A stretch of DNA of 60,933 bases from a virus (taxonomy: Duplodnaviria > Caudoviricetes): positions 1 through 60,933 of the IMG/VR virus record IMGVR_UViG_3300037114_000075; one strand, given 5' to 3'. The position numbers and the translations under genes are program-made. Each line of letters opens with the position of its first letter. Position 1 is the stretch's first letter. Shown piece after piece: positions 1 to 60,933 of this stretch. Below the pieces are notes generated by a model. The model searched no databases. It saw only the letters and a list, made by a program, of their open reading frames with translations, and had not been told where the DNA came from.

Positions 1-113
1 AGGCTGCGGCCCGGCTGTTACACCGGGCCTAGAGTCAGAGGGTTGGTTGGTCGTAAATACCCTTTCTCGGTCACGTGGCATCACCTCACTTTCTTTCTCC
101 GCGACGGCGAACG
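1..113. repeat. Terminal direct repeat, copy 1 (probably assembly circularisation overlap)
   Basis: Identical to 60821-60933. Confidence 0.97.
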
Positions 114-210
114 CGGCTTCGAGAGCAGCGTCGATAAATTCGTCTTCGCCTACGTGCATCGGCAGCGCATGTGCTGCTTGGTATGCAGCGGTACGAACGG
201 CATCCGTCAC
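1..210 (-). CDS. 5' part of a 271-aa hypothetical protein spanning the circular junction (continues at 60820->60215)
   Basis: GTG at 210-208 overlaps the upstream TGA; MTDAVRTAAY...EKESEVMPRDRE is in frame with ORF 60215..60904. Confidence 0.75.
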   Translation of the reverse strand, partial: MTDAVRTAAYQAAHALPMHVGEDEFIDAALEAAFAVAEKESEVMPRDRERVFTTNQPSDSRPGVTAGPQP

Positions 211-536
211 TCGCATGGCGTCGCCTCCTCTTTCGGCAGAAGCGATTCGAGGAATTCACGCTCGGCACGGGCAGCAAGCTTGAATGCCGTGAAAGTGTCA
301 AAGAAGAACGCCTCTTGGACTTCTCTGTATGGCGTCCCGCTGCAATAAATTCTGCCCGTGGAAGTCATGACTGGACATCCTCGGCAGGTTCGCTTCTTAT
401 TGCTCCCGTCAAAGAAGAGTTGGCAGAGAGGACAGCTAGATGAGCCGAAATCGACTTCCATCAAGCGCTCGGCGTTCTCATTCTCCCGCCAATGCTCGAT
501 GCTCGCCTTAAGCGCTTCCAATGTGCGCGCGTCCAT
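207..536 (-). CDS. Hypothetical Cys-rich protein (CPLC..CRGCP..C)
   Basis: ATG at 536 overlaps the upstream stop; tightly packed operon. Confidence 0.75.
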   Translation of the reverse strand: MDARTLEALKASIEHWRENENAERLMEVDFGSSSCPLCQLFFDGSNKKRTCRGCPVMTSTGRIYCSGTPYREVQEAFFFDTFTAFKLAARAEREFLESLLPKEEATPCE

Positions 537-868
537 TATGCGATCTCCCGCAATTGCGCATCGAACCGGCGCCGCCATCTGCCGAGCAAAATGCAAGCCT
601 TCGCATTGAGCGCCGGGATGAAACCGCTCCAGCCGAAATGCCGGCGCGGGTTCTTGCGCTCGCGTTCGAGCAGATGCTCGCCGACAGCGATCAGCTTCGT
701 CGGGGATGCGATGGCGAGTCCCGGATAAAGAACTTCAAGCGATGATGGCCGGGCACGATAGCGGCGCGCCCGGTCCTTGAGCATGTGCAAGGCGCTTCGC
801 GCGGCTTGAGCGTCGAGAGCGTCGATCGCCAGTTGCGTCGGGTCGGATTGCTGGAGAGCGGCCGTCAT
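536..868 (-). CDS. Hypothetical protein
   Basis: ORF coupled by start/stop overlaps on both sides. Confidence 0.7.
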   Translation of the reverse strand: MTAALQQSDPTQLAIDALDAQAARSALHMLKDRARRYRARPSSLEVLYPGLAIASPTKLIAVGEHLLERERKNPRRHFGWSGFIPALNAKACILLGRWRRRFDAQLREIA

Positions 869-1071
869 GATTGCCCCCCCCCGAGAGCTTTGGTGACGCC
901 GACGACATCTGCCGTCTCGTCAGGAATTTCCCACTGGCCGATGGTGTCGGCGGTTTGCCAGAGATCCAACGCGATCAGCTTAGCGTCGGATTCATCATTC
1001 GCCACGACTCTGAGTTCATAATTTGTTGTACGTGCGATCTGCACAACAAACGTCGCCTTCGCTTCGGTCAT
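865..1071 (-). CDS. Hypothetical protein (MTEAKATFVV...)
   Basis: Internal ATG of ORF 865..1203 lies just after the upstream stop. Confidence 0.65.
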   Translation of the reverse strand: MTEAKATFVVQIARTTNYELRVVANDESDAKLIALDLWQTADTIGQWEIPDETADVVGVTKALGGGQS

Positions 1072-1075
1072 CGGC

Positions 1076-1282
1076 TCACCATCCCATATCTTCGTCGAGA
1101 CGCCTGTGGGCATCGTCGCGTTCCTCGCGCACAAGATCGCGGAGAACTTGATCGCACTCCGGGGCGCCGCACGTATCGCGGCGGTCGTAATCTCGACCCA
1201 CAAAGAGACCGAGTTCCGTCCCGCAATTGAAGCAATGGCGCATTCGGAGCGTCGCCTTCGCTTCGGATTGAGGGGCGGTCAT
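1076..1282 (-). CDS. Small zinc-finger protein
   Basis: CFNC...CGAPEC; ATGA overlap. Confidence 0.7.
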   Translation of the reverse strand: MTAPQSEAKATLRMRHCFNCGTELGLFVGRDYDRRDTCGAPECDQVLRDLVREERDDAHRRLDEDMGW

Positions 1283-1527
1283 GGCGCAATCTTTCCACGC
1301 AAGAAATCGAAGGCGAGCTTTTTAATGCGTTCAAGACCGCTCATTTTCCATTTGGAAATGATCGCTTGGTTGATCTTCGGCCAATCAGGCTTATCGGCGC
1401 GTTGCGCTTGCGATTTTATCGCCATGGCATAGGTGAGCGCGATCTGCCGTTGCGTGAAACCGGCTGCGATCTCATCGCAGATAGTGTCGGTGCAACAGGC
1501 TAGGTTGACGCGGAATTTGTCACTCAC
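1279..1527 (-). CDS. Hypothetical protein
   Basis: GGAGG RBS, GTGA overlap. Confidence 0.7.
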   Translation of the reverse strand: MSDKFRVNLACCTDTICDEIAAGFTQRQIALTYAMAIKSQAQRADKPDWPKINQAIISKWKMSGLERIKKLAFDFLRGKIAP

Positions 1528-1904
1528 AACCGAGCCCTCCGCTTTCGCGCCTTGGGGCGCACGGCGGCGATCGTCTTATCGATGAGGGCGAGGACTTCAG
1601 CTTTGGTCCTCTCGGAGCAATCGTTCCAGATGTTAAGCGTTGCGCAAGGCCCGATCTCCGCTTCGATAAGGCGAATGAGGCGCCAGGCGCCGCCCACTCG
1701 CCAACATGCCCCGCTAGGACAGAACCGCACTGCCCGCTTATCTTGAGGCGGGACTGGCACACCACGGGCGTTTCGTGCAAAAGTTCCCCGCGTCCACCCC
1801 CCGGCGATGAGCTTCCTGACTTTGCGCAGCCCAACAATCGCATCTGCGACTCGCAAGATCCGGTTGACGCGCATTTTGGGGGAGGAGGTCATGGCGAAAT
1901 CCAC
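1524..1904 (-). CDS. DUF6197-like phage protein
   Basis: GWTRG..FCPSGA..WND..RTKAEVL pattern. Confidence 0.6.
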   Translation of the reverse strand: MDFAMTSSPKMRVNRILRVADAIVGLRKVRKLIAGGWTRGTFARNARGVPVPPQDKRAVRFCPSGACWRVGGAWRLIRLIEAEIGPCATLNIWNDCSERTKAEVLALIDKTIAAVRPKARKRRARL

Positions 1905-2134
1905 TAGAGAGTGCGAAGAAGATCCTGTTGTTTCGTGGTCGGCTCGCCGACCTCGGCTATGACATGTGCAACACGCCGATAAATTTTGACCTCGTTGCCC
2001 GGCGAAAGAACGGCGAGTGCGGCCGCCCGTTTTTCTGCTTCCTTGAACGTTGGGAATGATTCTTGTTCATCAGCATTTTCGCCGCCTAGCGAAATGTAGC
2101 CTTCGATATCAACCACTATGAAGATCTCATCCAT
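1904..2134 (-). CDS. Hypothetical protein (MDEIFIVVDIEG)
   Basis: Internal ATG with RBS. Confidence 0.65.
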   Translation of the reverse strand: MDEIFIVVDIEGYISLGGENADEQESFPTFKEAEKRAAALAVLSPGNEVKIYRRVAHVIAEVGEPTTKQQDLLRTL

Positions 2135-2138
2135 CGCT

Positions 2139-2564
2139 TCACTCCGACCTCCGAAACTCATCCCGCGCCTCGGCTGCGCCCAAAGCATCTAGGATCATTT
2201 GAAAATAGGACGCGTCCTCGAGCCAACCATCGCGGTCCGCGCCAGCTCTTGCTGCCGCAATGCAATTATCGCGGCGCTCTTTCACCCAATCGATCAGTGG
2301 GAGCGGGAATTTCGATTTCATCTTCGAAGAATAATAGACGCCGATGATATTGTGCTGACAGAACTCGGCAAATACTTCGTCGCCACGCCATACGCGGACA
2401 TAAGGAACATATGACATCGCCCCGCTCTTGATCGCTGCTTCAATCCGGGTAACGCCGCCGACTCCGACCGTATATTGCTCGCCAGAGCAGGCCGTGTGAG
2501 TGATGGTGATGCTATCGATCTCCTGCTGAATCGGGTGTTCCCGCATCACGTTTTTGTCCATCAC
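2139..2564 (-). CDS. Hypothetical protein
   Basis: ORF with GGAGG RBS; flanked by 20-bp repeats. Confidence 0.7.
   Translation of the reverse strand: MMDKNVMREHPIQQEIDSITITHTACSGEQYTVGVGGVTRIEAAIKSGAMSYVPYVRVWRGDEVFAEFCQHNIIGVYYSSKMKSKFPLPLIDWVKERRDNCIAAARAGADRDGWLEDASYFQMILDALGAAEARDEFRRSE
2148..2167. repeat. 20-bp direct repeat, copy 1 (CCTCCGAAACTCATCCCGCG)
   Basis: Identical to 2570-2589. Confidence 0.9.
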
Positions 2565-3208
2565 CCGTTCCTCCGAAACTCATCCCGCGGCGGACTATAA
2601 CAAGCGACGGCATTCTCGTAGCGAGGTGAGCTTTCTGTCGTGAAGCGCGCGTCCATCTCGCGAAGCACGTAAACATCTTCGCGGAGTTCGGCGGCGAGCC
2701 GAAGCAGCTCGTCAGCGTCAAGGGTAAGATCAAGATCGCCGAACCAAATCTTGCCTTTGCTTTTCAGGCAGACATTCGCATTGAAGACGCAAACATGGCC
2801 ATCAGGACAACGTTTCTTGCCCGAGATCATGCGTCCTGGACTGGAAAAATCGAGCACCTGTTTTGATAGCACCCTCCGATAGCGCTGCTCGCGCGGGCTC
2901 AAGTTCTGATCTTCGTAAAGCTCCTCGGCGGCTCGCCGCAGCGCTGGCGCCAGGCCATCGTTGATTTGGTCGATGATCAGCCCGTTGTCGTAATCGCCTG
3001 ACACATCCGCTTCCGACGCGATCGTGGCGAACAGGTTGTCGAAGGCCGGCGCGATCTGGCTTGTCGCCTCGCCGAGCGCTTTGATGGCTTCCGGCTCGCG
3101 CTGGATATAGAGGCCGGTCATGCCAGCAACCGGCGAGTCAGCGAGTGCTTTGATCGAGTCGATTGCAGCCGCGCATGCGGATTGAAGGGGGGTGCGGGCG
3201 GCGGTCAT
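2561..3208 (-). CDS. Hypothetical protein, two-part composition
   Basis: AGGA RBS, ATGA overlap. Confidence 0.75.
   Translation of the reverse strand: MTAARTPLQSACAAAIDSIKALADSPVAGMTGLYIQREPEAIKALGEATSQIAPAFDNLFATIASEADVSGDYDNGLIIDQINDGLAPALRRAAEELYEDQNLSPREQRYRRVLSKQVLDFSSPGRMISGKKRCPDGHVCVFNANVCLKSKGKIWFGDLDLTLDADELLRLAAELREDVYVLREMDARFTTESSPRYENAVACYSPPRDEFRRNG
2570..2589. repeat. 20-bp direct repeat, copy 2
   Basis: Identical to 2148-2167. Confidence 0.9.
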
Positions 3209-3312
3209 GACGCTTCCTTGATTGAAAGCGCCTCATCCAGAGCGTCGAGAGATATTTGCCAATTGGCGGCGTAGGCGTCGGCGGCGAAGGCAATGCGGGA
3301 GGTGGTGGTCAT
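3205..3312 (-). CDS. 35-aa hypothetical peptide (MTTTSRIAFAADAY...)
   Basis: Fills the gap exactly, with ATGA overlaps at both ends; below the ORF-track cutoff. Confidence 0.55.
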   Translation of the reverse strand: MTTTSRIAFAADAYAANWQISLDALDEALSIKEAS

Positions 3313-3572
3313 TGGGAGATCTTGGCTTTGCGTGAGATCCACGCCATGTCTTCCAACTCATCTTCATGATGACCGTCCGACAAAAGCGCCTGCCTCACGA
3401 GGCTCGTTGCGAACGCGACGGCTTCTTTGACACTGACGGGAGCAGATGTTCGGACCCCTCTGGATTTTGAATAGACGTGAGCCATCAGAAATTGCTCGCC
3501 GGGCTTGTCAGCGTTTTCGCAACGCTCGATGGCCATGTAACCGTTTTTGAAATCAAGCTTTGCAGCCGCCAT
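3309..3572 (-). CDS. Hypothetical protein
   Basis: GGGAGAGAGAAG RBS before ATG. Confidence 0.7.
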   Translation of the reverse strand: MAAAKLDFKNGYMAIERCENADKPGEQFLMAHVYSKSRGVRTSAPVSVKEAVAFATSLVRQALLSDGHHEDELEDMAWISRKAKISQ

Positions 3573-3628
3573 CTTCTCTCTCCCAGCGCCAGAGCGCCTA
3601 AATCCCCATGATCGTCAGGGCCGCTATT

Positions 3629-3704
3629 TGGTGCCGGGGGCCAGATTCGAACTGGCGACCTCTTGGTTATGAGCCAAGCGAGCTGACCGCTGCTCCACCC
3701 CGGT
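3629..3704 (-). tRNA. tRNA-Met(CAT), initiator-like, CCA encoded
   Basis: Cloverleaf: ACCGGGG/CCCCGGC acceptor, GAGC/GCUC D arm, CUUGG-CUCAUAA-CCAAG anticodon arm, GCCAG-UUCGAAU-CUGGC T arm, ACCA end. Confidence 0.95.
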
Positions 3705-3750
3705 TAACTGTCCCTTGGTTAGCCGGCGCGGAAACGCCGGCCGGCAAAGG

Positions 3751-4032
3751 TCAGGCGAGCGCCCCTTCAATTTCTTCGGCGATCTGCGAATGCACGGCGA
3801 CTTCGCCTTGGAGGAAATAGTCGTATCCGGCTCCGTTCTTGTACGTCTCGACGAGCAAGAGGCGCGCGCGATTGCCGCGCTGGAGAAGGTAGCAAGAGAT
3901 CCACGCGACCCGTGTGTCCTTTGGCCCAGGATGCTCCCACATCAGCCGCGCAGTGACGTGCTGGCGTTCACGGAGAAGATCCACTAGAACCTCGCTCGGA
4001 ACTGTCTTCTCCCTATTCGGATGATTGACCAT
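3751..4032 (-). CDS. Hypothetical protein (MVNHPNR...)
   Basis: GGAGAGAGAAA RBS. Confidence 0.75.
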   Translation of the reverse strand: MVNHPNREKTVPSEVLVDLLRERQHVTARLMWEHPGPKDTRVAWISCYLLQRGNRARLLLVETYKNGAGYDYFLQGEVAVHSQIAEEIEGALA

Positions 4033-4083
4033 TTTCTCTCTCCGCCCCTGCTCGGCGAGGCGCCCGGCGCCGAGGCGCGATTG

Positions 4084-4269
4084 TCAGTGATCTTCGAGAT
4101 AGTCACAGCGCTTGTCGTAGTCGCCCTCGATGTCAGCGGCGAACGCTTCGGCAAGAGCGTGCGTTGATGCACGTTCGACCCATTGCCAAGAAGTGCTTTC
4201 GCTATATCGAGCATAGATCGAGTATCCGCTTCCGTCCGGTTCAATCTTTACGAATTGATAGTCGGCCAT
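4084..4269 (-). CDS. Hypothetical protein (MADYQFVKIE...)
   Basis: GGAG RBS; internal ATG of ORF 4084..4578. Confidence 0.65.
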   Translation of the reverse strand: MADYQFVKIEPDGSGYSIYARYSESTSWQWVERASTHALAEAFAADIEGDYDKRCDYLEDH

Positions 4270-4271
4270 TT

Positions 4272-4637
4272 TTAACTCCGAACTTCGTTCAACCGCTGGC
4301 GCGCCGCCGCGATCTTCGGCTGCGCCACGCGGAAATTCTCGATCGCTTCGGCACAGGCCAATTCGATCACAGCGTTCTGAATTGCGGTCTGACGATTGGT
4401 CGGGAGCCGGGCAAAGGCCGCTTTGCGCTTGGCCTGTTCCCAAGCCGCACGAAGCCCATGGGCGAAGAATTCGCTGATCTTGCGGGTGAATGGCGCTTCG
4501 GGCTCGAGACCGAGCCTGATACGGGGGCTGCGGGCCTGTTCGGTGTAGTGATGGCTGGTAGAGGCTTGCCGATGACAAGCGCGGGCCTGGTTCCAGGCCG
4601 CTCGCATTATCTCTGCCCGATTGAAGCCGGTATTCAT
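4272..4637 (-). CDS. Hypothetical early protein, first gene of the leftward operon
   Basis: AAGGA RBS; FNRAEIMRAAW...LRAAWEQAK motif common in phage early proteins. Confidence 0.7.
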   Translation of the reverse strand: MNTGFNRAEIMRAAWNQARACHRQASTSHHYTEQARSPRIRLGLEPEAPFTRKISEFFAHGLRAAWEQAKRKAAFARLPTNRQTAIQNAVIELACAEAIENFRVAQPKIAAARQRLNEVRS

Positions 4638-4677
4638 TTTCGCAACGTCCTTAATCAAGGAATCGATCACAATTCGG

Positions 4678-4706
4678 ACATTAGGGAAAATTATCCCCAG
4701 CGTCAA
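4678..4706 (-). promoter_or_regulatory. Leftward sigma70-type promoter with an operator-like palindrome in its spacer
   Basis: TTGACG-17-TAATGT; GGGAAAATTATCCC at 4684-4697. Confidence 0.7.
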
Positions 4707-4734
4707 GTCCCAAACCGCACTGAGTCGAAAAATA

Positions 4735-4763
4735 TTGCGGAGATGATCATCCCCTGCTAAAAC
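4735..4763 (+). promoter_or_regulatory. Rightward promoter candidate with operator variant
   Basis: TTGCGG-17-TAAAAC; GAGATGATCATCCC at 4740-4753. Confidence 0.5.
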
Positions 4764-4772
4764 GCCGGGGCC

Positions 4773-5027
4773 ATGTCGATTGTTGCGACCGTCCGAGACA
4801 ATCTTCTAGCTCTTGCCGAAACCTATGCAAAGGGGACCGGAAAGAGTCTCAGCCACGTTTCCAAGGAATTCTACGGGAACAGCGGCTTTTTCGAAGATCT
4901 CCGGGCTGGAACGCGGTCGCTGTCGATCGACAAGTTGCAGGAGATCGTCGAGCATTTCCAGGAGGAATGGCCGGCCGATCTCAAGATCCCGGCACTCCGT
5001 GCCGTTTTCATGACGATCAAGCGCTGA
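4773..5027 (+). CDS. Small HTH transcriptional regulator (Cro-like)
   Basis: SLSHVSKEFYGNSGFFEDLRAG HTH-like; first gene at the divergence point. Confidence 0.7.
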   Translation: MSIVATVRDNLLALAETYAKGTGKSLSHVSKEFYGNSGFFEDLRAGTRSLSIDKLQEIVEHFQEEWPADLKIPALRAVFMTIKR

Positions 5028-5034
5028 GATTTCC

Positions 5035-5063
5035 TTGGGGAAAATCGTCCCGCCCTCTATCAT
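5035..5063 (+). promoter_or_regulatory. Promoter candidate overlapped by operator GGGAAAATCGTCCC (5038-5051)
   Basis: TTGGGG-17-TATCAT. Confidence 0.5.
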
Positions 5064-5092
5064 TCGAATCTCTCCTTGAGTAGATTCGGCCG

Positions 5093-5284
5093 ATGGAAGA
5101 AGAGCCCGCGCCCCGCGAGTCCGAGATCGTCATTCCGATCAAAATGGATTCGCACACCTATATGCGGTTTTCCGCCTTCTGCCGGCAAGTAGGGGCGGAG
5201 CCGGCGGAGTGCGCCTCGAAGCTTTTCCGCGATCTGATCTCGGATGACGAATTCGAGACGGCGCCCAGCCAAGCCTTTCACTAA
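5093..5284 (+). CDS. Small putative ribbon-helix-helix protein
   Basis: Beta strand (IVIPIKM) followed by two helices. Confidence 0.5.
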   Translation: MEEEPAPRESEIVIPIKMDSHTYMRFSAFCRQVGAEPAECASKLFRDLISDDEFETAPSQAFH

Positions 5285-5297
5285 CGGAGAACGATTC

Positions 5298-5720
5298 ATG
5301 TCGAGAAAACAGGAAGCTACGTCAATCGGCCCGAAGAAGCTCAAAGACCTCCTCGCGGCCGTCCGCGGCCATCAGGCGGACATGGATTCGGTCCGCGGCG
5401 AGATGGGGCAATTGATCGGAGATGCCGTCGAGAAAAACGGGCTGGACAAGAAAGTCTTCTCGTGGATCCGCAAGCTCGACAAAATGGAGCCTGCAAGGCT
5501 CCACGATTTCATGGAGACATTCGACGATTATTTCGTCAAATCCGGCCTGAAAACCCGCGCCGATTCGGCCCCGAGCTTCCAGATGGACAAGCCTGAGGGC
5601 GAAGCCGACGAGGAAGAGCAGGAAGCCGTCGCCGAAGGGGAGAAGCCCAAGCGCCGCTCCCGCAAGGCCGAGAACGAATCGGATGGCAATGTGACGCGGA
5701 TGCGCCCGGCCGCGGAATGA
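5298..5720 (+). CDS. GapR/DUF2312-like DNA-binding protein with acidic tail
   Basis: KLKDLL..helix..AVEKNGLDKKVFSWIRKL resembles the GapR GFD.K.LR segment; GGAG RBS. Confidence 0.5.
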   Translation: MSRKQEATSIGPKKLKDLLAAVRGHQADMDSVRGEMGQLIGDAVEKNGLDKKVFSWIRKLDKMEPARLHDFMETFDDYFVKSGLKTRADSAPSFQMDKPEGEADEEEQEAVAEGEKPKRRSRKAENESDGNVTRMRPAAE

Positions 5721-6229
5721 TCATCGCTGGGATAGACTGCGGCCTCAACGGCGGCATCGCGCTCGTCCAGAACGGGCGCGTTCTCATCGATGCCATCGAT
5801 GTCCCGACGACGGGGGAGAAGGCCAAGCGGCGGGTCGATGTCGGCTATCTCGCCCGCTATCTCCGGGCCAACGCGCCGGATCACGCCTTCATCGAGAGAA
5901 GCCAAGCCATGCCGGAACAAGGGGCCTCGTCGGGCTTCCATTACGGCAGGGCTGTGGGAGCCTTAGAGGCGGTCGTGGAGGCCCTTGGCATCCCGAGCAC
6001 CATCATTGAGCCGACGGCCTGGAAGAAGGCCCACGGGCTGATTCGGGCCTCCAAAGAGGATGATCGCCAGCGGGCGATCAAGCTTTTCCCCGGCACGGCC
6101 TTCTTCGACCGCAAGAAGGACCACAACAAGGCAGACGCGGCCTTGATTGCCCGGTATGGGGCCATGCTTCTCGGCGAAGAGCGCGGGCATCTGAAACTGC
6201 CGCAAGAAAATATTCTTGCTGCGGGATAA
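5717..6229 (+). CDS. RuvC-like Holliday junction resolvase
   Basis: GIDCGLNGG, AFIE, WKK, ADAALIA motifs. Confidence 0.85.
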   Translation: MIIAGIDCGLNGGIALVQNGRVLIDAIDVPTTGEKAKRRVDVGYLARYLRANAPDHAFIERSQAMPEQGASSGFHYGRAVGALEAVVEALGIPSTIIEPTAWKKAHGLIRASKEDDRQRAIKLFPGTAFFDRKKDHNKADAALIARYGAMLLGEERGHLKLPQENILAAG

Positions 6230-6905
6230 GGCGAATAGGATCATGGACGCTCGGGTTTCTGGCGCGGCCTTCGCGCGCGACGCCAGGAACAGGGGTGACG
6301 GCCTCAAGCTCCTTCGGTCGATCCACGCTGCCGAGGCCGCGCTTGTGATCTTAGACCCGCAATATCGGTCGGTCCTGGACGCCTTGGCCTTCGGCAACGA
6401 AGGCGCGCGGCAGAAAGAGCGGGCAAAGCTGCCGCCGATGTCAGAGCATCTGATCGCCATCTTCGTCGAGCAGGCCGAGCGCATCTTGCGCCCAAGCGGC
6501 CATCTTTTCCTCTGGGCCGACAAGTTCATGATCGGGGAAGGCCGGCATTTGGCCTATCTTCGCTATACCCGATTGCAGATCGTCGACCTTCTCTGCTGGG
6601 ACAAAGGTCGAATCGGCATGGGGCGCCGCTCGCGTTGCCGCGCCGAATTCCTTGTCGTCGCGCAGAAGGCCCCGATCAAGGCCGCTGGCTGCTGGCGGGA
6701 CCACAGCATCGAGGATGTCTGGCTCGAACTCCAGGAACGCCGCCGGCACGCGCATGCAAAGCCTGTCCGGCTATTGGAGCGTCTGATCTGCGCCGTCACG
6801 AAGCCAGGCGAGCTGGTTGTCGATCCCTGTGCTGGCGGCTGGGGCGTGCTCGAGATCTGCCGCGCGGCTGGGCGCCGGTTCCTCGGCGCTGATCTTTTGG
6901 GCTAA
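6216..6905 (+). CDS. DNA amino-methyltransferase (N6A/N4C, beta order)
   Basis: LDPQY (DPPY-like), H..AKP, VVDPCAGGWG. Confidence 0.8.
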   Translation: MLRDKANRIMDARVSGAAFARDARNRGDGLKLLRSIHAAEAALVILDPQYRSVLDALAFGNEGARQKERAKLPPMSEHLIAIFVEQAERILRPSGHLFLWADKFMIGEGRHLAYLRYTRLQIVDLLCWDKGRIGMGRRSRCRAEFLVVAQKAPIKAAGCWRDHSIEDVWLELQERRRHAHAKPVRLLERLICAVTKPGELVVDPCAGGWGVLEICRAAGRRFLGADLLG

Positions 6906-6997
6906 GCCGGGAGGCTGAATTCGACCTTTTGCCCGCTATTCCCACAGGCGCCGACAAAAGATTCGAAATGCCCCGCGAATCGTCCTAGCTTCGCGTC

Positions 6998-7140
6998 CTT
7001 CGCCAAAAAGCGAAATGGCGCCGAGTCACAAGCTCAGGCGCCACCTCTTGACCCTCCCGACGGCACTCGGAAGAAATCCATGCCCTTCCTACCAATTCTA
7101 GAACGATTTTGCAATCCGCCTCTGATTGAGAGGCGTGGAT
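6998..7140 (+). promoter_or_regulatory. Structured leader upstream of the replication initiator
   Basis: Several stem-loops; the last (7114-7140) pairs the RBS and start codon. Confidence 0.45.
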
Positions 7141-8002
7141 GAGCCATCCGTGGATGCCCTTCTATGTCAAGGATTATCTCGGCGACACAGCGCACCTGAG
7201 CACCCTTGAGCACGGTGCCTATTTGCTTCTGATCATGCACTATTGGCAGCATTCTGGGCTGCCGGACGACGATCGGTCACTCGCTTTGATCGCCAAGCTT
7301 GGAATCCGACAATGGGCGTCGATCAGATCGAAGATCGCGCAGCTTTTCGGCCCCGGTTGGATCCACAAAAGGATCAAGGGCGAGCTGGAGAAGGCGAACA
7401 AAAAAAGCGATGCAAGGGTCTCCGCTGGATCGCTCGGTGGATTAGCTAAGGCTTTGAAAAATAGCAATCCAGATCTAGCAAAAGCTAGCGTTTTGCTAAA
7501 GCAAAATAAGGCGTTTGCTCTGGCATCTTCTACAGAACCAGACTCTATACCCTCTTCGCTTCGCTACGAGGGTAGGAACGGCGCTGACGCGCCTAGCCGA
7601 ACGACGAAGCCAAAAACTCGGATGAAGTCGATCGCGAAGGAACTGCCGGGCGACTGGCGGCCGAGCGACGACGATGTAGCTTACGGGACTTCCCGGTGCG
7701 GATTAAAGGCGCCCGCGATTGAAGCGTTCGCCGAGGACATGCGATTATGGGCAAAGGCGAAGGGCGCCAAAAAGATTGATTGGGGCGCGGCGTTCAAAGG
7801 CTGGATGCGGCGGGAGGCCCAGCTGGCGCGCCCGCTGAACTTCGGGCCGCGCCAGAACGGCGGCAACGGCCGGCCGCTGACGACCTCGGAAGTTTTCGGC
7901 GCCATCGCGGCGCGCGCAAGGGAGATGAAAAATGGGAAGCAAGGAGATTTCATCGAGGGTGAACTTGTCGGCGCAGGTGGCGTCGCCGGGGACGGACATT
8001 GA
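7139..8002 (+). CDS. Replication initiator, DUF1376/YdaU family
   Basis: WMPFYVKDYLGDTAHLSTLEHGAYLLLIMHYW; C-terminal DW.AAF..W. Confidence 0.85.
   Translation: MSHPWMPFYVKDYLGDTAHLSTLEHGAYLLLIMHYWQHSGLPDDDRSLALIAKLGIRQWASIRSKIAQLFGPGWIHKRIKGELEKANKKSDARVSAGSLGGLAKALKNSNPDLAKASVLLKQNKAFALASSTEPDSIPSSLRYEGRNGADAPSRTTKPKTRMKSIAKELPGDWRPSDDDVAYGTSRCGLKAPAIEAFAEDMRLWAKAKGAKKIDWGAAFKGWMRREAQLARPLNFGPRQNGGNGRPLTTSEVFGAIAARAREMKNGKQGDFIEGELVGAGGVAGDGH
7441..7527. repeat. Iteron-like TAGCAAAA/TTTTGCTA cluster, candidate origin inside the rep gene
   Basis: AT-rich patch with TAGCAAAAGCTAGCGTTTTGCTA and further (T/A)AGC(A/T)A copies. Confidence 0.55.
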
Positions 8003-8459
8003 GCCGGCGATCAATGTCGCGCTTGGTCGCTTCTGGGTGCGCGGCGAATTCAGGAATGGCGCGCCCGTCGAACTTGGGGCGGATATGGCGGCCAAGGTCG
8101 CAGCTTGGCTCGGTATGGTCGAGATCAGCCAGCAAACGGCGCGGGAAAAATCGGAAGATATCGCTGAGGCCTTGGCCGAGTTGTTCGAGGTTCTCCCGGC
8201 GAAGCACGGCGATCCTGTGCGGCGTGCCGAAGTCTATATCCGTGAACTTGAAGATCTTCCGGCGTGGGCGCTTCTCCACGTCATCCGCGGCGTGATCCGC
8301 GGCGAGATCGGGGGCTACAGCTTCGTGCCGCTGATTTCGCAGCTCCGCGACCACGTCAAGCGCGCGGTTGAGGGGAGCGAGTGCTGGTGCGAGAAGGCGC
8401 GGCGGGCCTTGGAATGCGAGCGCCGGCTGAGACTCGCGGCCTCTAGCGAGCGCGCATGA
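7932..8459 (+). CDS. Hypothetical protein, possible helicase loader
   Basis: Position after the initiator; Y..ELEDLPAWAL..FVP pattern. Confidence 0.55.
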   Translation: MGSKEISSRVNLSAQVASPGTDIEPAINVALGRFWVRGEFRNGAPVELGADMAAKVAAWLGMVEISQQTAREKSEDIAEALAELFEVLPAKHGDPVRRAEVYIRELEDLPAWALLHVIRGVIRGEIGGYSFVPLISQLRDHVKRAVEGSECWCEKARRALECERRLRLAASSERA

Positions 8460-9136
8460 CCAAGCGGCGCAGGAAGGCGGAGGGGGCGCCAGTTCTGCTC
8501 GGGCCATTCGCGGCAGGCGTGGTGACTAGGACCAGCTTCGTCGGCAATGCTCAGGCTTTCGTCCGATCTGGGCTCGGAGCCTATTCGACGATCCGCAACG
8601 CCGCGGGATCGGCTGCATCCGGGAAACCGGAGACACCGGAGAGATGGGTGGCCTGGATGGCTTTTCTCGGCGTGATCGACGACCAAAAGGCGCTGGCCTT
8701 CGCCTCTGGCTGCGGGGAATACAGCGTCCCGGCGATTTGGCCGTGGGAGTTCTCGCTCGACGCCGGGCCGATCGAGGGACGGCTGCACGGCCTCCTGGCG
8801 GCCTATGAACGCCATATGTCCGAGGAATTCAAGGGGCGCGCGCCGGAGGCGAAACTGCGGACCGCCGCCGTGACAAAGGATTGGAAGAAAATTCGGGCTG
8901 AGCAGGCCGAGCAGGAGCGCGCGGCCGAGGAAGAGCGGCTGAAGGCATTGGGCGAACAGCGGAAGAAACAGGACGAGATTTTTCGAATTCGAACCTTCGA
9001 AGATCAGGGCGTCGAAGCGCCCGAACTCAAGCCGGGCCAGATCGGCATGACGCTAACCCTGATGCTGACGCTGGGCTGGGAGATCATCGGCCTTCCCGAT
9101 GGCCGGAGAGTGATGGCGCGAAAGGTAAGCGCGTGA
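8456..9136 (+). CDS. Hypothetical protein
   Basis: Coupled by overlapping start/stop codons. Confidence 0.7.
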   Translation: MTKRRRKAEGAPVLLGPFAAGVVTRTSFVGNAQAFVRSGLGAYSTIRNAAGSAASGKPETPERWVAWMAFLGVIDDQKALAFASGCGEYSVPAIWPWEFSLDAGPIEGRLHGLLAAYERHMSEEFKGRAPEAKLRTAAVTKDWKKIRAEQAEQERAAEEERLKALGEQRKKQDEIFRIRTFEDQGVEAPELKPGQIGMTLTLMLTLGWEIIGLPDGRRVMARKVSA

Positions 9137-10557
9137 TGCCCGTGAAAAGACCGGCGACCAGAGTTCCCGCGGCGATGCGCGATGCGGTCGATCCGTTTTC
9201 CGTCCCCGGCGCGGACCAGAAGATGATCTCGGGCCGCGCTCCGCTGAAGCGCTTCAAGCCATATCCGCTCAACGCTAGAAGTCACCCAGCCGCCGAGATC
9301 GCCCTTCTTGCCGATCTCATCCGCAAGCACGGCTCCGATCAGCCCATCGTCGTCGATGAGAACTGGATCATCATCAAGGGCCACGGGCGCCTTCAGGCTG
9401 CGGCCGCCGCGGGGTTGCTGGACTTTCCCTTCGTTCAAAGGTTCGGACTTTCCGAAGTCGACAAGCGCGCGATGCGGATTCAGGACAACCAAGTTGCTCT
9501 TTTGGCGGGCTGGTCCGACGATCTGATCAAGCAGGAATTATTCAGTCTGAAGGCCGAGGGCTATGACGTTGAACTCCTCGGATTCCCGGAAATCGAGCTT
9601 CGCGGATTCGGGGTTCTCGCTGGGACAGAAGGCACGGTCGATTCGGAAGCTGCACCGGAGCCGCCCGCCGATCCAGTAAGCGTGCTGGGCGATGTTTGGC
9701 TGCTCGGCGAGCATCGGCTGCTCTGCGGTGATGCGACGAAGGCCGATGACGTCCAGCGCTGTCTCGCCGGCGCGAAGCCGCATCTGATGGTGACCGATCC
9801 GCCTTATGGCGTGGAATATGATGCAAACTGGCGCAACGAAGCCGCGAAGAAAGGTTCAATTGGATATGGCGCGAGCGCCATATCGGCCGTGCATAACGAC
9901 GACCGAACAGACTGGACTGAGGCGTGGAAACTGTTTTCAGGAAGCGTCGTCTACTGCTGGCATGCCGACCGGCATGCCAGCGTCGTCCAAGCTTCCTTAG
10001 AGGCCGCTGGGTTTGAAATTGTCTGCCAGATAATCTGGGCAAAGCCGCGCTTCGTCATAAGCCGCGGAGATTATCATTGGCGCCACGAGCCTTGCTGGTA
10101 CGCGGTCCGAAAGGGGCGAAAGCATTTCTGGAGTGGCGACCGTTCGCAGACAACCCTCTGGGAGATTCCCCACGCTAAATCCGAAACCGGCCATTCCACG
10201 CAAAAACCGATCGAGTGCATGAAGCGCCCGATCGAAAACAACTCGAAGCCAGGCGATGCCGTCTATGATCCATTCGTCGGCTCCGGCACGACCATTATTG
10301 CGGCGGAGATGACCCGGCGCGCCTGCCGCGCGATCGAGATCAGCCCAGCCTATGTCGATGTCGCAGTGCAACGGTGGCAGAATTTCGCCAAGCAATCGGC
10401 CATCCTCGAAAAAACCTGCCGTAGCTTCGCAGAAACGGGCGCCGAGCGGCTTCCCGAGGCTGGCCCTAAGGATGGCCCGTGGAACGAGATGTGGAAGCGT
10501 CCGCTTTCCCCAAGCCAGCGAAAGGCACTTCAGAGAGGAAAGGGCAGGACGCCATGA
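9133..10557 (+). CDS. ParB/Srx N-terminal domain fused to a DNA amino-methyltransferase
   Basis: PIVVD..IIKGHGRL; TDPPY; HSTQKP; DPFVGSGTT. Confidence 0.92.
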   Translation: MMPVKRPATRVPAAMRDAVDPFSVPGADQKMISGRAPLKRFKPYPLNARSHPAAEIALLADLIRKHGSDQPIVVDENWIIIKGHGRLQAAAAAGLLDFPFVQRFGLSEVDKRAMRIQDNQVALLAGWSDDLIKQELFSLKAEGYDVELLGFPEIELRGFGVLAGTEGTVDSEAAPEPPADPVSVLGDVWLLGEHRLLCGDATKADDVQRCLAGAKPHLMVTDPPYGVEYDANWRNEAAKKGSIGYGASAISAVHNDDRTDWTEAWKLFSGSVVYCWHADRHASVVQASLEAAGFEIVCQIIWAKPRFVISRGDYHWRHEPCWYAVRKGRKHFWSGDRSQTTLWEIPHAKSETGHSTQKPIECMKRPIENNSKPGDAVYDPFVGSGTTIIAAEMTRRACRAIEISPAYVDVAVQRWQNFAKQSAILEKTCRSFAETGAERLPEAGPKDGPWNEMWKRPLSPSQRKALQRGKGRTP

Positions 10558-10781
10558 CCGCCGCAGAATGGTGCGTTTTAAGGCTGATCTTTGACTACGG
10601 GGCTTTGACCAAGGAAACCCTGAGAAAGCGGTCGATTTTCACCGAATCGCTCGTCGAAGATTTGATCCGAGGATGCGAGCGCGACGGGACCATCGGTGAA
10701 GGCGCCACTGATCTTCTTTACCTCACCGAAAAAGGCCGCATTGCTGCCAAGGACTTCTATTACGGCCCCCCTAGAAAATAG
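10554..10781 (+). CDS. Small winged-helix-like protein
   Basis: ATGA overlap; LYLTEKGR wing motif. Confidence 0.55.
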   Translation: MTAAEWCVLRLIFDYGALTKETLRKRSIFTESLVEDLIRGCERDGTIGEGATDLLYLTEKGRIAAKDFYYGPPRK

Positions 10782-10786
10782 CTTGC

Positions 10787-11416
10787 ATGCGGGGACAAAA
10801 ATCCCTAAAGCTTCGCGGAGCGATCCAGAAACCCAAAATTGAAATCGCCATGGACTTCATAAAACATTGCGGATCTTGCACGGCCTGCTGCCGCCTCCTT
10901 CCCGTCAAAGAGCTGTTGAAGCCCGCTCTGAAAAAATGCCAATATCAGAGCACTTTCAAGGGATGCCGCATTTACGAGACGCGGCCGAACTCATGCCGCG
11001 CTTGGTCTTGCGTCTGGCTTCTTGATTCATCGGCGCCGTTCCGGCGTCCTGATCGTGTTGGCTATGTCGTCGATCCGATTCCTGACATCATTGTCCTCGG
11101 CGAGGACGCTGTTAACGGTCGGCGGCTTTCGGCGGTTCAAGTCTGGGTCGATCCGAATCGTCCCGATGCGCATCGCGATCCAGATCTCCGCGCTTGGTTC
11201 GCTGCGCGGGCGACAAACCCCGAGTCGGCAATCATCGTGCGGTCCGATCAGAGGCATTCGATCGTCGTCGTCCCGCCTTGGCTTTCGGAAAACGGGAAAT
11301 GGATTGAGATCGAGAGCCGGGTGATGCCGGCCGAGGCGATCCGTCGCCTTCGCAGCGAGATGTGGAAGCAAGCGGCGGATGCCGCTCTGGCGAAGAAGGA
11401 ATCGAAAGATGAATGA
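10787..11416 (+). CDS. YkgJ-like cysteine-cluster protein (start may be 10850)
   Basis: CGSCTACC..C..GCRIYETRPNSCR. Confidence 0.8.
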   Translation: MRGQKSLKLRGAIQKPKIEIAMDFIKHCGSCTACCRLLPVKELLKPALKKCQYQSTFKGCRIYETRPNSCRAWSCVWLLDSSAPFRRPDRVGYVVDPIPDIIVLGEDAVNGRRLSAVQVWVDPNRPDAHRDPDLRAWFAARATNPESAIIVRSDQRHSIVVVPPWLSENGKWIEIESRVMPAEAIRRLRSEMWKQAADAALAKKESKDE

Positions 11417-11627
11417 AATAAAAGTCGGACCTGTTATGGTCGAGGGACGCCCATCCGATGCCGAGTTGGCGAAATTATACCGCGAGCGGCTGAGTGTCGC
11501 GTTGCCAGCGATATGCGATCTCTTGAACGAAGCGCTAGCGCAAGGCCTTCGCATCGACTTCCAGATTGCCCGCGATCAATTCGGGCGCAGCTTCATCCAG
11601 CCGATCTCGATCTACAGGCCGTTGTAG
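11409..11627 (+). CDS. Hypothetical protein
   Basis: AAGGA RBS, internal ATG. Confidence 0.6.
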   Translation: MNEIKVGPVMVEGRPSDAELAKLYRERLSVALPAICDLLNEALAQGLRIDFQIARDQFGRSFIQPISIYRPL

Positions 11628-11636
11628 GGGTGGCAA

Positions 11637-12263
11637 TTGACCTTCAATCCCTATGACATTCTGGAGGTCGAGCGCGATGCCGATACGCCGGCAATCCGCA
11701 AAGCCTATCGGAAAAAGGCGAAGGCGGCGCATCCGGATTGCGGCGGCGATCCGGGCAAATTTCATCAGGTCTCCCGCGCAGTCGCCGTTCTGACCGACCC
11801 GAAGAAGCGTGATCGCTTCGACCGCACTGGGGTGGTCGACGAGGATCCGGTCGACAGCGCGCGGGCGGCCGCCCTCGGCTTGATAGAATCGTTCATCGCC
11901 GCTGAAGTCTCATTATTTGTCCAGACCGGCATGAGCGTGGATCCGCGTCGGCGGCTCATCTTGGTCGAGTTCAAGACCAAGATGCGGAATGACATCAAGC
12001 AGATGCAGGAAACCATAGAAAAGGGTAAAGGCATTCGGAAATATACCGAAGACGTCATGCGCCGCTTTGCTACGTCGTCGCCCGAGAATTTAATCCGCAA
12101 GATGTTCGAGCGCCGCCTTCGCGCCATCGATGCGGAATGCGAGAATCTTCTGGATGCGATTGGTATCAGAGAGAAGGCCATCGAGATCGCGGCGACCTAC
12201 AGCTTCGACCGTTCGGAGCATCTCGACATGTGCCAGCCGATCATGAGAGAGCCGTCCTTATGA
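11637..12263 (+). CDS. DnaJ-domain protein
   Basis: NPYDILEV..IRKAYRK..HPD. Confidence 0.9.
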   Translation: MTFNPYDILEVERDADTPAIRKAYRKKAKAAHPDCGGDPGKFHQVSRAVAVLTDPKKRDRFDRTGVVDEDPVDSARAAALGLIESFIAAEVSLFVQTGMSVDPRRRLILVEFKTKMRNDIKQMQETIEKGKGIRKYTEDVMRRFATSSPENLIRKMFERRLRAIDAECENLLDAIGIREKAIEIAATYSFDRSEHLDMCQPIMREPSL

Positions 12264-12520
12264 TGATTTACCAAGTATTCTTCGGTTTTAAGAATGCGCA
12301 GGGGCGCCCGGTCTATTGGACGATCGAGCATCCAGCGCCGACGATCGAGGCCCTCGGCGCAGAGCTGGGCGAGAGGGGGTTCATCATCGCCGCGCGGTTG
12401 TGGACGGAAAGCGACGGCAGCGGCTCGCGAAAGATCACCGCGCGCGACAGCGTCATCATCGGATTGGCCGATCTCGGGGCAATTCAGGTGGCGGGCGTGA
12501 AGCATTGGGAGCAAGGATGA
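12260..12520 (+). CDS. Hypothetical protein
   Basis: ATGA overlaps at both ends. Confidence 0.6.
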   Translation: MMIYQVFFGFKNAQGRPVYWTIEHPAPTIEALGAELGERGFIIAARLWTESDGSGSRKITARDSVIIGLADLGAIQVAGVKHWEQG

Positions 12521-13653
12521 TGGGCGCTAAGTCGAAAATCGAATGGACGGATGCGTCATGGAATCCGATCCGCGCCCGCGATAAGGCGACAGGCAGGATC
12601 GGCTGGCATTGCGAGCATGTCAGCGAAGCCTGTCGCAATTGTTATGCCGAGGGCATGAACAAGTGGCTCGGAACTGGCCTCGAATTCAAGCCCGGGCACC
12701 GCGATAATATCGAGATCTTCCTCGACGAGGAGATGCTGCTTGCCCCGCTGCACTGGAAGCGGCCGCGCAAAATCTTCGTCTGCTCGATGACGGATCTCTT
12801 CGCCGACTTCGTGGAGGGCGAATGGATCGACAAGATGTTCGCCGTCATGGCGCTCTGCCCGCAGCACATTTTCCAGGTGCTGACGAAGCGGCCGAATCGG
12901 ATGCGAGAATATTGCAACGGCAAGCCATTACATCGCTGGATGAATGCCGCTACCGCCATCGGGCACGCATCGGCTCTCGTAGGGAGAGAAGGGAACCCCC
13001 TTCGCCACGTCTGGCTCGGCACGTCCTGCGAAGATCAGCCAACCGCCGACGAGCGAATTCCCGATCTTCTCGCTACGCTGGCGGTGGTGCGCTTCATCAG
13101 CGCAGAGCCGCTTCTCGGGCATATCTTCCTGAATTTTGTCGGCGACCTCTACGGCAAAACGATCGATGCCCTCTTTGCCGGCGTAGCCCACATCTCAGGA
13201 GATTACGGAGAACGGCGGCCGCTTCCGTCCGATCATCCCGCGCTTGATTTGGTCATAGCCGGCGGCGAGAGCGGCCTGCACGCGCGGGGCACACTCCGTT
13301 CATCGTTCCTGTCCCTTCGCGATCAATGCGACGCAGCCGGCGTCGCCTATTTCCATAAGCAGAATGGGGAGTGGATCGACGCCGACGAATGGTTCGACAT
13401 GATCCAGAGCCCTGGGAAACCGGCGCGTCCGCTCAATTTCGAAGATGCCGCGCTGCTCGCGAAGTCTTGCGGGCGCCGCTACGAGCATCAATCGGACGGC
13501 TCGACCCTGATCCGCGTCGGCAAGCACGCCGCCGGGCGCCTGCTCGACGGCATCGAGCACAACGCATTCCCGCAGGTCCTCGGCCCGCGCGCCAACCGCC
13601 CGATCTGCGAGGAGGCCGCCTCAATTCAAACCTTGAAACCCCGGAAATCATGA
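12517..13653 (+). CDS. DUF5131 / phage Gp37-Gp68 family protein
   Basis: SKIEWTDASWNP, C-x6-C-x2-CYA, SMTDLF, LTKRP, SAEPLL, GGESG. Confidence 0.9.
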   Translation: MMGAKSKIEWTDASWNPIRARDKATGRIGWHCEHVSEACRNCYAEGMNKWLGTGLEFKPGHRDNIEIFLDEEMLLAPLHWKRPRKIFVCSMTDLFADFVEGEWIDKMFAVMALCPQHIFQVLTKRPNRMREYCNGKPLHRWMNAATAIGHASALVGREGNPLRHVWLGTSCEDQPTADERIPDLLATLAVVRFISAEPLLGHIFLNFVGDLYGKTIDALFAGVAHISGDYGERRPLPSDHPALDLVIAGGESGLHARGTLRSSFLSLRDQCDAAGVAYFHKQNGEWIDADEWFDMIQSPGKPARPLNFEDAALLAKSCGRRYEHQSDGSTLIRVGKHAAGRLLDGIEHNAFPQVLGPRANRPICEEAASIQTLKPRKS

Positions 13654-13718
13654 AATCACTCCCTTGCTCGGCGTTCCCTCTTGCCCCTTTTGATTGCGAC
13701 GGGTAGTTTCGTCTCGTC

Positions 13719-14192
13719 ATGACCGAAACTGAAACCGTTAAGGCGTCCACTCGCGGCGGGTTTCGTCCCGGTGCGGGCAGGAAAAAGGGCAGCAAAAACA
13801 GGGTCATCCAAGAGCGGGAAGCCGCTATTGGATCGCAGATCGACCGCATCCGTGCGGGCGCGCGGACCGGCGAGGAGACCTTGGGGAAGCTGATGAAACT
13901 GGCCGAGGGCTGCATGGCCCTGCACCGGCCGACGCCGAAGCGCGAAATCCTAACTGGCGGGCAGAAGAATCCTGACGAAGACTGGGATCGATTCGGTCAG
14001 TGGTTCGATCGATGCGCCTATGTTTCCAAGGAGTTGGCGAAATACCAGAGCCCGACTTTCAAGGCTATAGCAGTTATGGCTCCCGCGCCGACAGAGGAAC
14101 CTCGGCCCTTCGCCGATGGCAATGTGACGCGGATCCCTGATGCCGAGGACGCGGAACGGGTTTATCTCCGGATGATCGGCGCGGCGGCGTGA
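13719..14192 (+). CDS. Probable terminase small subunit
   Basis: RGGFRPGAGRKKGSKN and ELAKYQSP motifs; upstream of terL. Confidence 0.55.
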   Translation: MTETETVKASTRGGFRPGAGRKKGSKNRVIQEREAAIGSQIDRIRAGARTGEETLGKLMKLAEGCMALHRPTPKREILTGGQKNPDEDWDRFGQWFDRCAYVSKELAKYQSPTFKAIAVMAPAPTEEPRPFADGNVTRIPDAEDAERVYLRMIGAAA

Positions 14193-14234
14193 TACAATTA
14201 AAGCTTGATACAATTAAAAATTGTATCATATCGT
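14190..14234 (+). promoter_or_regulatory. Triple TGATACAATT box array overlapping a promoter
   Basis: Direct copies at 14190 and 14206, inverted copy at 14219-14228; TTGATA-18-TATCGT. Confidence 0.65.
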
Positions 14235-14239
14235 TCGGC

Positions 14240-14551
14240 ATGAACTGGAAACCGAAATGCAAGCTCTGCGGCGGCGACTGCGGGCTGATCTGCAAGAAAT
14301 TCGCAGCTGAGGCGCCGAAGCCGAAACTCCGCGAGATCGTCGATGCCGTTCCCGCGCGGAAGATCCCGAAGCCAGGTGCGCGCGGCAACGCCTCGAAGAC
14401 TCGATCCGCAAAGCCCAAACCGGCTGCGGCGCGTGCGGGGCGCCCCAAGAAGGGGGCCGAAGGCGATACGCTCTCCGCTCAAAAGCCGTGGGAGAAGGAA
14501 GGCGTCTCCCGCGTGACGTGGTATCGGCGGCAGAAGGAATCGGCGAAATGA
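14240..14551 (+). CDS. Small basic protein with N-terminal Cys cluster and C-terminal HTH
   Basis: CKLC..C...C; KPWEKEGVSRVTWYRR. Confidence 0.7.
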   Translation: MNWKPKCKLCGGDCGLICKKFAAEAPKPKLREIVDAVPARKIPKPGARGNASKTRSAKPKPAAARAGRPKKGAEGDTLSAQKPWEKEGVSRVTWYRRQKESAK

Positions 14552-14784
14552 CTCTTTCAGAAGTCAAGGCAATGGGCCTTATTCGGCATCCCTATGAGGG
14601 AACACTATACTGCGGGCTCGGGTATGAGCGGGCGTCGAGATTGGGGCGGCAACTCTGCCGCGCCGCTGCTGAGACGGGCTGCTTCAAGCATCTCCCCGGT
14701 CATCTGGCGCCTTTGATTGTAGAGATGGAGGTCGGGCGGTGGCTGCTTTCGCCGTCTGCCTGTCGTCATGCTTCGCCGAGATAG
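14548..14784 (+). CDS. Hypothetical protein
   Basis: AAGGA RBS, ATGA overlap. Confidence 0.55.
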   Translation: MTLSEVKAMGLIRHPYEGTLYCGLGYERASRLGRQLCRAAAETGCFKHLPGHLAPLIVEMEVGRWLLSPSACRHASPR

Positions 14785-14801
14785 ACGGGGAGAATTCAGG
14801 G

Positions 14802-15143
14802 ATGATGTCCGATCATGAATATCGGCAGAAACTAATTTGGGAGGGCGGTGCGCGGCCGGAGCTGGTGGGCACTTTGATCGGCCGCGATTTGGATTGCGTC
14901 GGCAATATTTTGAGGGTTTATCGGACTTGGATATCTTTTGCCGCGCTGAGAGGATCGGCCACAGCGAGGCGGAAAAGATTTTTCCGCAGAACGTGGTTAG
15001 GCCTCTTCCGCTGGCGGGTGATTTGGACATCGCGGAACGGGGATGGTCGCGTAGTTGAGCAAGGCGTCACGGGCAGAATGATGGTCCAAATTATAAAGCC
15101 GCCCTCGAAAATCGTACCTTACTTTTCCACGTTCCATCTGTGA
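14802..15143 (+). CDS. Hypothetical protein
   Basis: GGGGAG RBS; stop overlaps the terL start. Confidence 0.45.
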   Translation: MMSDHEYRQKLIWEGGARPELVGTLIGRDLDCVGNILRVYRTWISFAALRGSATARRKRFFRRTWLGLFRWRVIWTSRNGDGRVVEQGVTGRMMVQIIKPPSKIVPYFSTFHL

Positions 15144-16804
15144 ACCAGATCATCCGGCCTTCCTTCGATTGGCACAATCCGGATTACACCGAAGTCTGGA
15201 AAGCCCGTGCGGCCGCGCTCGCGCGAATCCGGGCCGAGCCGCAAAACCTGCCAATTCTGAAGGCCTATTATCGCGACCACATTCCCACCTTCATCACGGA
15301 TTGGGGCGTTACGGTCGATCCGCGCAATGCGGCCCTTGGGCAGACGACATTTGCGCCCTTCGTCCTCTTTCAGAGGCAGATCGAGTGGGTCGAGTGGGTG
15401 CTTGAGCACTGGCGGGCGCGCGAGCCAGGCCTATGCGAGAAATCCCGTGACATGGGCGTTTCCTGGTGCGCCATGGCGCTGTCCTGTTCGCTGTGCATCT
15501 TCTATCGCGGGATGTCGATCGGCGTCGGATCCCGCAAGGCGGAATATGTCGATAACGTCGGCGACCTGAAGGCGCTGCTACCGCGGGCGCGGATCTTCAT
15601 GCGCTACCTCCCCGAGGAATTCCGGGCCGGCTGGGTCGAATGGCGCGACGCGCCGCAAATGCGGGTCAACTTCCCGGAAACTGGCTCGGCAATCGGCGGA
15701 GAGGGCGGGGAGGACATCGGGCGCGGCGATCGGCGCGGGATCTATTTCGTCGACGAATTCGCGCACTTCAAGAATGGCGAGCTCGTCGAGGCTTCGCTCT
15801 CGCAAACCACGGACTGCCGTATCGATATGTCCTCGGTGCGCGGCATGAACAACCCGTTCGCCCGCAAGCGCTGGGGGACCAAGGTCTCAGTTTTCGTATT
15901 CGATTGGCACGATGATCCACGAAAGGATCAGGCCTGGTATGAAAAGCAATGCGCCGAGCTTGATCCGGTTGTCGTTGCGCAGGAGATTGATCGGGACTAT
16001 TCCGCGTCGGTCGAGGGCATCGTCATTCCTGGCGCTTGGGCGCGGGCATGCGTCAACGCCTGCGAAATCATCGGTCTCGAGCCGACGGGAGCGGATCTCG
16101 CCGCCCTAGACGTCGCCGATGAAGGCAAGGACAAAAACGCTTTTTGCGGGACGCATGGCGTCGAAATAAGGTATCTCGAGGAATGGAGTGGTCGCGGCGC
16201 CGATCTCTATCAAACCGCCCAGCGGACCGTTGATCTCTGCGACGAGCACGGCTATCGCGGCTTCCGTTATGACGAGGATGGCCTTGGCGCCGGGCTGCGC
16301 GGCGATATGCGGGTCATCAACGAGTTCCGGGTCTCGCGGAAGGCCCGCGCGCATCCCGCCGAGGGCTGGCGTGGATCTGAGGCAGTGGTCGATCCGGAGG
16401 GCGTGGTCGAGGGAACGCGCGGGATCGACGGGACCGATACCGGCCGCAAGAACAAGGATTTCTTCGCCAACCGCAAGGCGCAGGGCTGGTGGTCGCTGCG
16501 CCGGCGGGCGCAGAAGACCTATCGGTGGATCGTCGAGGGCGTAAAATGCAATCCAGACGAGATCCTGTCGATTTCATCGAAGGCGCCGAATTGCTGGAAA
16601 GCAGTGGCGGAATTGAGCCAATCGACCTATAAATTCAATGAGGCCGGCAAGATGATCATCAACAAAAAGCCGGATGGCCAGCCGTCGCCGAATCTGGCCG
16701 ACTCAATCATGATGCGGTTTGCGCCAGGGGATTCAGGCTCGCTCGTGGTCGATCAAGACCTGTTGCAACGGGCGAGGATGATGCGGCCGGCGCGGAGGCA
16801 TTGA
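15140..16804 (+). CDS. terL: Terminase large subunit
   Basis: Walker A EKSRDMGVSW, Walker B YFVDE, nuclease LDVADEGKD, SPNLADS. Confidence 0.93.
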   Translation: MNQIIRPSFDWHNPDYTEVWKARAAALARIRAEPQNLPILKAYYRDHIPTFITDWGVTVDPRNAALGQTTFAPFVLFQRQIEWVEWVLEHWRAREPGLCEKSRDMGVSWCAMALSCSLCIFYRGMSIGVGSRKAEYVDNVGDLKALLPRARIFMRYLPEEFRAGWVEWRDAPQMRVNFPETGSAIGGEGGEDIGRGDRRGIYFVDEFAHFKNGELVEASLSQTTDCRIDMSSVRGMNNPFARKRWGTKVSVFVFDWHDDPRKDQAWYEKQCAELDPVVVAQEIDRDYSASVEGIVIPGAWARACVNACEIIGLEPTGADLAALDVADEGKDKNAFCGTHGVEIRYLEEWSGRGADLYQTAQRTVDLCDEHGYRGFRYDEDGLGAGLRGDMRVINEFRVSRKARAHPAEGWRGSEAVVDPEGVVEGTRGIDGTDTGRKNKDFFANRKAQGWWSLRRRAQKTYRWIVEGVKCNPDEILSISSKAPNCWKAVAELSQSTYKFNEAGKMIINKKPDGQPSPNLADSIMMRFAPGDSGSLVVDQDLLQRARMMRPARRH

Positions 16805-16840
16805 GATTGACTTCCAAGCAGAGAAGCTGGAAATTCTGAA

Positions 16841-16856
16841 TGTTTCACGTGAAACC
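16841..16856. promoter_or_regulatory. parS: Chromosomal-type parS palindrome
   Basis: TGTTTCACGTGAAACC, 15/16 match to consensus TGTTTCACGTGAAACA; intergenic. Confidence 0.8.
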
Positions 16857-16876
16857 TTGAAAATGGAGACGGAATC

Positions 16877-17173
16877 GTGAACCCCGGCGATTTGGTCGTA
16901 TGCATTAACGTTGGCGAGTTCAATGATGGGCGTGTGTGGGGGGAACCGCGACCGGAGCTGGAACTTGGTCGCCTATACTCGATACGCGACGCGTTTGTTT
17001 GCCCTATGTTCGGTCATTGGGTTGTCCGGCTTCATGAGATACGGCGCGATTGCGTGTATGGAACGGATTGGCCCTTCGCCGCTGAGCGCTTCCGTCCCGT
17101 TCGTCCGACCTCCATCGAATGTTTCCGTGAGCTGCTCGAAACGGCTCCGAAAGAATTGGAGCCGGCGCCATAA
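16877..17173 (+). CDS. Hypothetical phage protein
   Basis: GGAG RBS; PGDLVVCI...AERFRP pattern. Confidence 0.75.
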   Translation: MNPGDLVVCINVGEFNDGRVWGEPRPELELGRLYSIRDAFVCPMFGHWVVRLHEIRRDCVYGTDWPFAAERFRPVRPTSIECFRELLETAPKELEPAP

Positions 17174-17409
17174 ATATCGGGAAGCGGTTCACAGTCGGGA
17201 TCTGCCGGGACTGCGGCGAGCCGTTCGCCTTTCGCCGAGGCTTGCGCGGGGCGCCCCGAAAGCGGTGCGATCCATGCCTTGCCACTGAGAAGAAGGCCAG
17301 TGAGCACAACTGGTACATCTACAAGCGAAAGCCGCAACGTGCGGCGCTGCGGGCCATGCGGAAGCAGAAAACTTACTGGAAAAGAGAATGGGGGAGCGCG
17401 GAACCTTGA
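17170..17409 (+). CDS. 79-aa zinc-ribbon protein with apparent ATA start (absent from ORF track)
   Basis: CRDC...CDPC; ATAA overlap with the upstream stop; GGAG 8 nt upstream. Confidence 0.55.
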   Translation: MNIGKRFTVGICRDCGEPFAFRRGLRGAPRKRCDPCLATEKKASEHNWYIYKRKPQRAALRAMRKQKTYWKREWGSAEP

Positions 17410-17466
17410 GCCGATAGTCTCGTCGCCCATAGACGGCTCGTGGTCGATACGCTTTTTATAATGTCT

Positions 17467-17679
17467 CTACGCTTCCCGACAGCTTCTAAATAGCCCAGAC
17501 GCCACGATCATATCGCGGAAAATCGCGTAGACCGTCACGTCGACCATCTGATCGCCGATGTTCCGCCAATACGCGGCTCTTCCCGCCTCCATCATCTCAG
17601 GCGTAATTTCAATTTCTGTCTCTGCGGGCGCGCCCGCCTCACGCGAATCTTTCCGTGAAGCGGCCAACTTGCGGCACAT
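17467..17679 (-). CDS. Small hypothetical protein, opposite orientation to its neighbours
   Basis: EITPEMMEAG motif common in small phage proteins. Confidence 0.55.
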   Translation of the reverse strand: MCRKLAASRKDSREAGAPAETEIEITPEMMEAGRAAYWRNIGDQMVDVTVYAIFRDMIVASGLFRSCREA

Positions 17680-17817
17680 AGGAAATCCCTACGTCAAGTA
17701 ATATAATTGCCCCGGCACCGTCATGGTGATCCCCGAGCGCGGGAATGATATGCTGATCTCGGTGCGGGCTCAAGCGCGGATTGACTTTTCAAGGTCAATG
17801 ACCAACTGACAAAAGCT

Positions 17818-18132
17818 ATGAAAACGCTGTGGTTCAAGGGTCGCGACGTCGCGCCGATATTGTCAGGCGGAAAGACCGACACGCTTCGCACGCCATCTCC
17901 GCGATTGCCTAGGGTCCGCGAGACCGTTGTTTTCGCCGTTGGCCAGCGGGGCGCCTTTGCGAAAGTGATCATCCAGAAAAAGGAGCACGGCCAATACATC
18001 TCGCTCGGGCGCCGCCGGCAACTCGCCGAGCACTACGGCTGCGACATGCGCGCTCCGTTCATCCGTCTGGAATTCCGGGTTGTCGAAACTATGGCTGCAT
18101 TTACTGGCTCACAACTCAAGCTGGCGATTTGA
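17818..18132 (+). CDS. ASCH/PUA-like domain protein
   Basis: LWF...ILSGGKTDTLR...IRLEFRVV. Confidence 0.75.
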   Translation: MKTLWFKGRDVAPILSGGKTDTLRTPSPRLPRVRETVVFAVGQRGAFAKVIIQKKEHGQYISLGRRRQLAEHYGCDMRAPFIRLEFRVVETMAAFTGSQLKLAI

Positions 18133-18183
18133 CTTTCAAGTTCAAGATGCTTTACCTGCTTCAAGTTCGAGGGAATTTGAAGC

Positions 18184-20049
18184 ATGGCGAACGGATGGGG
18201 CGGCGCTCGACCTAACTCTGGCCCGAAGAAGCGAGCCGATTCCGCGCCTGCGGCGGCGCCCGCCCTGCCAACAGCCAGCAAAGAGCCGCCGAAGACCGCC
18301 GCCCAGCCCCGTCAGCCGATGTTCTCCGAGGATTCGGTTCGCGCCATCCTTGAGGCGTCGAGGGAGCTTGCGAATCGCGCGCGCAACCGCCCCCGCACGG
18401 AGCGATGGAATCCGTTCAAGATGGAGACGGATGAGCGTCTCCTGTTCCCTCCAGCCGCGATGCCGCCGAAAGAACAAAAGATCAGGATGGCGCAGGACTC
18501 CGCCTTGGTCTCGAACAACCAATTCGCCTCTCAGGCATGGCAGGCCGGCGGGATGCTTGGCCAAGCCGTTGCCGAGGGACTGCTTTTCCTCGGCTATCCC
18601 TATCTGTCCGAATTGGCGCAGCGCCCTGAGTTCCGGCTATTCGGCGAGATCAGGGCGGAGGAAATGACGCGGAAGTGGAGGCGCTTCCGCGGCACCGACG
18701 ACAAGAGCACCAAGAATTCGAAGCGGCCGAATCGCCGCAATCAAGACGACGCCGAAGCGGATCTGAGGCGCGGCGCGCTTGGCGAGCGTCCGCGCACCGA
18801 CAAGAAGAACCGCGAGATCGAGGACAAGATCAAGGAGCTCAAGGATCTGGAGGACGATCTCCAGGTCCGCGATTGGTTCAAGACCTGCGCGGCGCAAGAC
18901 GCCTATTTCGGGATCTCGCACCTTTTCATTGATCTAAATGGGGCCGATCTTGAAAACCGGCAAGATCCGGAATTGAAAACCAACATTGGGAACGGGCGCG
19001 ATGTCGTCTCCAAGGATAAGCTCGTCAAGGGTTGCATCCGTGGCCTGCGCGCGATCGAGCCGATCTGGTGCTACCCGACGACATACAACGCCTCCAACCC
19101 GCTGATCCCGTCCTGGTATGATCCGCAGGTCTGGTACGTCATGGGATCCGAAATCCATAAGACGCGGCTGCTCTCCTTCATCGGGCGCCCGGTTCCGGAC
19201 ATCTTGAAACCGGCCTATGCCTTCGGCGGCCTTTCTATGACGCAGATGGCGCAGCCCTATGTCGACATCTGGCTGCGGACCCGCGAATCGGTGGGCGAGA
19301 TCATTCACGCCTTTTCGGTGATGGTCCTGTCGACCAATATGCAGACTACGGTGATGCCCGGGGCAGGCGGCGGGGGCGGTGGGGATGTTCTCGGCCGGCT
19401 GGCGCTATTCAACATTCTCCGCGACAACCAGGGCGTCTTCGCCATCGACAAGACGAACGAGGATTTCAAGAACGTCGCGGCGCCGCTTGGCGGCCTCGAC
19501 GATCTTCAGGCGCAATCTCAAGAGCACATGATGAGCGTGGGGCGGCTACCAGCGGTCAAATTCACCGGCATCCAGCCTAAGGGCCTCAACGCGACATCTG
19601 ACGGCGAGATGCGCGCTTTCAACGACACGATCCACGGCGCGCAGGAGCACCTCTTCCGGCCCAATCTCCAGACCGTCACCGATATCATGCAGATCCACCT
19701 TTGGGGCAAACGCGATCCAGATATCACCTCCGAATTTCTTCCGCTGCAGGAACCGACGCCCAAGGAACTCGAAGAGATCAGGAAGCTCCGCGCCGAGACG
19801 ATTCAGATCTACACCGATGCTGGAATCCTTTGGCAGGAGGAAGCCCGCGAGCATCTCATCAACGATCCAGAATCGGGCTTCGACGGGCTTGATCCGAAGG
19901 ACGTGCCGAACCTGCTCGAAGAGGAGGAAGAAGGGCTGGAGCCCGAAGGCGGTCGCCCGCAGCCGCAGGCCGCAAAGGGCGAACAGGAACAGGGCGGCGC
20001 GGATGATGCCCCCCGACCGAAGAAGAAGCCGCCCGCCAAGCGCGCATAA
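18184..20049 (+). CDS. Portal protein, DUF1073 family
   Basis: FLGYPYLSELAQRPE, IHKTRL, YAFGGLS, GLNATSDGE. Confidence 0.9.
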   Translation: MANGWGGARPNSGPKKRADSAPAAAPALPTASKEPPKTAAQPRQPMFSEDSVRAILEASRELANRARNRPRTERWNPFKMETDERLLFPPAAMPPKEQKIRMAQDSALVSNNQFASQAWQAGGMLGQAVAEGLLFLGYPYLSELAQRPEFRLFGEIRAEEMTRKWRRFRGTDDKSTKNSKRPNRRNQDDAEADLRRGALGERPRTDKKNREIEDKIKELKDLEDDLQVRDWFKTCAAQDAYFGISHLFIDLNGADLENRQDPELKTNIGNGRDVVSKDKLVKGCIRGLRAIEPIWCYPTTYNASNPLIPSWYDPQVWYVMGSEIHKTRLLSFIGRPVPDILKPAYAFGGLSMTQMAQPYVDIWLRTRESVGEIIHAFSVMVLSTNMQTTVMPGAGGGGGGDVLGRLALFNILRDNQGVFAIDKTNEDFKNVAAPLGGLDDLQAQSQEHMMSVGRLPAVKFTGIQPKGLNATSDGEMRAFNDTIHGAQEHLFRPNLQTVTDIMQIHLWGKRDPDITSEFLPLQEPTPKELEEIRKLRAETIQIYTDAGILWQEEAREHLINDPESGFDGLDPKDVPNLLEEEEEGLEPEGGRPQPQAAKGEQEQGGADDAPRPKKKPPAKRA

Positions 20050-20081
20050 TCGCCGGGGGGGAGTAGACATTCGGCGTGGGT

Positions 20082-20095
20082 GGGATTATTTTCCC
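20082..20095. promoter_or_regulatory. Distal copy of the operator palindrome
   Basis: GGGATTATTTTCCC, reverse complement GGGAAAATAATCCC; intergenic. Confidence 0.55.
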
Positions 20096-20172
20096 CACGC
20101 GGTAGCAGCCCTGGACCGTCCTCGCTTGCGGTCAAAGGCGTGCACTAGGCTGTTCGTCAAGTCGCCGAGGCG

Positions 20173-20213
20173 AGCCGCATTTGAACTTTAGGGAAACCGA
20201 TGAGCGAAATGAT
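20173..20213. repeat. 41-bp repeat, copy 1 (upstream region and start of gene 20200)
   Basis: 39/41 identical to 50979-51019. Confidence 0.9.
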
Positions 20214-20646
20214 CGAGCGCGTAACGAAGGCGATCGAGGCGGCGAAAATGGAATGGTCATCGGAGGACGCCAGCGCCGACCAATGGACCGCCCCGGCCGA
20301 CTATCTGGCCTCTGCTGCGGTCAAAGCCATGCGCGAGCCGACCACGGCGATGACCGAAGCCGAGATTTTCAGACTGAGACAACTCTCCACGTTCCTGATC
20401 TTGGAGCGATGGCACGAACATCGCGAGCGAGCGTTGCTATGGTTCTCGCCCATAGATCAGATCTATCGATGCGTAGCCTGTGGCCCGCTATTCGGATATC
20501 CTCCTGATGAGATTTTCAGGCCTGAATATCTCGATTTTTATATTACAGAATTTGCCGGCCGGTGGTCGGTGAGCTGTGAAAATGTAATGGTCGAAATGTT
20601 TGATGAGAATCCTGCGCTGGCGCAGCGGAGGAAGGGGAACGAGTAG
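20200..20646 (+). CDS. Hypothetical protein, partial paralog of 51006
   Basis: MSEMIERV..AIE..AMREPT..M. Confidence 0.7.
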   Translation: MSEMIERVTKAIEAAKMEWSSEDASADQWTAPADYLASAAVKAMREPTTAMTEAEIFRLRQLSTFLILERWHEHRERALLWFSPIDQIYRCVACGPLFGYPPDEIFRPEYLDFYITEFAGRWSVSCENVMVEMFDENPALAQRRKGNE

Positions 20647-20694
20647 ACATCCGCCCCGGACCATAATGTCCGCAACAAATAACGGGAATTAACC

Positions 20695-20937
20695 ATGGTG
20701 GAATTTGGTCCGACGACTCACTACCGATGCGCGGCTTGCGGTTCTGTTTATGAACTCAAATGCGACGCCGACTGGGATGATGGCGACGCCAAGAGCGAGC
20801 TGGAACGAACCTTCCCCAGCGCGACCGTAGAGAACTGCGCTGTGGTTTGTGATCTTTGTTACAGGAATATAATTCTTGCCGAGACATCCTTCTGGTCCGT
20901 CGGCCGGGTCGATCTGGCGCAAAAGGAGCCGAAATGA
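20695..20937 (+). CDS. Small zinc-binding protein
   Basis: CAAC...CDLC. Confidence 0.65.
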   Translation: MVEFGPTTHYRCAACGSVYELKCDADWDDGDAKSELERTFPSATVENCAVVCDLCYRNIILAETSFWSVGRVDLAQKEPK

Positions 20938-21140
20938 CAAACGGACAAAAACTATGGCTCGACTCTCACAAGCCGTACCGCGCGATCAGCAACACGCCGA
21001 GCGGCTTCCGCTGGACCAAAATGGGGATGCTGCACGCCGACGGAACTTTCGAGGCGACAATCCCCGGCAAGCGGCCGGCCGTTCGTCAAGGCTCTTTCGA
21101 GGTCGGCATCCTTGAAGAAATCTTCACGCCTGGCCGTTAG
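20934..21140 (+). CDS. Hypothetical protein, paralog of 22541
   Basis: AAGGAG RBS; shared motif. Confidence 0.7.
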   Translation: MTNGQKLWLDSHKPYRAISNTPSGFRWTKMGMLHADGTFEATIPGKRPAVRQGSFEVGILEEIFTPGR

Positions 21141-21945
21141 GCTTCACAACGCCGACGGCAAGGAAATCGCGCTCAAGGCGATTCGCCCAAATATCGGGAT
21201 CGCAGCGGCCTATCGGCGAAAACTGTTGCTCCTCGTCAACGAGATGGCGACGTCCTATGCGCACTGGATCCGCGCGCAATATCGCCGGCAGCCGCCGGAG
21301 ATGGCGCAGGACGCCTCGCCAGCGCGGGAGCTTGGCCAGGAGATCAAGAAGCTCGGCAAGCGTTGGGACCGGAGGATTAACGATCTCGCGCCTCAGCTTG
21401 CCAGCTGGTTCGCCAAGAGCGCCGGAAGCCGATCCGAGGCCGTGCTCAAGAAGATGCTGCGCGACGCCGGCTTTGCCGTGAAATTCCAGATGACGGCGGC
21501 GATGCGCGATGTCATTGATGCGACGATTGCGGAGAACGTTGCGCTGATCAAATCGATCGGGAGCGAGTATCACAGCCAAGTCGAAGGACTCGTGATGCGG
21601 TCTGTCACCGCTGGCGGCGATCTCGAACAGCTCTCGAAGGATTTGAGGCATCGGTACGGCGTGACGCGGCGCCGGGCGGAACTGATCGCCCGAGATCAGA
21701 ATCGGAAGGCTACGGCGTCTCTCCGGCGCGCGCGAGAGACAGAACTTGGAATCGAAGATGGAATCTGGCTTCATTCCCACGGCGGGAACGAGCCTCGGCC
21801 GACGCACGTCAAGCAAGACGGGAAAAGGTTCAACTTGAAAACAGGATGGTTTGACACAGACCCAAAGGTGAGAAAGCACATCTTGCCCGGTGAGTTGATC
21901 AATTGCAGGTGTACGTGGAAGCCTGTGATCAAAGGGTTTTCGTGA
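21112..21945 (+). CDS. MuF / SPP1 gp7-like minor head protein
   Basis: RAELIARDQ, RPTH, PGELINCRC. Confidence 0.9.
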   Translation: MKKSSRLAVRLHNADGKEIALKAIRPNIGIAAAYRRKLLLLVNEMATSYAHWIRAQYRRQPPEMAQDASPARELGQEIKKLGKRWDRRINDLAPQLASWFAKSAGSRSEAVLKKMLRDAGFAVKFQMTAAMRDVIDATIAENVALIKSIGSEYHSQVEGLVMRSVTAGGDLEQLSKDLRHRYGVTRRRAELIARDQNRKATASLRRARETELGIEDGIWLHSHGGNEPRPTHVKQDGKRFNLKTGWFDTDPKVRKHILPGELINCRCTWKPVIKGFS

Positions 21946-22505
21946 TTGTGCCGCCTCCGCTTTCTCTGACAAACGCTCGCCTTCTCGCCGCCGTCGGCTC
22001 GCCATGTCCCTATTGCGGGGCAGAGATGGCGCACACCCGCCTCGGCAACACGCCGACCTTCGACCACCTGATCCCGCGGAAGCATCGGAAAGAGCGCGGT
22101 GTCACGGTTCCGAAAATCATTTGCTGCTTCGGTTGCAATACTGACAAAGGCCAGCTTTTGCTCGAAGAATGGCTTGTGATCGTGCGCGCCCGTGGCAACG
22201 GCGACGCCAAGCGGCTTGCTACGCTCGAGGCCTTTGTTTCGGGGCATCCGGAATTCGCAACTCCGGGGGCGGCAGAGGCGTTCATCCAATCCAGGATCAA
22301 AGCGCCGCAGATCGGCCTTCCCCGGCGCGGGATGCTTCACGCGCGTGGTTTCAACCCCACGAAGGAATTCCGTTGTGCGGTGTGCCAGAGGAAATTCAAG
22401 ACCATCCAAGGATTTGAGGTTCATCTCCTCGCCTTCAGACGGGAGGATTCGCACATCCTTATCGATGTTGTTGAAGTTCTGGCGGCGGGATGCGATACGG
22501 GTTAA
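21942..22505 (+). CDS. HNH endonuclease with C-terminal C2H2-like finger
   Basis: CPYC..DHLIP..CFGCNTDKG; CAVC..F..H. Confidence 0.8.
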   Translation: MIVPPPLSLTNARLLAAVGSPCPYCGAEMAHTRLGNTPTFDHLIPRKHRKERGVTVPKIICCFGCNTDKGQLLLEEWLVIVRARGNGDAKRLATLEAFVSGHPEFATPGAAEAFIQSRIKAPQIGLPRRGMLHARGFNPTKEFRCAVCQRKFKTIQGFEVHLLAFRREDSHILIDVVEVLAAGCDTG

Positions 22506-22540
22506 ATTGGCGATTCAGGGCCACGAATAGGAGACACCCG

Positions 22541-22834
22541 ATGGGTATTGCCTCAGATCTACAGCGCAAGCGCCGCGCGCAGAAGGTCTTCCAGCAGAAA
22601 GCATTCCCCCCTCCCCGTGGGACTCCGCCGACGCAGGAGCAAACACGCTGGCTGCGCGACCACAAGAATTTCGTCCGGACGAGCCATCTCGGCCACCTCG
22701 CGAAATTCAGAGAGCAAGGCACGCTTCATATCGACGGGAGCTTCGTCCCTGTGTCGCCCGGCAGGCCTATCATGGACGGCGGCGGCGCCTTTGGCGTCGG
22801 GATCCCGTTCTCTCCCCGCAGGCGTCAAAGGTGA
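22541..22834 (+). CDS. Hypothetical protein, paralog of 20934
   Basis: AGGAG RBS; shared motif. Confidence 0.7.
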   Translation: MGIASDLQRKRRAQKVFQQKAFPPPRGTPPTQEQTRWLRDHKNFVRTSHLGHLAKFREQGTLHIDGSFVPVSPGRPIMDGGGAFGVGIPFSPRRRQR

Positions 22835-22849
22835 CGATCTTGGCGCTTC

Positions 22850-23089
22850 GTGGTAAATCCTCGAAGCATGATCGGCGAGACCGTCTATAAAGAATTCCCC
22901 GGCATCCGGGGCATGCCCGTCGGCTGGACGTGGTTGAGGCCGGATAGCCTCGGCGTTTCCGAGGAAGAAGGCGAGGCCCTTCAGGCTGGCTCACTTCCTA
23001 TTGACCGAGCCGTCGAGATCGGGGATTTGGTCAAGGCGGCCTCGCGGAATCTTCTCGAACTCTTTTCCCCCAGCCGAGGACTGCACTGA
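22850..23089 (+). CDS. Hypothetical protein
   Basis: Stop overlaps the next start (TGATG). Confidence 0.5.
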   Translation: MVNPRSMIGETVYKEFPGIRGMPVGWTWLRPDSLGVSEEEGEALQAGSLPIDRAVEIGDLVKAASRNLLELFSPSRGLH

Positions 23090-24240
23090 TGCCCGGCGCG
23101 GCTCTCGCCCCGAACGCGGGCATCCCATTCGGCGCGGGGAAGCGTCCCCCGCGCGCGGCGCGCGCCGCTGATCGGTTGGCGGCGGGCGTGCTCTTCGTTA
23201 CCCCGGACGGCGACGGTCTCTTCATCAAGCGCAAGGGGGCTGATCACGCCGGCAAATGGAGCATCCCGGCGGGCCATGTCGAAGATGGAGAAGATTTCGC
23301 TACTGCCGCGCGGCGCGAATCAGCCGAGGAAGTCGGCCGCGTCCCGAACGACATCAGGCCACTTCACCGCGGCAAGAGCGACCGAATCGATTTCGCGACA
23401 TTCCAGCACGATGTCAGGGATCGCTTCGACCCGAAGCTCAACGACGAAAGCGAAGAATATGTCTGGGCGCCGATCAAAGACCCGCCGCAGCCGCTGCATC
23501 CCGGTCTCGCCAAGGTACTCGCCGAGTTCTTTAAGGAAGAAGCGGAAGAGCCCGAACACGAGCACGCTGGCGCGGCGCGGGAACTAGAGGGCGAATTCGA
23601 GCGCGAGGCCGAGGCAAGCGATTCGCTCCCTGAGTGCTTGGCTGGCGATTCGCTCCTCGCCTTCGACAAGGAGTCCGTTCGCAGCTTTGACCAGGACGGT
23701 CGGATGAAGGTTGATGTCTCCAATATCTCGAAGGCGCAGATCCGGCCGTACAAGGGTTCAGAGATTCCAGGCTGGGAAGATCTGGGGCTAGACAAAGACA
23801 AAATCTACAAGATGCTCTGCCCGCCCGAGGAACTTGAAAAAGCGGCCGAGACCTTCAACGGCGTCCAGATCCTTCAGCAGCATGTTCCCGTCGACGCCGA
23901 CGATCATAGGGCGTGGGACATTGTTGGCACGACCGGCAGCGAGGCGCGCTTCGAGGCGCCCTACCTCAAGAACAGCCTGTTCATTTGGGCTCAGAAGGGG
24001 ATCGACTTTATCGAATCGGAGAAGCAACGCGAGCTCTCGTGCGGATATCATTACGATCCAGAAATCGTCAGCGGAAGTTTTGAAGGCGAAAAATATGACG
24101 GGATCATGAGAAATATCCGGGGCAATCATCTGGCATTGGTAGCGGAAGGGAGGGCCGGCTCTGATGTAATGGTCGCTGATAGCGTCGAGGAATTGCAGTG
24201 GCAGGCGATCGAAGAAGCGCTTCTGGACCTCGTTCAATGA
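23089..24240 (+). CDS. NUDIX hydrolase fused to DUF2213 prohead protease
   Basis: Nudix box GHVEDGEDFATAARRESAEEVG; ELSCGY, NHLALVAEGRAG. Confidence 0.9.
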   Translation: MPGAALAPNAGIPFGAGKRPPRAARAADRLAAGVLFVTPDGDGLFIKRKGADHAGKWSIPAGHVEDGEDFATAARRESAEEVGRVPNDIRPLHRGKSDRIDFATFQHDVRDRFDPKLNDESEEYVWAPIKDPPQPLHPGLAKVLAEFFKEEAEEPEHEHAGAARELEGEFEREAEASDSLPECLAGDSLLAFDKESVRSFDQDGRMKVDVSNISKAQIRPYKGSEIPGWEDLGLDKDKIYKMLCPPEELEKAAETFNGVQILQQHVPVDADDHRAWDIVGTTGSEARFEAPYLKNSLFIWAQKGIDFIESEKQRELSCGYHYDPEIVSGSFEGEKYDGIMRNIRGNHLALVAEGRAGSDVMVADSVEELQWQAIEEALLDLVQ

Positions 24241-24449
24241 ACGAAGTAATAGACGTCCGCGAGATACGCAAATCGTTCGGATTGACTCAGGCGCAGTTCG
24301 CAGATCGATTTGGGTTCAATTTGGGAACACTTCGGCACTGGGAACAAGGAAGCCGAACCCCCGACAGGGCCGCCTCTGTTTTGCTCGCGGTCGTTGCCAA
24401 ACATCCCGATATCGTCCTTGCGATGCGCGCTGAAATGATGCCCGCTTGA
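24237..24449 (+). CDS. XRE-family HTH protein, HigA/YiaG-like
   Basis: IRKSFGLTQAQFA..TLRHWEQG..P..AA.VLL. Confidence 0.85.
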   Translation: MNEVIDVREIRKSFGLTQAQFADRFGFNLGTLRHWEQGSRTPDRAASVLLAVVAKHPDIVLAMRAEMMPA

Positions 24450-24506
24450 GATGAGCCATCGCTAGACTATAATTTTGCGCGGAAATGGTGCATTTATCAT
24501 TGCCTT

Positions 24507-25706
24507 ATGACGACACGTCGAAAAAATGGGCGAAGCCTCGGTGCGGAACTCCGCAAAAAGTTTTCAAGCCCTCGCGAAGCGCTCGCCGCTCTCGGCCTCG
24601 ACCAGTCGTTGCTCGACATTCCCCGGAAGCTGGCATTCGACGGAGCCAACGCCATGAAGCCGACCATCCTCGAATATTTGGCTGTGACGCGCGCCGCGCG
24701 AGCCTTGAATCCGACGCTGGCGACGGACGTCAAGATCGAATACGGCCCGATCTTCAAGGGTCTGACGAGTCAGAATTTCAAGGCACGCAAGCCCACCATC
24801 GTCTCCGACGTGAAGCGCGCGCTCGATGGCAAGATCCGCAAGACGCTCGCCATGGACGCTCCGATGGAGCACCTCGCCCATCTCCTTACCGAGATGGAGA
24901 ACGTCAAAGAGCCGAAATCGCTCGATGCCTCGGTTTCCGAAGAGCAGCACAAGGCGATGGAAGCGGCTGCGCACGGCAAGTCGAACCTCGGCATCCCGAA
25001 GGAAGTCGGCAAGGAATTCGTGGAGAAGGACGCGGCCGGGAGCTTCGACCGCAAAACATTCGATGCCTGGATGAAGGGCAAAGGGGCGAGCGAAGATTCA
25101 ATCACGCGCGTCCATGACATGATTCGTGACGAACTCCCCGAAAATGCTCTCGACGAGTGGGAAGACGACGAAGACGAGACGCCCGCAGAGCGTGCCGAAG
25201 ATACGAGCGCCGAAGCCGAGGGCGAGACCGAGGAAGAAAAAGAAAAGCGCGAGCGCGAGAAGGCCGCCAAAGATCGCCGCACTGCCAAAGATCGCGAACG
25301 GGAAGCCGAAGATCGCCGGCGCGCCGCGAAAGACCGGAAGGGCGCCATGGACAAATTCATCACCGTTGACGCGGCCGAGACGATTGCGCGCAGCGCCGTC
25401 AACGCCGAGCGCAAGCGGCAAGTCGAAAATACCGAGGCGCGGAACTTCTGCCGTCGCTACGCCGGCGAACTTTCGATGGCCCTCGACAGCGCGGAAGACA
25501 TCTATCGCGCCACGGCTAGGATCTGCGGCATCGAAGAGGCCGATCAGATCAAGGAGCCGATCGCTCTGCGCGCGCTCATCAAGGCATGCGCGCCAGCGGG
25601 CGCGCGCCCCGGCAATGGCGGCGGCTTGACGCACGACGAGGCCATTGCGGGCGTCGGCGACACACTCTCCCGCTTCCCCGGCATGGGCCGGATCGGCAAC
25701 GCCTGA
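24507..25706 (+). CDS. Head scaffolding protein
   Basis: Charged and helical; repeated L-A-x-D motifs; lies between protease and capsid genes. Confidence 0.7.
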   Translation: MTTRRKNGRSLGAELRKKFSSPREALAALGLDQSLLDIPRKLAFDGANAMKPTILEYLAVTRAARALNPTLATDVKIEYGPIFKGLTSQNFKARKPTIVSDVKRALDGKIRKTLAMDAPMEHLAHLLTEMENVKEPKSLDASVSEEQHKAMEAAAHGKSNLGIPKEVGKEFVEKDAAGSFDRKTFDAWMKGKGASEDSITRVHDMIRDELPENALDEWEDDEDETPAERAEDTSAEAEGETEEEKEKREREKAAKDRRTAKDREREAEDRRRAAKDRKGAMDKFITVDAAETIARSAVNAERKRQVENTEARNFCRRYAGELSMALDSAEDIYRATARICGIEEADQIKEPIALRALIKACAPAGARPGNGGGLTHDEAIAGVGDTLSRFPGMGRIGNA

Positions 25707-25734
25707 ACGGCGAATTTGAGGTAAGATATCGGCG

Positions 25735-26454
25735 ATGAGCCAAAGCGACTTCTACGTCTACCTTTACTTCCGTCTCGACGGCACGCCTTGCTATGTCGGG
25801 AAGGGAAAAGGTGCGCGTTGGCTTCATCGGGGGAAATGGGGCCGCAACAAGCATTTTCTGAATTTGTGCGCCCAAGCCAAGGCCATAGGCAAGGACTTGC
25901 CAGTCGTCAAGATCGCAGAAAACATCACCGATTCCGATGCTTTGGAATTGGAGAAGATTCTCATTTCTGCCATCGGGCGCGTGGCGAATGGCGGCCCATT
26001 GGTAAATCTGACTGACGGTGGAGACGGCGCCAGCGGTTATCGTTATACGGCCGCGCAGCGCGAGGCTCACGGAGCTAGGCGGCGCTGTCGAAAACACCCT
26101 CCTGAGTGGCGCGCCGCGATCAGCGCGGCCATGAAAGGCCGCAAACTGAGCTCCGAACATCGGGCGGCTCTCTCGGCCTCTAAGCGCGGTCTGAAGATAG
26201 AATTCGGCTGGTGGTCTACGGAAGAAGGCCGCGCGAAGCAGCGCGCCAACAATCACGGTCGCGGGCATAAGATCCACTCGGAAGAGACCAAAGCAAAAAT
26301 CAGGCTCGCCCGCTCAGGGCAGACAAATTTTGGCGGTCAATTCCAAAAAGGCAATCAGCCGAACCCTGAGATCCGCGCCAAATTGAGTGCCGCAGTTACG
26401 GCTTCATGGTCACGGCGCGATGCCGCTCGCCTTTCCCAAGAAGGAGCACTCTGA
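25735..26454 (+). CDS. GIY-YIG-like homing endonuclease with NUMOD3-like repeats
   Basis: FYVY..YVGKG..R; LVNLTDGGDG; HSEETKAKI. Confidence 0.85.
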   Translation: MSQSDFYVYLYFRLDGTPCYVGKGKGARWLHRGKWGRNKHFLNLCAQAKAIGKDLPVVKIAENITDSDALELEKILISAIGRVANGGPLVNLTDGGDGASGYRYTAAQREAHGARRRCRKHPPEWRAAISAAMKGRKLSSEHRAALSASKRGLKIEFGWWSTEEGRAKQRANNHGRGHKIHSEETKAKIRLARSGQTNFGGQFQKGNQPNPEIRAKLSAAVTASWSRRDAARLSQEGAL

Positions 26455-27419
26455 TGCCATCCGGCTACCAGACACAAATTTTTAATCAGCCTGCACAGGG
26501 CGTTGCTGGCGACCGCGCTTCGCAGAACCCGATGGCGACATTCGATGCCGGTCCAGGCGGTCTCGTCGCCGATGTCGGCGGTGTCACGGTTGGTAATTTC
26601 GCGTGGGTGATCCCCCCGACCGATCCGAACGGCACCGGCCAGATCGCGACGCAGGCCAACGGCGGCGGCAATGTGGCCGGCCTCCTCTACAACGACACTG
26701 AGGCGCTCAACACCTTCTTCCTGTCGGATGGCTCCATGGTCATCCCACAAGGCCTGCCGGTTTCGCTCGCAACGTGGGGCGATTTCTGGGTCCTAAACGG
26801 GGGGACGACCTTCGCCGAAGTCGGCATGAAGGCCTATGCGGGCTTTGGCACCGGCGTGCCGAGCTTCGCCGCAACTGGCTCCCCGACGACCGCAGCTGTC
26901 GCCACCGGATCGACCATCGCGGCGGAGACGTTCTCTGTCACCGGGTCGATCAATGGCGTCATTCTTACGGTCAGCGCAGTCGGCTCCGGTACGGTCTATC
27001 CCGGCGCGACGATCTCGGGCACGGGGATCGCGACGGGAACCAAAATCGCCTCCCAGCTTTCCGGCACGGCCGGCGGGGCCGGGACATATCTCCTCAACAT
27101 CGATCAGGGAACTGTGGCTTCGACGACCGTCTCCGGCACCTACGGGTTGCTGACGGTCGGCACGCTGACCAGCACGCCGGTCTTTGCCGTCGGCCAGACG
27201 CTTGTCGTCAGCGGCGCGGTCGTTGCCGGCACCCAAGTCACGCATCTGATCAGCGGCAGCGGCGGGACTGGCTCGACGTTTGTCGTCAACAACAACACGG
27301 TGGTCTCGTCGCAATCGATTTCGTCCGTCGGCAACGTCGAAACGAAGTGGGTGGCGGCTTCCTCGGGCGCGCCCGGCGCGCTGATCAAGATCACGAGCTG
27401 GGTCGGCACCCAGGGCTAA
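26454..27419 (+). CDS. Head decoration/cement protein with two inserted beta modules
   Basis: Immediately upstream of the capsid gene; GVAGDRAS.NP, GDFWV. Confidence 0.75.
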   Translation: MPSGYQTQIFNQPAQGVAGDRASQNPMATFDAGPGGLVADVGGVTVGNFAWVIPPTDPNGTGQIATQANGGGNVAGLLYNDTEALNTFFLSDGSMVIPQGLPVSLATWGDFWVLNGGTTFAEVGMKAYAGFGTGVPSFAATGSPTTAAVATGSTIAAETFSVTGSINGVILTVSAVGSGTVYPGATISGTGIATGTKIASQLSGTAGGAGTYLLNIDQGTVASTTVSGTYGLLTVGTLTSTPVFAVGQTLVVSGAVVAGTQVTHLISGSGGTGSTFVVNNNTVVSSQSISSVGNVETKWVAASSGAPGALIKITSWVGTQG

Positions 27420-27467
27420 GATTGACAGGCGGCTTTATGGCCGCCGCGTCACACGAAGGAGAGAGAG

Positions 27468-28634
27468 ATGCCAGAGGGACTCAGCTTCAGGTCGGTCGAT
27501 GAAGCTCGCGCTGCCTTCCGTCAGGATCGCGAGATGCTCGCCGCCAAAGGCGTCATCCTTCCGGGGACAATGCAGCGCTATCTCACCGAGCATGAGAAGC
27601 AAAGCGGCGTCCTCGCCTTCGACGGCGCGCTCGGCTTCGATGCCGTCACCGGCTATCAGAGCGGCATGAGCGGGCTTCCCGGCCCCCTCTCGACCGATCC
27701 GAACGCCGCCCTACCGTGGATGCTGACCTCGGCGATCGATCCGGAGATCATCCGCGTCATCTTCTCGCCGCTGGAATTCGCTGAAATCCTTGGCGAACGC
27801 AAAGCCGGCGTGTGGACGGAGCAGACGCGCTTCTTCCCGATTGTTGAGGGCACCGGCGAAGTCTCGTCCTATGACGACTACAACAACAACGGCCGCGCCG
27901 GGGCGAACTTCAACTATCCGCAGCTCCAGAGCTATCTTTACCAGACCATCATCCAATACGGCGAACTTCAGATCGACCGCGCCGGCTTGGCGAAGATCAA
28001 TTGGGTTTCGGAGCTTGGCCTCGCTGCGGCGGATCTGCTCAACCGCTTCCAGAACCTTTCCTATGCCTTCGGCGTCCAAGGCCTGCAGAATTACGGGCTG
28101 CTCAACAGCCCCTACATCTCGGCGGCGCTGACGCCGGCGCAGAAAGCTTGGGGCGGGACATCGTGGTTTGACAACGGCTCCCCGGCCGCGACGGCGAATG
28201 AGGTCTACAACGACATCATTGCGATGGTGAATCAGCTCGTCGCGCAGACCAACGGCGCGCTCGATATCAACTCTCCGATGACGCTCGTCATGTCGCCGCA
28301 GAGCCAGATCGCGATGACCTTCGCCAACAGCTTCGGCGCTTTCGTCAAGGCATTCTTGAAGGAAGGCTACCCGAACCTGAAGGTCAAGACGGCGCCGCAG
28401 TACGGCGCCCAGACGACCAATAACCCGCAGGGCTACTCGACGGCGGGCAACTACGTTCAGCTCATCGCCGACCAGATCCAGCGCCAGACCGTCGCCTATT
28501 GCGCCTATAATGAGAAGCTCCGCATGCACAAGATCGTGCCGGAACTCTCGTCCTGGAAGCAGAAGCAGACGAGCGGAACGTGGGGCGCTGTTATTCGCAG
28601 CCCCGTCGCGATCGCGAGCATGCTCGGCGTCTGA
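27468..28634 (+). CDS. Major capsid protein, DUF2184 family
   Basis: Strong RBS; GEVSSYDD, YGLLNSP, GTWGAVIRSP. Confidence 0.9.
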   Translation: MPEGLSFRSVDEARAAFRQDREMLAAKGVILPGTMQRYLTEHEKQSGVLAFDGALGFDAVTGYQSGMSGLPGPLSTDPNAALPWMLTSAIDPEIIRVIFSPLEFAEILGERKAGVWTEQTRFFPIVEGTGEVSSYDDYNNNGRAGANFNYPQLQSYLYQTIIQYGELQIDRAGLAKINWVSELGLAAADLLNRFQNLSYAFGVQGLQNYGLLNSPYISAALTPAQKAWGGTSWFDNGSPAATANEVYNDIIAMVNQLVAQTNGALDINSPMTLVMSPQSQIAMTFANSFGAFVKAFLKEGYPNLKVKTAPQYGAQTTNNPQGYSTAGNYVQLIADQIQRQTVAYCAYNEKLRMHKIVPELSSWKQKQTSGTWGAVIRSPVAIASMLGV

Positions 28635-28722
28635 TCTAGGGCGTTGCGCCGTCGCACGCTTAAATGACGCTGGGTGCGGTGGTCGCCGCCGATTGATTTA
28701 CTTTAACCCTTGGAGAAAAACG

Positions 28723-29349
28723 ATGCTGCCTCGCAAGCCTTCCAGATCGACTTCGGCCGATGAGCTTGAGACCGACGCCGCCGCTGCGGAAGAAAAGGCG
28801 GCGCCTGTCGTTCAGCGCCGACCTGTCTCGCAGAAGAGCGGGCGCACCGTGACTGTGGCCTGCAAGATCCCCCCTGGCTTGGTCCTCCAGCTTCAGCGGC
28901 CGTTGGAGAAATACGAGGACACCCGCGAAGGCCCGCAACCGCGGACGTATTGGGTGAAATATGGCCCGATCCACGTCGTCAAGGGGCCGGCTTATCCATG
29001 CGGCACCGTCCCGAAGGGCTTTCCCAAGCCGCCGATCATCGAAGGCGGCTATGCGCTGACGCCCGGCATCCCGGCTGACTTTTGGGAGCAATGGGCGGAG
29101 CAGAACAAGAATGCCGACTTCTTCCATCCGGCCAACGGCGCCGATCACGGAGCGATCTTCGCCTATCCCGATATGGAAGACGTTGTTGCGGCAGCCGCCG
29201 AGCAGGAAGGATGCCTTACCGGTCTCGAGCCCCTTTCGACCGACGAGGACTCGCAAGGGCGTTTGACGGATCGTCGGCTCCCGCGGCCGGCGAACATGGC
29301 GCTCACCAAGATCAGCCCCGATACTGATCGGATGAATCAGCGCGGGTGA
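28723..29349 (+). CDS. Conserved virion-cluster protein
   Basis: VTVACKIPPGL..GYALT..DFWEQW; GGAG RBS. Confidence 0.7.
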   Translation: MLPRKPSRSTSADELETDAAAAEEKAAPVVQRRPVSQKSGRTVTVACKIPPGLVLQLQRPLEKYEDTREGPQPRTYWVKYGPIHVVKGPAYPCGTVPKGFPKPPIIEGGYALTPGIPADFWEQWAEQNKNADFFHPANGADHGAIFAYPDMEDVVAAAAEQEGCLTGLEPLSTDEDSQGRLTDRRLPRPANMALTKISPDTDRMNQRG

Positions 29350-29362
29350 AGGCAACGCATCG

Positions 29363-29860
29363 GTGACCGAGAGCAACCCACCAGTCGTTTTCAGCGATGA
29401 GACCTGGGTGGGGACATACCCGGAGTTTTCTCCGCTGACGCCTCAGCAGGGGCAGGCTTATTTCAATCGGTCGTGCCTTCAATTCGCCAACTCCCGCGAC
29501 AACCCGGCATTTTCTCCATGCGGCAACGAGTTGATGGAGAACCTTTTCTATCTGCTGACATCGCATATCGCGTGGCTCTATTGCCCGAAGGACGCCAACG
29601 GCAACCCCTCGGCGACCGGCACGCTCAACCGCCTCGTCGGCCGTGTGTCCGGCGCGACCGAAGGTTCGGTCAATGTGCAGCTCGCCTATGAGAACAGCGG
29701 TTCGCCGAACGAAGCCTATTATGCGCAGACGCCGTATGGGCTAGAGTTCTGGAATGCGACGGCCAATTTCCGCACCGCGCGCTATCTCGCCCGGCCTACG
29801 GTCGTCATCAATGGCGTGTTCCCAGGCGTGTGGAATCGCGGTGGGTTCTATCGCCGGTAA
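29363..29860 (+). CDS. Head-tail adaptor, DUF4054 family
   Basis: YPEF..LLTSHIA..GRVSGATEGSVNV..QTPYG. Confidence 0.85.
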   Translation: MTESNPPVVFSDETWVGTYPEFSPLTPQQGQAYFNRSCLQFANSRDNPAFSPCGNELMENLFYLLTSHIAWLYCPKDANGNPSATGTLNRLVGRVSGATEGSVNVQLAYENSGSPNEAYYAQTPYGLEFWNATANFRTARYLARPTVVINGVFPGVWNRGGFYRR

Positions 29861-29916
29861 GAAATCTGTGGAAAACTTTTGCCAATCCACAGGAATTTTG
29901 ATGAGGAGAAAAGGTC

Positions 29917-30432
29917 ATGGACATCGATGAAATCGGGCGCCGTCTGACGGCGTTGGAAGAGAGGGTGGTTCGCTTGGAGGGGTGGCAAACGGTCGGACCC
30001 GTAGCCCTTGTCGGCACTCATCCAGCGATCGATCGCAGGAACGCAGCGCACCAGCAAATCTACGACAAGGATTTCGACGGCGCGGCTTCGACCCTCAATC
30101 TACCGATCGCCAAAGGCGAAAGCGCGGAGAGCCATCAGCGTCGGCTGCACGCCGAAGTCTACGGCGCCAAGGCTGCCGATGCCGAGCGTCCGCGGGCAAA
30201 GGGTGACGACAAGACGAAGCCAGGGGCAGATCGAGGCGATCCCGATACCAGACGCGAACCCTCACCGCGCGAAGGTCTCGGTCCAGGAAGTGCCGACCCC
30301 ATGATGGAGAGACCGCAAGCCATCGGCTCCGAAACCGTCCATGAGGAACGCGTGCGGACGAGCGTCATTGATCCGCTGCCGGCAGCGCAGCCGCTCTATC
30401 CAGCAGCCCCGGTCGTCGAAGCCAAAGTATGA
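29917..30432 (+). CDS. Hypothetical protein
   Basis: GAGGAG RBS. Confidence 0.65.
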   Translation: MDIDEIGRRLTALEERVVRLEGWQTVGPVALVGTHPAIDRRNAAHQQIYDKDFDGAASTLNLPIAKGESAESHQRRLHAEVYGAKAADAERPRAKGDDKTKPGADRGDPDTRREPSPREGLGPGSADPMMERPQAIGSETVHEERVRTSVIDPLPAAQPLYPAAPVVEAKV

Positions 30433-30491
30433 CGGCTTGATGATTCTGATCGGCGGTTCTTTGGAGCCGCCGATTTTGCTTGAGGCGAGAG

Positions 30492-31034
30492 ATGGCGACC
30501 ATCAGCGGCGGCGAGCGCCTGGAAGCGGCTCTGCGGAAATTGTCCGATAAGGTCTCCACTCCAGGAACGTTGCGAGTCGGATTTCTGGAAGGGGCTCGTT
30601 ATCCAAACGGAACTCCGGTTGCCATGGTCGCTGCGATTCAGGAATACGGCGCGCCGAGCAGGAAAATTCCGCCGCGGCCGTTCTTCCGCAACATGATCGC
30701 GGACAAGAGCCCGGAATGGCCTAGCGCCATCGGAGCGAATCTGGTCGCGACCAATTATGACACCGGCCGAACGCTCGACCTCGCCGGCGCGGCGATAGCG
30801 GGGCAGTTGCGCGAGTCGATCATAAAGATGAACTCGCCGCCATTAAGCCCCGTCACCCTGATGCTGCGGATGATGAAGAAGAACGATCCCGATCTGGTCG
30901 TCACCGGGAGGACGGTCGGCGAGGCCGCGCGCCGCGTCGCGGCGGGCGAAACCGCCTCTGGCGTCTCGACGAAGGTTTTGGTCGATACCGGTTTCATGTT
31001 AGACAGGATCGATTTCGAAGTTAAGAGTTCTTGA
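30492..31034 (+). CDS. Neck/virion morphogenesis protein
   Basis: VGFL..EYG..IPPRPF..LVDTG. Confidence 0.8.
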   Translation: MATISGGERLEAALRKLSDKVSTPGTLRVGFLEGARYPNGTPVAMVAAIQEYGAPSRKIPPRPFFRNMIADKSPEWPSAIGANLVATNYDTGRTLDLAGAAIAGQLRESIIKMNSPPLSPVTLMLRMMKKNDPDLVVTGRTVGEAARRVAAGETASGVSTKVLVDTGFMLDRIDFEVKSS

Positions 31035-31045
31035 AGGAGGACGAG

Positions 31046-31834
31046 ATGAAAAAGCTACATAGCAGGTTCGGGTTGATCTCGGGTTTGGGGTTGCTGATCT
31101 CCGCGCTACCGGCTTTTGCGGCGCCATCGACCGTCAACGATCAGATTCCTGCACCGGTCCCTTCCGCCTCGAACACCACCTTGGGTTCGGAGGTCCTTCT
31201 CCAGAGCTATTCGGTGGGCGGCGGCACTCTCTATCAGAGTTGTTTCCGGGGTTCTGGCGGTCAGGGCGCGGGCGGCAACGGCGGCATTCCTCTGGATTGT
31301 TCTGGCCTCGCCTTCGTCCCGACGAACCTTTCCGGTTCCTTCACCCGTTACATTTCGTTGGCCGATGCTCGGGAAGACAGCGGGCTTCCGCCGACATCGG
31401 CAACCGGATCTGCGACGGCTTTCGGCGTTGCTAGGACGGCTGGCGCATCTTACTCTCTCGTCGGTGCCGCTACCTCGGCCAGTGCGGTCACGACCAAGGC
31501 GATGTGGGAAACCAATGTCGCCTCGACTTACCAAAGCGGAACGGCGATCCCGATTGTGGTCAACGGAAATTATACCGGAAGCGGCACCGTTACGGCGGCG
31601 TCGACCACTTTTTCTGTCGCAGCTTATACAGAGGTGGGCGGCGTCGAGACGGCGATCTCGGGGGTAACCGCAGCGCAGCAATTCACCGGCACGCCGGCCA
31701 ATTACACCTTCAACATTCCGTCGACCGCAGGACTCGTCCCCGGCCAGCATATCGCCATCGAAGTCACAATGCTGGTCACGACCTCGGCCAATGCAGCGAC
31801 CGGGCAGATCAACGCCATCGGCGTCACAGACTAA
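31046..31834 (+). CDS. Beta-rich protein with Sec-type signal peptide in the neck module
   Basis: MKKLHSRFGLISGLGLLISALPAFA; AGGAGG RBS. Confidence 0.75.
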   Translation: MKKLHSRFGLISGLGLLISALPAFAAPSTVNDQIPAPVPSASNTTLGSEVLLQSYSVGGGTLYQSCFRGSGGQGAGGNGGIPLDCSGLAFVPTNLSGSFTRYISLADAREDSGLPPTSATGSATAFGVARTAGASYSLVGAATSASAVTTKAMWETNVASTYQSGTAIPIVVNGNYTGSGTVTAASTTFSVAAYTEVGGVETAISGVTAAQQFTGTPANYTFNIPSTAGLVPGQHIAIEVTMLVTTSANAATGQINAIGVTD

Positions 31835-31878
31835 GCCTTTGATGGCTCCAGCGGCGCGGCGCGCGCGGGAGGCGGCGA

Positions 31879-32715
31879 TTGAATCTTCATCAAGTCGCCT
31901 CCCAGATTGTCGGGGCAATAAATCCGAATCAGGTCGTCGCAGTTCGCAGCAGCATCGGGCCGCTGATCTTGGCAGATGGAAAAGAGGTTCCGAAATACGC
32001 GACGCCTGGGGCGATCACGGCGAGCATCGGCGGGGCTTTCACCGCCTCGGTTCCAGATCCGACCAATCCGACCACTCTCGTCGTTTCCGCCGTTCTGACC
32101 GGCTCTCTTCGGCCCGGCGATGCCGTCTCGGGAACCGACGGCACGAACGCGCTCCCGGTGGGCGCGACGATCATCAAGCAGCTTTCCGGGACGCCCGGCG
32201 CGGCCGGTAGCTATCAGCTCAGCGCCGGGCCGACGACTGGCGCCCTTGAGGCTTGCGAGGTCACCTCAGCCAGTACGGTGCTCAATGTCTCGGTCGTGGC
32301 CAGCGGTGTCCTTCAGCCGGCTCAGACGCTCTCCGATATGACTTCGGCTTTGACCTCCGGCACGATGATCACGTCGCAAATCTCCGGGCTACCCGGCGGC
32401 GCTGGGCTCTATCAATTGAGCGATCAACAAACCGTCGCCAGCGAATCGATGCAGACGTCGATGTCTATCGTCGCGCAGGTCCAAGCGCTGACCGGCGGCG
32501 ATCTCCGCCACATGGATGCCCTTAACCTTCAAGGCTCGCACCGGTCGCTCTATTTCAGCGCCAATGTCCGCGGCGCGGTGCGTGTCTCATTGCGCGGCGG
32601 CGATCTCGTCACGATGCCGGATGGTTCAACTTGGTTGGTGACGCAAGTCGCAGAGCCGTTCTACCACACGGCCGGTTGGCAAAAGGTGATCGTTACTTTG
32701 CAGGCAGGGAGCTGA
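31879..32715 (+). CDS. Head-tail joining protein with two inserted beta modules
   Basis: MNLH..INP; QVQAL..LNLQG..GGDL..WLV. Confidence 0.75.
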   Translation: MNLHQVASQIVGAINPNQVVAVRSSIGPLILADGKEVPKYATPGAITASIGGAFTASVPDPTNPTTLVVSAVLTGSLRPGDAVSGTDGTNALPVGATIIKQLSGTPGAAGSYQLSAGPTTGALEACEVTSASTVLNVSVVASGVLQPAQTLSDMTSALTSGTMITSQISGLPGGAGLYQLSDQQTVASESMQTSMSIVAQVQALTGGDLRHMDALNLQGSHRSLYFSANVRGAVRVSLRGGDLVTMPDGSTWLVTQVAEPFYHTAGWQKVIVTLQAGS

Positions 32716-32718
32716 GAT

Positions 32719-33096
32719 ATGTTCAAGACCAAGTTCAAATTTGCGGTCGCGCTGATCGCGGCGCTTGCGCCAACCATTGCGCTCGCTCAAGGGACGGTTC
32801 CAGGGCAATACATGGTCCCGCTCGGCTATTGCCGGCTTACGGCTACAACGCTCGAATCGGCGACGCCGCTTTCCTCGTGCAGCGGAGGAATCCCCGCGGG
32901 CGCCAGCATGGCGGCTATTCAAGCCGAGACGGCCGCTGTCCGCTATCGGGACGACGGCACGGCGCCGACGGCCTCGGTCGGGATGGAGATCGTCAGCGGC
33001 GCGAATCCTATGCTCTACACCGGGACGCTATCCGAGCTTCAATTCATCGCCGCGAGCGGATCGCCTCTCCTCGATGTAGTTTTCTACCGGCAGTGA
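32719..33096 (+). CDS. Small beta protein with Sec-type signal peptide
   Basis: MFKTKFKFAVALIAALAPTIALA|Q; VRYRDDGTAPTASVG. Confidence 0.75.
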   Translation: MFKTKFKFAVALIAALAPTIALAQGTVPGQYMVPLGYCRLTATTLESATPLSSCSGGIPAGASMAAIQAETAAVRYRDDGTAPTASVGMEIVSGANPMLYTGTLSELQFIAASGSPLLDVVFYRQ

Positions 33097-33097
33097 A

Positions 33098-34069
33098 ATG
33101 GCCTCGATCTCGCCGACTCAATCGAACGCGCAAGCCGCTCTCCGGGCATTCATCCTCGGTATCCTGCCGGCTTTGCCCGGCGGCGGAGGCCCAGCCGTTT
33201 TCTCCGGCTCGATCGAGGGCTCAGCCCTCACGGTGACCGAGGTAATGCTCGGGGCGATCCTAGCGGGCGCGCCGGTGCTCGGCGCCGCGCCGGGAACGCT
33301 CATTGTCGAGCAGACCGAGGGACCCGCAGGCGGGATCGGCACCTACACGGTATCCATTTCTCAGATCATCGGCTCGCCCCCGAGCGGGGCAAATATGGCG
33401 ACGGGCGTCACCGTGATCGCCGGCCAGCAGAACCGCGCCGCAGAGCCGGTCAATCCATGGTTCGTCGTCATGACGCCGATCTCATTCAGGCGGCTCTCGA
33501 CCAACGTCGACGAGGCTCAGGACTGCAAGTTCGTCGCCTCGATCGCCGATACCGAGATGACGGTGACCGAACTCGATGATGGCGCTCTCGCCGTTGGAAA
33601 CCAAATCTTTGGGCCTGGCGTCGCGGCGGGCACCCGCGTGGCGGCCTTCGACAGCGGAAGCGGCGGAATCGGAACCTATGATGTCGCCCCGCCTCAGACC
33701 GTCGCCAGCGAGATCATGTCGGCCGGCACGAAGACGATGACGCAGAATGTCCAGGTCACCATTCAGTGCGATTTCCACTCCCCCGACTTCATCGCTGGCG
33801 ATTTCGCGCAGACTGTAAGCACGGCACTTCGAGACGAGTTCGGTGTCAATTTCTTCGCTGGCCTTGCCGCGCCCCTCAACGGCGTCGTTCCGCTTTATGG
33901 CGATGATCCGAAGCAGACGCCATTTGTGAACGCGGAAAATGCTTATGAATGGCGGTGGGTCTTGGACGTCGAGCTTGAGGTCGAGCAGGTGGTCACGGTC
34001 CCGCAGCTTTATGCCGATTCCGTCATCCCGACTCTCTTTTCCGTCGAAGCAGAGTTCCCGCCTTCCTGA
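33098..34069 (+). CDS. Tail terminator-like protein with two inserted beta modules
   Basis: GQQNR..P, IQCDF, PLY.DDP..YEWRW; precedes the sheath gene. Confidence 0.75.
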   Translation: MASISPTQSNAQAALRAFILGILPALPGGGGPAVFSGSIEGSALTVTEVMLGAILAGAPVLGAAPGTLIVEQTEGPAGGIGTYTVSISQIIGSPPSGANMATGVTVIAGQQNRAAEPVNPWFVVMTPISFRRLSTNVDEAQDCKFVASIADTEMTVTELDDGALAVGNQIFGPGVAAGTRVAAFDSGSGGIGTYDVAPPQTVASEIMSAGTKTMTQNVQVTIQCDFHSPDFIAGDFAQTVSTALRDEFGVNFFAGLAAPLNGVVPLYGDDPKQTPFVNAENAYEWRWVLDVELEVEQVVTVPQLYADSVIPTLFSVEAEFPPS

Positions 34070-34154
34070 AGGGGACAGCGCGACAGGCATAATTGTGGAA
34101 TCCGGCGCGCCGTGTTAATCCTTAGCGGCGCAGAAGCGCGAGGAGGGCCTGACG

Positions 34155-36107
34155 TTGACGACAATTCCGGCCAGCACAATCGTAAACGTCGTTCCGAGCG
34201 TCATCGGAGCTGGCGGGACCGGCCTCAACGGCACCGGCCTGATGTTGTCCTACAACTCGCGCATCCCCAGCGGGACCATACTCAGCTTTCAAGATGATCT
34301 AGCCGTCGAAGATTATTTCGGCGTCGGTTCCTTCGAAGCTGCGGAAGCCGCCGACTATTTCGCTGGGTTCAACGGTGCAACGATATCGCCCAGCACATTG
34401 ATGATGGCGCGGTTCAATCAGATCAGTATTCCCGCTTTCCTCCGCGGCGGTGATATCGCAGGGCTCACCCTCGCGCAGCTTCAATCGATCTCCGGCTCTC
34501 TCGACATTCTCATCGATGGGGTTGCGCACAATGCGGCCTCGGTGAATCTCAGCGCCGTGACGAGCTTCTCGAATGCAGCGGCGACCATCGCAACCGCGCT
34601 CAACGGTTCGCTCGCCAATCTCTTCACTGGAACCGGCGCCATCGCGGCGGAAACCGCAGATTTCACTGCATCGATCGCCGGCCTCACCATGACGGTTACG
34701 ACTGTTGCCTCCGGTAAGATTGTCGAGGGCGGCGCCCTCGCTGGAAGCGGCGTGACTTCGGGAACGCTCGTCGGCGCACAGCTCAGCGGGACGCCTGGCG
34801 GAATCGGAATCTATGCGGTCTCGATCTCTCAGATCGTGGCTTCCGAGGCCCTCACGGAGACCTATGGCGAGCTTACCGTCACAGCGGTCTCTAGCGGCGC
34901 CCTCGCCGTTGGCCAGACGCTCGGCGGGGCAACCGTCGAGGCGGGAACCATCATCACAGCCCTCGGGACAGGAACGGGTGGGGATGGCACATATTTCGTC
35001 AATCTGACGCAGACCATCGCCAGCGAAGCGATCACGTCGACGGGCACGGCGGCAACGGTCGCCTTCGATTCTGTCAGCGGCGCCTTCGTCACCACGTCGG
35101 GCATCGTCGGCGCGGCTTCGACGATGGCTTATGCCACCGGCACTGCGGCCGCAGCTTTGATGCTGACCTCGGCGACGGGCGCTGTCATTTCGCAGGGCGC
35201 GGAGGCTCAGTCGCCCTCGACCTTCATGTCCGCGTTGATCATCCAGAATTCGTCCTGGGTCAATTTCATGACCCTTATGGATCCGGACCACGGAAGCGGG
35301 AACGCCATCAAGCAGGAATTCGCAGCTTGGAAAGATACCGCGCTCGGCGGGAATCGGTTCGGTTATTTCTGCTGGGATCCGGACGATTCGCCGGCGACGC
35401 AATCCGATGCAGCGGCGAGCCTTGGCCAAATTCTCAAAGCGAACGGCGATTCCGGCACGCTTCTCATCTGGGAAGGGGGCCAAACGGAGGATAGCGGCCT
35501 TTGTGCTTTCGCTCTCGGCTGGGCGGCGTCGGTCAATTACGCTCAGACCAATGGCCGCGCGACGCTCGACTTCCGCGCGCAGGCCGGGATCGTCGCCAAC
35601 GTCACCGATCCGCTGACCTCGGGAAATCTCGATTCCAACGGCTACAATTATTACGCCGCCATAGGTGCCGGGAACGCAAATTTCATCTGGTTTCAAACCG
35701 GCCAGATCACCGGCGAATATGCGTGGGCCGACAGTTACCAGACACAGATCTGGCTCAACAGTTTTTTCACCGTCCAGCTTCTGACGCTATTCCAGAACGT
35801 GCTCCGAGTGCCGTTCTCCTCTGCGGGCATCACGCTCATCGAAGAGACCTGCCAGACAGTCATTCAGCAAGGGCTCGCCTTCGGCGCCTTCGGTCCCGAC
35901 ACGCTGACGCCCGGCCAAATCGCCGAGATCAACAATCAAGCCGGCGCGAACGTCGCCTCAGTGCTTCAAAGCCAGGGCTATTACCTTCAGGTCCTATTGC
36001 CGGAGCAGGAAATCCAGGCCGCGCGCGGCCCATGGCCGATAACATTTTGGTACATCGACCAAGGGGCAGTCCAGAAGATCGACATGTCGTCGATCGCGGT
36101 GCAATGA
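34155..36107 (+). CDS. Tail sheath protein, DUF3383 family
   Basis: IPASTIVNVVP, YFG..E, NGYNYY, WYIDQGAVQKI. Confidence 0.9.
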   Translation: MTTIPASTIVNVVPSVIGAGGTGLNGTGLMLSYNSRIPSGTILSFQDDLAVEDYFGVGSFEAAEAADYFAGFNGATISPSTLMMARFNQISIPAFLRGGDIAGLTLAQLQSISGSLDILIDGVAHNAASVNLSAVTSFSNAAATIATALNGSLANLFTGTGAIAAETADFTASIAGLTMTVTTVASGKIVEGGALAGSGVTSGTLVGAQLSGTPGGIGIYAVSISQIVASEALTETYGELTVTAVSSGALAVGQTLGGATVEAGTIITALGTGTGGDGTYFVNLTQTIASEAITSTGTAATVAFDSVSGAFVTTSGIVGAASTMAYATGTAAAALMLTSATGAVISQGAEAQSPSTFMSALIIQNSSWVNFMTLMDPDHGSGNAIKQEFAAWKDTALGGNRFGYFCWDPDDSPATQSDAAASLGQILKANGDSGTLLIWEGGQTEDSGLCAFALGWAASVNYAQTNGRATLDFRAQAGIVANVTDPLTSGNLDSNGYNYYAAIGAGNANFIWFQTGQITGEYAWADSYQTQIWLNSFFTVQLLTLFQNVLRVPFSSAGITLIEETCQTVIQQGLAFGAFGPDTLTPGQIAEINNQAGANVASVLQSQGYYLQVLLPEQEIQAARGPWPITFWYIDQGAVQKIDMSSIAVQ

Positions 36108-36120
36108 CGGAATCCGAACG

Positions 36121-36552
36121 ATGTCTCTGACCGGCGCCAACTCAGCCATTGCGATCACGCAAGCCGTTCTGTTCCCGACCGCTCAGAGCCTTCAAGGTTT
36201 CGCGGCGGATGACGTCACCGACATGGATCCTGTCGAGATCGTCGAATATCTGATGGGCGTAGATGGCGTTCTCTCGGCTGGCTTCACTTGGAAGCCGCGC
36301 CTGCAGAAGATCAGGCTGCAGGCAGATTCGGCATCGAATCTCGTCTTCGACACGATCAACAATCAGTCGCAGGCCGTCCAGGACGTCTATGCGCTCTCCG
36401 CGACGATCCTGCTCCCCGCGATCGGCTTGAAGTTCACCTGCTCGAACGGATTTCTAAGGAACTACAAGCCGATGCCGGCGGTCAAGCGCCTTATCCAGCC
36501 GCGCGATTACGAGATCGTCTGGAACTCGGTCATCCCGGCGCTGACCGGCTGA
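36121..36552 (+). CDS. Tail tube protein
   Basis: LQGFAADD..MGVDG.LSAG..LQADS.S; follows the sheath gene. Confidence 0.85.
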   Translation: MSLTGANSAIAITQAVLFPTAQSLQGFAADDVTDMDPVEIVEYLMGVDGVLSAGFTWKPRLQKIRLQADSASNLVFDTINNQSQAVQDVYALSATILLPAIGLKFTCSNGFLRNYKPMPAVKRLIQPRDYEIVWNSVIPALTG

Positions 36553-36770
36553 TGGTCGGATCGTCCCAAGGATCGCCGTGCCGCTGGTGCGGGGAAGAGC
36601 ACGGACCTCTTTGTCCGTGGATCAAGGCCTTGGAGTTCGATGCCGGCGGCAATGTCATCCGGGCTGAATTCGTCACAGCGGCCGATTTTCCCCGCGCGGC
36701 GCCAGATGGTGAGAAATCTTCCGACGTGCCGAATTACGAAACCTTCAAACCGACGGGAGTTCGCAGGTGA
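36552..36770 (+). CDS. Small Cys/His protein
   Basis: CRWC..H..C; overlaps at both ends. Confidence 0.6.
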   Translation: MVGSSQGSPCRWCGEEHGPLCPWIKALEFDAGGNVIRAEFVTAADFPRAAPDGEKSSDVPNYETFKPTGVRR

Positions 36771-37267
36771 GAAGCAGCGAGATCGTCGTCGTGCCGCCTT
36801 GGGGCAAGCGCGATGCCGGGAAGCATTTTCTGATCACGGAATGGCCGGCGGCGCGGGCGGAGAAATGGGCTGTGGCGGCGCTGTTGGCTTTCAACCGCGG
36901 CGGTGGTCGGTTCCCGATCGAGATGACCGCGGGGATGGGAATGCGCGGCATCGCGGTCCTCGGCCTCGAGACCTTCCTCCGTGGCCAGATGAAGCCCGAG
37001 GAAGTTCAGCCGATCCTCGACGATTTGCTGGACTGCGTTAAGATCGTTCGTGACAAGACGGCGCGAGACAAGGTCACGGGGAAGCCTGTGGCGACCGATA
37101 TCGTCAGCGACGACGACATCCAAGAGGTCCAGACCAGAATGTGGTTGCGCTCGGAGGTCTTGCGCGTTCATACGGGTTTTTCGGTCGGCGACGCTCTCTC
37201 CAGCTTGATCAATTTGATTTTGACGGAGCAGCGGGCCTCGCCGGATACGAAAACGTCTCCGATCTGA
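36767..37267 (+). CDS. Tail assembly chaperone
   Basis: RDAGK.F.ITE; lies between tube and tape measure genes. Confidence 0.8.
   Translation: MRSSEIVVVPPWGKRDAGKHFLITEWPAARAEKWAVAALLAFNRGGGRFPIEMTAGMGMRGIAVLGLETFLRGQMKPEEVQPILDDLLDCVKIVRDKTARDKVTGKPVATDIVSDDDIQEVQTRMWLRSEVLRVHTGFSVGDALSSLINLILTEQRASPDTKTSPI
37174..37180 (+). other. Programmed -1 frameshift heptamer G GGT TTT
   Basis: X XXY YYZ in the correct frame; the -1 frame is open to 37434. Confidence 0.75.
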
Positions 37268-37434
37268 TCGCGATCCTGTTGTCGGCTGATCGGCCCTCGG
37301 TAACGCTGCGCGAGCTCCAGACAGTTTATGGGCTGGAGGATGCCTATGACCTCCTTGAGATAAGGCTCGTCAACGCGCACAATGAGCGCATCATCGCCGA
37401 GCGCGAACGCCGCGATCGGGAAAGGAATCGCTGA
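37180..37434 (+). CDS. C-terminal extension of the frameshifted tail chaperone
   Basis: TLRELQTVYGLEDAYDLLEI; stop overlaps the tape measure ATG. Confidence 0.75.
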   Translation, partial: FGRRRSLQLDQFDFDGAAGLAGYENVSDLIAILLSADRPSVTLRELQTVYGLEDAYDLLEIRLVNAHNERIIAERERRDRERNR

Positions 37435-38960
37435 TGGCTGGTGCGGTCATAGACAGTATGGTGCTCGAACTCGGCTTGGATGCTTCAAAGTTTTCCGAAG
37501 GCCAGCAAGAAGCGATCACGAAGCTCCACGACTTCGAGACACAATCGCGTCGTTCCGGCGGTGTGATCGAAGATCAGGGCAGGCGCGTTCTTGACGTATT
37601 CCAGGCCTTCCGTCGCGAGGCGATCGTCGGACTTGGCGTATTCTTCGGCGGCAAGGAAACGCTCGACGCGATCAATCATATTATGACGATGGATGCTGCG
37701 ACAGGACGTCTGGCGCGGACGATGGACGTGAGCATCAAGGATCTTTCCGCTTGGCAGGGCGGAATTCAGGCGGTCGGAGGATCAGCGGAATCGGCGAATG
37801 CTGCCATCTCAGGATTGAGCGATGCGCTCGGGCAATTTGCTCTGACCAAGCAACCCCAGGAATGGATGCTATGGGCTAGGCGCGCTGGCGTGAACGTGTT
37901 CGATCAAAGTGGTCATGTCAAAGACAGCATAGAGCTTTTGAAAGAACTGGGGGACGCCGTTCAAGGCATGAATGCGCGCGAGCAAACGGCGTTGCTGGAG
38001 AAAATCCCCGGCATGAATCGGGACATGATCAACTTCTTGATAACGAACCGCCAGCGCCGCGACGAACTTCTTGCTGATTTCGCAGCTACGGCTCCAACGC
38101 CTGCCGAGGAAGCGGCCGCCGAAGCATACGCAGCAAAGCTAACGGAACTCGACCGGTCTGCTACGAACCTTAGTCGGTCGCTGGTTTATGCTCTTGGCCC
38201 CGCGCTGACGACGATTATGGACGCGATGACTAATTTCTTGGGGATTGCCGCAACCCCTCTTCCGAAAGGCGGCTTCTGGTACGATTTAGTCTACGCGCTC
38301 GATCCAGGTATCGCCGACCGGATCTTCGGAGTCCCGAAAGATTCAGATATGGCGACAGGGGCAGGGAGCACCGCTGCCGCGCCAGCACCGGCCGCTGGCG
38401 GAAGCGGCGCCGGGGCGACGCGTGGAGACCGCAACAACAACCCGGGGAACATCGTCTACGGACCATGGGCGGCCGCGCACGGGGCAAGCGGTAGCGACGG
38501 GCACTTCGCCATCTTCCCTACGCTGGAAGTCGGCCAAAGCGCAATGGATGCCCTTCTGGCTTCTGGGTCGTATTCCGGGTTGACGCTCTCTCAGTTGCAA
38601 CAGAAATGGGTAGGTAACGCCGATCCTAATTATCTCGGTGGCCTAGAATCAGCGACAGGCCTCGCCGGCGGCGACGTTCCTAATCTTTCCGATCCATCGG
38701 TTCGGTCCGCAATAGAGCGCGGAATATCGCGAGGCGAAGGAACGCATATCGTGAGCGCTGCTGCTTTGGCTTCCGGGGTATCCCGGTCTATGCCAGCGGC
38801 GGCCGCCCACGGGAGCACGGGTAATCCAGTCACCGTCACCGTTGGGAATGTCTACATCAACGCGCCGCAGGCGAAGGATTCGCCGAGCGCTGCGGCAGAG
38901 GTCGGCCCGGCCCTTCAGAGAAGCATCAAAGCCTCTGCCGCCAATTACAGCCAGCAATAG
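37434..38960 (+). CDS. Tape measure protein with putative muralytic domain
   Basis: VIDSMVLELGLD helical N-terminus; RNNNPGNI..FAIF. Confidence 0.85.
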   Translation: MAGAVIDSMVLELGLDASKFSEGQQEAITKLHDFETQSRRSGGVIEDQGRRVLDVFQAFRREAIVGLGVFFGGKETLDAINHIMTMDAATGRLARTMDVSIKDLSAWQGGIQAVGGSAESANAAISGLSDALGQFALTKQPQEWMLWARRAGVNVFDQSGHVKDSIELLKELGDAVQGMNAREQTALLEKIPGMNRDMINFLITNRQRRDELLADFAATAPTPAEEAAAEAYAAKLTELDRSATNLSRSLVYALGPALTTIMDAMTNFLGIAATPLPKGGFWYDLVYALDPGIADRIFGVPKDSDMATGAGSTAAAPAPAAGGSGAGATRGDRNNNPGNIVYGPWAAAHGASGSDGHFAIFPTLEVGQSAMDALLASGSYSGLTLSQLQQKWVGNADPNYLGGLESATGLAGGDVPNLSDPSVRSAIERGISRGEGTHIVSAAALASGVSRSMPAAAAHGSTGNPVTVTVGNVYINAPQAKDSPSAAAEVGPALQRSIKASAANYSQQ

Positions 38961-38969
38961 GGGAGAGGC

Positions 38970-39653
38970 ATGTCTTTCGTCGATCTGCTGACCTCCGACG
39001 CCGAAGACCTCGGGCTTGATTCCCTCTCACCCGGATCGGGATGGGGGATTTATCTCAACGGCTCGCCGGTGCTTCAGCCCGCATCGCCTTTTTCGAGCCC
39101 TATGTCTCCGCTGCTCTCGATTGCTTCGTCATTGGCGGCTTTGGTCGGGGTTCCAAATATTGTCCCCGCAACAGCCTCGACCATCGATTTCGAATACGGC
39201 CAGGACTGGCCGATTTCGAACTATCCGCAGGAACAGGGTGCCTTTCAATCATACAACAAGGTGACGCTACCTTTCGACGTCAAGGTTCATGTGGCATCAG
39301 GTGGCAGCCCTTCGGCTCGACAGGCCTTCCTCTCGACATGTCTTGCGATCGCAAATTCGCTTTCGCTGTTTGATGTCGTCACCCCGGAGATGACATTCAC
39401 CAGCGTGTGTTGCTCACACATCGATTGGCGACGCTCTGCGGATCGAGGCCAGACGCTCATCGTCGTCGATCTCTGGTTTCAGCTCATCAGCGTTTCGTCC
39501 TCGACAGGCTTCTCCAACACTCAGCAGCCCGGCGAATCCAGTCAGCAGGCTCTCGGAAGTGTTCAAGCCCAGCAGCCGAGCACGAGCGTCACAAATTCAA
39601 TTTCTGTCGGCGGAGTCGGCGGAAGTTCAATCTCCACGATTCCGGGAAGTTGA
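38970..39653 (+). CDS. Baseplate/tail-tube initiator protein
   Basis: WGIY..YPQEQG.F.SYNKV..P. Confidence 0.75.
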   Translation: MSFVDLLTSDAEDLGLDSLSPGSGWGIYLNGSPVLQPASPFSSPMSPLLSIASSLAALVGVPNIVPATASTIDFEYGQDWPISNYPQEQGAFQSYNKVTLPFDVKVHVASGGSPSARQAFLSTCLAIANSLSLFDVVTPEMTFTSVCCSHIDWRRSADRGQTLIVVDLWFQLISVSSSTGFSNTQQPGESSQQALGSVQAQQPSTSVTNSISVGGVGGSSISTIPGS

Positions 39654-39656
39654 AAA

Positions 39657-39986
39657 ATGCTGACCATCCCGCTCCAAGCAATTCCGAATCAAACTCTGCA
39701 ATGCCAGGTTAATGGGCAGAATTGCACGATCACGATCCAGCAATATGCCTATGGTCTTTTCTTCTCGCTTCAGGTCGGAACGGAATTGATCGTCAGCAGC
39801 GTCCCGTGCCTTAACCTCGTCTTCCTAGTGAGATTCGCCTATCTCGGCTTCATAGGAGATTTCGTCTTCGTCGACACGCAGGGAACCAGCAATCCGATCT
39901 ATACTGCCCTGGGATCCCGCTGTCAGCTTGTCTATCTGACGCCTGCCGAGGTCGCGGAATATGCCGCCGTCGCAGCGGCGGCCTGA
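39657..39986 (+). CDS. Baseplate protein
   Basis: IPLQAIPNQ..FVDTQG..P..LG. Confidence 0.75.
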   Translation: MLTIPLQAIPNQTLQCQVNGQNCTITIQQYAYGLFFSLQVGTELIVSSVPCLNLVFLVRFAYLGFIGDFVFVDTQGTSNPIYTALGSRCQLVYLTPAEVAEYAAVAAAA

Positions 39987-39997
39987 ATGGGGCGCAC

Positions 39998-40948
39998 ATG
40001 ACTTTCAGCTCAAAGCTCATCTCCATCCAGGTCCAACTGGCGCAAGGTTCCAACACGAGCCAGCCGAACACATTTGCCGAGAGCGGAACCGATACGACGA
40101 TGCTTTCCGGATCGCGGACACAAGTCAGGATTGAGAACGCCAGCGCGCCGGGAATAAGCATCGCGCATGTCAAGATTTGGGGCTTGACCCCGAGCTTGAT
40201 GAACCAACTTTCCGCGCTCGGAATCGCCTTCAATCAAGTGCCTGGGAATTTCATTACTATCACGGCCGGAGATGCGGTTTCTGGAATGTCCACGGTCTTT
40301 TCAGGGGTGATCCTGAACGCATACGGCGATTATCAGAACCAGCCCGACGTCCCGTTCTTGATCGAAGCGAATTCCACTCTAAGCCAAGCCGTCGGCGTCG
40401 CACAGGCTCCTTCGAGCTTTCCGGGGACGCAAAGCGCCGCAAACATCATGGCCGGGATCGCTGGCCAGATGGGGCTGACGTTCGAGAACAACGGCGTCAC
40501 CGCTCAACTCAGCAATGTTTATTTGAGCGGCTCTTTGGCGACGCAAGCCGACAGGCTCGCAGATATGGCAAATTTCAAATGGGGGGTTTTCGGGAAAACG
40601 CTCGCCATCTGGCCACTCAACGGAAGCCGGAATAGTTCGAGCATTCCAACAATTTCCCCTGAGAACGGCATGATCGGCTACCCGGCTTTCGCCGCCTTCG
40701 GCGTCGTCGTCAAAACGCTGTTCAATCCGCAGCTCTCCTACGGGAGCAAGGTTCAGGTCAATAGCAGCGTCATCGCCGGCATTGCCTCTGCTTCCGCGGG
40801 TAATCCGACGAGGCCGACGATCCCTTCGCAATTTACAATTCTCAAGGTCGACCACTCCCTCGATTCGCTTCTCCCAGGAGGAGATTGGATGACCACGATC
40901 CAAGGATGGACTCTCGGAAGTTCGACTTCGCCGCCTTCGCCTTCATAG
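39998..40948 (+). CDS. Baseplate hub protein
   Basis: IWGL, ITAGD, FENNGV, GMIGYP. Confidence 0.8.
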   Translation: MTFSSKLISIQVQLAQGSNTSQPNTFAESGTDTTMLSGSRTQVRIENASAPGISIAHVKIWGLTPSLMNQLSALGIAFNQVPGNFITITAGDAVSGMSTVFSGVILNAYGDYQNQPDVPFLIEANSTLSQAVGVAQAPSSFPGTQSAANIMAGIAGQMGLTFENNGVTAQLSNVYLSGSLATQADRLADMANFKWGVFGKTLAIWPLNGSRNSSSIPTISPENGMIGYPAFAAFGVVVKTLFNPQLSYGSKVQVNSSVIAGIASASAGNPTRPTIPSQFTILKVDHSLDSLLPGGDWMTTIQGWTLGSSTSPPSPS

Positions 40949-40957
40949 GATTCCTTG

Positions 40958-41668
40958 ATGACGACCACCACGGGCTACGGCCAGCAGTCACCTTATGACT
41001 CGACTTCCGAATTCTCGGTGGACTCGTTCATTGTGCGTCAGATGATGGCGCAACTCGACACGATGAAACCTTGCAAGGTGACTGCGGTTCATCCCGGAGC
41101 AGGTTCGCCGCCGATCGCCGGAACGGTCGATGTTCAGCTTCTCATCAGCCAAGTTGATGGCGCCGGCAACGTCGTCAAGCAGGGTGTCGTCTACGGCATC
41201 CCGTACACCCGGATTCAGGGCGGTCCGTGGTCGATCGTGTGCGATCCGGGTGTTGGCGATTTCGGCTGGCTCAGTTCGGCTGATCGGGACATTTCGGCGC
41301 TGAAAAGCGCCGTCGCGCAGGGGCAATCTCCGACCAACGTCAACCCAGGCTCGAATCGAAAATATCACGTCTCCGATGCGGTCTATGTCGGCGGCGCTTT
41401 CAACCCGACAGTCACGAAGGCTTGGATCTGGCTGAAGGCCGACGGCACCCTTCAGATTCAGGATGAACTAGGAAATGTGGTACAAAGCTCATCCGCAGGG
41501 TTCGTTTTCACGCCGGTCAGCGGGGGTGTATTCAAGGTGAACGGGGCAATCGAAGCAACGGGCGATGTAATCGCGGGTCTCGGTTCTGCTCAGGTCAGCC
41601 TTCTGACCCACTTGCAGATGGACGGCGGCGGCGTCGGCCTTTCCGGGCCTCCAGAACCTGGGACATGA
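40958..41668 (+). CDS. Baseplate spike (Gp138/gpV-like)
   Basis: GTVDVQ..QGG..DP.VGD.G..DRDIS; C-terminal SLLTH..GPP. Confidence 0.85.
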   Translation: MTTTTGYGQQSPYDSTSEFSVDSFIVRQMMAQLDTMKPCKVTAVHPGAGSPPIAGTVDVQLLISQVDGAGNVVKQGVVYGIPYTRIQGGPWSIVCDPGVGDFGWLSSADRDISALKSAVAQGQSPTNVNPGSNRKYHVSDAVYVGGAFNPTVTKAWIWLKADGTLQIQDELGNVVQSSSAGFVFTPVSGGVFKVNGAIEATGDVIAGLGSAQVSLLTHLQMDGGGVGLSGPPEPGT

Positions 41669-41671
41669 TGC

Positions 41672-42073
41672 ATGGACACGCTCATGCTCGACACCGCGCT
41701 GGACGAGAACGGTTTGCCGGTGTGGGATTTAATGGTGGACGCGAATGGCAACATCGCCGTCGCGACTGGCGCGCTCGCGCTCGCGCAAGATGCCGCCTCG
41801 GCGATCAAGACTTTCCTCGGGGAATGTTATTGGGATACGACGATCGGCGTTCCTTGGCTTCAGCAGATTCTCGGCCGGCCTGTCAGTCTCGCGCTTCTCA
41901 AGCAGCAACTTGTCGACGCCGCGCTGACCGTTCCTGGCGTCGCCTCGGCCGTCGTCTATATCTCGGGCTTCTCCAATCGATCCATTGCTGGGCAGGTGCA
42001 GGTCGTCTCGGCGACGACAGGACAGATCGGCGCCGCGAATTTCTCGGTGATTAATCCGCAGGGGACCGGCTGA
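41672..42073 (+). CDS. Baseplate wedge (gp25/gpW-like)
   Basis: WDL..GNIA..FLGECYWDT..GVPW. Confidence 0.8.
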   Translation: MDTLMLDTALDENGLPVWDLMVDANGNIAVATGALALAQDAASAIKTFLGECYWDTTIGVPWLQQILGRPVSLALLKQQLVDAALTVPGVASAVVYISGFSNRSIAGQVQVVSATTGQIGAANFSVINPQGTG

Positions 42074-43947
42074 TGCCCGCAACGAATGTTCCGCCGATCA
42101 TTTGGGGCTTGAATGGTCCGCAGGTTCCGTCCGGCCCTGCGATCCTCTCCGGCGTGCAGGCCGACATCACTGCGTCGTTCGGTACGGCGCTCAATTTCAA
42201 CCTCAATACGCCGCAGGGGCAGCTTTCCTCGAGCTGGGCGGCCGACATCAGCAATGCCTACCAGCTCGTTTCGTATTACGCATTCCAAACCGATCCGGCT
42301 TATGCGCAAGGCCGCATGCAGGACGGCATCGCCGCCATTTACCAGATCACGCGCATCGCTGCGATCCCGACAACGATTCAGGTATCATGCCTCGGCTCTG
42401 CCGCTCCACTGCCGGCGGGGCCGACAAACTTCGCGACCGTTGTCGATCAAACCGGCAACATCTATCAAGCCACTTCGGCGGGCACTCTCCCGGTCGGCGG
42501 GGGCACAATCACGCTGTCCTTCGCCTGCCTGACACCGGGGCCTATTCCGATTCCGAGCGCTCTGACGATCTCGCCGGCGATCCCAGGATGGGATACCGCG
42601 ACGGTCGTCGGCGGCAGCGTCGGCCAAAACACGGAAACATCTCAGCAGTTAGAGCTTCGACGCTCCAATTCCGTTTCGGGCAACGCCCAAAATCTCAACG
42701 ACGCCATTCTCGGACTGATCCTCGGCGTCCCCGGCGTTCTGGATGCCTATGTCGTCGACAATCCGACATCCGGGCCGGTGACGATCGGCGGCGTGGTGAT
42801 CCCGGCCAACACGATCTTTATCGCTGTCACCGGCGGCGCGGCGGCCGCCGTCGCTCAAGCGATTTGGTCGAAGAAGCCACCGGGCATTCCTCTTTACGCC
42901 GGGAACAACAGCCAGACCGTTGTAGATCCAAATCCGCGCTACGTTTCGAATCCGCCTCAATATACGATCACATGGCAAACACCGGCCACGATCCAGGCTT
43001 ATTTCGCGGTGGTCATCGCCAACAGTTCGCTCGTTCCGACAAACGCGACGACGCTCATTCAGCAGGCGATCATCACCGCCTTTCAAGGCGGCGTAGCGAT
43101 CTTTACCGGTTCGATATCCGGCACAACGCTGAATGTCAGCGCAGTTGAGCAAGGCGCGCTGGCCGTCGGGCTTCTTCTCAACGGGCCACGCGTCTCTCAA
43201 AGCACCGTCATCACGGCGCTTGGAACAGGCCAAGGCGGCATCGGCACTTATATCGTGTCCCAATCCCAGATCGTAGCTTCGACGGCGATCTCGGCCTCTC
43301 CGCAAACCAACACGCCGGTTCCCCCGCCGGCGCGCATCGGCTCGACGATATATGCAAACCAATATGGTGCTCTGATCGGCGCTCTCGGATCATGGGCGGC
43401 GGTGAAAAGCCTGCTGGTCGGGTTGAGTTCATTACCGACGGCCTATTTCGTCGGATACATCTCCGGCAACACGCTGACGGTTTTGGTCGCTTCGTCCGGA
43501 ACTATTGCGGTCAATCAGTTCTTGAACGGTCTCGATTCTGCCGCGTCGATTCCAGTTGGCACGATCATCGCGGCGTTGGGGAGCGGGTCTGGCGGGACCG
43601 GAACTTACACGCTCAACAATAGCCTTACACTCGCCGGGGCGACATTCACCGGAACTCGGAACACCGCTGATCAGATCACGGCCAGCGCGGTGACCGGAAT
43701 CATCAATATCGGCGATGTCATAGTCGGCACTGGAATTTCGGCCGGCGTCACCATCACGGGGCAGATCAGCGGCACAACCGGCGGCGCGGGAGTTTATTCG
43801 ACCAGCGCGGATACGTCCGCTTCGAGCGCGTCAGTTACCTGCGGAGCGGCCATAACTGCGGCGGCGGCCAATCAGAATTATGTGGCGCTGGGCATCAACC
43901 AGGAACCGAACATTACAGCGGCGAGCATTTTGGTGAGCTTCGCATGA
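42073..43947 (+). CDS. Baseplate J-like protein with three inserted beta modules
   Basis: TPQGQL, GRMQD, ET..LELRR, VPGVLDA. Confidence 0.88.
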   Translation: MPATNVPPIIWGLNGPQVPSGPAILSGVQADITASFGTALNFNLNTPQGQLSSSWAADISNAYQLVSYYAFQTDPAYAQGRMQDGIAAIYQITRIAAIPTTIQVSCLGSAAPLPAGPTNFATVVDQTGNIYQATSAGTLPVGGGTITLSFACLTPGPIPIPSALTISPAIPGWDTATVVGGSVGQNTETSQQLELRRSNSVSGNAQNLNDAILGLILGVPGVLDAYVVDNPTSGPVTIGGVVIPANTIFIAVTGGAAAAVAQAIWSKKPPGIPLYAGNNSQTVVDPNPRYVSNPPQYTITWQTPATIQAYFAVVIANSSLVPTNATTLIQQAIITAFQGGVAIFTGSISGTTLNVSAVEQGALAVGLLLNGPRVSQSTVITALGTGQGGIGTYIVSQSQIVASTAISASPQTNTPVPPPARIGSTIYANQYGALIGALGSWAAVKSLLVGLSSLPTAYFVGYISGNTLTVLVASSGTIAVNQFLNGLDSAASIPVGTIIAALGSGSGGTGTYTLNNSLTLAGATFTGTRNTADQITASAVTGIINIGDVIVGTGISAGVTITGQISGTTGGAGVYSTSADTSASSASVTCGAAITAAAANQNYVALGINQEPNITAASILVSFA

Positions 43948-44612
43948 GCTTGTCCGGCCCTCCATATCCATTCGCTCCCATTGCCGGCAGCAATGCGATC
44001 GGGTCTTTCCAGATCGGCGTCAGCCCGATCGGGACGATCTCGGCCTTTGACCCATGGCAGACCGTCATTAGCCAATATGCAAATTCACCAATCCTCGACA
44101 TGCTGATCACCTGCTTCAACGCGGCGATCGACCTCACAGAGAATATGGACAATTTCTATGATTATATTTGGAACGTGGCTACGGCGGTCGGCTACGGACT
44201 CGATGTCTGGGGGCGGATCGTCGGCATGTCGAGGACGATCGAGGTTCCGGCGGGCTCTTATCTTGGTTTTGAGGAAGCTGATTCGTGGGTCGGCTTCGGG
44301 CAAGGCACTCTTTATTCCGGTCAAGGTCAATCCGGGACCGCGGTTTCTCTCTCCGATCCGGCTTATCGTCTCCTGATCCTCGCGAAGGCGGCGACGAATA
44401 TCTGGGACGGTTCTATCCCTCAGCTCAACCAGATTCTCCTCAGTCTTTTCCAAGGTCTCGGAAACTGCTATGTTAGGGACAACGGCAACTTGACGATGAC
44501 CTATGTTTTCGACTTCGCGCTGACGCCGGTTCAGTTGGCGATCGTTGAAGCCGGAATTCTTCCTCGGCCAGCGGGCGTCGCGACCTCTATCGTTCAAGGA
44601 GTGATCCCATGA
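43944..44612 (+). CDS. Baseplate wedge, DUF2612 family
   Basis: SQYANSP, TAVGYGLDVWGRIVG, LPRPAGV. Confidence 0.88.
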   Translation: MSLSGPPYPFAPIAGSNAIGSFQIGVSPIGTISAFDPWQTVISQYANSPILDMLITCFNAAIDLTENMDNFYDYIWNVATAVGYGLDVWGRIVGMSRTIEVPAGSYLGFEEADSWVGFGQGTLYSGQGQSGTAVSLSDPAYRLLILAKAATNIWDGSIPQLNQILLSLFQGLGNCYVRDNGNLTMTYVFDFALTPVQLAIVEAGILPRPAGVATSIVQGVIP

Positions 44613-46021
44613 TCAGCGTCATTCGTCGGATTGTAACGCTGGCCGCTTTCTTCTTGGCGACGGCCGCGCACGCAATGACGGCATCGTCGATCCCGACGAA
44701 AGTTCCGACATATTGGGGAACAGGCGCTCAGGTCGGATACATCACATGCCCGATACCGATTCCGTCGCAGATAAGCATCGCTGCTGGCCGCGCGTCTTGG
44801 ACCGACGGATTTCCACCGCTGGTTTTTACGCCGGTCGGTGCCGGGGGGGTGCCGTTTTTCGGTCAAGATCTAAATGGTGTCCTCTGCCAGCTCTCGCAAT
44901 GGACGCGCTGGTATGATGCTGGCGCGCCGATCCCCTATGATTCCGCGTTCCAGTCGGCAGTCGGCGGATATCCTGTGGACGCGATCATCGCCAGTGCGGC
45001 GACGCCCGGTAATTTCTGGATCAACATCGTCGACAACAACACGACCGATCCGGACACGGGCGGTGCTGGATGGAAGCCATGGCCGGCAAGCGGCACGGGC
45101 GTCGGGAATGTTGTCGGGGCCAGCGCATCGGCGGTTGGAAATATCCCCAGCTTCAGCAACACGTCGACGACGGGGATTGTCGATAGCGGCGTTGCGGCTG
45201 CAAGTCTGCAAGCGCTGCTCACCGTCCATGATGAGTTCTACGTCAGTCCTACAGGAACCGACGCGGGGAACTGTACCAACTCGGGCGCGCCATGCCTTAC
45301 CCTCACCTACGCCGCGCAACAGGCGCTGAATTCGAATGCCGGAAATAATGTCCAGATCATCAACATGGCTGCAGGGGATTGGAACGAGACGGTCGATATA
45401 CAGGGCACATCTCCATTCAGCGCCAACACGAATCATAACGATCAACTTCTTTTCGATGGAGATGGATCGGGGAACACGACCTGGAACGGCAGCGGCTCGA
45501 ACTGCGGCACTCTCATTGCCAATGCCGGGGCCAATGTCGGGATTGAAAATCTTACGATTGAAGCAGAGCAGAATGCCTGCTCCAGTTCGCTCTATGCCCA
45601 ACTCACGGGGATCATCCAGGTCTATGGAGGCGTGGTTTTTGGGGCGGCCAATGTGTCCCATATCCACGTCGAAGGCGAAGGTTCGCAGGTTCAGATCTGG
45701 AACAGCTACACCGTCGCAAGCGGCTCTTACACTCTCCAATCTCACATGGCGGCGGTCAGCGGCGGATTGATCGAGATCAATCCGACTTCTGTGGCCGTTG
45801 CGTTCGGGTCCCCATCCCCGACGTATAGCATCGGGGTCTTCTTCGCGCAGGTCAACGGAGTTATTTATCTAGGACAACCGGGGAGTTTCGCGGGCGCTAC
45901 TCCAACTGGACCAAAATACTCCGCCTCGACGAATGCAACGGTTTTCACCGACGGCTATGGATGCTCGAATCTTCCTGGAACCGTCGCCGGGGCAACGGCG
46001 ACCAACGGGATCTGTCAATGA
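44609..46021 (+). CDS. Tail fibre with an N-terminal Sec-type signal peptide
   Basis: ASWTDGFPPL..GGVP..GQDLNG fibre anchor preceded by MISVIRRIVTLAAFFLATAAHA; AAGGAG RBS and ATGA overlap. Confidence 0.85.
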   Translation: MISVIRRIVTLAAFFLATAAHAMTASSIPTKVPTYWGTGAQVGYITCPIPIPSQISIAAGRASWTDGFPPLVFTPVGAGGVPFFGQDLNGVLCQLSQWTRWYDAGAPIPYDSAFQSAVGGYPVDAIIASAATPGNFWINIVDNNTTDPDTGGAGWKPWPASGTGVGNVVGASASAVGNIPSFSNTSTTGIVDSGVAAASLQALLTVHDEFYVSPTGTDAGNCTNSGAPCLTLTYAAQQALNSNAGNNVQIINMAAGDWNETVDIQGTSPFSANTNHNDQLLFDGDGSGNTTWNGSGSNCGTLIANAGANVGIENLTIEAEQNACSSSLYAQLTGIIQVYGGVVFGAANVSHIHVEGEGSQVQIWNSYTVASGSYTLQSHMAAVSGGLIEINPTSVAVAFGSPSPTYSIGVFFAQVNGVIYLGQPGSFAGATPTGPKYSASTNATVFTDGYGCSNLPGTVAGATATNGICQ

Positions 46022-49000
46022 CCAAGGCATTCCTCAGAGCTTTTCGCACGATATGTGTCGGGGCAATGTTGCTTCTGCCGGCTTTGGCTCACGCTCAATC
46101 GGCTTGCTCGTATATCGCCTATGGCGCGGTGCTGACGGCGGCGCAGTGGAATTCCTGCTTTACGGCGAAGCAGGATTATCTCGGCTTCACTCCGCTCAAT
46201 CCGGCCAATTTGATTGGCGTCGCGCCGATCACTGCGACGTCATCTGGCGGAGATCTTTACATCGGGCTGAATTACGGCGGCGGCCTCGGCCTAGTCGGCA
46301 GCGCGCTCAACCTGCTGCCGGCACAGGCCGGCACGCTTGGCGGCATCTTATCGGTCACCAATCCGCCATCGCAATTCTCGACCGGGCCGAACATCGAGGC
46401 GGCGTCCGGTATTCCCATCGGCTGGCCTACCGGCGGGAATTATGCGCCGTACACGAGCTTTAATGTTCAACCCGGGTTCAATCAATTCCTCACCGGGGTC
46501 AACACTTCCGGCCGGCCAATCTCGCGCGGGATTACAACCCTCGCGCCGTCGGTGCTCGGGACGATCACCCCTGGGATGCCCTACGGCGATATGCCGTGCT
46601 GCATGTGGTTTCCCCATTACATCGGCGTCGTGGGTGATGATCTGAACGGCGGCGATCCGACACTTTCGCTCACCAGTCAGCTCATTTCGCAATCTAAAAA
46701 CACGCGCAATTGGTTCATATATAACAATCAAGGTACGCTTCTATTTGCCACTAACGCCGATGCGTTCGAGAGCCCATACGGGAACGATACTGTTGCTGGC
46801 TATACAGCACTTTCTTTTCCCCGAACGAGCCTGTTCCCGCTTTATGCGTCTTTCGGCGAGCCTCTGATTGTATCTTCGGTCCCGGCAAATGGCTGGTTTC
46901 TTTTTGACGCGCTGCCAAATAACGGCGATGTCGCCGGTGTGAACGGGACCAATGTCACCTTCACAAGCGGAACCCCGACCGGCAACGAAGTCGCGATCTC
47001 CCAAGGAACGGCTCAATTCACCGGCAGCATTTCCTTGGCTTCCACTACGTTTCAGGCGACGATCTCCAGAAGCTTGATGATCTTGACTGGGCCTTGCGTC
47101 GGAGGCCCGATAATCAATCGTGCCGTCATAGCTGGCACGGGCATCGTGGCTGGGCCGCACACGCCCGCGCCGAACATGGGGCTCACCGCGAGCCCGGTGG
47201 TCAACGGCCTCGTTTCGGGCACGGCATGCGAGCCCGGCGCCACCTATGCGATTTCCGAGAACGAGACCGTAGCGACGCCGGAAACGGTCACGCAAACCTA
47301 CGGCGTGCTGAACGTCCCGACAAATCCGGGGACGATCAATGTCGGGGATATTCTAACCGATCAATCCGCCGACATTCCGCTGCTCACCACGATCATGGCG
47401 CAGGAGGATGCGAACGATTACTACGTCAACAATTCGACGCCGGTTTCCAGCGAGGCGATGTACTCCAACGCCGTGCAACTGACGCTCGCGAACCTCGACA
47501 TATTTCTGCAAGGCTCGGCCGACACGAACATCGACAAGGGCGTCTACAACAAGGACGGCGCCGATGAAGAAATTATAAAGTATTACAAAACCGGCACGCT
47601 TGGAAATGCTTTTACGCTTTCCACCACCAGTTCCAATATCACTCCATCTGGCGCGACGCTCGCCGGGGGAGGCGCCCAAGGGAACATATTCCAAGGAGAC
47701 ATGAGCCTCCAGACCTACCAAGACGGGACGGGGGGTGTGTTCAGCGCACCCCAAGTGGACGCAACAGCTGGCTCAACCCTTTACGGGGCAACAATCGGCG
47801 CGGCTGGTTTGGTGGCGACTACAGCTATTTCATACTTCGGCGATACCAGGATTCAGAACATCGGCACGGACTACCCGCATATAAACTTTCTTAATCTCAA
47901 CGCGACGGCTGGCGACCAATACGGAAACGAGCAACTTGATTTAAGCGGCACCCTTCACATAGCAGCCGGGGCCTATGGAAGCTCATCGGACTGGCTGACC
48001 ATGACGCAGACGACGGGCGTAGCGACGCAGATCAACGCGCTCGTGCCGACGATCATAAATCTGACCGGCGCGGCTCTGTCGGCTAAGCAAACCGGAACGG
48101 CGCTTCAGATCGCTGGGGCAAACGGCGTCACGACGCGCGTCGAGTTGGATGGATTCGGGACCGGGGCCACGGCTGGCGCGCCACGCTATACCTGCGTTCG
48201 GGGTGATGGCACAGGCGCGTCACCTACGGCAGTGCAGTCTGGCGACGAGATCTGTTCGCTCAATACATTTGCATATTACGGTGCCGGAACCTCCGCCGGA
48301 CCTGCGGCTGCGTTTCGCACATATGCTGCGCAGAACTGGGGCACTGGGGCTTACGGAACCTACTCAGATATTGCCACGACGCCGATTGGCAGCACCACAC
48401 TCACGTCGGTAATCCGGTTTGAGAATGACGGCGGAATCGATTGCACGGGCGTCACCGGCGGCGACAAAGGGCCGGGCTCGATCAATTGCGACGCGATTTA
48501 TGTCAACGGCGTCCCGGTCATCACGTCCGCGCCATACCTGCCGCTTGCCGGCGGCACGATGGCCGGCCCGATCGCCATGGCCGGCTACAACATCACGGGC
48601 ATAGGGGCGCTGTCGCTCTCGGGACAAATCACCTCCACCGAAACAACCGGCACGGCCCCGTTCGTCGTCGCCTCGACCACGCAAGTCGCCAATCTCAATG
48701 CGTCGCAATTGATCGGCGCGAATTGGGCATCGCCCGGCGCAATCGGGGGCACCACACCGGCTGCTGGTGCGTTTACCACGCTCGCGGCCAACGAGCTGAA
48801 TTTGCCGACCACATCATCCTCGACGGTGGGTGTGCTCAATATCAACGGGGCACCCTTCATTCAAGCCTACGGAACGAACAATGCGTTCTTCGGCGGATCT
48901 GGCAATTTCACGCTAACGGGAGTCGCGAATACCGGGATCGGTAATGGCGCCTCGCCCGGGCTCACGAGCGGTAGCAACAATGTTGCAGTTGGAAAGAATG

Positions 49001-50082
49001 CGCTGCTCTCGGACACAATCGGCGGCGACAACATGGCGCTGGGCTACGGCGCTTTGGATAACAATGTCTCAGGAAACTACAATGTAGCGGAAGGCTACAG
49101 CGCGGAAGTCTCTGCAACCGGCAGCGAAGACACTGGCATAGGTGGTCAGATTTTCCCGAATCTCACTGGGGGTTCGTTCAATACCGCCATCGGCTACGAT
49201 GCCGGCCAAGGCATCACGAGCGGCAACGATGACACGATCATCGGCGCGGCGATCAATCTCGGCGGCAACTATTCCAGCATAATCGCGATCGGCACCGGTG
49301 ACGGAACGGTACGAGCCGATTTCGGCTTTACCAATTCCGGCAAATGGACGCTGACCGGCGGCCTTGTCGTCCCGGCTCTGACGACGGCGGGCCTCGCCAC
49401 GGTGACCTCGGCCGGCCTGTTCGGCAGCGAGGCCAGCGCGACCGTTCCGCAAGGCGGTACCGGCCTCGCAACGCTCACCGCAAACACGATCTACAAGGGC
49501 AACGGCACCAGCGCGCTGGCGGTTTCGTCGATCACCGATAACGGGACGGTTGTGGCCACGGCGGAGAACGTCACCTTCTCCGGGTTGGCGACAAGCGGGA
49601 CAATAGCCGGGGCGCTCTGCGCCACCTCAGGAGGATCGGTCCTTTACGAAACTGGCGGCTGCGGGCTTGGCACTGGATTCACAACAGCTGGGACAGGGTT
49701 GGCGGCGGCCGGGGCCACGATCAATTCCAACGGGGTTGCGTTCGTTTCGTTCCAGCCGGGCTTGATGACCGCCGTCTCGGGGAATATCGCCGGGTTCCAT
49801 AAGTTCTCGAAAGCCTCCACCGTCGATAATATCGAAGGCTCTGCGCAGCAATTCAGTTGCACCGTCAATCCGACGATCACTATGTATGAGTGCGGCACCA
49901 GCGCTACGTGCACAAGTCCTACGACCATCGGCTCAGCCACCTTGACGGCGACTTCGACAAGGACTGACGGAACGATATCAAGCGCTTCCATCGCGGCAGG
50001 CGATTCGATCGCCTTCGCAATCACCGCTGGAACTTGCGTCACGCTCGATGCGAGCTTAACCGCGCAAGTCCATTCGAACTAG
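46018..50082 (+). CDS. Long tail fibre/adhesin with Sec-type signal peptide
   Basis: MTKAFLRAFRTICVGAMLLLPALAHA|Q; YLPLAGGTM; N-x-A-x-G adhesin-like repeats. Confidence 0.85.
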   Translation: MTKAFLRAFRTICVGAMLLLPALAHAQSACSYIAYGAVLTAAQWNSCFTAKQDYLGFTPLNPANLIGVAPITATSSGGDLYIGLNYGGGLGLVGSALNLLPAQAGTLGGILSVTNPPSQFSTGPNIEAASGIPIGWPTGGNYAPYTSFNVQPGFNQFLTGVNTSGRPISRGITTLAPSVLGTITPGMPYGDMPCCMWFPHYIGVVGDDLNGGDPTLSLTSQLISQSKNTRNWFIYNNQGTLLFATNADAFESPYGNDTVAGYTALSFPRTSLFPLYASFGEPLIVSSVPANGWFLFDALPNNGDVAGVNGTNVTFTSGTPTGNEVAISQGTAQFTGSISLASTTFQATISRSLMILTGPCVGGPIINRAVIAGTGIVAGPHTPAPNMGLTASPVVNGLVSGTACEPGATYAISENETVATPETVTQTYGVLNVPTNPGTINVGDILTDQSADIPLLTTIMAQEDANDYYVNNSTPVSSEAMYSNAVQLTLANLDIFLQGSADTNIDKGVYNKDGADEEIIKYYKTGTLGNAFTLSTTSSNITPSGATLAGGGAQGNIFQGDMSLQTYQDGTGGVFSAPQVDATAGSTLYGATIGAAGLVATTAISYFGDTRIQNIGTDYPHINFLNLNATAGDQYGNEQLDLSGTLHIAAGAYGSSSDWLTMTQTTGVATQINALVPTIINLTGAALSAKQTGTALQIAGANGVTTRVELDGFGTGATAGAPRYTCVRGDGTGASPTAVQSGDEICSLNTFAYYGAGTSAGPAAAFRTYAAQNWGTGAYGTYSDIATTPIGSTTLTSVIRFENDGGIDCTGVTGGDKGPGSINCDAIYVNGVPVITSAPYLPLAGGTMAGPIAMAGYNITGIGALSLSGQITSTETTGTAPFVVASTTQVANLNASQLIGANWASPGAIGGTTPAAGAFTTLAANELNLPTTSSSTVGVLNINGAPFIQAYGTNNAFFGGSGNFTLTGVANTGIGNGASPGLTSGSNNVAVGKNALLSDTIGGDNMALGYGALDNNVSGNYNVAEGYSAEVSATGSEDTGIGGQIFPNLTGGSFNTAIGYDAGQGITSGNDDTIIGAAINLGGNYSSIIAIGTGDGTVRADFGFTNSGKWTLTGGLVVPALTTAGLATVTSAGLFGSEASATVPQGGTGLATLTANTIYKGNGTSALAVSSITDNGTVVATAENVTFSGLATSGTIAGALCATSGGSVLYETGGCGLGTGFTTAGTGLAAAGATINSNGVAFVSFQPGLMTAVSGNIAGFHKFSKASTVDNIEGSAQQFSCTVNPTITMYECGTSATCTSPTTIGSATLTATSTRTDGTISSASIAAGDSIAFAITAGTCVTLDASLTAQVHSN

Positions 50083-50096
50083 CCGGCACAGGGGGC

Positions 50097-50147
50097 TTTA
50101 CAATTGCGGTTAGAACGCATATAGACGCATTGCGTTTCAACCGCAAT
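50097..50147 (+). promoter_or_regulatory. Promoter overlapped by a long inverted repeat
   Basis: TTTACA-17-TATAGA; ATTGCGGTT (50103-50111) / AACCGCAAT (50139-50147). Confidence 0.65.
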
Positions 50148-50163
50148 GAAGGAAATCGTCCAT

Positions 50164-50709
50164 ATGAAAATCGCACCCTTGCTCGGCGCATGCGTCGTCG
50201 CCGGCGTCGGCCTTGCGCCCGTTCCGAGTTTCGCTCAAACCGACGATAAGGCAGCTGGACCGCCGCCGACTGCGGTCGCGGATTCTTCCGCCGCCAGCGG
50301 CACCGTGACCGTGAAAATGTCCATCAACCAGGTCATCGGGCTTCAAAAGGCGATCTCCGGGCTCGACTCCTATACGGATACCGATGCGACCGGAAAGCCG
50401 GTGACCAAACGCTACATGTTCAGCGTTCCGACACGCATCATCCTTGCGCAAGATTCTGCGGCCCTGAATCTCATATCGAGCGCCGTGCAGGCTCAACAGA
50501 CCACGTTGCTGAGCGACATTTCCGGCGGCGCCGGTTACCTGAAGCCTGGATCGCCGGAGACCGCGAAATTCAATCTTGAGTCCCTCAAGCTCGGCGAACA
50601 GCAGGAACCCGTCGAACTCGACACGCTGACGGAGGCGGATCTCGGTCTCGAACGCAATCCAATCCCGACAGGCGTGCTCGCCGCGCTGACGCCGATCATC
50701 GCAAAATGA
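50164..50709 (+). CDS. Post-fibre helical protein (possible fibre chaperone) with Sec-type signal peptide
   Basis: MKIAPLLGACVVAGVGLAPVPSFA|Q; C-terminal VEL..L...DL..IP..VLAAL.PII. Confidence 0.7.
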   Translation: MKIAPLLGACVVAGVGLAPVPSFAQTDDKAAGPPPTAVADSSAASGTVTVKMSINQVIGLQKAISGLDSYTDTDATGKPVTKRYMFSVPTRIILAQDSAALNLISSAVQAQQTTLLSDISGGAGYLKPGSPETAKFNLESLKLGEQQEPVELDTLTEADLGLERNPIPTGVLAALTPIIAK

Positions 50710-50990
50710 AAAAGCCTCGCCGTGCCAGACCGATGACACACAGGGAATTTACGCTTTGGAGAAAGCGCGAATTCCCGTCTCGGTTGGCCTGCGCCACGGC
50801 GATGGGGTGGGGCCGCGACAAGGTTGATGCGCTCGAGACCGGGAAGACGCGCGGCGGCACGCGGTGTTCAATCCGCACCGCAGATGCGCTGGCCTGCGCG
50901 GCATGGACCGTCGGCATCCGCGAATTTCATGGCGAGACGGATGAATCTATGTGGTTTCCAAAACCTTCCGCCGATGCTAGCCGCGTTTGA
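50706..50990 (+). CDS. XRE-like HTH protein
   Basis: F..WRK..SRLACATAMGWGRDKVDALETG..ALACAA. Confidence 0.65.
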   Translation: MKKPRRARPMTHREFTLWRKREFPSRLACATAMGWGRDKVDALETGKTRGGTRCSIRTADALACAAWTVGIREFHGETDESMWFPKPSADASRV

Positions 50991-51019
50991 ACTTTGGGGA
51001 AACCGATGAGCGAAATGAT
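50979..51019. repeat. 41-bp repeat, copy 2
   Basis: 39/41 identical to 20173-20213. Confidence 0.9.
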
Positions 51020-51251
51020 TCAACGTGCAGCTCGGGCGATAGAGGCAGAGGATGTTGATAATGGACCATTCTTTGCGATCGACGAAGAAGAGGCTGAGAG
51101 ATTTGCATATGTGGTCATCTCCGCTATGCGGGAGCCGACCGAGGCAATGAAAAAAGCCTTTTACTCCTCTTGCGACGATCATGGGCAAGTGCTGTGGAAA
51201 TATGGCTGGCGCGCTCTGATTGATGCTGCCTTGGGCGTCGATACCAAATGA
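51006..51251 (+). CDS. Hypothetical protein, partial paralog of 20200
   Basis: MSEMIQRAARAI..AMREPTEAM..W..LIDAAL. Confidence 0.7.
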   Translation: MSEMIQRAARAIEAEDVDNGPFFAIDEEEAERFAYVVISAMREPTEAMKKAFYSSCDDHGQVLWKYGWRALIDAALGVDTK

Positions 51252-51478
51252 CGGCCCCTTGGGAGCGTCCATGCTCTGCCCCGCAGAAGGTGCTTATCGT
51301 CTTCGGCTACGTCGCCCTGCTGACGCTATGGGGCGTGCCAAAGATTCCCGCTGTGATTTTTCTCTTGGTGGCCAAGATGTTATATCTGGCCGCCGAGTCC
51401 GTGAATTCGTTCGTCGACGGGATCGGGCTCAAGGTTCTGGACTGGCTCGTCGACGAGAAACCGATCGAGGAGGAATAA
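51248..51478 (+). CDS. Small membrane protein
   Basis: Hydrophobic core; overlapping start/stop codons. Confidence 0.6.
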   Translation: MTAPWERPCSAPQKVLIVFGYVALLTLWGVPKIPAVIFLLVAKMLYLAAESVNSFVDGIGLKVLDWLVDEKPIEEE

Positions 51479-52314
51479 TGCTTTTCACCAACCGCGCTCT
51501 GGCGCGCTCAATCATCGCTGCCGCTGTGTTTCTGGCGTTCTTCGTCATGCTGTTTCCGCAGGCGCATGCGGAGGGCCGGCATCATCACGCAAGGCATACG
51601 CACTTTACGTATCCCTTTGGCCGACACTCCCGCCGCCAGGCCGAAGCGAGCCAGTCAGCCGGAATCACGGTCTTCGGCGATAGGACAATCGACGCGCCTG
51701 GAAATATCGATCCTGTGGCCCCAGCGCGGCCTCAGGGGCGGCGCGAGGCTTGGCAGCGTCCTATTGGCCACCAGCGGTTGGCGAGCCGCCTAGCGGCCTT
51801 TCCGCGCCATTACGCTCGATCTGTGGTCCAACGTGAGTCTGCCACAGCAGGTATCGCGCCGTTCGGCCGAGAGATCGATTGCTTGGCCTCCGCAGCGCCG
51901 CAGAGCGCCCGCGGCCGCGGCCGCGGCATGGGTAGCGCCCCTGGCGCTTGGAATGGTGTGGCGAGCGCCGGAAGCGATACCAGCCGAGTCCTGGCGGAAG
52001 CGGCAAAATATGCTGGCGCCGGTAATCCAACGGGGTTTCGCGGCCCGTGGTGCAAGGCGTTCGAGGTCATGATCCTTCGGCGCCTCGGCTATCATCCGTC
52101 GTCCTCGTTTCTGGCGATCGATGCGCTTCGCGACGGCGTGCGCGTTTCGACGCCCCGGCCGGGAGATATCGCCGTTATGCCCCGGCATGTGACGTTCTTT
52201 GCCGGTTGGGGCGGCCGCGGCTTCATCGGCATCGGCGGCAATCAGGCCGGCCATCGTGTGACCGAATCGACCTTCCCTGTCGGCGAAGTGATCGCGTGGA
52301 TAGAGCCGCGATGA
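51478..52314 (+). CDS. Secreted CHAP/NlpC-like peptidoglycan hydrolase
   Basis: Signal peptide ending AHA; PWC..PRPGDI..HVTF..GGNQ. Confidence 0.75.
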   Translation: MLFTNRALARSIIAAAVFLAFFVMLFPQAHAEGRHHHARHTHFTYPFGRHSRRQAEASQSAGITVFGDRTIDAPGNIDPVAPARPQGRREAWQRPIGHQRLASRLAAFPRHYARSVVQRESATAGIAPFGREIDCLASAAPQSARGRGRGMGSAPGAWNGVASAGSDTSRVLAEAAKYAGAGNPTGFRGPWCKAFEVMILRRLGYHPSSSFLAIDALRDGVRVSTPRPGDIAVMPRHVTFFAGWGGRGFIGIGGNQAGHRVTESTFPVGEVIAWIEPR

Positions 52315-53390
52315 CGGTCAGGGTTCTCAGAGGGGATTGTCGGGAAGTGCTCCGCGCGCTGCCGGATGAGTCTGTGCATTGCGCTGTGACATCCCCGCCC
52401 TATTGGGGCTTGCGGGATTATGGTTCTGCGGGGCAGATCGGGCTTGAGCAATCACCTTTCGACTATGTGGATGAGCTGGTCGGCGTCTTCCGCGAAGTCT
52501 GGCGTGTGTTGCGGCCCGACGGGACGCTTTGGCTCAATCTTGGTGATAGCTATGCCGGTAGCGGCCGCGGCGGTAATCCGACCGCCGACAGTTCGACGCT
52601 GCAAGGATCTCTGGCCTCGCAGGAAGCCTCCATGGTGCGCCGAACGCGCGGCCGCGGGGAAATAGGCGCCAGTGCTCGAGCCGCGGCCGTAACGAACGTA
52701 GGGCGCCGAGCGACCCGCGGTAGTCAGTTGGCCGCCGGCTTCCATGAGACGGCGCGGATCGCAGGCGCCGTTGGTCGCTCATGGGTTCCACCGGCGGCGG
52801 GCTTCAAGCAAAAGGACTTGATGATGATGCCCGCGCGCGTCGCCATCGCGCTTCAGGAGGACGGATGGTGGCTGCGGCAGGACATCATCTGGTCAAAGCC
52901 GAATCCTATGCCGGAAAGTGTCACTGACCGCTGCACGAAGGCGCATGAATATATGTTCCTTTTGAGCAAAAGCGAGCGGTATTATTTCGACGCTGACGCG
53001 ATTGCCGAGCCGGCGGTCAAAGCCGCAAAAGACCGACAAGACGTTTCCGAAACCAATGACCGGCGCACCCGGATCGGCTTGGCGAATTGGAACAAAGCGC
53101 AGCCTGAGACGCGGAACAAGCGTAGCGTTTGGGAATGCTCGACGCAGCCTTTCGCCGAAGCCCATTTTGCTACATTTCCACCGGCGCTAATCAGTCCTTG
53201 CATTCTCGCAGGATCTCCAGAAGGCGGCACCGTTCTTGACCCCTTCGGCGGGGCTGGCACGACCGGCCTTGTCGCTGATCGCCTTGGCCGTGACGCCATC
53301 CTGATTGAATTGAATCCAGAATACGCCGCCATGGCAGAACGGCGGATCAACTCAGATGCGGGAATGTTTGCCAAGGTGCAGGGAGTGTGA
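52311..53390 (+). CDS. DNA methyltransferase (N4C-type, beta order)
   Basis: TSPPYWGLRDY, WSKPNPMPES, HFATFP, DPFGGAGTT. Confidence 0.92.
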   Translation: MTVRVLRGDCREVLRALPDESVHCAVTSPPYWGLRDYGSAGQIGLEQSPFDYVDELVGVFREVWRVLRPDGTLWLNLGDSYAGSGRGGNPTADSSTLQGSLASQEASMVRRTRGRGEIGASARAAAVTNVGRRATRGSQLAAGFHETARIAGAVGRSWVPPAAGFKQKDLMMMPARVAIALQEDGWWLRQDIIWSKPNPMPESVTDRCTKAHEYMFLLSKSERYYFDADAIAEPAVKAAKDRQDVSETNDRRTRIGLANWNKAQPETRNKRSVWECSTQPFAEAHFATFPPALISPCILAGSPEGGTVLDPFGGAGTTGLVADRLGRDAILIELNPEYAAMAERRINSDAGMFAKVQGV

Positions 53391-53394
53391 CCCG

Positions 53395-53487
53395 ATGCGT
53401 CCCGACGATCTATTAACCTTGGGGATTCTCATTTTCGTGATTCTCGGCGCTGGCGTGCTGATGGTCTTTGCTGCGGTTTCGCTGTGA
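53395..53487 (+). CDS. 30-aa single-pass membrane peptide
   Basis: GGGAG RBS; MRPDDLLTLGILIFVILGAGVLMVFAAVSL. Confidence 0.5.
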   Translation: MRPDDLLTLGILIFVILGAGVLMVFAAVSL

Positions 53488-53597
53488 CGACCTTCCTCGC
53501 GATCATTGGCGCGCTGTGGATCGCCTCCTGGCTCTTTCGAATTGTGCTCTCCGGTGGTAATGTGATCACCTTCGTGCTGACAGGGAAGTGGTCGTGA
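53484..53597 (+). CDS. 37-aa membrane peptide ending NVITFVLTGKWS
   Basis: GTGA overlaps at both ends. Confidence 0.55.
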   Translation: MTTFLAIIGALWIASWLFRIVLSGGNVITFVLTGKWS

Positions 53598-54427
53598 CTG
53601 GTCAGAGGCTTGCAATTGATCTCTTTTGCGGCCTTGGCGGCTGGACCGAAGGGCTGCTTGCCGAAGGTTACGACGTGATCGGTTTCGATATTGAGCGGCA
53701 CGAATACGGCGATCACCGCTACCCCGGACAGCTTGTCATTCAGGACGTTCGGACGATCCACGGCTCGCAATTCAAAGCCGCCGCGCTCATCGTCGCATCG
53801 CCGCCATGTCAGGCGTACAGCTACCGCGCAATGCCGTGGAAGCGCGCCAAGGCTCTCCCGCCCCCAGACAACACACTTTTCGAGACGTGCTTCCGCATCC
53901 AGCGCGAGGCATGCGAGGCCGCTGGCAGGCATATCCCGCTGATCGTCGAGAATGTGCGCGGCGCTCAGAAATGGGTAGGACGAGCTCGTTGGAACTTCGG
54001 ATCGTTTTATCTGTGGGGCGACGTGCCAGCCCTGATGCCGCCAGTATTCAAAGCTCAGAAGTTTAACCCGGATGGCACAACTCATGGGCCAGGAAGCTGG
54101 TTTGCGATAGCAGATTCGAAAAACAGAGGCTGCAAGAACGAAGGCGGTTCGTGGTTCCAAGTCGCGCACAACACGACCAGCGGCAAAGGACAAAATCCTG
54201 ATGGACGCAAGAGCGACGGCGCTACTTGGTTTGGCGATTACGCGGCGATGAAAGAAGGCATCAAGCAACGCGGCAGCGGGCGCGATTGGTTTGCTGGAGA
54301 TGGCAAGATCAGCCGAATGACATCCTCCAAATCGCCCGCCAGAAAGATGGCCAGCGCCATGATAGCCAAAATCCCGTTGCCTCTCAGCCGTCATATCGCC
54401 GCTACCTTTGCGGGTGATCGGACATGA
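53594..54427 (+). CDS. C5-cytosine DNA methyltransferase-like protein
   Basis: DLFCGLGG, SPPCQ, ENV motifs. Confidence 0.85.
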   Translation: MTGQRLAIDLFCGLGGWTEGLLAEGYDVIGFDIERHEYGDHRYPGQLVIQDVRTIHGSQFKAAALIVASPPCQAYSYRAMPWKRAKALPPPDNTLFETCFRIQREACEAAGRHIPLIVENVRGAQKWVGRARWNFGSFYLWGDVPALMPPVFKAQKFNPDGTTHGPGSWFAIADSKNRGCKNEGGSWFQVAHNTTSGKGQNPDGRKSDGATWFGDYAAMKEGIKQRGSGRDWFAGDGKISRMTSSKSPARKMASAMIAKIPLPLSRHIAATFAGDRT

Positions 54428-54492
54428 CGCCGACCTTCCTGCACCCGCCCAAGAACGTGATCACATTCGCGCTGACGGGTAAATGGACATGA
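54424..54492 (+). CDS. 22-aa peptide ending NVITFALTGKWT
   Basis: ATGA overlaps at both ends; paralog of the 53484 C-terminus. Confidence 0.45.
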   Translation: MTPTFLHPPKNVITFALTGKWT

Positions 54493-55064
54493 ACGCGACG
54501 ATCTTCTTCGACAAGATCCGTGCTAAGCCGTTCAATGACGAGCTATCGCAAACGCAAGTGGATGGCATCAATGCCATTCTTGCCGCCTTCGACAAATTCG
54601 CCGCGCTCGTCGCTGATCCGCGCTTCCAGGCCTACATGCTGGCGACCGCGTGGTGGGAAACAGGGCGCACCATGCAGCCCGTCGCCGAGGTCGGCCAGGG
54701 TTCCGGCAAGAGCTACGGTGCGCCCGCCGGTCCCTACGGTCAGCGCTACTACGGGCGTGGATACGTACAGCTCACGTGGCTCGCCAACTACACGAAGGCG
54801 CAAAACGGGTTGGCCGAACTCGGCGTCATCTGCGATCTGGTGCGCGATCCAGACCAAGCGCTCCAGCCGGCCATGGCGGCACAAATCATGATCCTCGGGA
54901 TGGTGCAGGGCTGGTTCACGGGGCTGCGGCTCGCCGAATACTTCAATGAGACTGCCGGTTTATGGGTGCCGGCTCGACGGATCATCAATGCGCAAGACCA
55001 TGCCATCGAGATCGCACAAGCTGGACTGGATTTCGATGCGGCTCTGATCGCCGCAGCGGCATGA
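54489..55064 (+). CDS. Endolysin, GH19-like
   Basis: AYMLATAWWET, YYGRGYVQLTW..NY, ARRIIN. Confidence 0.9.
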   Translation: MNATIFFDKIRAKPFNDELSQTQVDGINAILAAFDKFAALVADPRFQAYMLATAWWETGRTMQPVAEVGQGSGKSYGAPAGPYGQRYYGRGYVQLTWLANYTKAQNGLAELGVICDLVRDPDQALQPAMAAQIMILGMVQGWFTGLRLAEYFNETAGLWVPARRIINAQDHAIEIAQAGLDFDAALIAAAA

Positions 55065-55318
55065 GCGCGCCGCCGGTCTTCGAGCCGCCGCCGCCTGTGG
55101 GGCCGGTGAACACAGATTGGCGCTACGCCGTTAAGGCTTGGCACGTAGGGCCTTTCTTTGGAGAGTGGGCCATCTCCGCCGATGACAGCATTGTGCTTTG
55201 TTTCAAGAGCCCAGACCGCGACACGGCATGGGCAGAGGCGAAAAGGCTCGCCGATCAATACGGCGGTCTCGCGATCTTCATGGAAACATACGGGCACGCG
55301 CGCGGCTATGTCGAATAA
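55061..55318 (+). CDS. Hypothetical protein
   Basis: ATGA overlap. Confidence 0.55.
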   Translation: MSAPPVFEPPPPVGPVNTDWRYAVKAWHVGPFFGEWAISADDSIVLCFKSPDRDTAWAEAKRLADQYGGLAIFMETYGHARGYVE

Positions 55319-55375
55319 TAAATAATCGGGCGGAAACCTCAAGCGGCATCGCATCTCAAGTTGAAGGGGGCTGAA

Positions 55376-55654
55376 ATGCGCAAGCTCTTGCTCGCCACAA
55401 CAATGCTCTTGGGGACGATCGCCCATTCTCAGCCGCTTCCTACTGAAGTGTGCTTCCCGGCTACCGACCCGCATTCCGGCTTGGGGACCAACTTCTACAA
55501 GGACCCGTCTCGCGGGGCGCCGCAGATGACATGCATGCGCCTTACCGATATGGATCATCCGAACTTCAAGACCGTCCCGCCGGCTGAAGCGCCGATGCTG
55601 CGCCGGTATCCAGCGGGCGGTCGCCCTTCCTCTTGCGAGGATGGCGGCTGTTGA
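55376..55654 (+). CDS. Small secreted Cys-containing protein
   Basis: MRKLLLATTMLLGTIAHS|Q. Confidence 0.6.
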   Translation: MRKLLLATTMLLGTIAHSQPLPTEVCFPATDPHSGLGTNFYKDPSRGAPQMTCMRLTDMDHPNFKTVPPAEAPMLRRYPAGGRPSSCEDGGC

Positions 55655-55749
55655 GGGGTCCGTGCCGCGGCAATCCCGGGCTATTCCCCATAACTGATTC
55701 GTGTGATATCTCTGCGCCTGGGGCACGCGGCAATCTTGGGACAACTCAA

Positions 55750-56115
55750 ATGAATTTACCAAACCAAAATCAGGTGGCGGCGGTCGGCCGTCACGTTCTC
55801 ACCGCCGTTGGGGCGATCACAGCCTTTGCATCGGCAATGGCGCTCCTAACGCCGGGCGAAGCCGCGAACGTCGTTTCTGGCTTCCAACATCTAAGCAATG
55901 CGGCCTCCGAATTTATGCTGGGCATCGGAACATTGATCCCGGTGGGTTCGGCTTTGTGGGCGGCATGGACGGCCTCGCGCAAGTCGGTCGTTCAATCGGC
56001 GGCCTCAATTCCCGGCACGACTGTCGTCACAACGGCGGCGCTCGCGGCGGCAACTCCAAACCAAGCCAACATCGTCAGCAACACACAAAATGTCGTCGTT
56101 GCGAAGGCGACGTGA
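55750..56115 (+). CDS. Putative holin
   Basis: RHVLTAVGA; two hydrophobic helices; near the endolysin. Confidence 0.55.
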   Translation: MNLPNQNQVAAVGRHVLTAVGAITAFASAMALLTPGEAANVVSGFQHLSNAASEFMLGIGTLIPVGSALWAAWTASRKSVVQSAASIPGTTVVTTAALAAATPNQANIVSNTQNVVVAKAT

Positions 56116-56138
56116 CTCACTCGAAAGGACGTAAAAAA

Positions 56139-56522
56139 ATGTTACGCAAACTTCTCATCTCTAGCGCGCTCGCAGCTTCTCTTGCGGGCTGCGCGTCGGT
56201 AGTCGGCGACTACGACGTACTCACCGGGACATCGGTTCCGGCTCAGACCGTTATCGTGGCCGCGACCGCTTTCGATGGCGTCGAGGGCGGAGCGACAGCC
56301 TACATGAAAGGGTGCCAGGCTTCGCCGGCTTCAACGTATTGCGCTCCTGCGACCGTCAAGATCGTTGCGAATGCCGTCTGGACCGGCCGCCATGCACGCA
56401 ATCAGCTTGAGGCCTTCATGGCCGCCAACCCTGACACTCCAGCTCCGGTCAGCCTCTACAACGTGCTTACGACTGCGCTGGCGACGCTCCAGACCCTCAG
56501 CACGCAATACGGCTGGCAGTAA
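56139..56522 (+). CDS. Lipoprotein (possible spanin component)
   Basis: Lipobox LAGC; AAGGA RBS. Confidence 0.7.
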   Translation: MLRKLLISSALAASLAGCASVVGDYDVLTGTSVPAQTVIVAATAFDGVEGGATAYMKGCQASPASTYCAPATVKIVANAVWTGRHARNQLEAFMAANPDTPAPVSLYNVLTTALATLQTLSTQYGWQ

Positions 56523-56555
56523 ACCCAGCCAATCCCAACGAAAGGAATTCCTACC

Positions 56556-56837
56556 ATGTTAGCTGCTCTCATCCCCCTGCTCATCTCGTTGGTCCCTCTC
56601 GTCGGAGAAGCAATTCCAGATATCCAGCCAATCGTGAACGTGCTCGTCGCGATCGTGCCGACACTCACCTCAGATGTCATCCCGGCGGTGCAGGATATCA
56701 TCGCCGATCTCAGCGCCAATCCGGCGACGACAGCCGCGCAGCTCACCACATTGCAGGCGCTCGATGCGCAGTGCGATGCGGCGTTTGATGCCGCGGCCGC
56801 TGCGGCGGGAGCCGGCGCCCCGCCTGCCGGAACCTGA
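56556..56837 (+). CDS. Hypothetical protein with hydrophobic N-terminus
   Basis: AAGGA RBS. Confidence 0.65.
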   Translation: MLAALIPLLISLVPLVGEAIPDIQPIVNVLVAIVPTLTSDVIPAVQDIIADLSANPATTAAQLTTLQALDAQCDAAFDAAAAAAGAGAPPAGT

Positions 56838-56839
56838 GC

Positions 56840-57034
56840 ATGAGCACCGCCTATGTTGCCGCGCTGTTTCTCGGCTGCCTTGTCTCCGATCCGAGCAAGT
56901 GCAGCATGACGAGCGTGCAGGTCGAGCCTCGGGCTTGTCATCTGCCGGCGATCCGAGGCCGCGTTGTCATGAACGGCGAGTGGCAAGACGCCGTGTTCCG
57001 GGTGAAGTGCGATGCCTCGAAACGACTGGATTAA
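56840..57034 (+). CDS. Small Cys-containing protein
   Basis: Hydrophobic N-terminus, four Cys. Confidence 0.5.
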   Translation: MSTAYVAALFLGCLVSDPSKCSMTSVQVEPRACHLPAIRGRVVMNGEWQDAVFRVKCDASKRLD

Positions 57035-57260
57035 GACGGTGTTTCCATTTGGCGGTGATCTTCGGATCGGCGACGCGGTGCGGCACAAAGGCGGCGGTCC
57101 CGTGCTGACGGTCGCCGAGATCGGGCCGGCAAAAGGAGTCTTCGTGCGGACTGTAAAATGCGAGCGTCGAAACGATGAGGGCCGCGTAGGAAGCGTTTGG
57201 TTCTTGTTCGACGAACTCGATAAGCTGGATACGCCGTGGCGAACGCGCCCGCAAACATAG
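57012..57260 (+). CDS. DUF2158/YodC-like protein
   Basis: IGDAVRHKGGGPVLTV. Confidence 0.6.
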   Translation: MPRNDWIKTVFPFGGDLRIGDAVRHKGGGPVLTVAEIGPAKGVFVRTVKCERRNDEGRVGSVWFLFDELDKLDTPWRTRPQT

Positions 57261-57270
57261 GAGAACGAAA

Positions 57271-57534
57271 ATGGGCTGCTTCTCACTGACGTGGCTGGAA
57301 CAGATTCTGATCGATGTAGTCCTGATCATCGGCTTCGTCATGATCATTCAACTGTTCCTGCCGCGCCTCACCGCGATGCTCGGGCCGTTTGTTTGGATCA
57401 TCGCGATTCTGCGGATCGTTCTGTGGGTCGCAATCGCGATCTTCGTGATCATCATCTGCTTCTCATTGTTCGAGTGTCTGATCGGGTCTGGCGGCATAAG
57501 CCTTGTCCCTCACGCGCATAGCGACCGATACTGA
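57271..57534 (+). CDS. Two-pass membrane protein
   Basis: AGGAG RBS; two hydrophobic helices. Confidence 0.7.
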   Translation: MGCFSLTWLEQILIDVVLIIGFVMIIQLFLPRLTAMLGPFVWIIAILRIVLWVAIAIFVIIICFSLFECLIGSGGISLVPHAHSDRY

Positions 57535-57580
57535 GAGGTAACCGGCGCGCATGTGATGGCTGAATTTCGAGCGCCGCGCG

Positions 57581-57742
57581 GTGAAATGGTTTTTCTATGA
57601 GGTCGCGAAGCTTTGGTATGGAGACTGGTCGGATTGGTGGGCCAATTGGCGGGAGTTATCGATCATGTTCTTCCTTGGGCTGATGATAGGCGTCGTCGCA
57701 GGGTTTGCTGGTGGCTTAATCCTTGGTATGATTGCGAGATGA
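57581..57742 (+). CDS. 53-aa Trp-rich membrane peptide
   Basis: GTG start; C-terminal Gly-rich hydrophobic helix; weak RBS. Confidence 0.4.
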   Translation: MKWFFYEVAKLWYGDWSDWWANWRELSIMFFLGLMIGVVAGFAGGLILGMIAR

Positions 57743-57775
57743 TCATGATCGGCTATGCGGCGGGGCACAGAAAAC

Positions 57776-58297
57776 ATGGCGTCCAAGACAGATACACCGA
57801 GAAGCGGGTGGCCGCCGTCTGGTTTAACGAACAGCCTCTTTCTCGCCATCGCCGTCGTCGGTGGGTTCTGGGCGCTTGCCGATCCGCGCGGGGACATCGC
57901 CGGCATCAAGAGCAACTATCTTACAATTCGCGAGCATGACGAATTTAAGGGTTCGATGGCTGTCGAAATTAGCCGACTCGACACCGAGATTACGCGAGTT
58001 GAAGATGAAGATGTTACCAAAACCGACGCCTCTCTCGCCAAGAGTGCAGTAGACAATCGGACGGCCGACATCCAGCGGCAGATCGATGAGATCGTAAACG
58101 CCGACGACAAGGTTTCCGAGGCACGCTCTGCGGCCCTTGACAGGTCTGCCAGCGACCGAAGCTCCGCGCTCGAAAAGGAATTCAACAGTTCCGTTGGGGC
58201 GCTGCAGGGGCAAATCGGCGAGCTGAGAAGCAGAATGAACGATCTGCAGGAACAGCTAAATAATTTGCGAGCGGCGCCAGCCAGAGCCCCTCACTAA
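57776..58297 (+). CDS. Membrane-anchored coiled-coil protein
   Basis: N-terminal TM segment followed by heptad repeats. Confidence 0.7.
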   Translation: MASKTDTPRSGWPPSGLTNSLFLAIAVVGGFWALADPRGDIAGIKSNYLTIREHDEFKGSMAVEISRLDTEITRVEDEDVTKTDASLAKSAVDNRTADIQRQIDEIVNADDKVSEARSAALDRSASDRSSALEKEFNSSVGALQGQIGELRSRMNDLQEQLNNLRAAPARAPH

Positions 58298-58314
58298 CTG
58301 GAAAGGATTCGCCC

Positions 58315-58476
58315 ATGCTGTTCACCATCCTGATCATCATCCTGATTCTCGCGCTGATCGGCGGCTTGCCTAGGTGGGGCTATTCCTCGGGCTGGGGTTA
58401 CGGGCCTTCGGGCGGAATCGGGTTGATCCTTGTCATCATCATCCTTGTTGTCCTGTTCGGGAACGGGCGGTTGTGA
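58315..58476 (+). CDS. DUF3309-family small membrane protein
   Basis: ILIIILILALIGGLPRWGYSSGWGYGPSGGIGLIL; AAGGA RBS; below the ORF-track cutoff. Confidence 0.85.
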   Translation: MLFTILIIILILALIGGLPRWGYSSGWGYGPSGGIGLILVIIILVVLFGNGRL

Positions 58477-58644
58477 TGACGGGCGCGCCCGACAAGCCAG
58501 GACCGCCTATTTTCGTCCCTCCGCCGCCTCCGGCTATGCTGCTTCGACCATCCTCGTTCTCTATCTCGCGGTGCAGACGCATTACGCCGATGCCGGAGGG
58601 TTTAAGCCGCGCGTCGATCCGTATTGATCGGAGGGAATCGCGCC

Positions 58645-58914
58645 ATGCCGCTTTCACAGAAACAGCGCTTCGAGATCGTTCTCGCGCGCGGCAGGGTGTC
58701 CGGGCCAGAGCTTGCGAAGCGATACGGCGTCGAGCCGTATGCCATCCACGCTGTTTGGGAGAACGCGCGGCGCAAGATGCATATGACGCCGGTCATGCAA
58801 GGCAAAATAAAAGTTCCCGCCTGCTTCTCGCGCGCACGCTCGGCGCTGGCAATGGCGCGGCTCGACAGTATGATGGCCGAGTTCAGCGCGCCGCGCGCGG
58901 GACGGAAAAGATAA
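58645..58914 (+). CDS. Small HTH protein
   Basis: GGAGG RBS; ELAKRYGV...I..VW. Confidence 0.6.
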   Translation: MPLSQKQRFEIVLARGRVSGPELAKRYGVEPYAIHAVWENARRKMHMTPVMQGKIKVPACFSRARSALAMARLDSMMAEFSAPRAGRKR

Positions 58915-59359
58915 TCCTCGGCGGCGTCGCGCAGATCTTGCCCCAGGCCGGATGCCAATATCCGCGGATGCAGTGCAAGATCTCGTGCGCCAGGATCATG
59001 CCGTCGTCAGGATCGTCCCAATTCGCGTAGCCAAATCGCGGCGTGGCGTGGATGCCCCATCCCGCCGGAGCGACGATCTCGCACGGGATCTGCCCGATCT
59101 GGGTATAGGCTTCGTCGCCCGGTGGGCGGCCTGAATAGAACTGCGCTTGCGGCTCGAATGTCAGCCGGATCGACATCGGCGGAACTGAGGTGTTGAGCAT
59201 ATCGGCCGCGCGTTCTGCGGGGGTCAGCTCGACTGGCGCGACATAGCTGGCGTGCGCCTCAAATTCCTGCCAAGCACCAAATGAATCGAAACCACAGATG
59301 GCCCCGATCATCCACATTGCGAGCCCTGGAAGGACTATCCGCAAGATTTTACTTTCCAT
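58883..59359 (-). CDS. Membrane-anchored protein with HEXXH motif
   Basis: N-terminal hydrophobic helix; LAHEILHC. Confidence 0.6.
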   Translation of the reverse strand: MESKILRIVLPGLAMWMIGAICGFDSFGAWQEFEAHASYVAPVELTPAERAADMLNTSVPPMSIRLTFEPQAQFYSGRPPGDEAYTQIGQIPCEIVAPAGWGIHATPRFGYANWDDPDDGMILAHEILHCIRGYWHPAWGKICATPPRIIFSVPRAAR

Positions 59360-60185
59360 CGGCCGCCCCACCGTACCCTCTCTGCATCTCGTGCAGGATC
59401 GCATCGCGCACGCCCGCACCTAGGCCGGCCGGCGCGTACAGCGTGAAGTTGATGCCCTCAAAGACAACGGCGTCGTCCTGCGCTGCGCGGGGGAAATTAC
59501 GGGTGGGGTTATCGATGGTCACCTGATCCCCGCCAAGCGTGATGGACATCCCATATCCGCCCGCGACGTCATATGTCGCCGATACGGGAGGCGAGGGACC
59601 GTAGACGAAGACATGGTCCCCAGGCATCGGCGGAAGGTGTGGGATGACGGTGAAGTGGTATCCGGCGGGAGGCATCGCCAATCCGTCGAAGCAGGCGCGT
59701 TGGTACAAATCCATCTGCTCCTGGTTCATGCTCCCCGTGTCGGTGACTCCGCTGACTCCCGGGTTCAACTCGCAATCGAAGGTATAGCTTACCTCGCCGC
59801 CGAGATCAGGTGCGCGTCCCGGCACAAGATCCATGCGCGTCGTCGCCGCGAGATTGATCGTGGTGGAGAAGTATCTATTGGCCGCCGCGTTCCCGCCGCG
59901 GCGAATGTCGAGCGTCAGGAAGTCGCCCCACCTGTGCGCCGCGAAGCTCCATCCCGCAATCTGCCGCGCCTGCTCGTCGCGGAAGGCATCATGGAATTCC
60001 TGCCAACGGGGCATCACATGCGCGACGGCGGCTTCATCGGCAAGGCCGGTGAGCACGTTAGTGACATACTTGGCCGCCATATCGCTTGGCGAGGGCGGCG
60101 CGGTCTGCGGAGCGGCGCTGCCGGTCTGTTGCTGGCAGCATCCGAGCAGAACGAGAGAGGCTAGGGCAAGCATAGAGTGTCTCAT
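59349..60185 (-). CDS. Lipoprotein of unknown function
   Basis: MRHSMLALASLVLLGC lipobox; GAGGA RBS. Confidence 0.7.
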   Translation of the reverse strand: MRHSMLALASLVLLGCCQQQTGSAAPQTAPPSPSDMAAKYVTNVLTGLADEAAVAHVMPRWQEFHDAFRDEQARQIAGWSFAAHRWGDFLTLDIRRGGNAAANRYFSTTINLAATTRMDLVPGRAPDLGGEVSYTFDCELNPGVSGVTDTGSMNQEQMDLYQRACFDGLAMPPAGYHFTVIPHLPPMPGDHVFVYGPSPPVSATYDVAGGYGMSITLGGDQVTIDNPTRNFPRAAQDDAVVFEGINFTLYAPAGLGAGVRDAILHEMQRGYGGAADGK

Positions 60186-60214
60186 GGCGAAAGATCCTCT
60201 TTTGGGGTTGGCGC

Positions 60215-60933
60215 TCACTTCGGCGGCTCCTGTTGAGATGGCGGGGCGGGGAGCAGTGTGAAACGGGCTAACCAACGCGACGGCGCCGTAGCAAACATTT
60301 GGCGCGCTTCGTTCTCATAGAAGATCGCCGCGACCCATCCTCCGGTAGTTCGAGGCGTATCGTGCTCACGCATCAAGCCATCCTTCACAAAACGATATAG
60401 GCCGCCTTCAGCATTTTGATGCGTCGGCTGCCACTCATCCTTCGGCGCGGCCTCGGCGGCAGCAATCGCGGCTTCTTGGGCGCGAGCAAATTTCAGCAGA
60501 GCTACGCCTTCGGCGCTCGTTGAATCGACCCTCGCGATCCCGGCATGACCAGAAAAGAGAAGTAGAATATGCTCCTCGCCTTCGATAACGCGAACGCTCA
60601 ACATTCCCAAGGCCGCAAGCATCCGCGCGTTGACAGGCTCCTGCGGGGCGCGGCGGTTCATCGCGGCGATGCTGGCACAGGAAGCATCATTTGCGGCTTC
60701 AAACGCCTCATTCGCGCGTAGCAACTCTTCCTCAGAAAGCTGATCGCGGCGTAAACCAGTGATCAACAGAAGCGCTCTGGAAAGTTTTTCACGCGCCACG
60801 CGCTCGACTTCATCCGTCGAAGGCTGCGGCCCGGCTGTTACACCGGGCCTAGAGTCAGAGGGTTGGTTGGTCGTAAATACCCTTTCTCGGTCACGTGGCA
60901 TCACCTCACTTTCTTTCTCCGCGACGGCGAACG
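60215..60933 (-). CDS. 3' part of the junction-spanning hypothetical protein
   Basis: Frame open through the terminal repeat to the GTG at 210. Confidence 0.75.
   Translation of the reverse strand, partial: FAVAEKESEVMPRDRERVFTTNQPSDSRPGVTAGPQPSTDEVERVAREKLSRALLLITGLRRDQLSEEELLRANEAFEAANDASCASIAAMNRRAPQEPVNARMLAALGMLSVRVIEGEEHILLLFSGHAGIARVDSTSAEGVALLKFARAQEAAIAAAEAAPKDEWQPTHQNAEGGLYRFVKDGLMREHDTPRTTGGWVAAIFYENEARQMFATAPSRWLARFTLLPAPPSQQEPPK
60821..60933. repeat. Terminal direct repeat, copy 2
   Basis: Identical to 1-113. Confidence 0.97.

Follow-up and report, generated by a model that had tools for sequence, protein, structure and literature searches.

The window analyzed here is an IMG/VR virus record of 60,933 bp that has direct repeats at its termini. 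It is the genome of a myovirus, in which the sheath (34242 to 36107), tube, tape measure, baseplate hub, W and J proteins, DUF2612 protein, portal, and terminase were identified. All coordinate ranges given below refer to the plus strand. The J-like baseplate wedge protein (42073 to 43947; phrog_6, E value of 1.1e-28) and the DUF2612 baseplate protein (43944 to 44612; PF11041, E value of 1.4e-53) are without a signal peptide, and the gene of fibre 1 follows directly, an arrangement that is kept in related loci. Fibre 1 is composed of a putative 22-residue signal peptide (44609 to 44674) and a mature tailspike with 8 Cys (44675 to 46021; phrog_12796, E value of 6.5e-29). Fibre 2 consists of a putative 26-residue signal peptide (46018 to 46095) and a mature part of 1,328 residues with 16 Cys, arranged in close pairs (46096 to 50082). 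Three smaller proteins also start with predicted signal peptides, namely, the 262-residue protein at 31046 to 31834 (25-residue signal peptide at 31046 to 31120), which is encoded among the head-completion and neck genes; the 125-residue protein at 32719 to 33096 (23-residue signal peptide at 32719 to 32787), whose mature part is a small jelly-roll with a Cys pair at residues 38 and 54; and the 181-residue protein at 50164 to 50709 (24-residue signal peptide), downstream of fibre 2. The endolysin (54483 to 55064; phrog_181, E value of 1e-29, with a weak GH19 match) has no signal peptide, which implies that lysis is holin dependent.

The translations bear out the original prediction that five N termini (starting at 31046, 32719, 44609, 46018, and 50164) combine a basic n-region with a hydrophobic core and an A-x-A-type cleavage site. 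The cores span 13 to 18 residues at starts preceded by Shine-Dalgarno (SD) sequences, and the predicted cleavage sites are PAFA for 31046, ALA|Q for 32719, AHA|M for 44609, AHA|Q for 46018, and SFA|Q for 50164. SD-like sites precede 31046 (AAGGAGG), 32719 (GGAG), and 50164 (GAAGGAA), and the start at 46018 overlaps the stop codon of fibre 1 in an ATGA. For fibre 1, the proposed start at 44609 is indeed the likely one, with AAGGAG located 7 nucleotides upstream and an ATGA overlap with the DUF2612 gene. The mature Cys counts of 2, 2, 8, 16, and 0 were likewise reproduced, mostly as close pairs. Of 87 rough ORF calls, 24 had one or more candidate starts that passed a loose home-made n/h/c filter, which is therefore weak evidence by itself; the case against chance comes from the conservation of the signal peptides in relatives. 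The same filter also selected a protein that the original prediction had not listed, encoded next to the endolysin (55376 to 55654; 92 residues, cleavage site AHS|Q, 4 mature Cys), and two lipobox ORFs, 56139 and, on the minus strand, 60185. Unlike these lipobox ORFs, none of the five named ORFs has a Cys at position +1. Cys counts are even in all six signal-peptide proteins of the window, and the other 21 structural proteins contain 42 Cys over 6,064 residues, with odd counts in 12 of the 21. Judged from sequence, functional Sec-type signal peptides cleaved by signal peptidase I are the best explanation for the five N termini. A Sec rather than a Tat type is suggested by the signal peptides of the fibre 1 homologs, which are short (18 to 32 residues) and in whose n-regions, inspected by eye, RR is no more frequent than KK, RK, or a single R.

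Homologs of fibre 1 define the signal junction precisely. Among the best 120 of 304 homologs, 51 carry a signal peptide of 18 to 32 residues at the same junction, and the peptide ends exactly where signal-less homologs begin; the fibres of cultured Burkholderia and Pseudomonas phages start at the residue equivalent to Met23. The alignment thus places the signal peptide directly before the ancestral fibre start, as had been proposed. At this homology-defined junction, 44 of 52 proteins have A at position -1, and G (4 proteins) or S (3 proteins) takes its place in others (A/G/S in 51/52); position -3 is occupied by A in 48 (A/S/C in 51/52) and position -2 by a bulky residue. Both conditions of the -3/-1 rule hold in 50 of the 52. 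Residues 1 to 8 of these proteins include 1 to 3 K/R, and the hydropathy maximum over 12 residues is 2.1 to 3.1. In related loci, 12 of 34 fibre 1 proteins have a signal peptide; relative L004 has kept it.

The presence of the signal peptide is accompanied by a gain of cysteines. Every one of 30 signal-bearing members has C47 and C93, which signal-less members lack, and the number of mature Cys is even in 49 of 52 signal-bearing proteins versus 37 of 69 signal-less proteins, with means of 6.3 and 2.3, respectively (the homolog counts for this association, here and below, are not corrected for shared ancestry). As to whether the signal peptides co-occur in one clade, the trait is both stable and recurrent in the fibre 1 tree: all members of a clade of 44 rows, the window among them, are signal bearing (SH-aLRT, 99), further signal-bearing lineages lie elsewhere in the tree, and at least 6 changes are needed. 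We also inspected the codon at position +1, where translation of a shorter form might start. In the 13 signal-bearing loci with DNA, this codon is ATG (4), TTG (3), CTG (3), or CTC (3), and an SD sequence precedes it in none of the 13; initiation downstream of the signal peptide is therefore not common to the clade. In the window the codon is ATG, and a minor signal-less isoform might be made there.

A number of data suggest that fibre 1 is still a part of the virion. Residues 23 to 160 form a baseplate-adaptor domain, which contains Cys47 and Cys93 and has 31 invariant columns in the signal-bearing clade. This N-terminal region corresponds to phrog_12796 ("tail fiber protein") and is matched by 141 phage records. 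The adaptor domain is present as a single copy in 5 of 5 records, two of which have terminal repeats. Residues 205 to 470 are modeled as a right-handed beta-helix (pLDDT mostly >80) that resembles the tailspikes of Pam1, Fri1 (gp49), and phi29 (gp12), as well as pectin and alginate enzymes (VIA Z scores of 17.9 to 13.4, rmsd of ~3 Å over 200 to 240 residues); Foldseek alone gave weak matches (best E value of 0.015). In a predicted complex, a trimer of mature residues 23 to 160 was placed on the DUF2612 protein with an ipSAE of 0.80, compared with 0.00 for the best of three controls. In calibration, the mark was reached for 58 of 80 solved complexes and for 2 of 110 mismatched pairs; these counts apply only roughly here, since own alignments and several copies were used. 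The pLDDT of the partners is at least 93, and at least 92% of the contacts are common to the runs. The model thus predicts that the mature N-terminal domain of fibre 1 docks on the signal-less DUF2612 protein. The single-copy adaptor, the beta-helix tailspike domain, and this predicted docking together argue for retention of fibre 1 in the particle.

Fibre 2 has a conserved N-terminal module with two invariant Cys, and a signal peptide precedes this module in all homologs (7 of 7 in related loci). Six distant homologs and all nine viral loci have different signal peptides before the same module. Relative L004 has an unrelated signal peptide followed by the same mature start, and homology at the DNA level resumes at codon +1. 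These sequence comparisons suggest that selection acts on the property of being a signal peptide and not on its sequence. Gln occupies position +1 in every homolog read. Residues 945 to 1120 match fibre or spike genes of other phages (32 to 42% identity, E values of 4e-9 to 6e-4), and one homolog contains PF13884; the window protein had no sequence match in Pfam, PHROG, or the PDB. In many relatives, a fibre 1 without a signal peptide goes together with a signal-bearing fibre 2; in L048, L050, L052, and L053, signal-bearing fibre 2-type proteins are encoded downstream of a signal-less fibre 1. This combination fits secreted proteins outside the virion equally well.

The families of the two small proteins from the neck region contain both signal-bearing and signal-less members. 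In the 31046 family, approximately 81 of 104 homologs have a signal peptide, and the signal-less members share the mature N terminus; most signal-bearing homologs have 0 or 1 Cys. The 31046 protein matched no Pfam, PHROG, or PDB family, and a PDB profile search returned only LpoB (E value of 0.008). The 32719 protein is modeled by AF2 as a small jelly-roll (pLDDT, 89), matched no Pfam or PHROG family, and gave an empty PDB profile search; its BFVD matches are exclusively uncharacterized phage proteins of ~100 residues. Its family is large (1,977 matches at an E value of ≤1e-3). A signal peptide is present in 60 of 63 proteins that contain the first Cys, 56 of these 63 also have the second Cys, and the first Cys is absent from 48 of 51 signal-less proteins; there are also 30 signal-bearing homologs without the Cys pair. 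A phylogenetically independent test had only 5 supported pairs and a median P value of 0.5, the Cys trait changing in the same direction as the signal peptide in a mean of 2.1 pairs and in the other direction in 0.1. Individual genomes illustrate both states: the homologs of 31046 and 32719 are both signal-less in G002, and the 32719 homolog of G004 has a signal peptide and 2 Cys. A signal-bearing protein of 2,162 residues holds 19 copies of the 32719 domain, which therefore also serves in large secreted proteins. Searches of 50,697 phage records by tblastn with 32719, 31046, and a large protein of L027 retrieved nothing. The designation of both proteins as neck appendages in the original prediction reflects gene position only and is not supported, the best structural match of 32719 (PM2 spike P1, Z score of 7.9) being not above background.

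The same applies to the proposed role of 50164 as a fibre chaperone, which was deduced from its position alone. The protein belongs to no Pfam or PHROG family at E values of ≤0.01 or 0.001 and matched only unnamed viral hypothetical clusters in the Atlas (best score, 0.90), and in L004 and L009 its signal-bearing homologs adjoin the fibres. The 55376 protein likewise matched neither Pfam nor PHROG. Nothing argues against assigning 50164 and 55376 to the envelope or exclusion class (Llp/Lom/Cor type), which may well apply to them and also to the lipobox ORFs 56139 and 60185.

In related loci, no signal peptide was found in tube (0/21), J (0/37), W (0/36), DUF2612 (0/40), tape measure (0/14), or bp39657 (0/27) proteins; a relaxed home-made rule flagged 9 of 31 hub proteins, which are false positives. 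Core tail proteins thus appear to be without a convincing signal peptide, and the convincing ones are confined to peripheral proteins.

Taken together, the data suggest that the window phage and many relatives, although tailed phages, export some of their parts and have them folded outside the cytoplasm. The lineage would have moved peripheral proteins of the virion module out of the cytoplasm, namely, the tailspike fibre 1, the long fibre 2, both small proteins from the neck gene region, and the accessory protein next to the fibres. The precursors would be made late, exported unfolded through the host Sec translocon, and cut after A-x-A. In the periplasm they would fold and trimerize, and host Dsb enzymes would close the cysteine pairs; no phage-encoded Dsb protein, thioredoxin, or peptidase was detected among the 49 window proteins scanned with Pfam. 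Heads, tails, and baseplates, which have no signal peptides, would be assembled in the cytoplasm. After opening of the inner membrane by the holin, both pools would mix within an envelope that is still closed, the mature N-terminal domain of fibre 1 would dock onto DUF2612 and J, and fibre 2 would then dock through its disulfide-stapled N-terminal module. Such attachment after export would need to take place within seconds, or else after dilution at lysis, and we found no precedent for it in print for tailed phages.

The individual parts of this reading differ in strength. Export and oxidative folding of the signal-bearing proteins are very probable from their sequences, and the gained Cys pairs and even Cys counts that go along with the signal are as expected for export and Dsb-type folding. 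The Cys-poor signal-bearing homologs of 32719 and 31046 and the Cys-free 50164 protein indicate that disulfides are not the whole reason for export. The original prediction of exported, oxidatively folded virion parts therefore stands as regards the conserved signals, the gained pairs, and the even counts, but its neck and chaperone labels are unsupported. From the same data we infer actual export and cleavage, disulfide formation, and joining to particles after the membrane is opened. Joining is supported indirectly by the single-copy adaptor, its predicted docking on the signal-less DUF2612 protein, and the core tail proteins with no convincing signal peptide. This complete chain, up to incorporation into the virion, is plausible but slightly short of an even chance. 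That it amounts to a second, extracytoplasmic assembly compartment of tailed phages in a large uncultured lineage is a somewhat more tentative proposal. If true, the outermost virion parts (a baseplate tailspike, a long fibre, and small jelly-roll proteins from the neck gene region) pass through Sec, signal peptidase, and host Dsb proteins, and their attachment to cytoplasm-built particles is limited to the interval that starts when the holin is triggered and ends when the outer membrane ruptures. The repeated change of one protein family between signal-less, Cys-free and signal-bearing, Cys-paired forms would then be a general evolutionary switch between maturation inside and outside the cytoplasm.

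The main competing explanation, which develops the alternative named in the original prediction and which we consider unlikely but still serious, accepts export and places the fibre-like proteins in the envelope of the infected cell and not in the virion. Acting from the periplasm, the beta-helix of fibre 1 would break down or cover receptors or newly made surface polysaccharide, and components of the envelope would be the ligands of fibre 2 and the small proteins. The phage would profit through superinfection exclusion or through progeny kept from adsorbing to debris. Sec-type signals and an oxidative Cys signature suit any periplasmic role, and the beta-helix fold is common to carbohydrate-active enzymes, including the periplasmic capsule depolymerase VexL (Z score of 14.8). 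The loci with a signal-bearing fibre 2 behind a signal-less fibre 1, the 19-copy secreted protein, and several extra signal-peptide ORFs that cluster after the fibres in relatives point in the same direction. However, both fibres are homologous to virion fibres, and the fibre 1 gene encodes the sole adaptor-domain protein of each of the five records, so that the virion would otherwise be without a fibre that all signal-less relatives have. In addition, conservation of the adaptor remains high among the signal-bearing members, the model docks it on the DUF2612 protein of the same phage, and the 44-row signal-bearing clade contains no reversion to a signal-less form.

An improbable variant assumes two pools from one gene, most of the protein being exported for an envelope role and a signal-less isoform serving the virion; this isoform would be initiated internally, at the ancestral start, or would derive from precursor molecules not captured by Sec. 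The variant would account for the codon that directly follows the cleavage site, which is ATG (the ancestral Met) in the window, L006, L010, and L012 and TTG in L007, L009, and L011, and for the Met or Leu at +1 in 48 of 52 signal-bearing fibre 1 proteins. Nevertheless, no +1 codon is preceded by an SD-like sequence, 6 of 13 loci have CTG or CTC, and fibre 2 has Gln at this position in all homologs read; moreover, the Cys pair lies within the adaptor domain, as if the exported form were the one selected for adaptor function. Still less credible is the view that nothing is exported and that the N termini are uncleaved hydrophobic helices (a membrane tether or an aid to assembly or trimerization) or wrongly extended starts. 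Home-made filters do yield false positives, as seen for the hub proteins, and the database gene call of the window fibre 2 (P0013) begins at a Met inside the signal peptide. Yet it is the long forms that are accompanied by SD sites and ATGA overlaps, and the extension is conserved in its properties in 51 fibre 1 homologs, all fibre 2 homologs, and many 31046 and 32719 homologs. The A-x-A at the exact homology junction of 50 of 52 proteins would be useless without signal peptidase, and the link between Cys and signal would be left unexplained. Export followed by incorporation into the virion thus remains our preferred reading.

We found no precedent in print for signal-bearing tail fibres, nor a cultured member of the signal-bearing fibre 1 clade. 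The closest known counterparts are the tail fibres or tailspikes of myoviruses of the Bcep1/BcepNY3 type, Burkholderia phages vB_E436 and PE067, and Pseudomonas phage Orisa, which have the same order of J, DUF2612, and fibre genes. These fibres share the adaptor domain (45 to 54% identity over residues 28 to 157 or 60 to 157) and, like fibre 1, have a variable C-terminal receptor-binding part, but they lack a signal peptide; the window fibre adds 22 residues and two invariant cysteines. The alignments of all 141 matching phage records begin at residue 28 of fibre 1 or later, so that the signal peptide is not covered.

Several other systems share single features with this arrangement. The virion proteins pVIII and pIII of the filamentous Ff phages (Inoviridae), a coat and an adsorption protein and hence including the receptor-binding one, have cleavable signal peptides, are inserted or exported by host machinery, form periplasmic disulfides, and are added to the particle at the envelope. 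Inovirus particles are, however, extruded through the envelope as they assemble, and they possess neither a capsid made in the cytoplasm nor a contractile tail, whereas the heads, tails, and baseplates encoded in the window are without signals; no sequence relationship was seen. The phage exclusion proteins of the periplasm or outer membrane T5 Llp, lambda Lom and Bor, phi80 and N15 Cor, and T4 Sp and Imm have signal peptides or lipoboxes, are encoded next to fibre genes, and act in the envelope, in analogy to the envelope role considered above for the signal-bearing fibres. These proteins are small and unrelated to virion proteins, whereas fibres 1 and 2 are tail-fibre homologs and fibre 1 keeps its baseplate-adaptor domain. 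The signal-peptide and SAR endolysins Lys44 of fOg44 and Lyz of P1 are late proteins that reach the periplasm via host Sec before lysis; they are lysis enzymes and not structural proteins, and the window endolysin has no such signal. The mosaic adhesive fibres of Bdellovibrio, an example of trimeric bacterial adhesins that are secreted and tail-fibre-like, resemble the fibre 2 family in their N-terminal signal peptide, conserved N-terminal module, and variable tips. They are encoded by cellular genes and displayed at the cell surface, whereas the genes described here directly follow the baseplate genes of complete phage genomes.

Translation of the five ORFs in the morphogenesis cluster that carry signal peptides, named here by their start positions (31046, 32719, 44609, 46018, and 50164), confirmed that all of them begin as the original prediction described, with a basic N-region, a hydrophobic core, and a cleavage motif. 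The mature regions contain 2, 2, 8, 16, and 0 Cys residues, respectively, mostly in close pairs (including 47/93, 222/229, 30/47, 726/746, and 809/824), in agreement with the earlier count. The start proposed for the tailspike gene 44609 (fibre 1) was also upheld, with AAGGAG 7 nt upstream and an ATGA overlap with the stop codon of the baseplate gene DUF2612; the start of the long-fibre gene 46018 (fibre 2) forms an ATGA overlap with the stop codon of 44609, and SD-like sites precede 31046, 32719, and 50164. Automatic annotation hides the signal peptide of fibre 2: the public gene call (P0013) for the fibre-2 gene (46018-50082) starts at a Met inside this peptide and comprises 1338 instead of 1354 aa. 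Our home-made n/h/c filter was loose, since 24 of 87 rough ORFs passed it at some candidate start, and the argument for signal peptides therefore has to rest on relatives. Tat export was rejected because the length of the peptides and the make-up of their n-regions do not fit.

Fibre 1 has a signal peptide of 22 aa. Over residues 28-157, it is matched by annotated tail fibres from myoviruses, among them those of Burkholderia, Pseudomonas, Ralstonia, Xanthomonas, and Acinetobacter. None of the 141 phage records matching this protein covers residues 1-27, and two cultured fibres begin at the residue equivalent to Met23, which places the signal peptide directly before the ancestral fibre start, as had been proposed. 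A large protein collection yielded 304 homologs at an E value of ≤1e-5; among the best 120 of these, 51 have an N-terminal extension of 18 to 32 aa that is basic at its start and contains a hydrophobic core, and the remaining 69 begin at the ancestral Met. The cleavage boundary was set by alignment to signal-less proteins and not by motif. At this boundary (n = 52), position -1 is occupied by A (44 sequences), G (4), or S (3), position -3 by A in 48 sequences, and position -2 by F, L, H, W, or Y in 41; the -3/-1 rule is satisfied by 50 of the 52 signal-bearing proteins. Such a putative signal-peptidase-I site exactly at the ancestral N-terminus would be hard to explain without cleavage.

The Cys content of fibre 1 differs with the presence of the signal. 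C47 and C93 are invariant in all 30 aligned signal-bearing members and absent from signal-less homologs. The mature Cys count is even in 49 of 52 signal-bearing versus 37 of 69 signal-less proteins (Fisher p of 5e-7, not corrected for ancestry), with means of 6.3 and 2.3 Cys, respectively. A tree of the mature adaptor domain (residues 23-160; 123 rows, 136 columns, quick search) placed 44 signal-bearing rows, including that of the window, in one group without any signal-less member (SH-aLRT of 99); other signal-bearing rows are found elsewhere (P0064/87/121/136, P0066, P0076, P0086, and the long-branched P0033). The tree requires at least six changes in signal status, of which just one is forced by the supported branches alone.

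Translation from the mature start would bypass the signal peptide. The first mature codon in the 13 signal-bearing fibre-1 loci for which DNA was available is ATG in 4 (including the window), TTG in 3, CTG in 3, and CTC in 3, and an SD-like sequence precedes it in none of the 13. Because these codons are mixed and none lies behind an SD-like sequence, internal initiation is not a conserved feature of signal-bearing fibre 1; it may occur in the window phage.

The adaptor domain is present in exactly one copy in each of five records, two of which have terminal repeats. Its monomer model is poor (pLDDT of 30 to 55). Modelled as three copies of residues 23-160 together with DUF2612, it reached a score of 0.80, compared with 0.00 for the best of three controls; the pLDDT of the partner was ≥93, at least 92% of the contacts were shared, and the tool's mark was passed. 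In calibration, this mark was reached by 58 of the 80 solved complexes and by 2 of the 110 mismatched pairs, counts that apply only approximately to this job because it used its own alignments and several copies. The predicted interface on fibre 1 (residues 68 and 72-88) is conserved in signal-bearing and signal-less fibres, and the model supports docking of fibre 1 on DUF2612, a protein made in the cytoplasm. According to a wide VIA search, the C-terminal 265 residues form a right-handed beta-helix (Z of 14 to 18) of the kind seen in phage tailspikes and in enzymes active on polysaccharides; a Foldseek comparison of the fibre-1 model with the PDB yielded weak matches only. Neither fibre had a sequence or profile match in the PDB.

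The only close viral relative of fibre 2 is found on a 35-kb contig (L004). The fibre-1 signal peptide is nearly unchanged on this contig, and its fibre 2 has a different signal peptide, with DNA similarity starting at the first mature codon. Residues 1-330 of fibre 2 matched eight proteins, namely, the window's own gene call, that of L004, and six distant homologs, each of which has its own signal peptide followed by the same module. This N-module begins with Q-S-x-C and has a second invariant Cys 17 residues later. It occurs in nine viral loci, all nine with a signal peptide (L048 judged by eye); the upstream fibre 1 is signal-bearing in L046, L047, L049, and L051 and signal-less in L048, L050, L052, and L053. 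Farther downstream, similarity to fibre or spike genes of Roseobacter, Pelagibacter, Bacillus SPO1-type, and other phages is seen in residues 945-1120. We also observed that, where relatives have a fibre 1 lacking the signal, the next gene encodes a signal-peptide protein of 1121 to 1934 aa with 18 to 38 Cys (L022, 10914-14279; L027, 9297-13154; L033, 10787-16591). The peptides of these proteins are K-rich as judged by eye, and the L027 protein had no tblastn match in deposited or cultured phages.

Two small proteins, 32719 and 31046, are encoded among the neck genes. The family of 32719 comprises 1977 representatives at an E value of ≤1e-3. In the signal-bearing members, a G-Y-C-Q motif supplies one Cys and another follows about 16 residues downstream; in members lacking the signal, the first of these positions is occupied by Q, G, or A and the second Cys is absent. 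In 141 aligned rows, the first Cys was present in 60 and absent from 30 of those with a signal peptide, and present in 3 and absent from 48 of those without; both Cys residues occur in 56 of the 63 rows that have the first. An independent-pairs test of this link was underpowered, with five supported pairs. Among relatives, the complete genome G002 encodes a signal-less homolog of 94 aa and G004 a signal-bearing homolog with two Cys. The AF2 model of 32719 is a small jelly-roll (pLDDT of 89) that resembles many uncharacterised phage proteins of about 100 aa in BFVD (best E value of 8e-6); nothing rose above background among solved structures, the best being the PM2 spike P1 (Z of 7.9), and the PDB held no sequence or profile match. 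A signal-bearing protein of 2162 aa (P0251) consists in part of 19 tandem copies of this jelly-roll domain, which thus also builds very large secreted proteins.

For 31046, a signal peptide precedes a conserved mature start in about 81 of 104 homologs (by eye and hydropathy), and this same start is the N-terminus of the members lacking a signal (P0182, P0199, and P0222, for example); the G002 homolog has a different, signal-less N-terminus. The closest 20 or so homologs have two Cys, and most others have none or one. LpoB, the sole PDB match (E value of 0.008), was distrusted as a relative. Neither the 31046 nor the 32719 family had a tblastn match in cultured or deposited phage genomes, so that the label of neck appendage given to both proteins is tentative. 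The label of chaperone for 50164 was a guess from position. No known family includes this protein; its homologs in L004 and L009 are signal-bearing and located beside the fibres. L004 (14308-14562, equal to 16308-16562 of L006) contains an additional signal-peptide ORF of 84 aa with 2 Cys, located between fibre 2 and the 50164 homolog and absent from the window.

We then surveyed the related loci, minus four duplicates, with a relaxed filter at homology-consistent starts. No signal was found in tube (0/21), J (0/37), W (0/36), DUF2612 (0/40), tape measure (0/14), or the tail and baseplate-region proteins bp39657 (0/27) and bp38970 (0/7), and signals were present in all 7 fibre-2 modules and in 12 of 34 fibre-1 proteins. 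Nine of 31 hub proteins passed the filter, but by eye these matches correspond to a conserved amphipathic strand of 10 residues and not to signal peptides; two single matches look spurious, one in bp40958 and one in g36767, both from the same region, the latter ORF being truncated where its contig ends. As judged from sequence, convincing signals occur only on the last-added, outermost parts.

We consider it very probable that the signal-bearing proteins are exported by Sec, cleaved, and oxidatively folded. This is favoured by a pattern repeated in four independent families of one gene cluster, each with a property-conserved signal peptide and a cleavage motif at the ancestral start; in the fibre-1 and 32719 families, Cys residues come and go with the signal. 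The whole chain that we favour, in which the exported proteins would attach to cytoplasm-built particles after the holin opens the inner membrane, is tentative and falls somewhat short of probable. The main rival is that the exported proteins have a purely envelope-directed role, for example in masking or destroying receptors or in exclusion; the enzyme-like beta-helix of fibre 1 speaks for it, as do the relatives in which a signal-bearing fibre 2 accompanies a fibre 1 that lacks the signal. Attachment to virions is favoured by the facts that fibre 1 is the phage's only baseplate fibre, that its conserved adaptor is predicted to dock, and that convincing signals are restricted to outermost, last-added parts. 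T4 fibres can join fibre-less particles in extracts. Since the endolysin has no signal peptide, lysis should start with holin lesions.

In the textbook view, the reducing cytoplasm is the site of the whole assembly of tailed phages. Filamentous phages have coat proteins that are Sec dependent and disulfide bonded; these proteins and signal-peptide endolysins are the nearest known cases, together with envelope exclusion proteins encoded beside fibre genes and secreted fibre-like bacterial adhesins. Full-text searches of a literature that mostly excludes subscription journals returned no title or abstract opening that reports a Sec signal peptide on a tail fibre of a tailed phage; the passages mentioning "signal peptide" in PMC12210884, PMC3556154, and PMC5026251 concern eCIS cargo tags, a reference list, and a methods line. 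The finding of tail fibres with a secretion signal has a substantial chance of marking a new assembly route. In a complete myovirus and dozens of distinct relatives, the proteins that bind receptors have conserved, cleavable-looking signals and accompanying Cys pairs. If they are virion parts, phage assembly includes an unrecognised periplasmic step, infectivity would hinge on the Sec, signal peptidase, and Dsb systems of the host, and disulfide-stapled fibres may account for stability in soil and water. Otherwise, these phages secrete fibre-like proteins into the infected cell's envelope and would thereby have a new class of late-expressed envelope effectors. In both cases, such N-termini are mis-annotated by pipelines that trim them, signal peptides of receptor-binding proteins are relevant to host prediction and fibre engineering, and the signal-bearing and signal-less pairs offer a natural experiment.

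The 60,933-bp record has direct terminal repeats, a G+C content of about 60%, and a CheckV completeness estimate of 77%. It encodes a terminase-like protein, a portal, a Mu-F-like protein, a DUF2213/NUDIX protein, and a capsid protein about 44% identical to that of Aeromonas phage 56-type myoviruses, as well as a tail terminator, sheath, tube, tape measure, baseplate hub, W, J, and DUF2612, followed by the two fibre genes, methylases, and a GH19-like endolysin. Megablast of positions 31000-51000 against 50,697 deposited phage genomes revealed no near relative at the DNA level. Host hints came from a profile scan of genome contigs for the signal-bearing fibre, which gave a single locus on a 4.8-kb contig of a Sulfuritalea MAG, and from protein matches that include one MAG each of Bradyrhizobium and Gemmataceae. 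No Dsb, thioredoxin, signal peptidase, or SecB-like gene was found among the 49 window proteins scanned, which include a DnaJ-domain protein (11637-12263).

A sixth signal-peptide ORF (55376-55654; 92 aa, 4 Cys) adjoins the endolysin gene, and lipobox ORFs are located at 56139-56522 (~127 aa) and, on the minus strand, at 59349-60185 (~278 aa); none of the three has a Pfam or PHROG family. An ORF of 279 aa with 8 Cys and no Pfam family (28510-29349), which overlaps the end of the capsid gene by ~125 nt, may not be a real gene. An insert of ~70 aa matching phrog_38233 and phrog_21413 is common to the tail terminator (33098-34069, residues 140-210), the sheath (34242-36107, residues 210-292), and J (42073-43947, residues 340-409); it looks as if a single domain of the decoration type had been copied onto these three tail proteins. 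J is ~625 aa long in the window and in the majority of loci whose fibre 1 is signal-bearing, and 403 to 480 aa long in the majority of those whose fibre 1 is signal-less. The head gene block contains a NUDIX-DUF2213 fusion (23089-24240), an HNH-like ORF (21909-22505), and a NUMOD3-motif ORF (25735-26454). Finally, this 61-kb phage has a tRNA-Met gene (anticodon CAT; 3629-3704, minus strand) and four DNA methyltransferase genes (6243-6905, 9133-10557, 52047-53390, and 53588-54427), three of the N6/N4 type and one of the C5 type.
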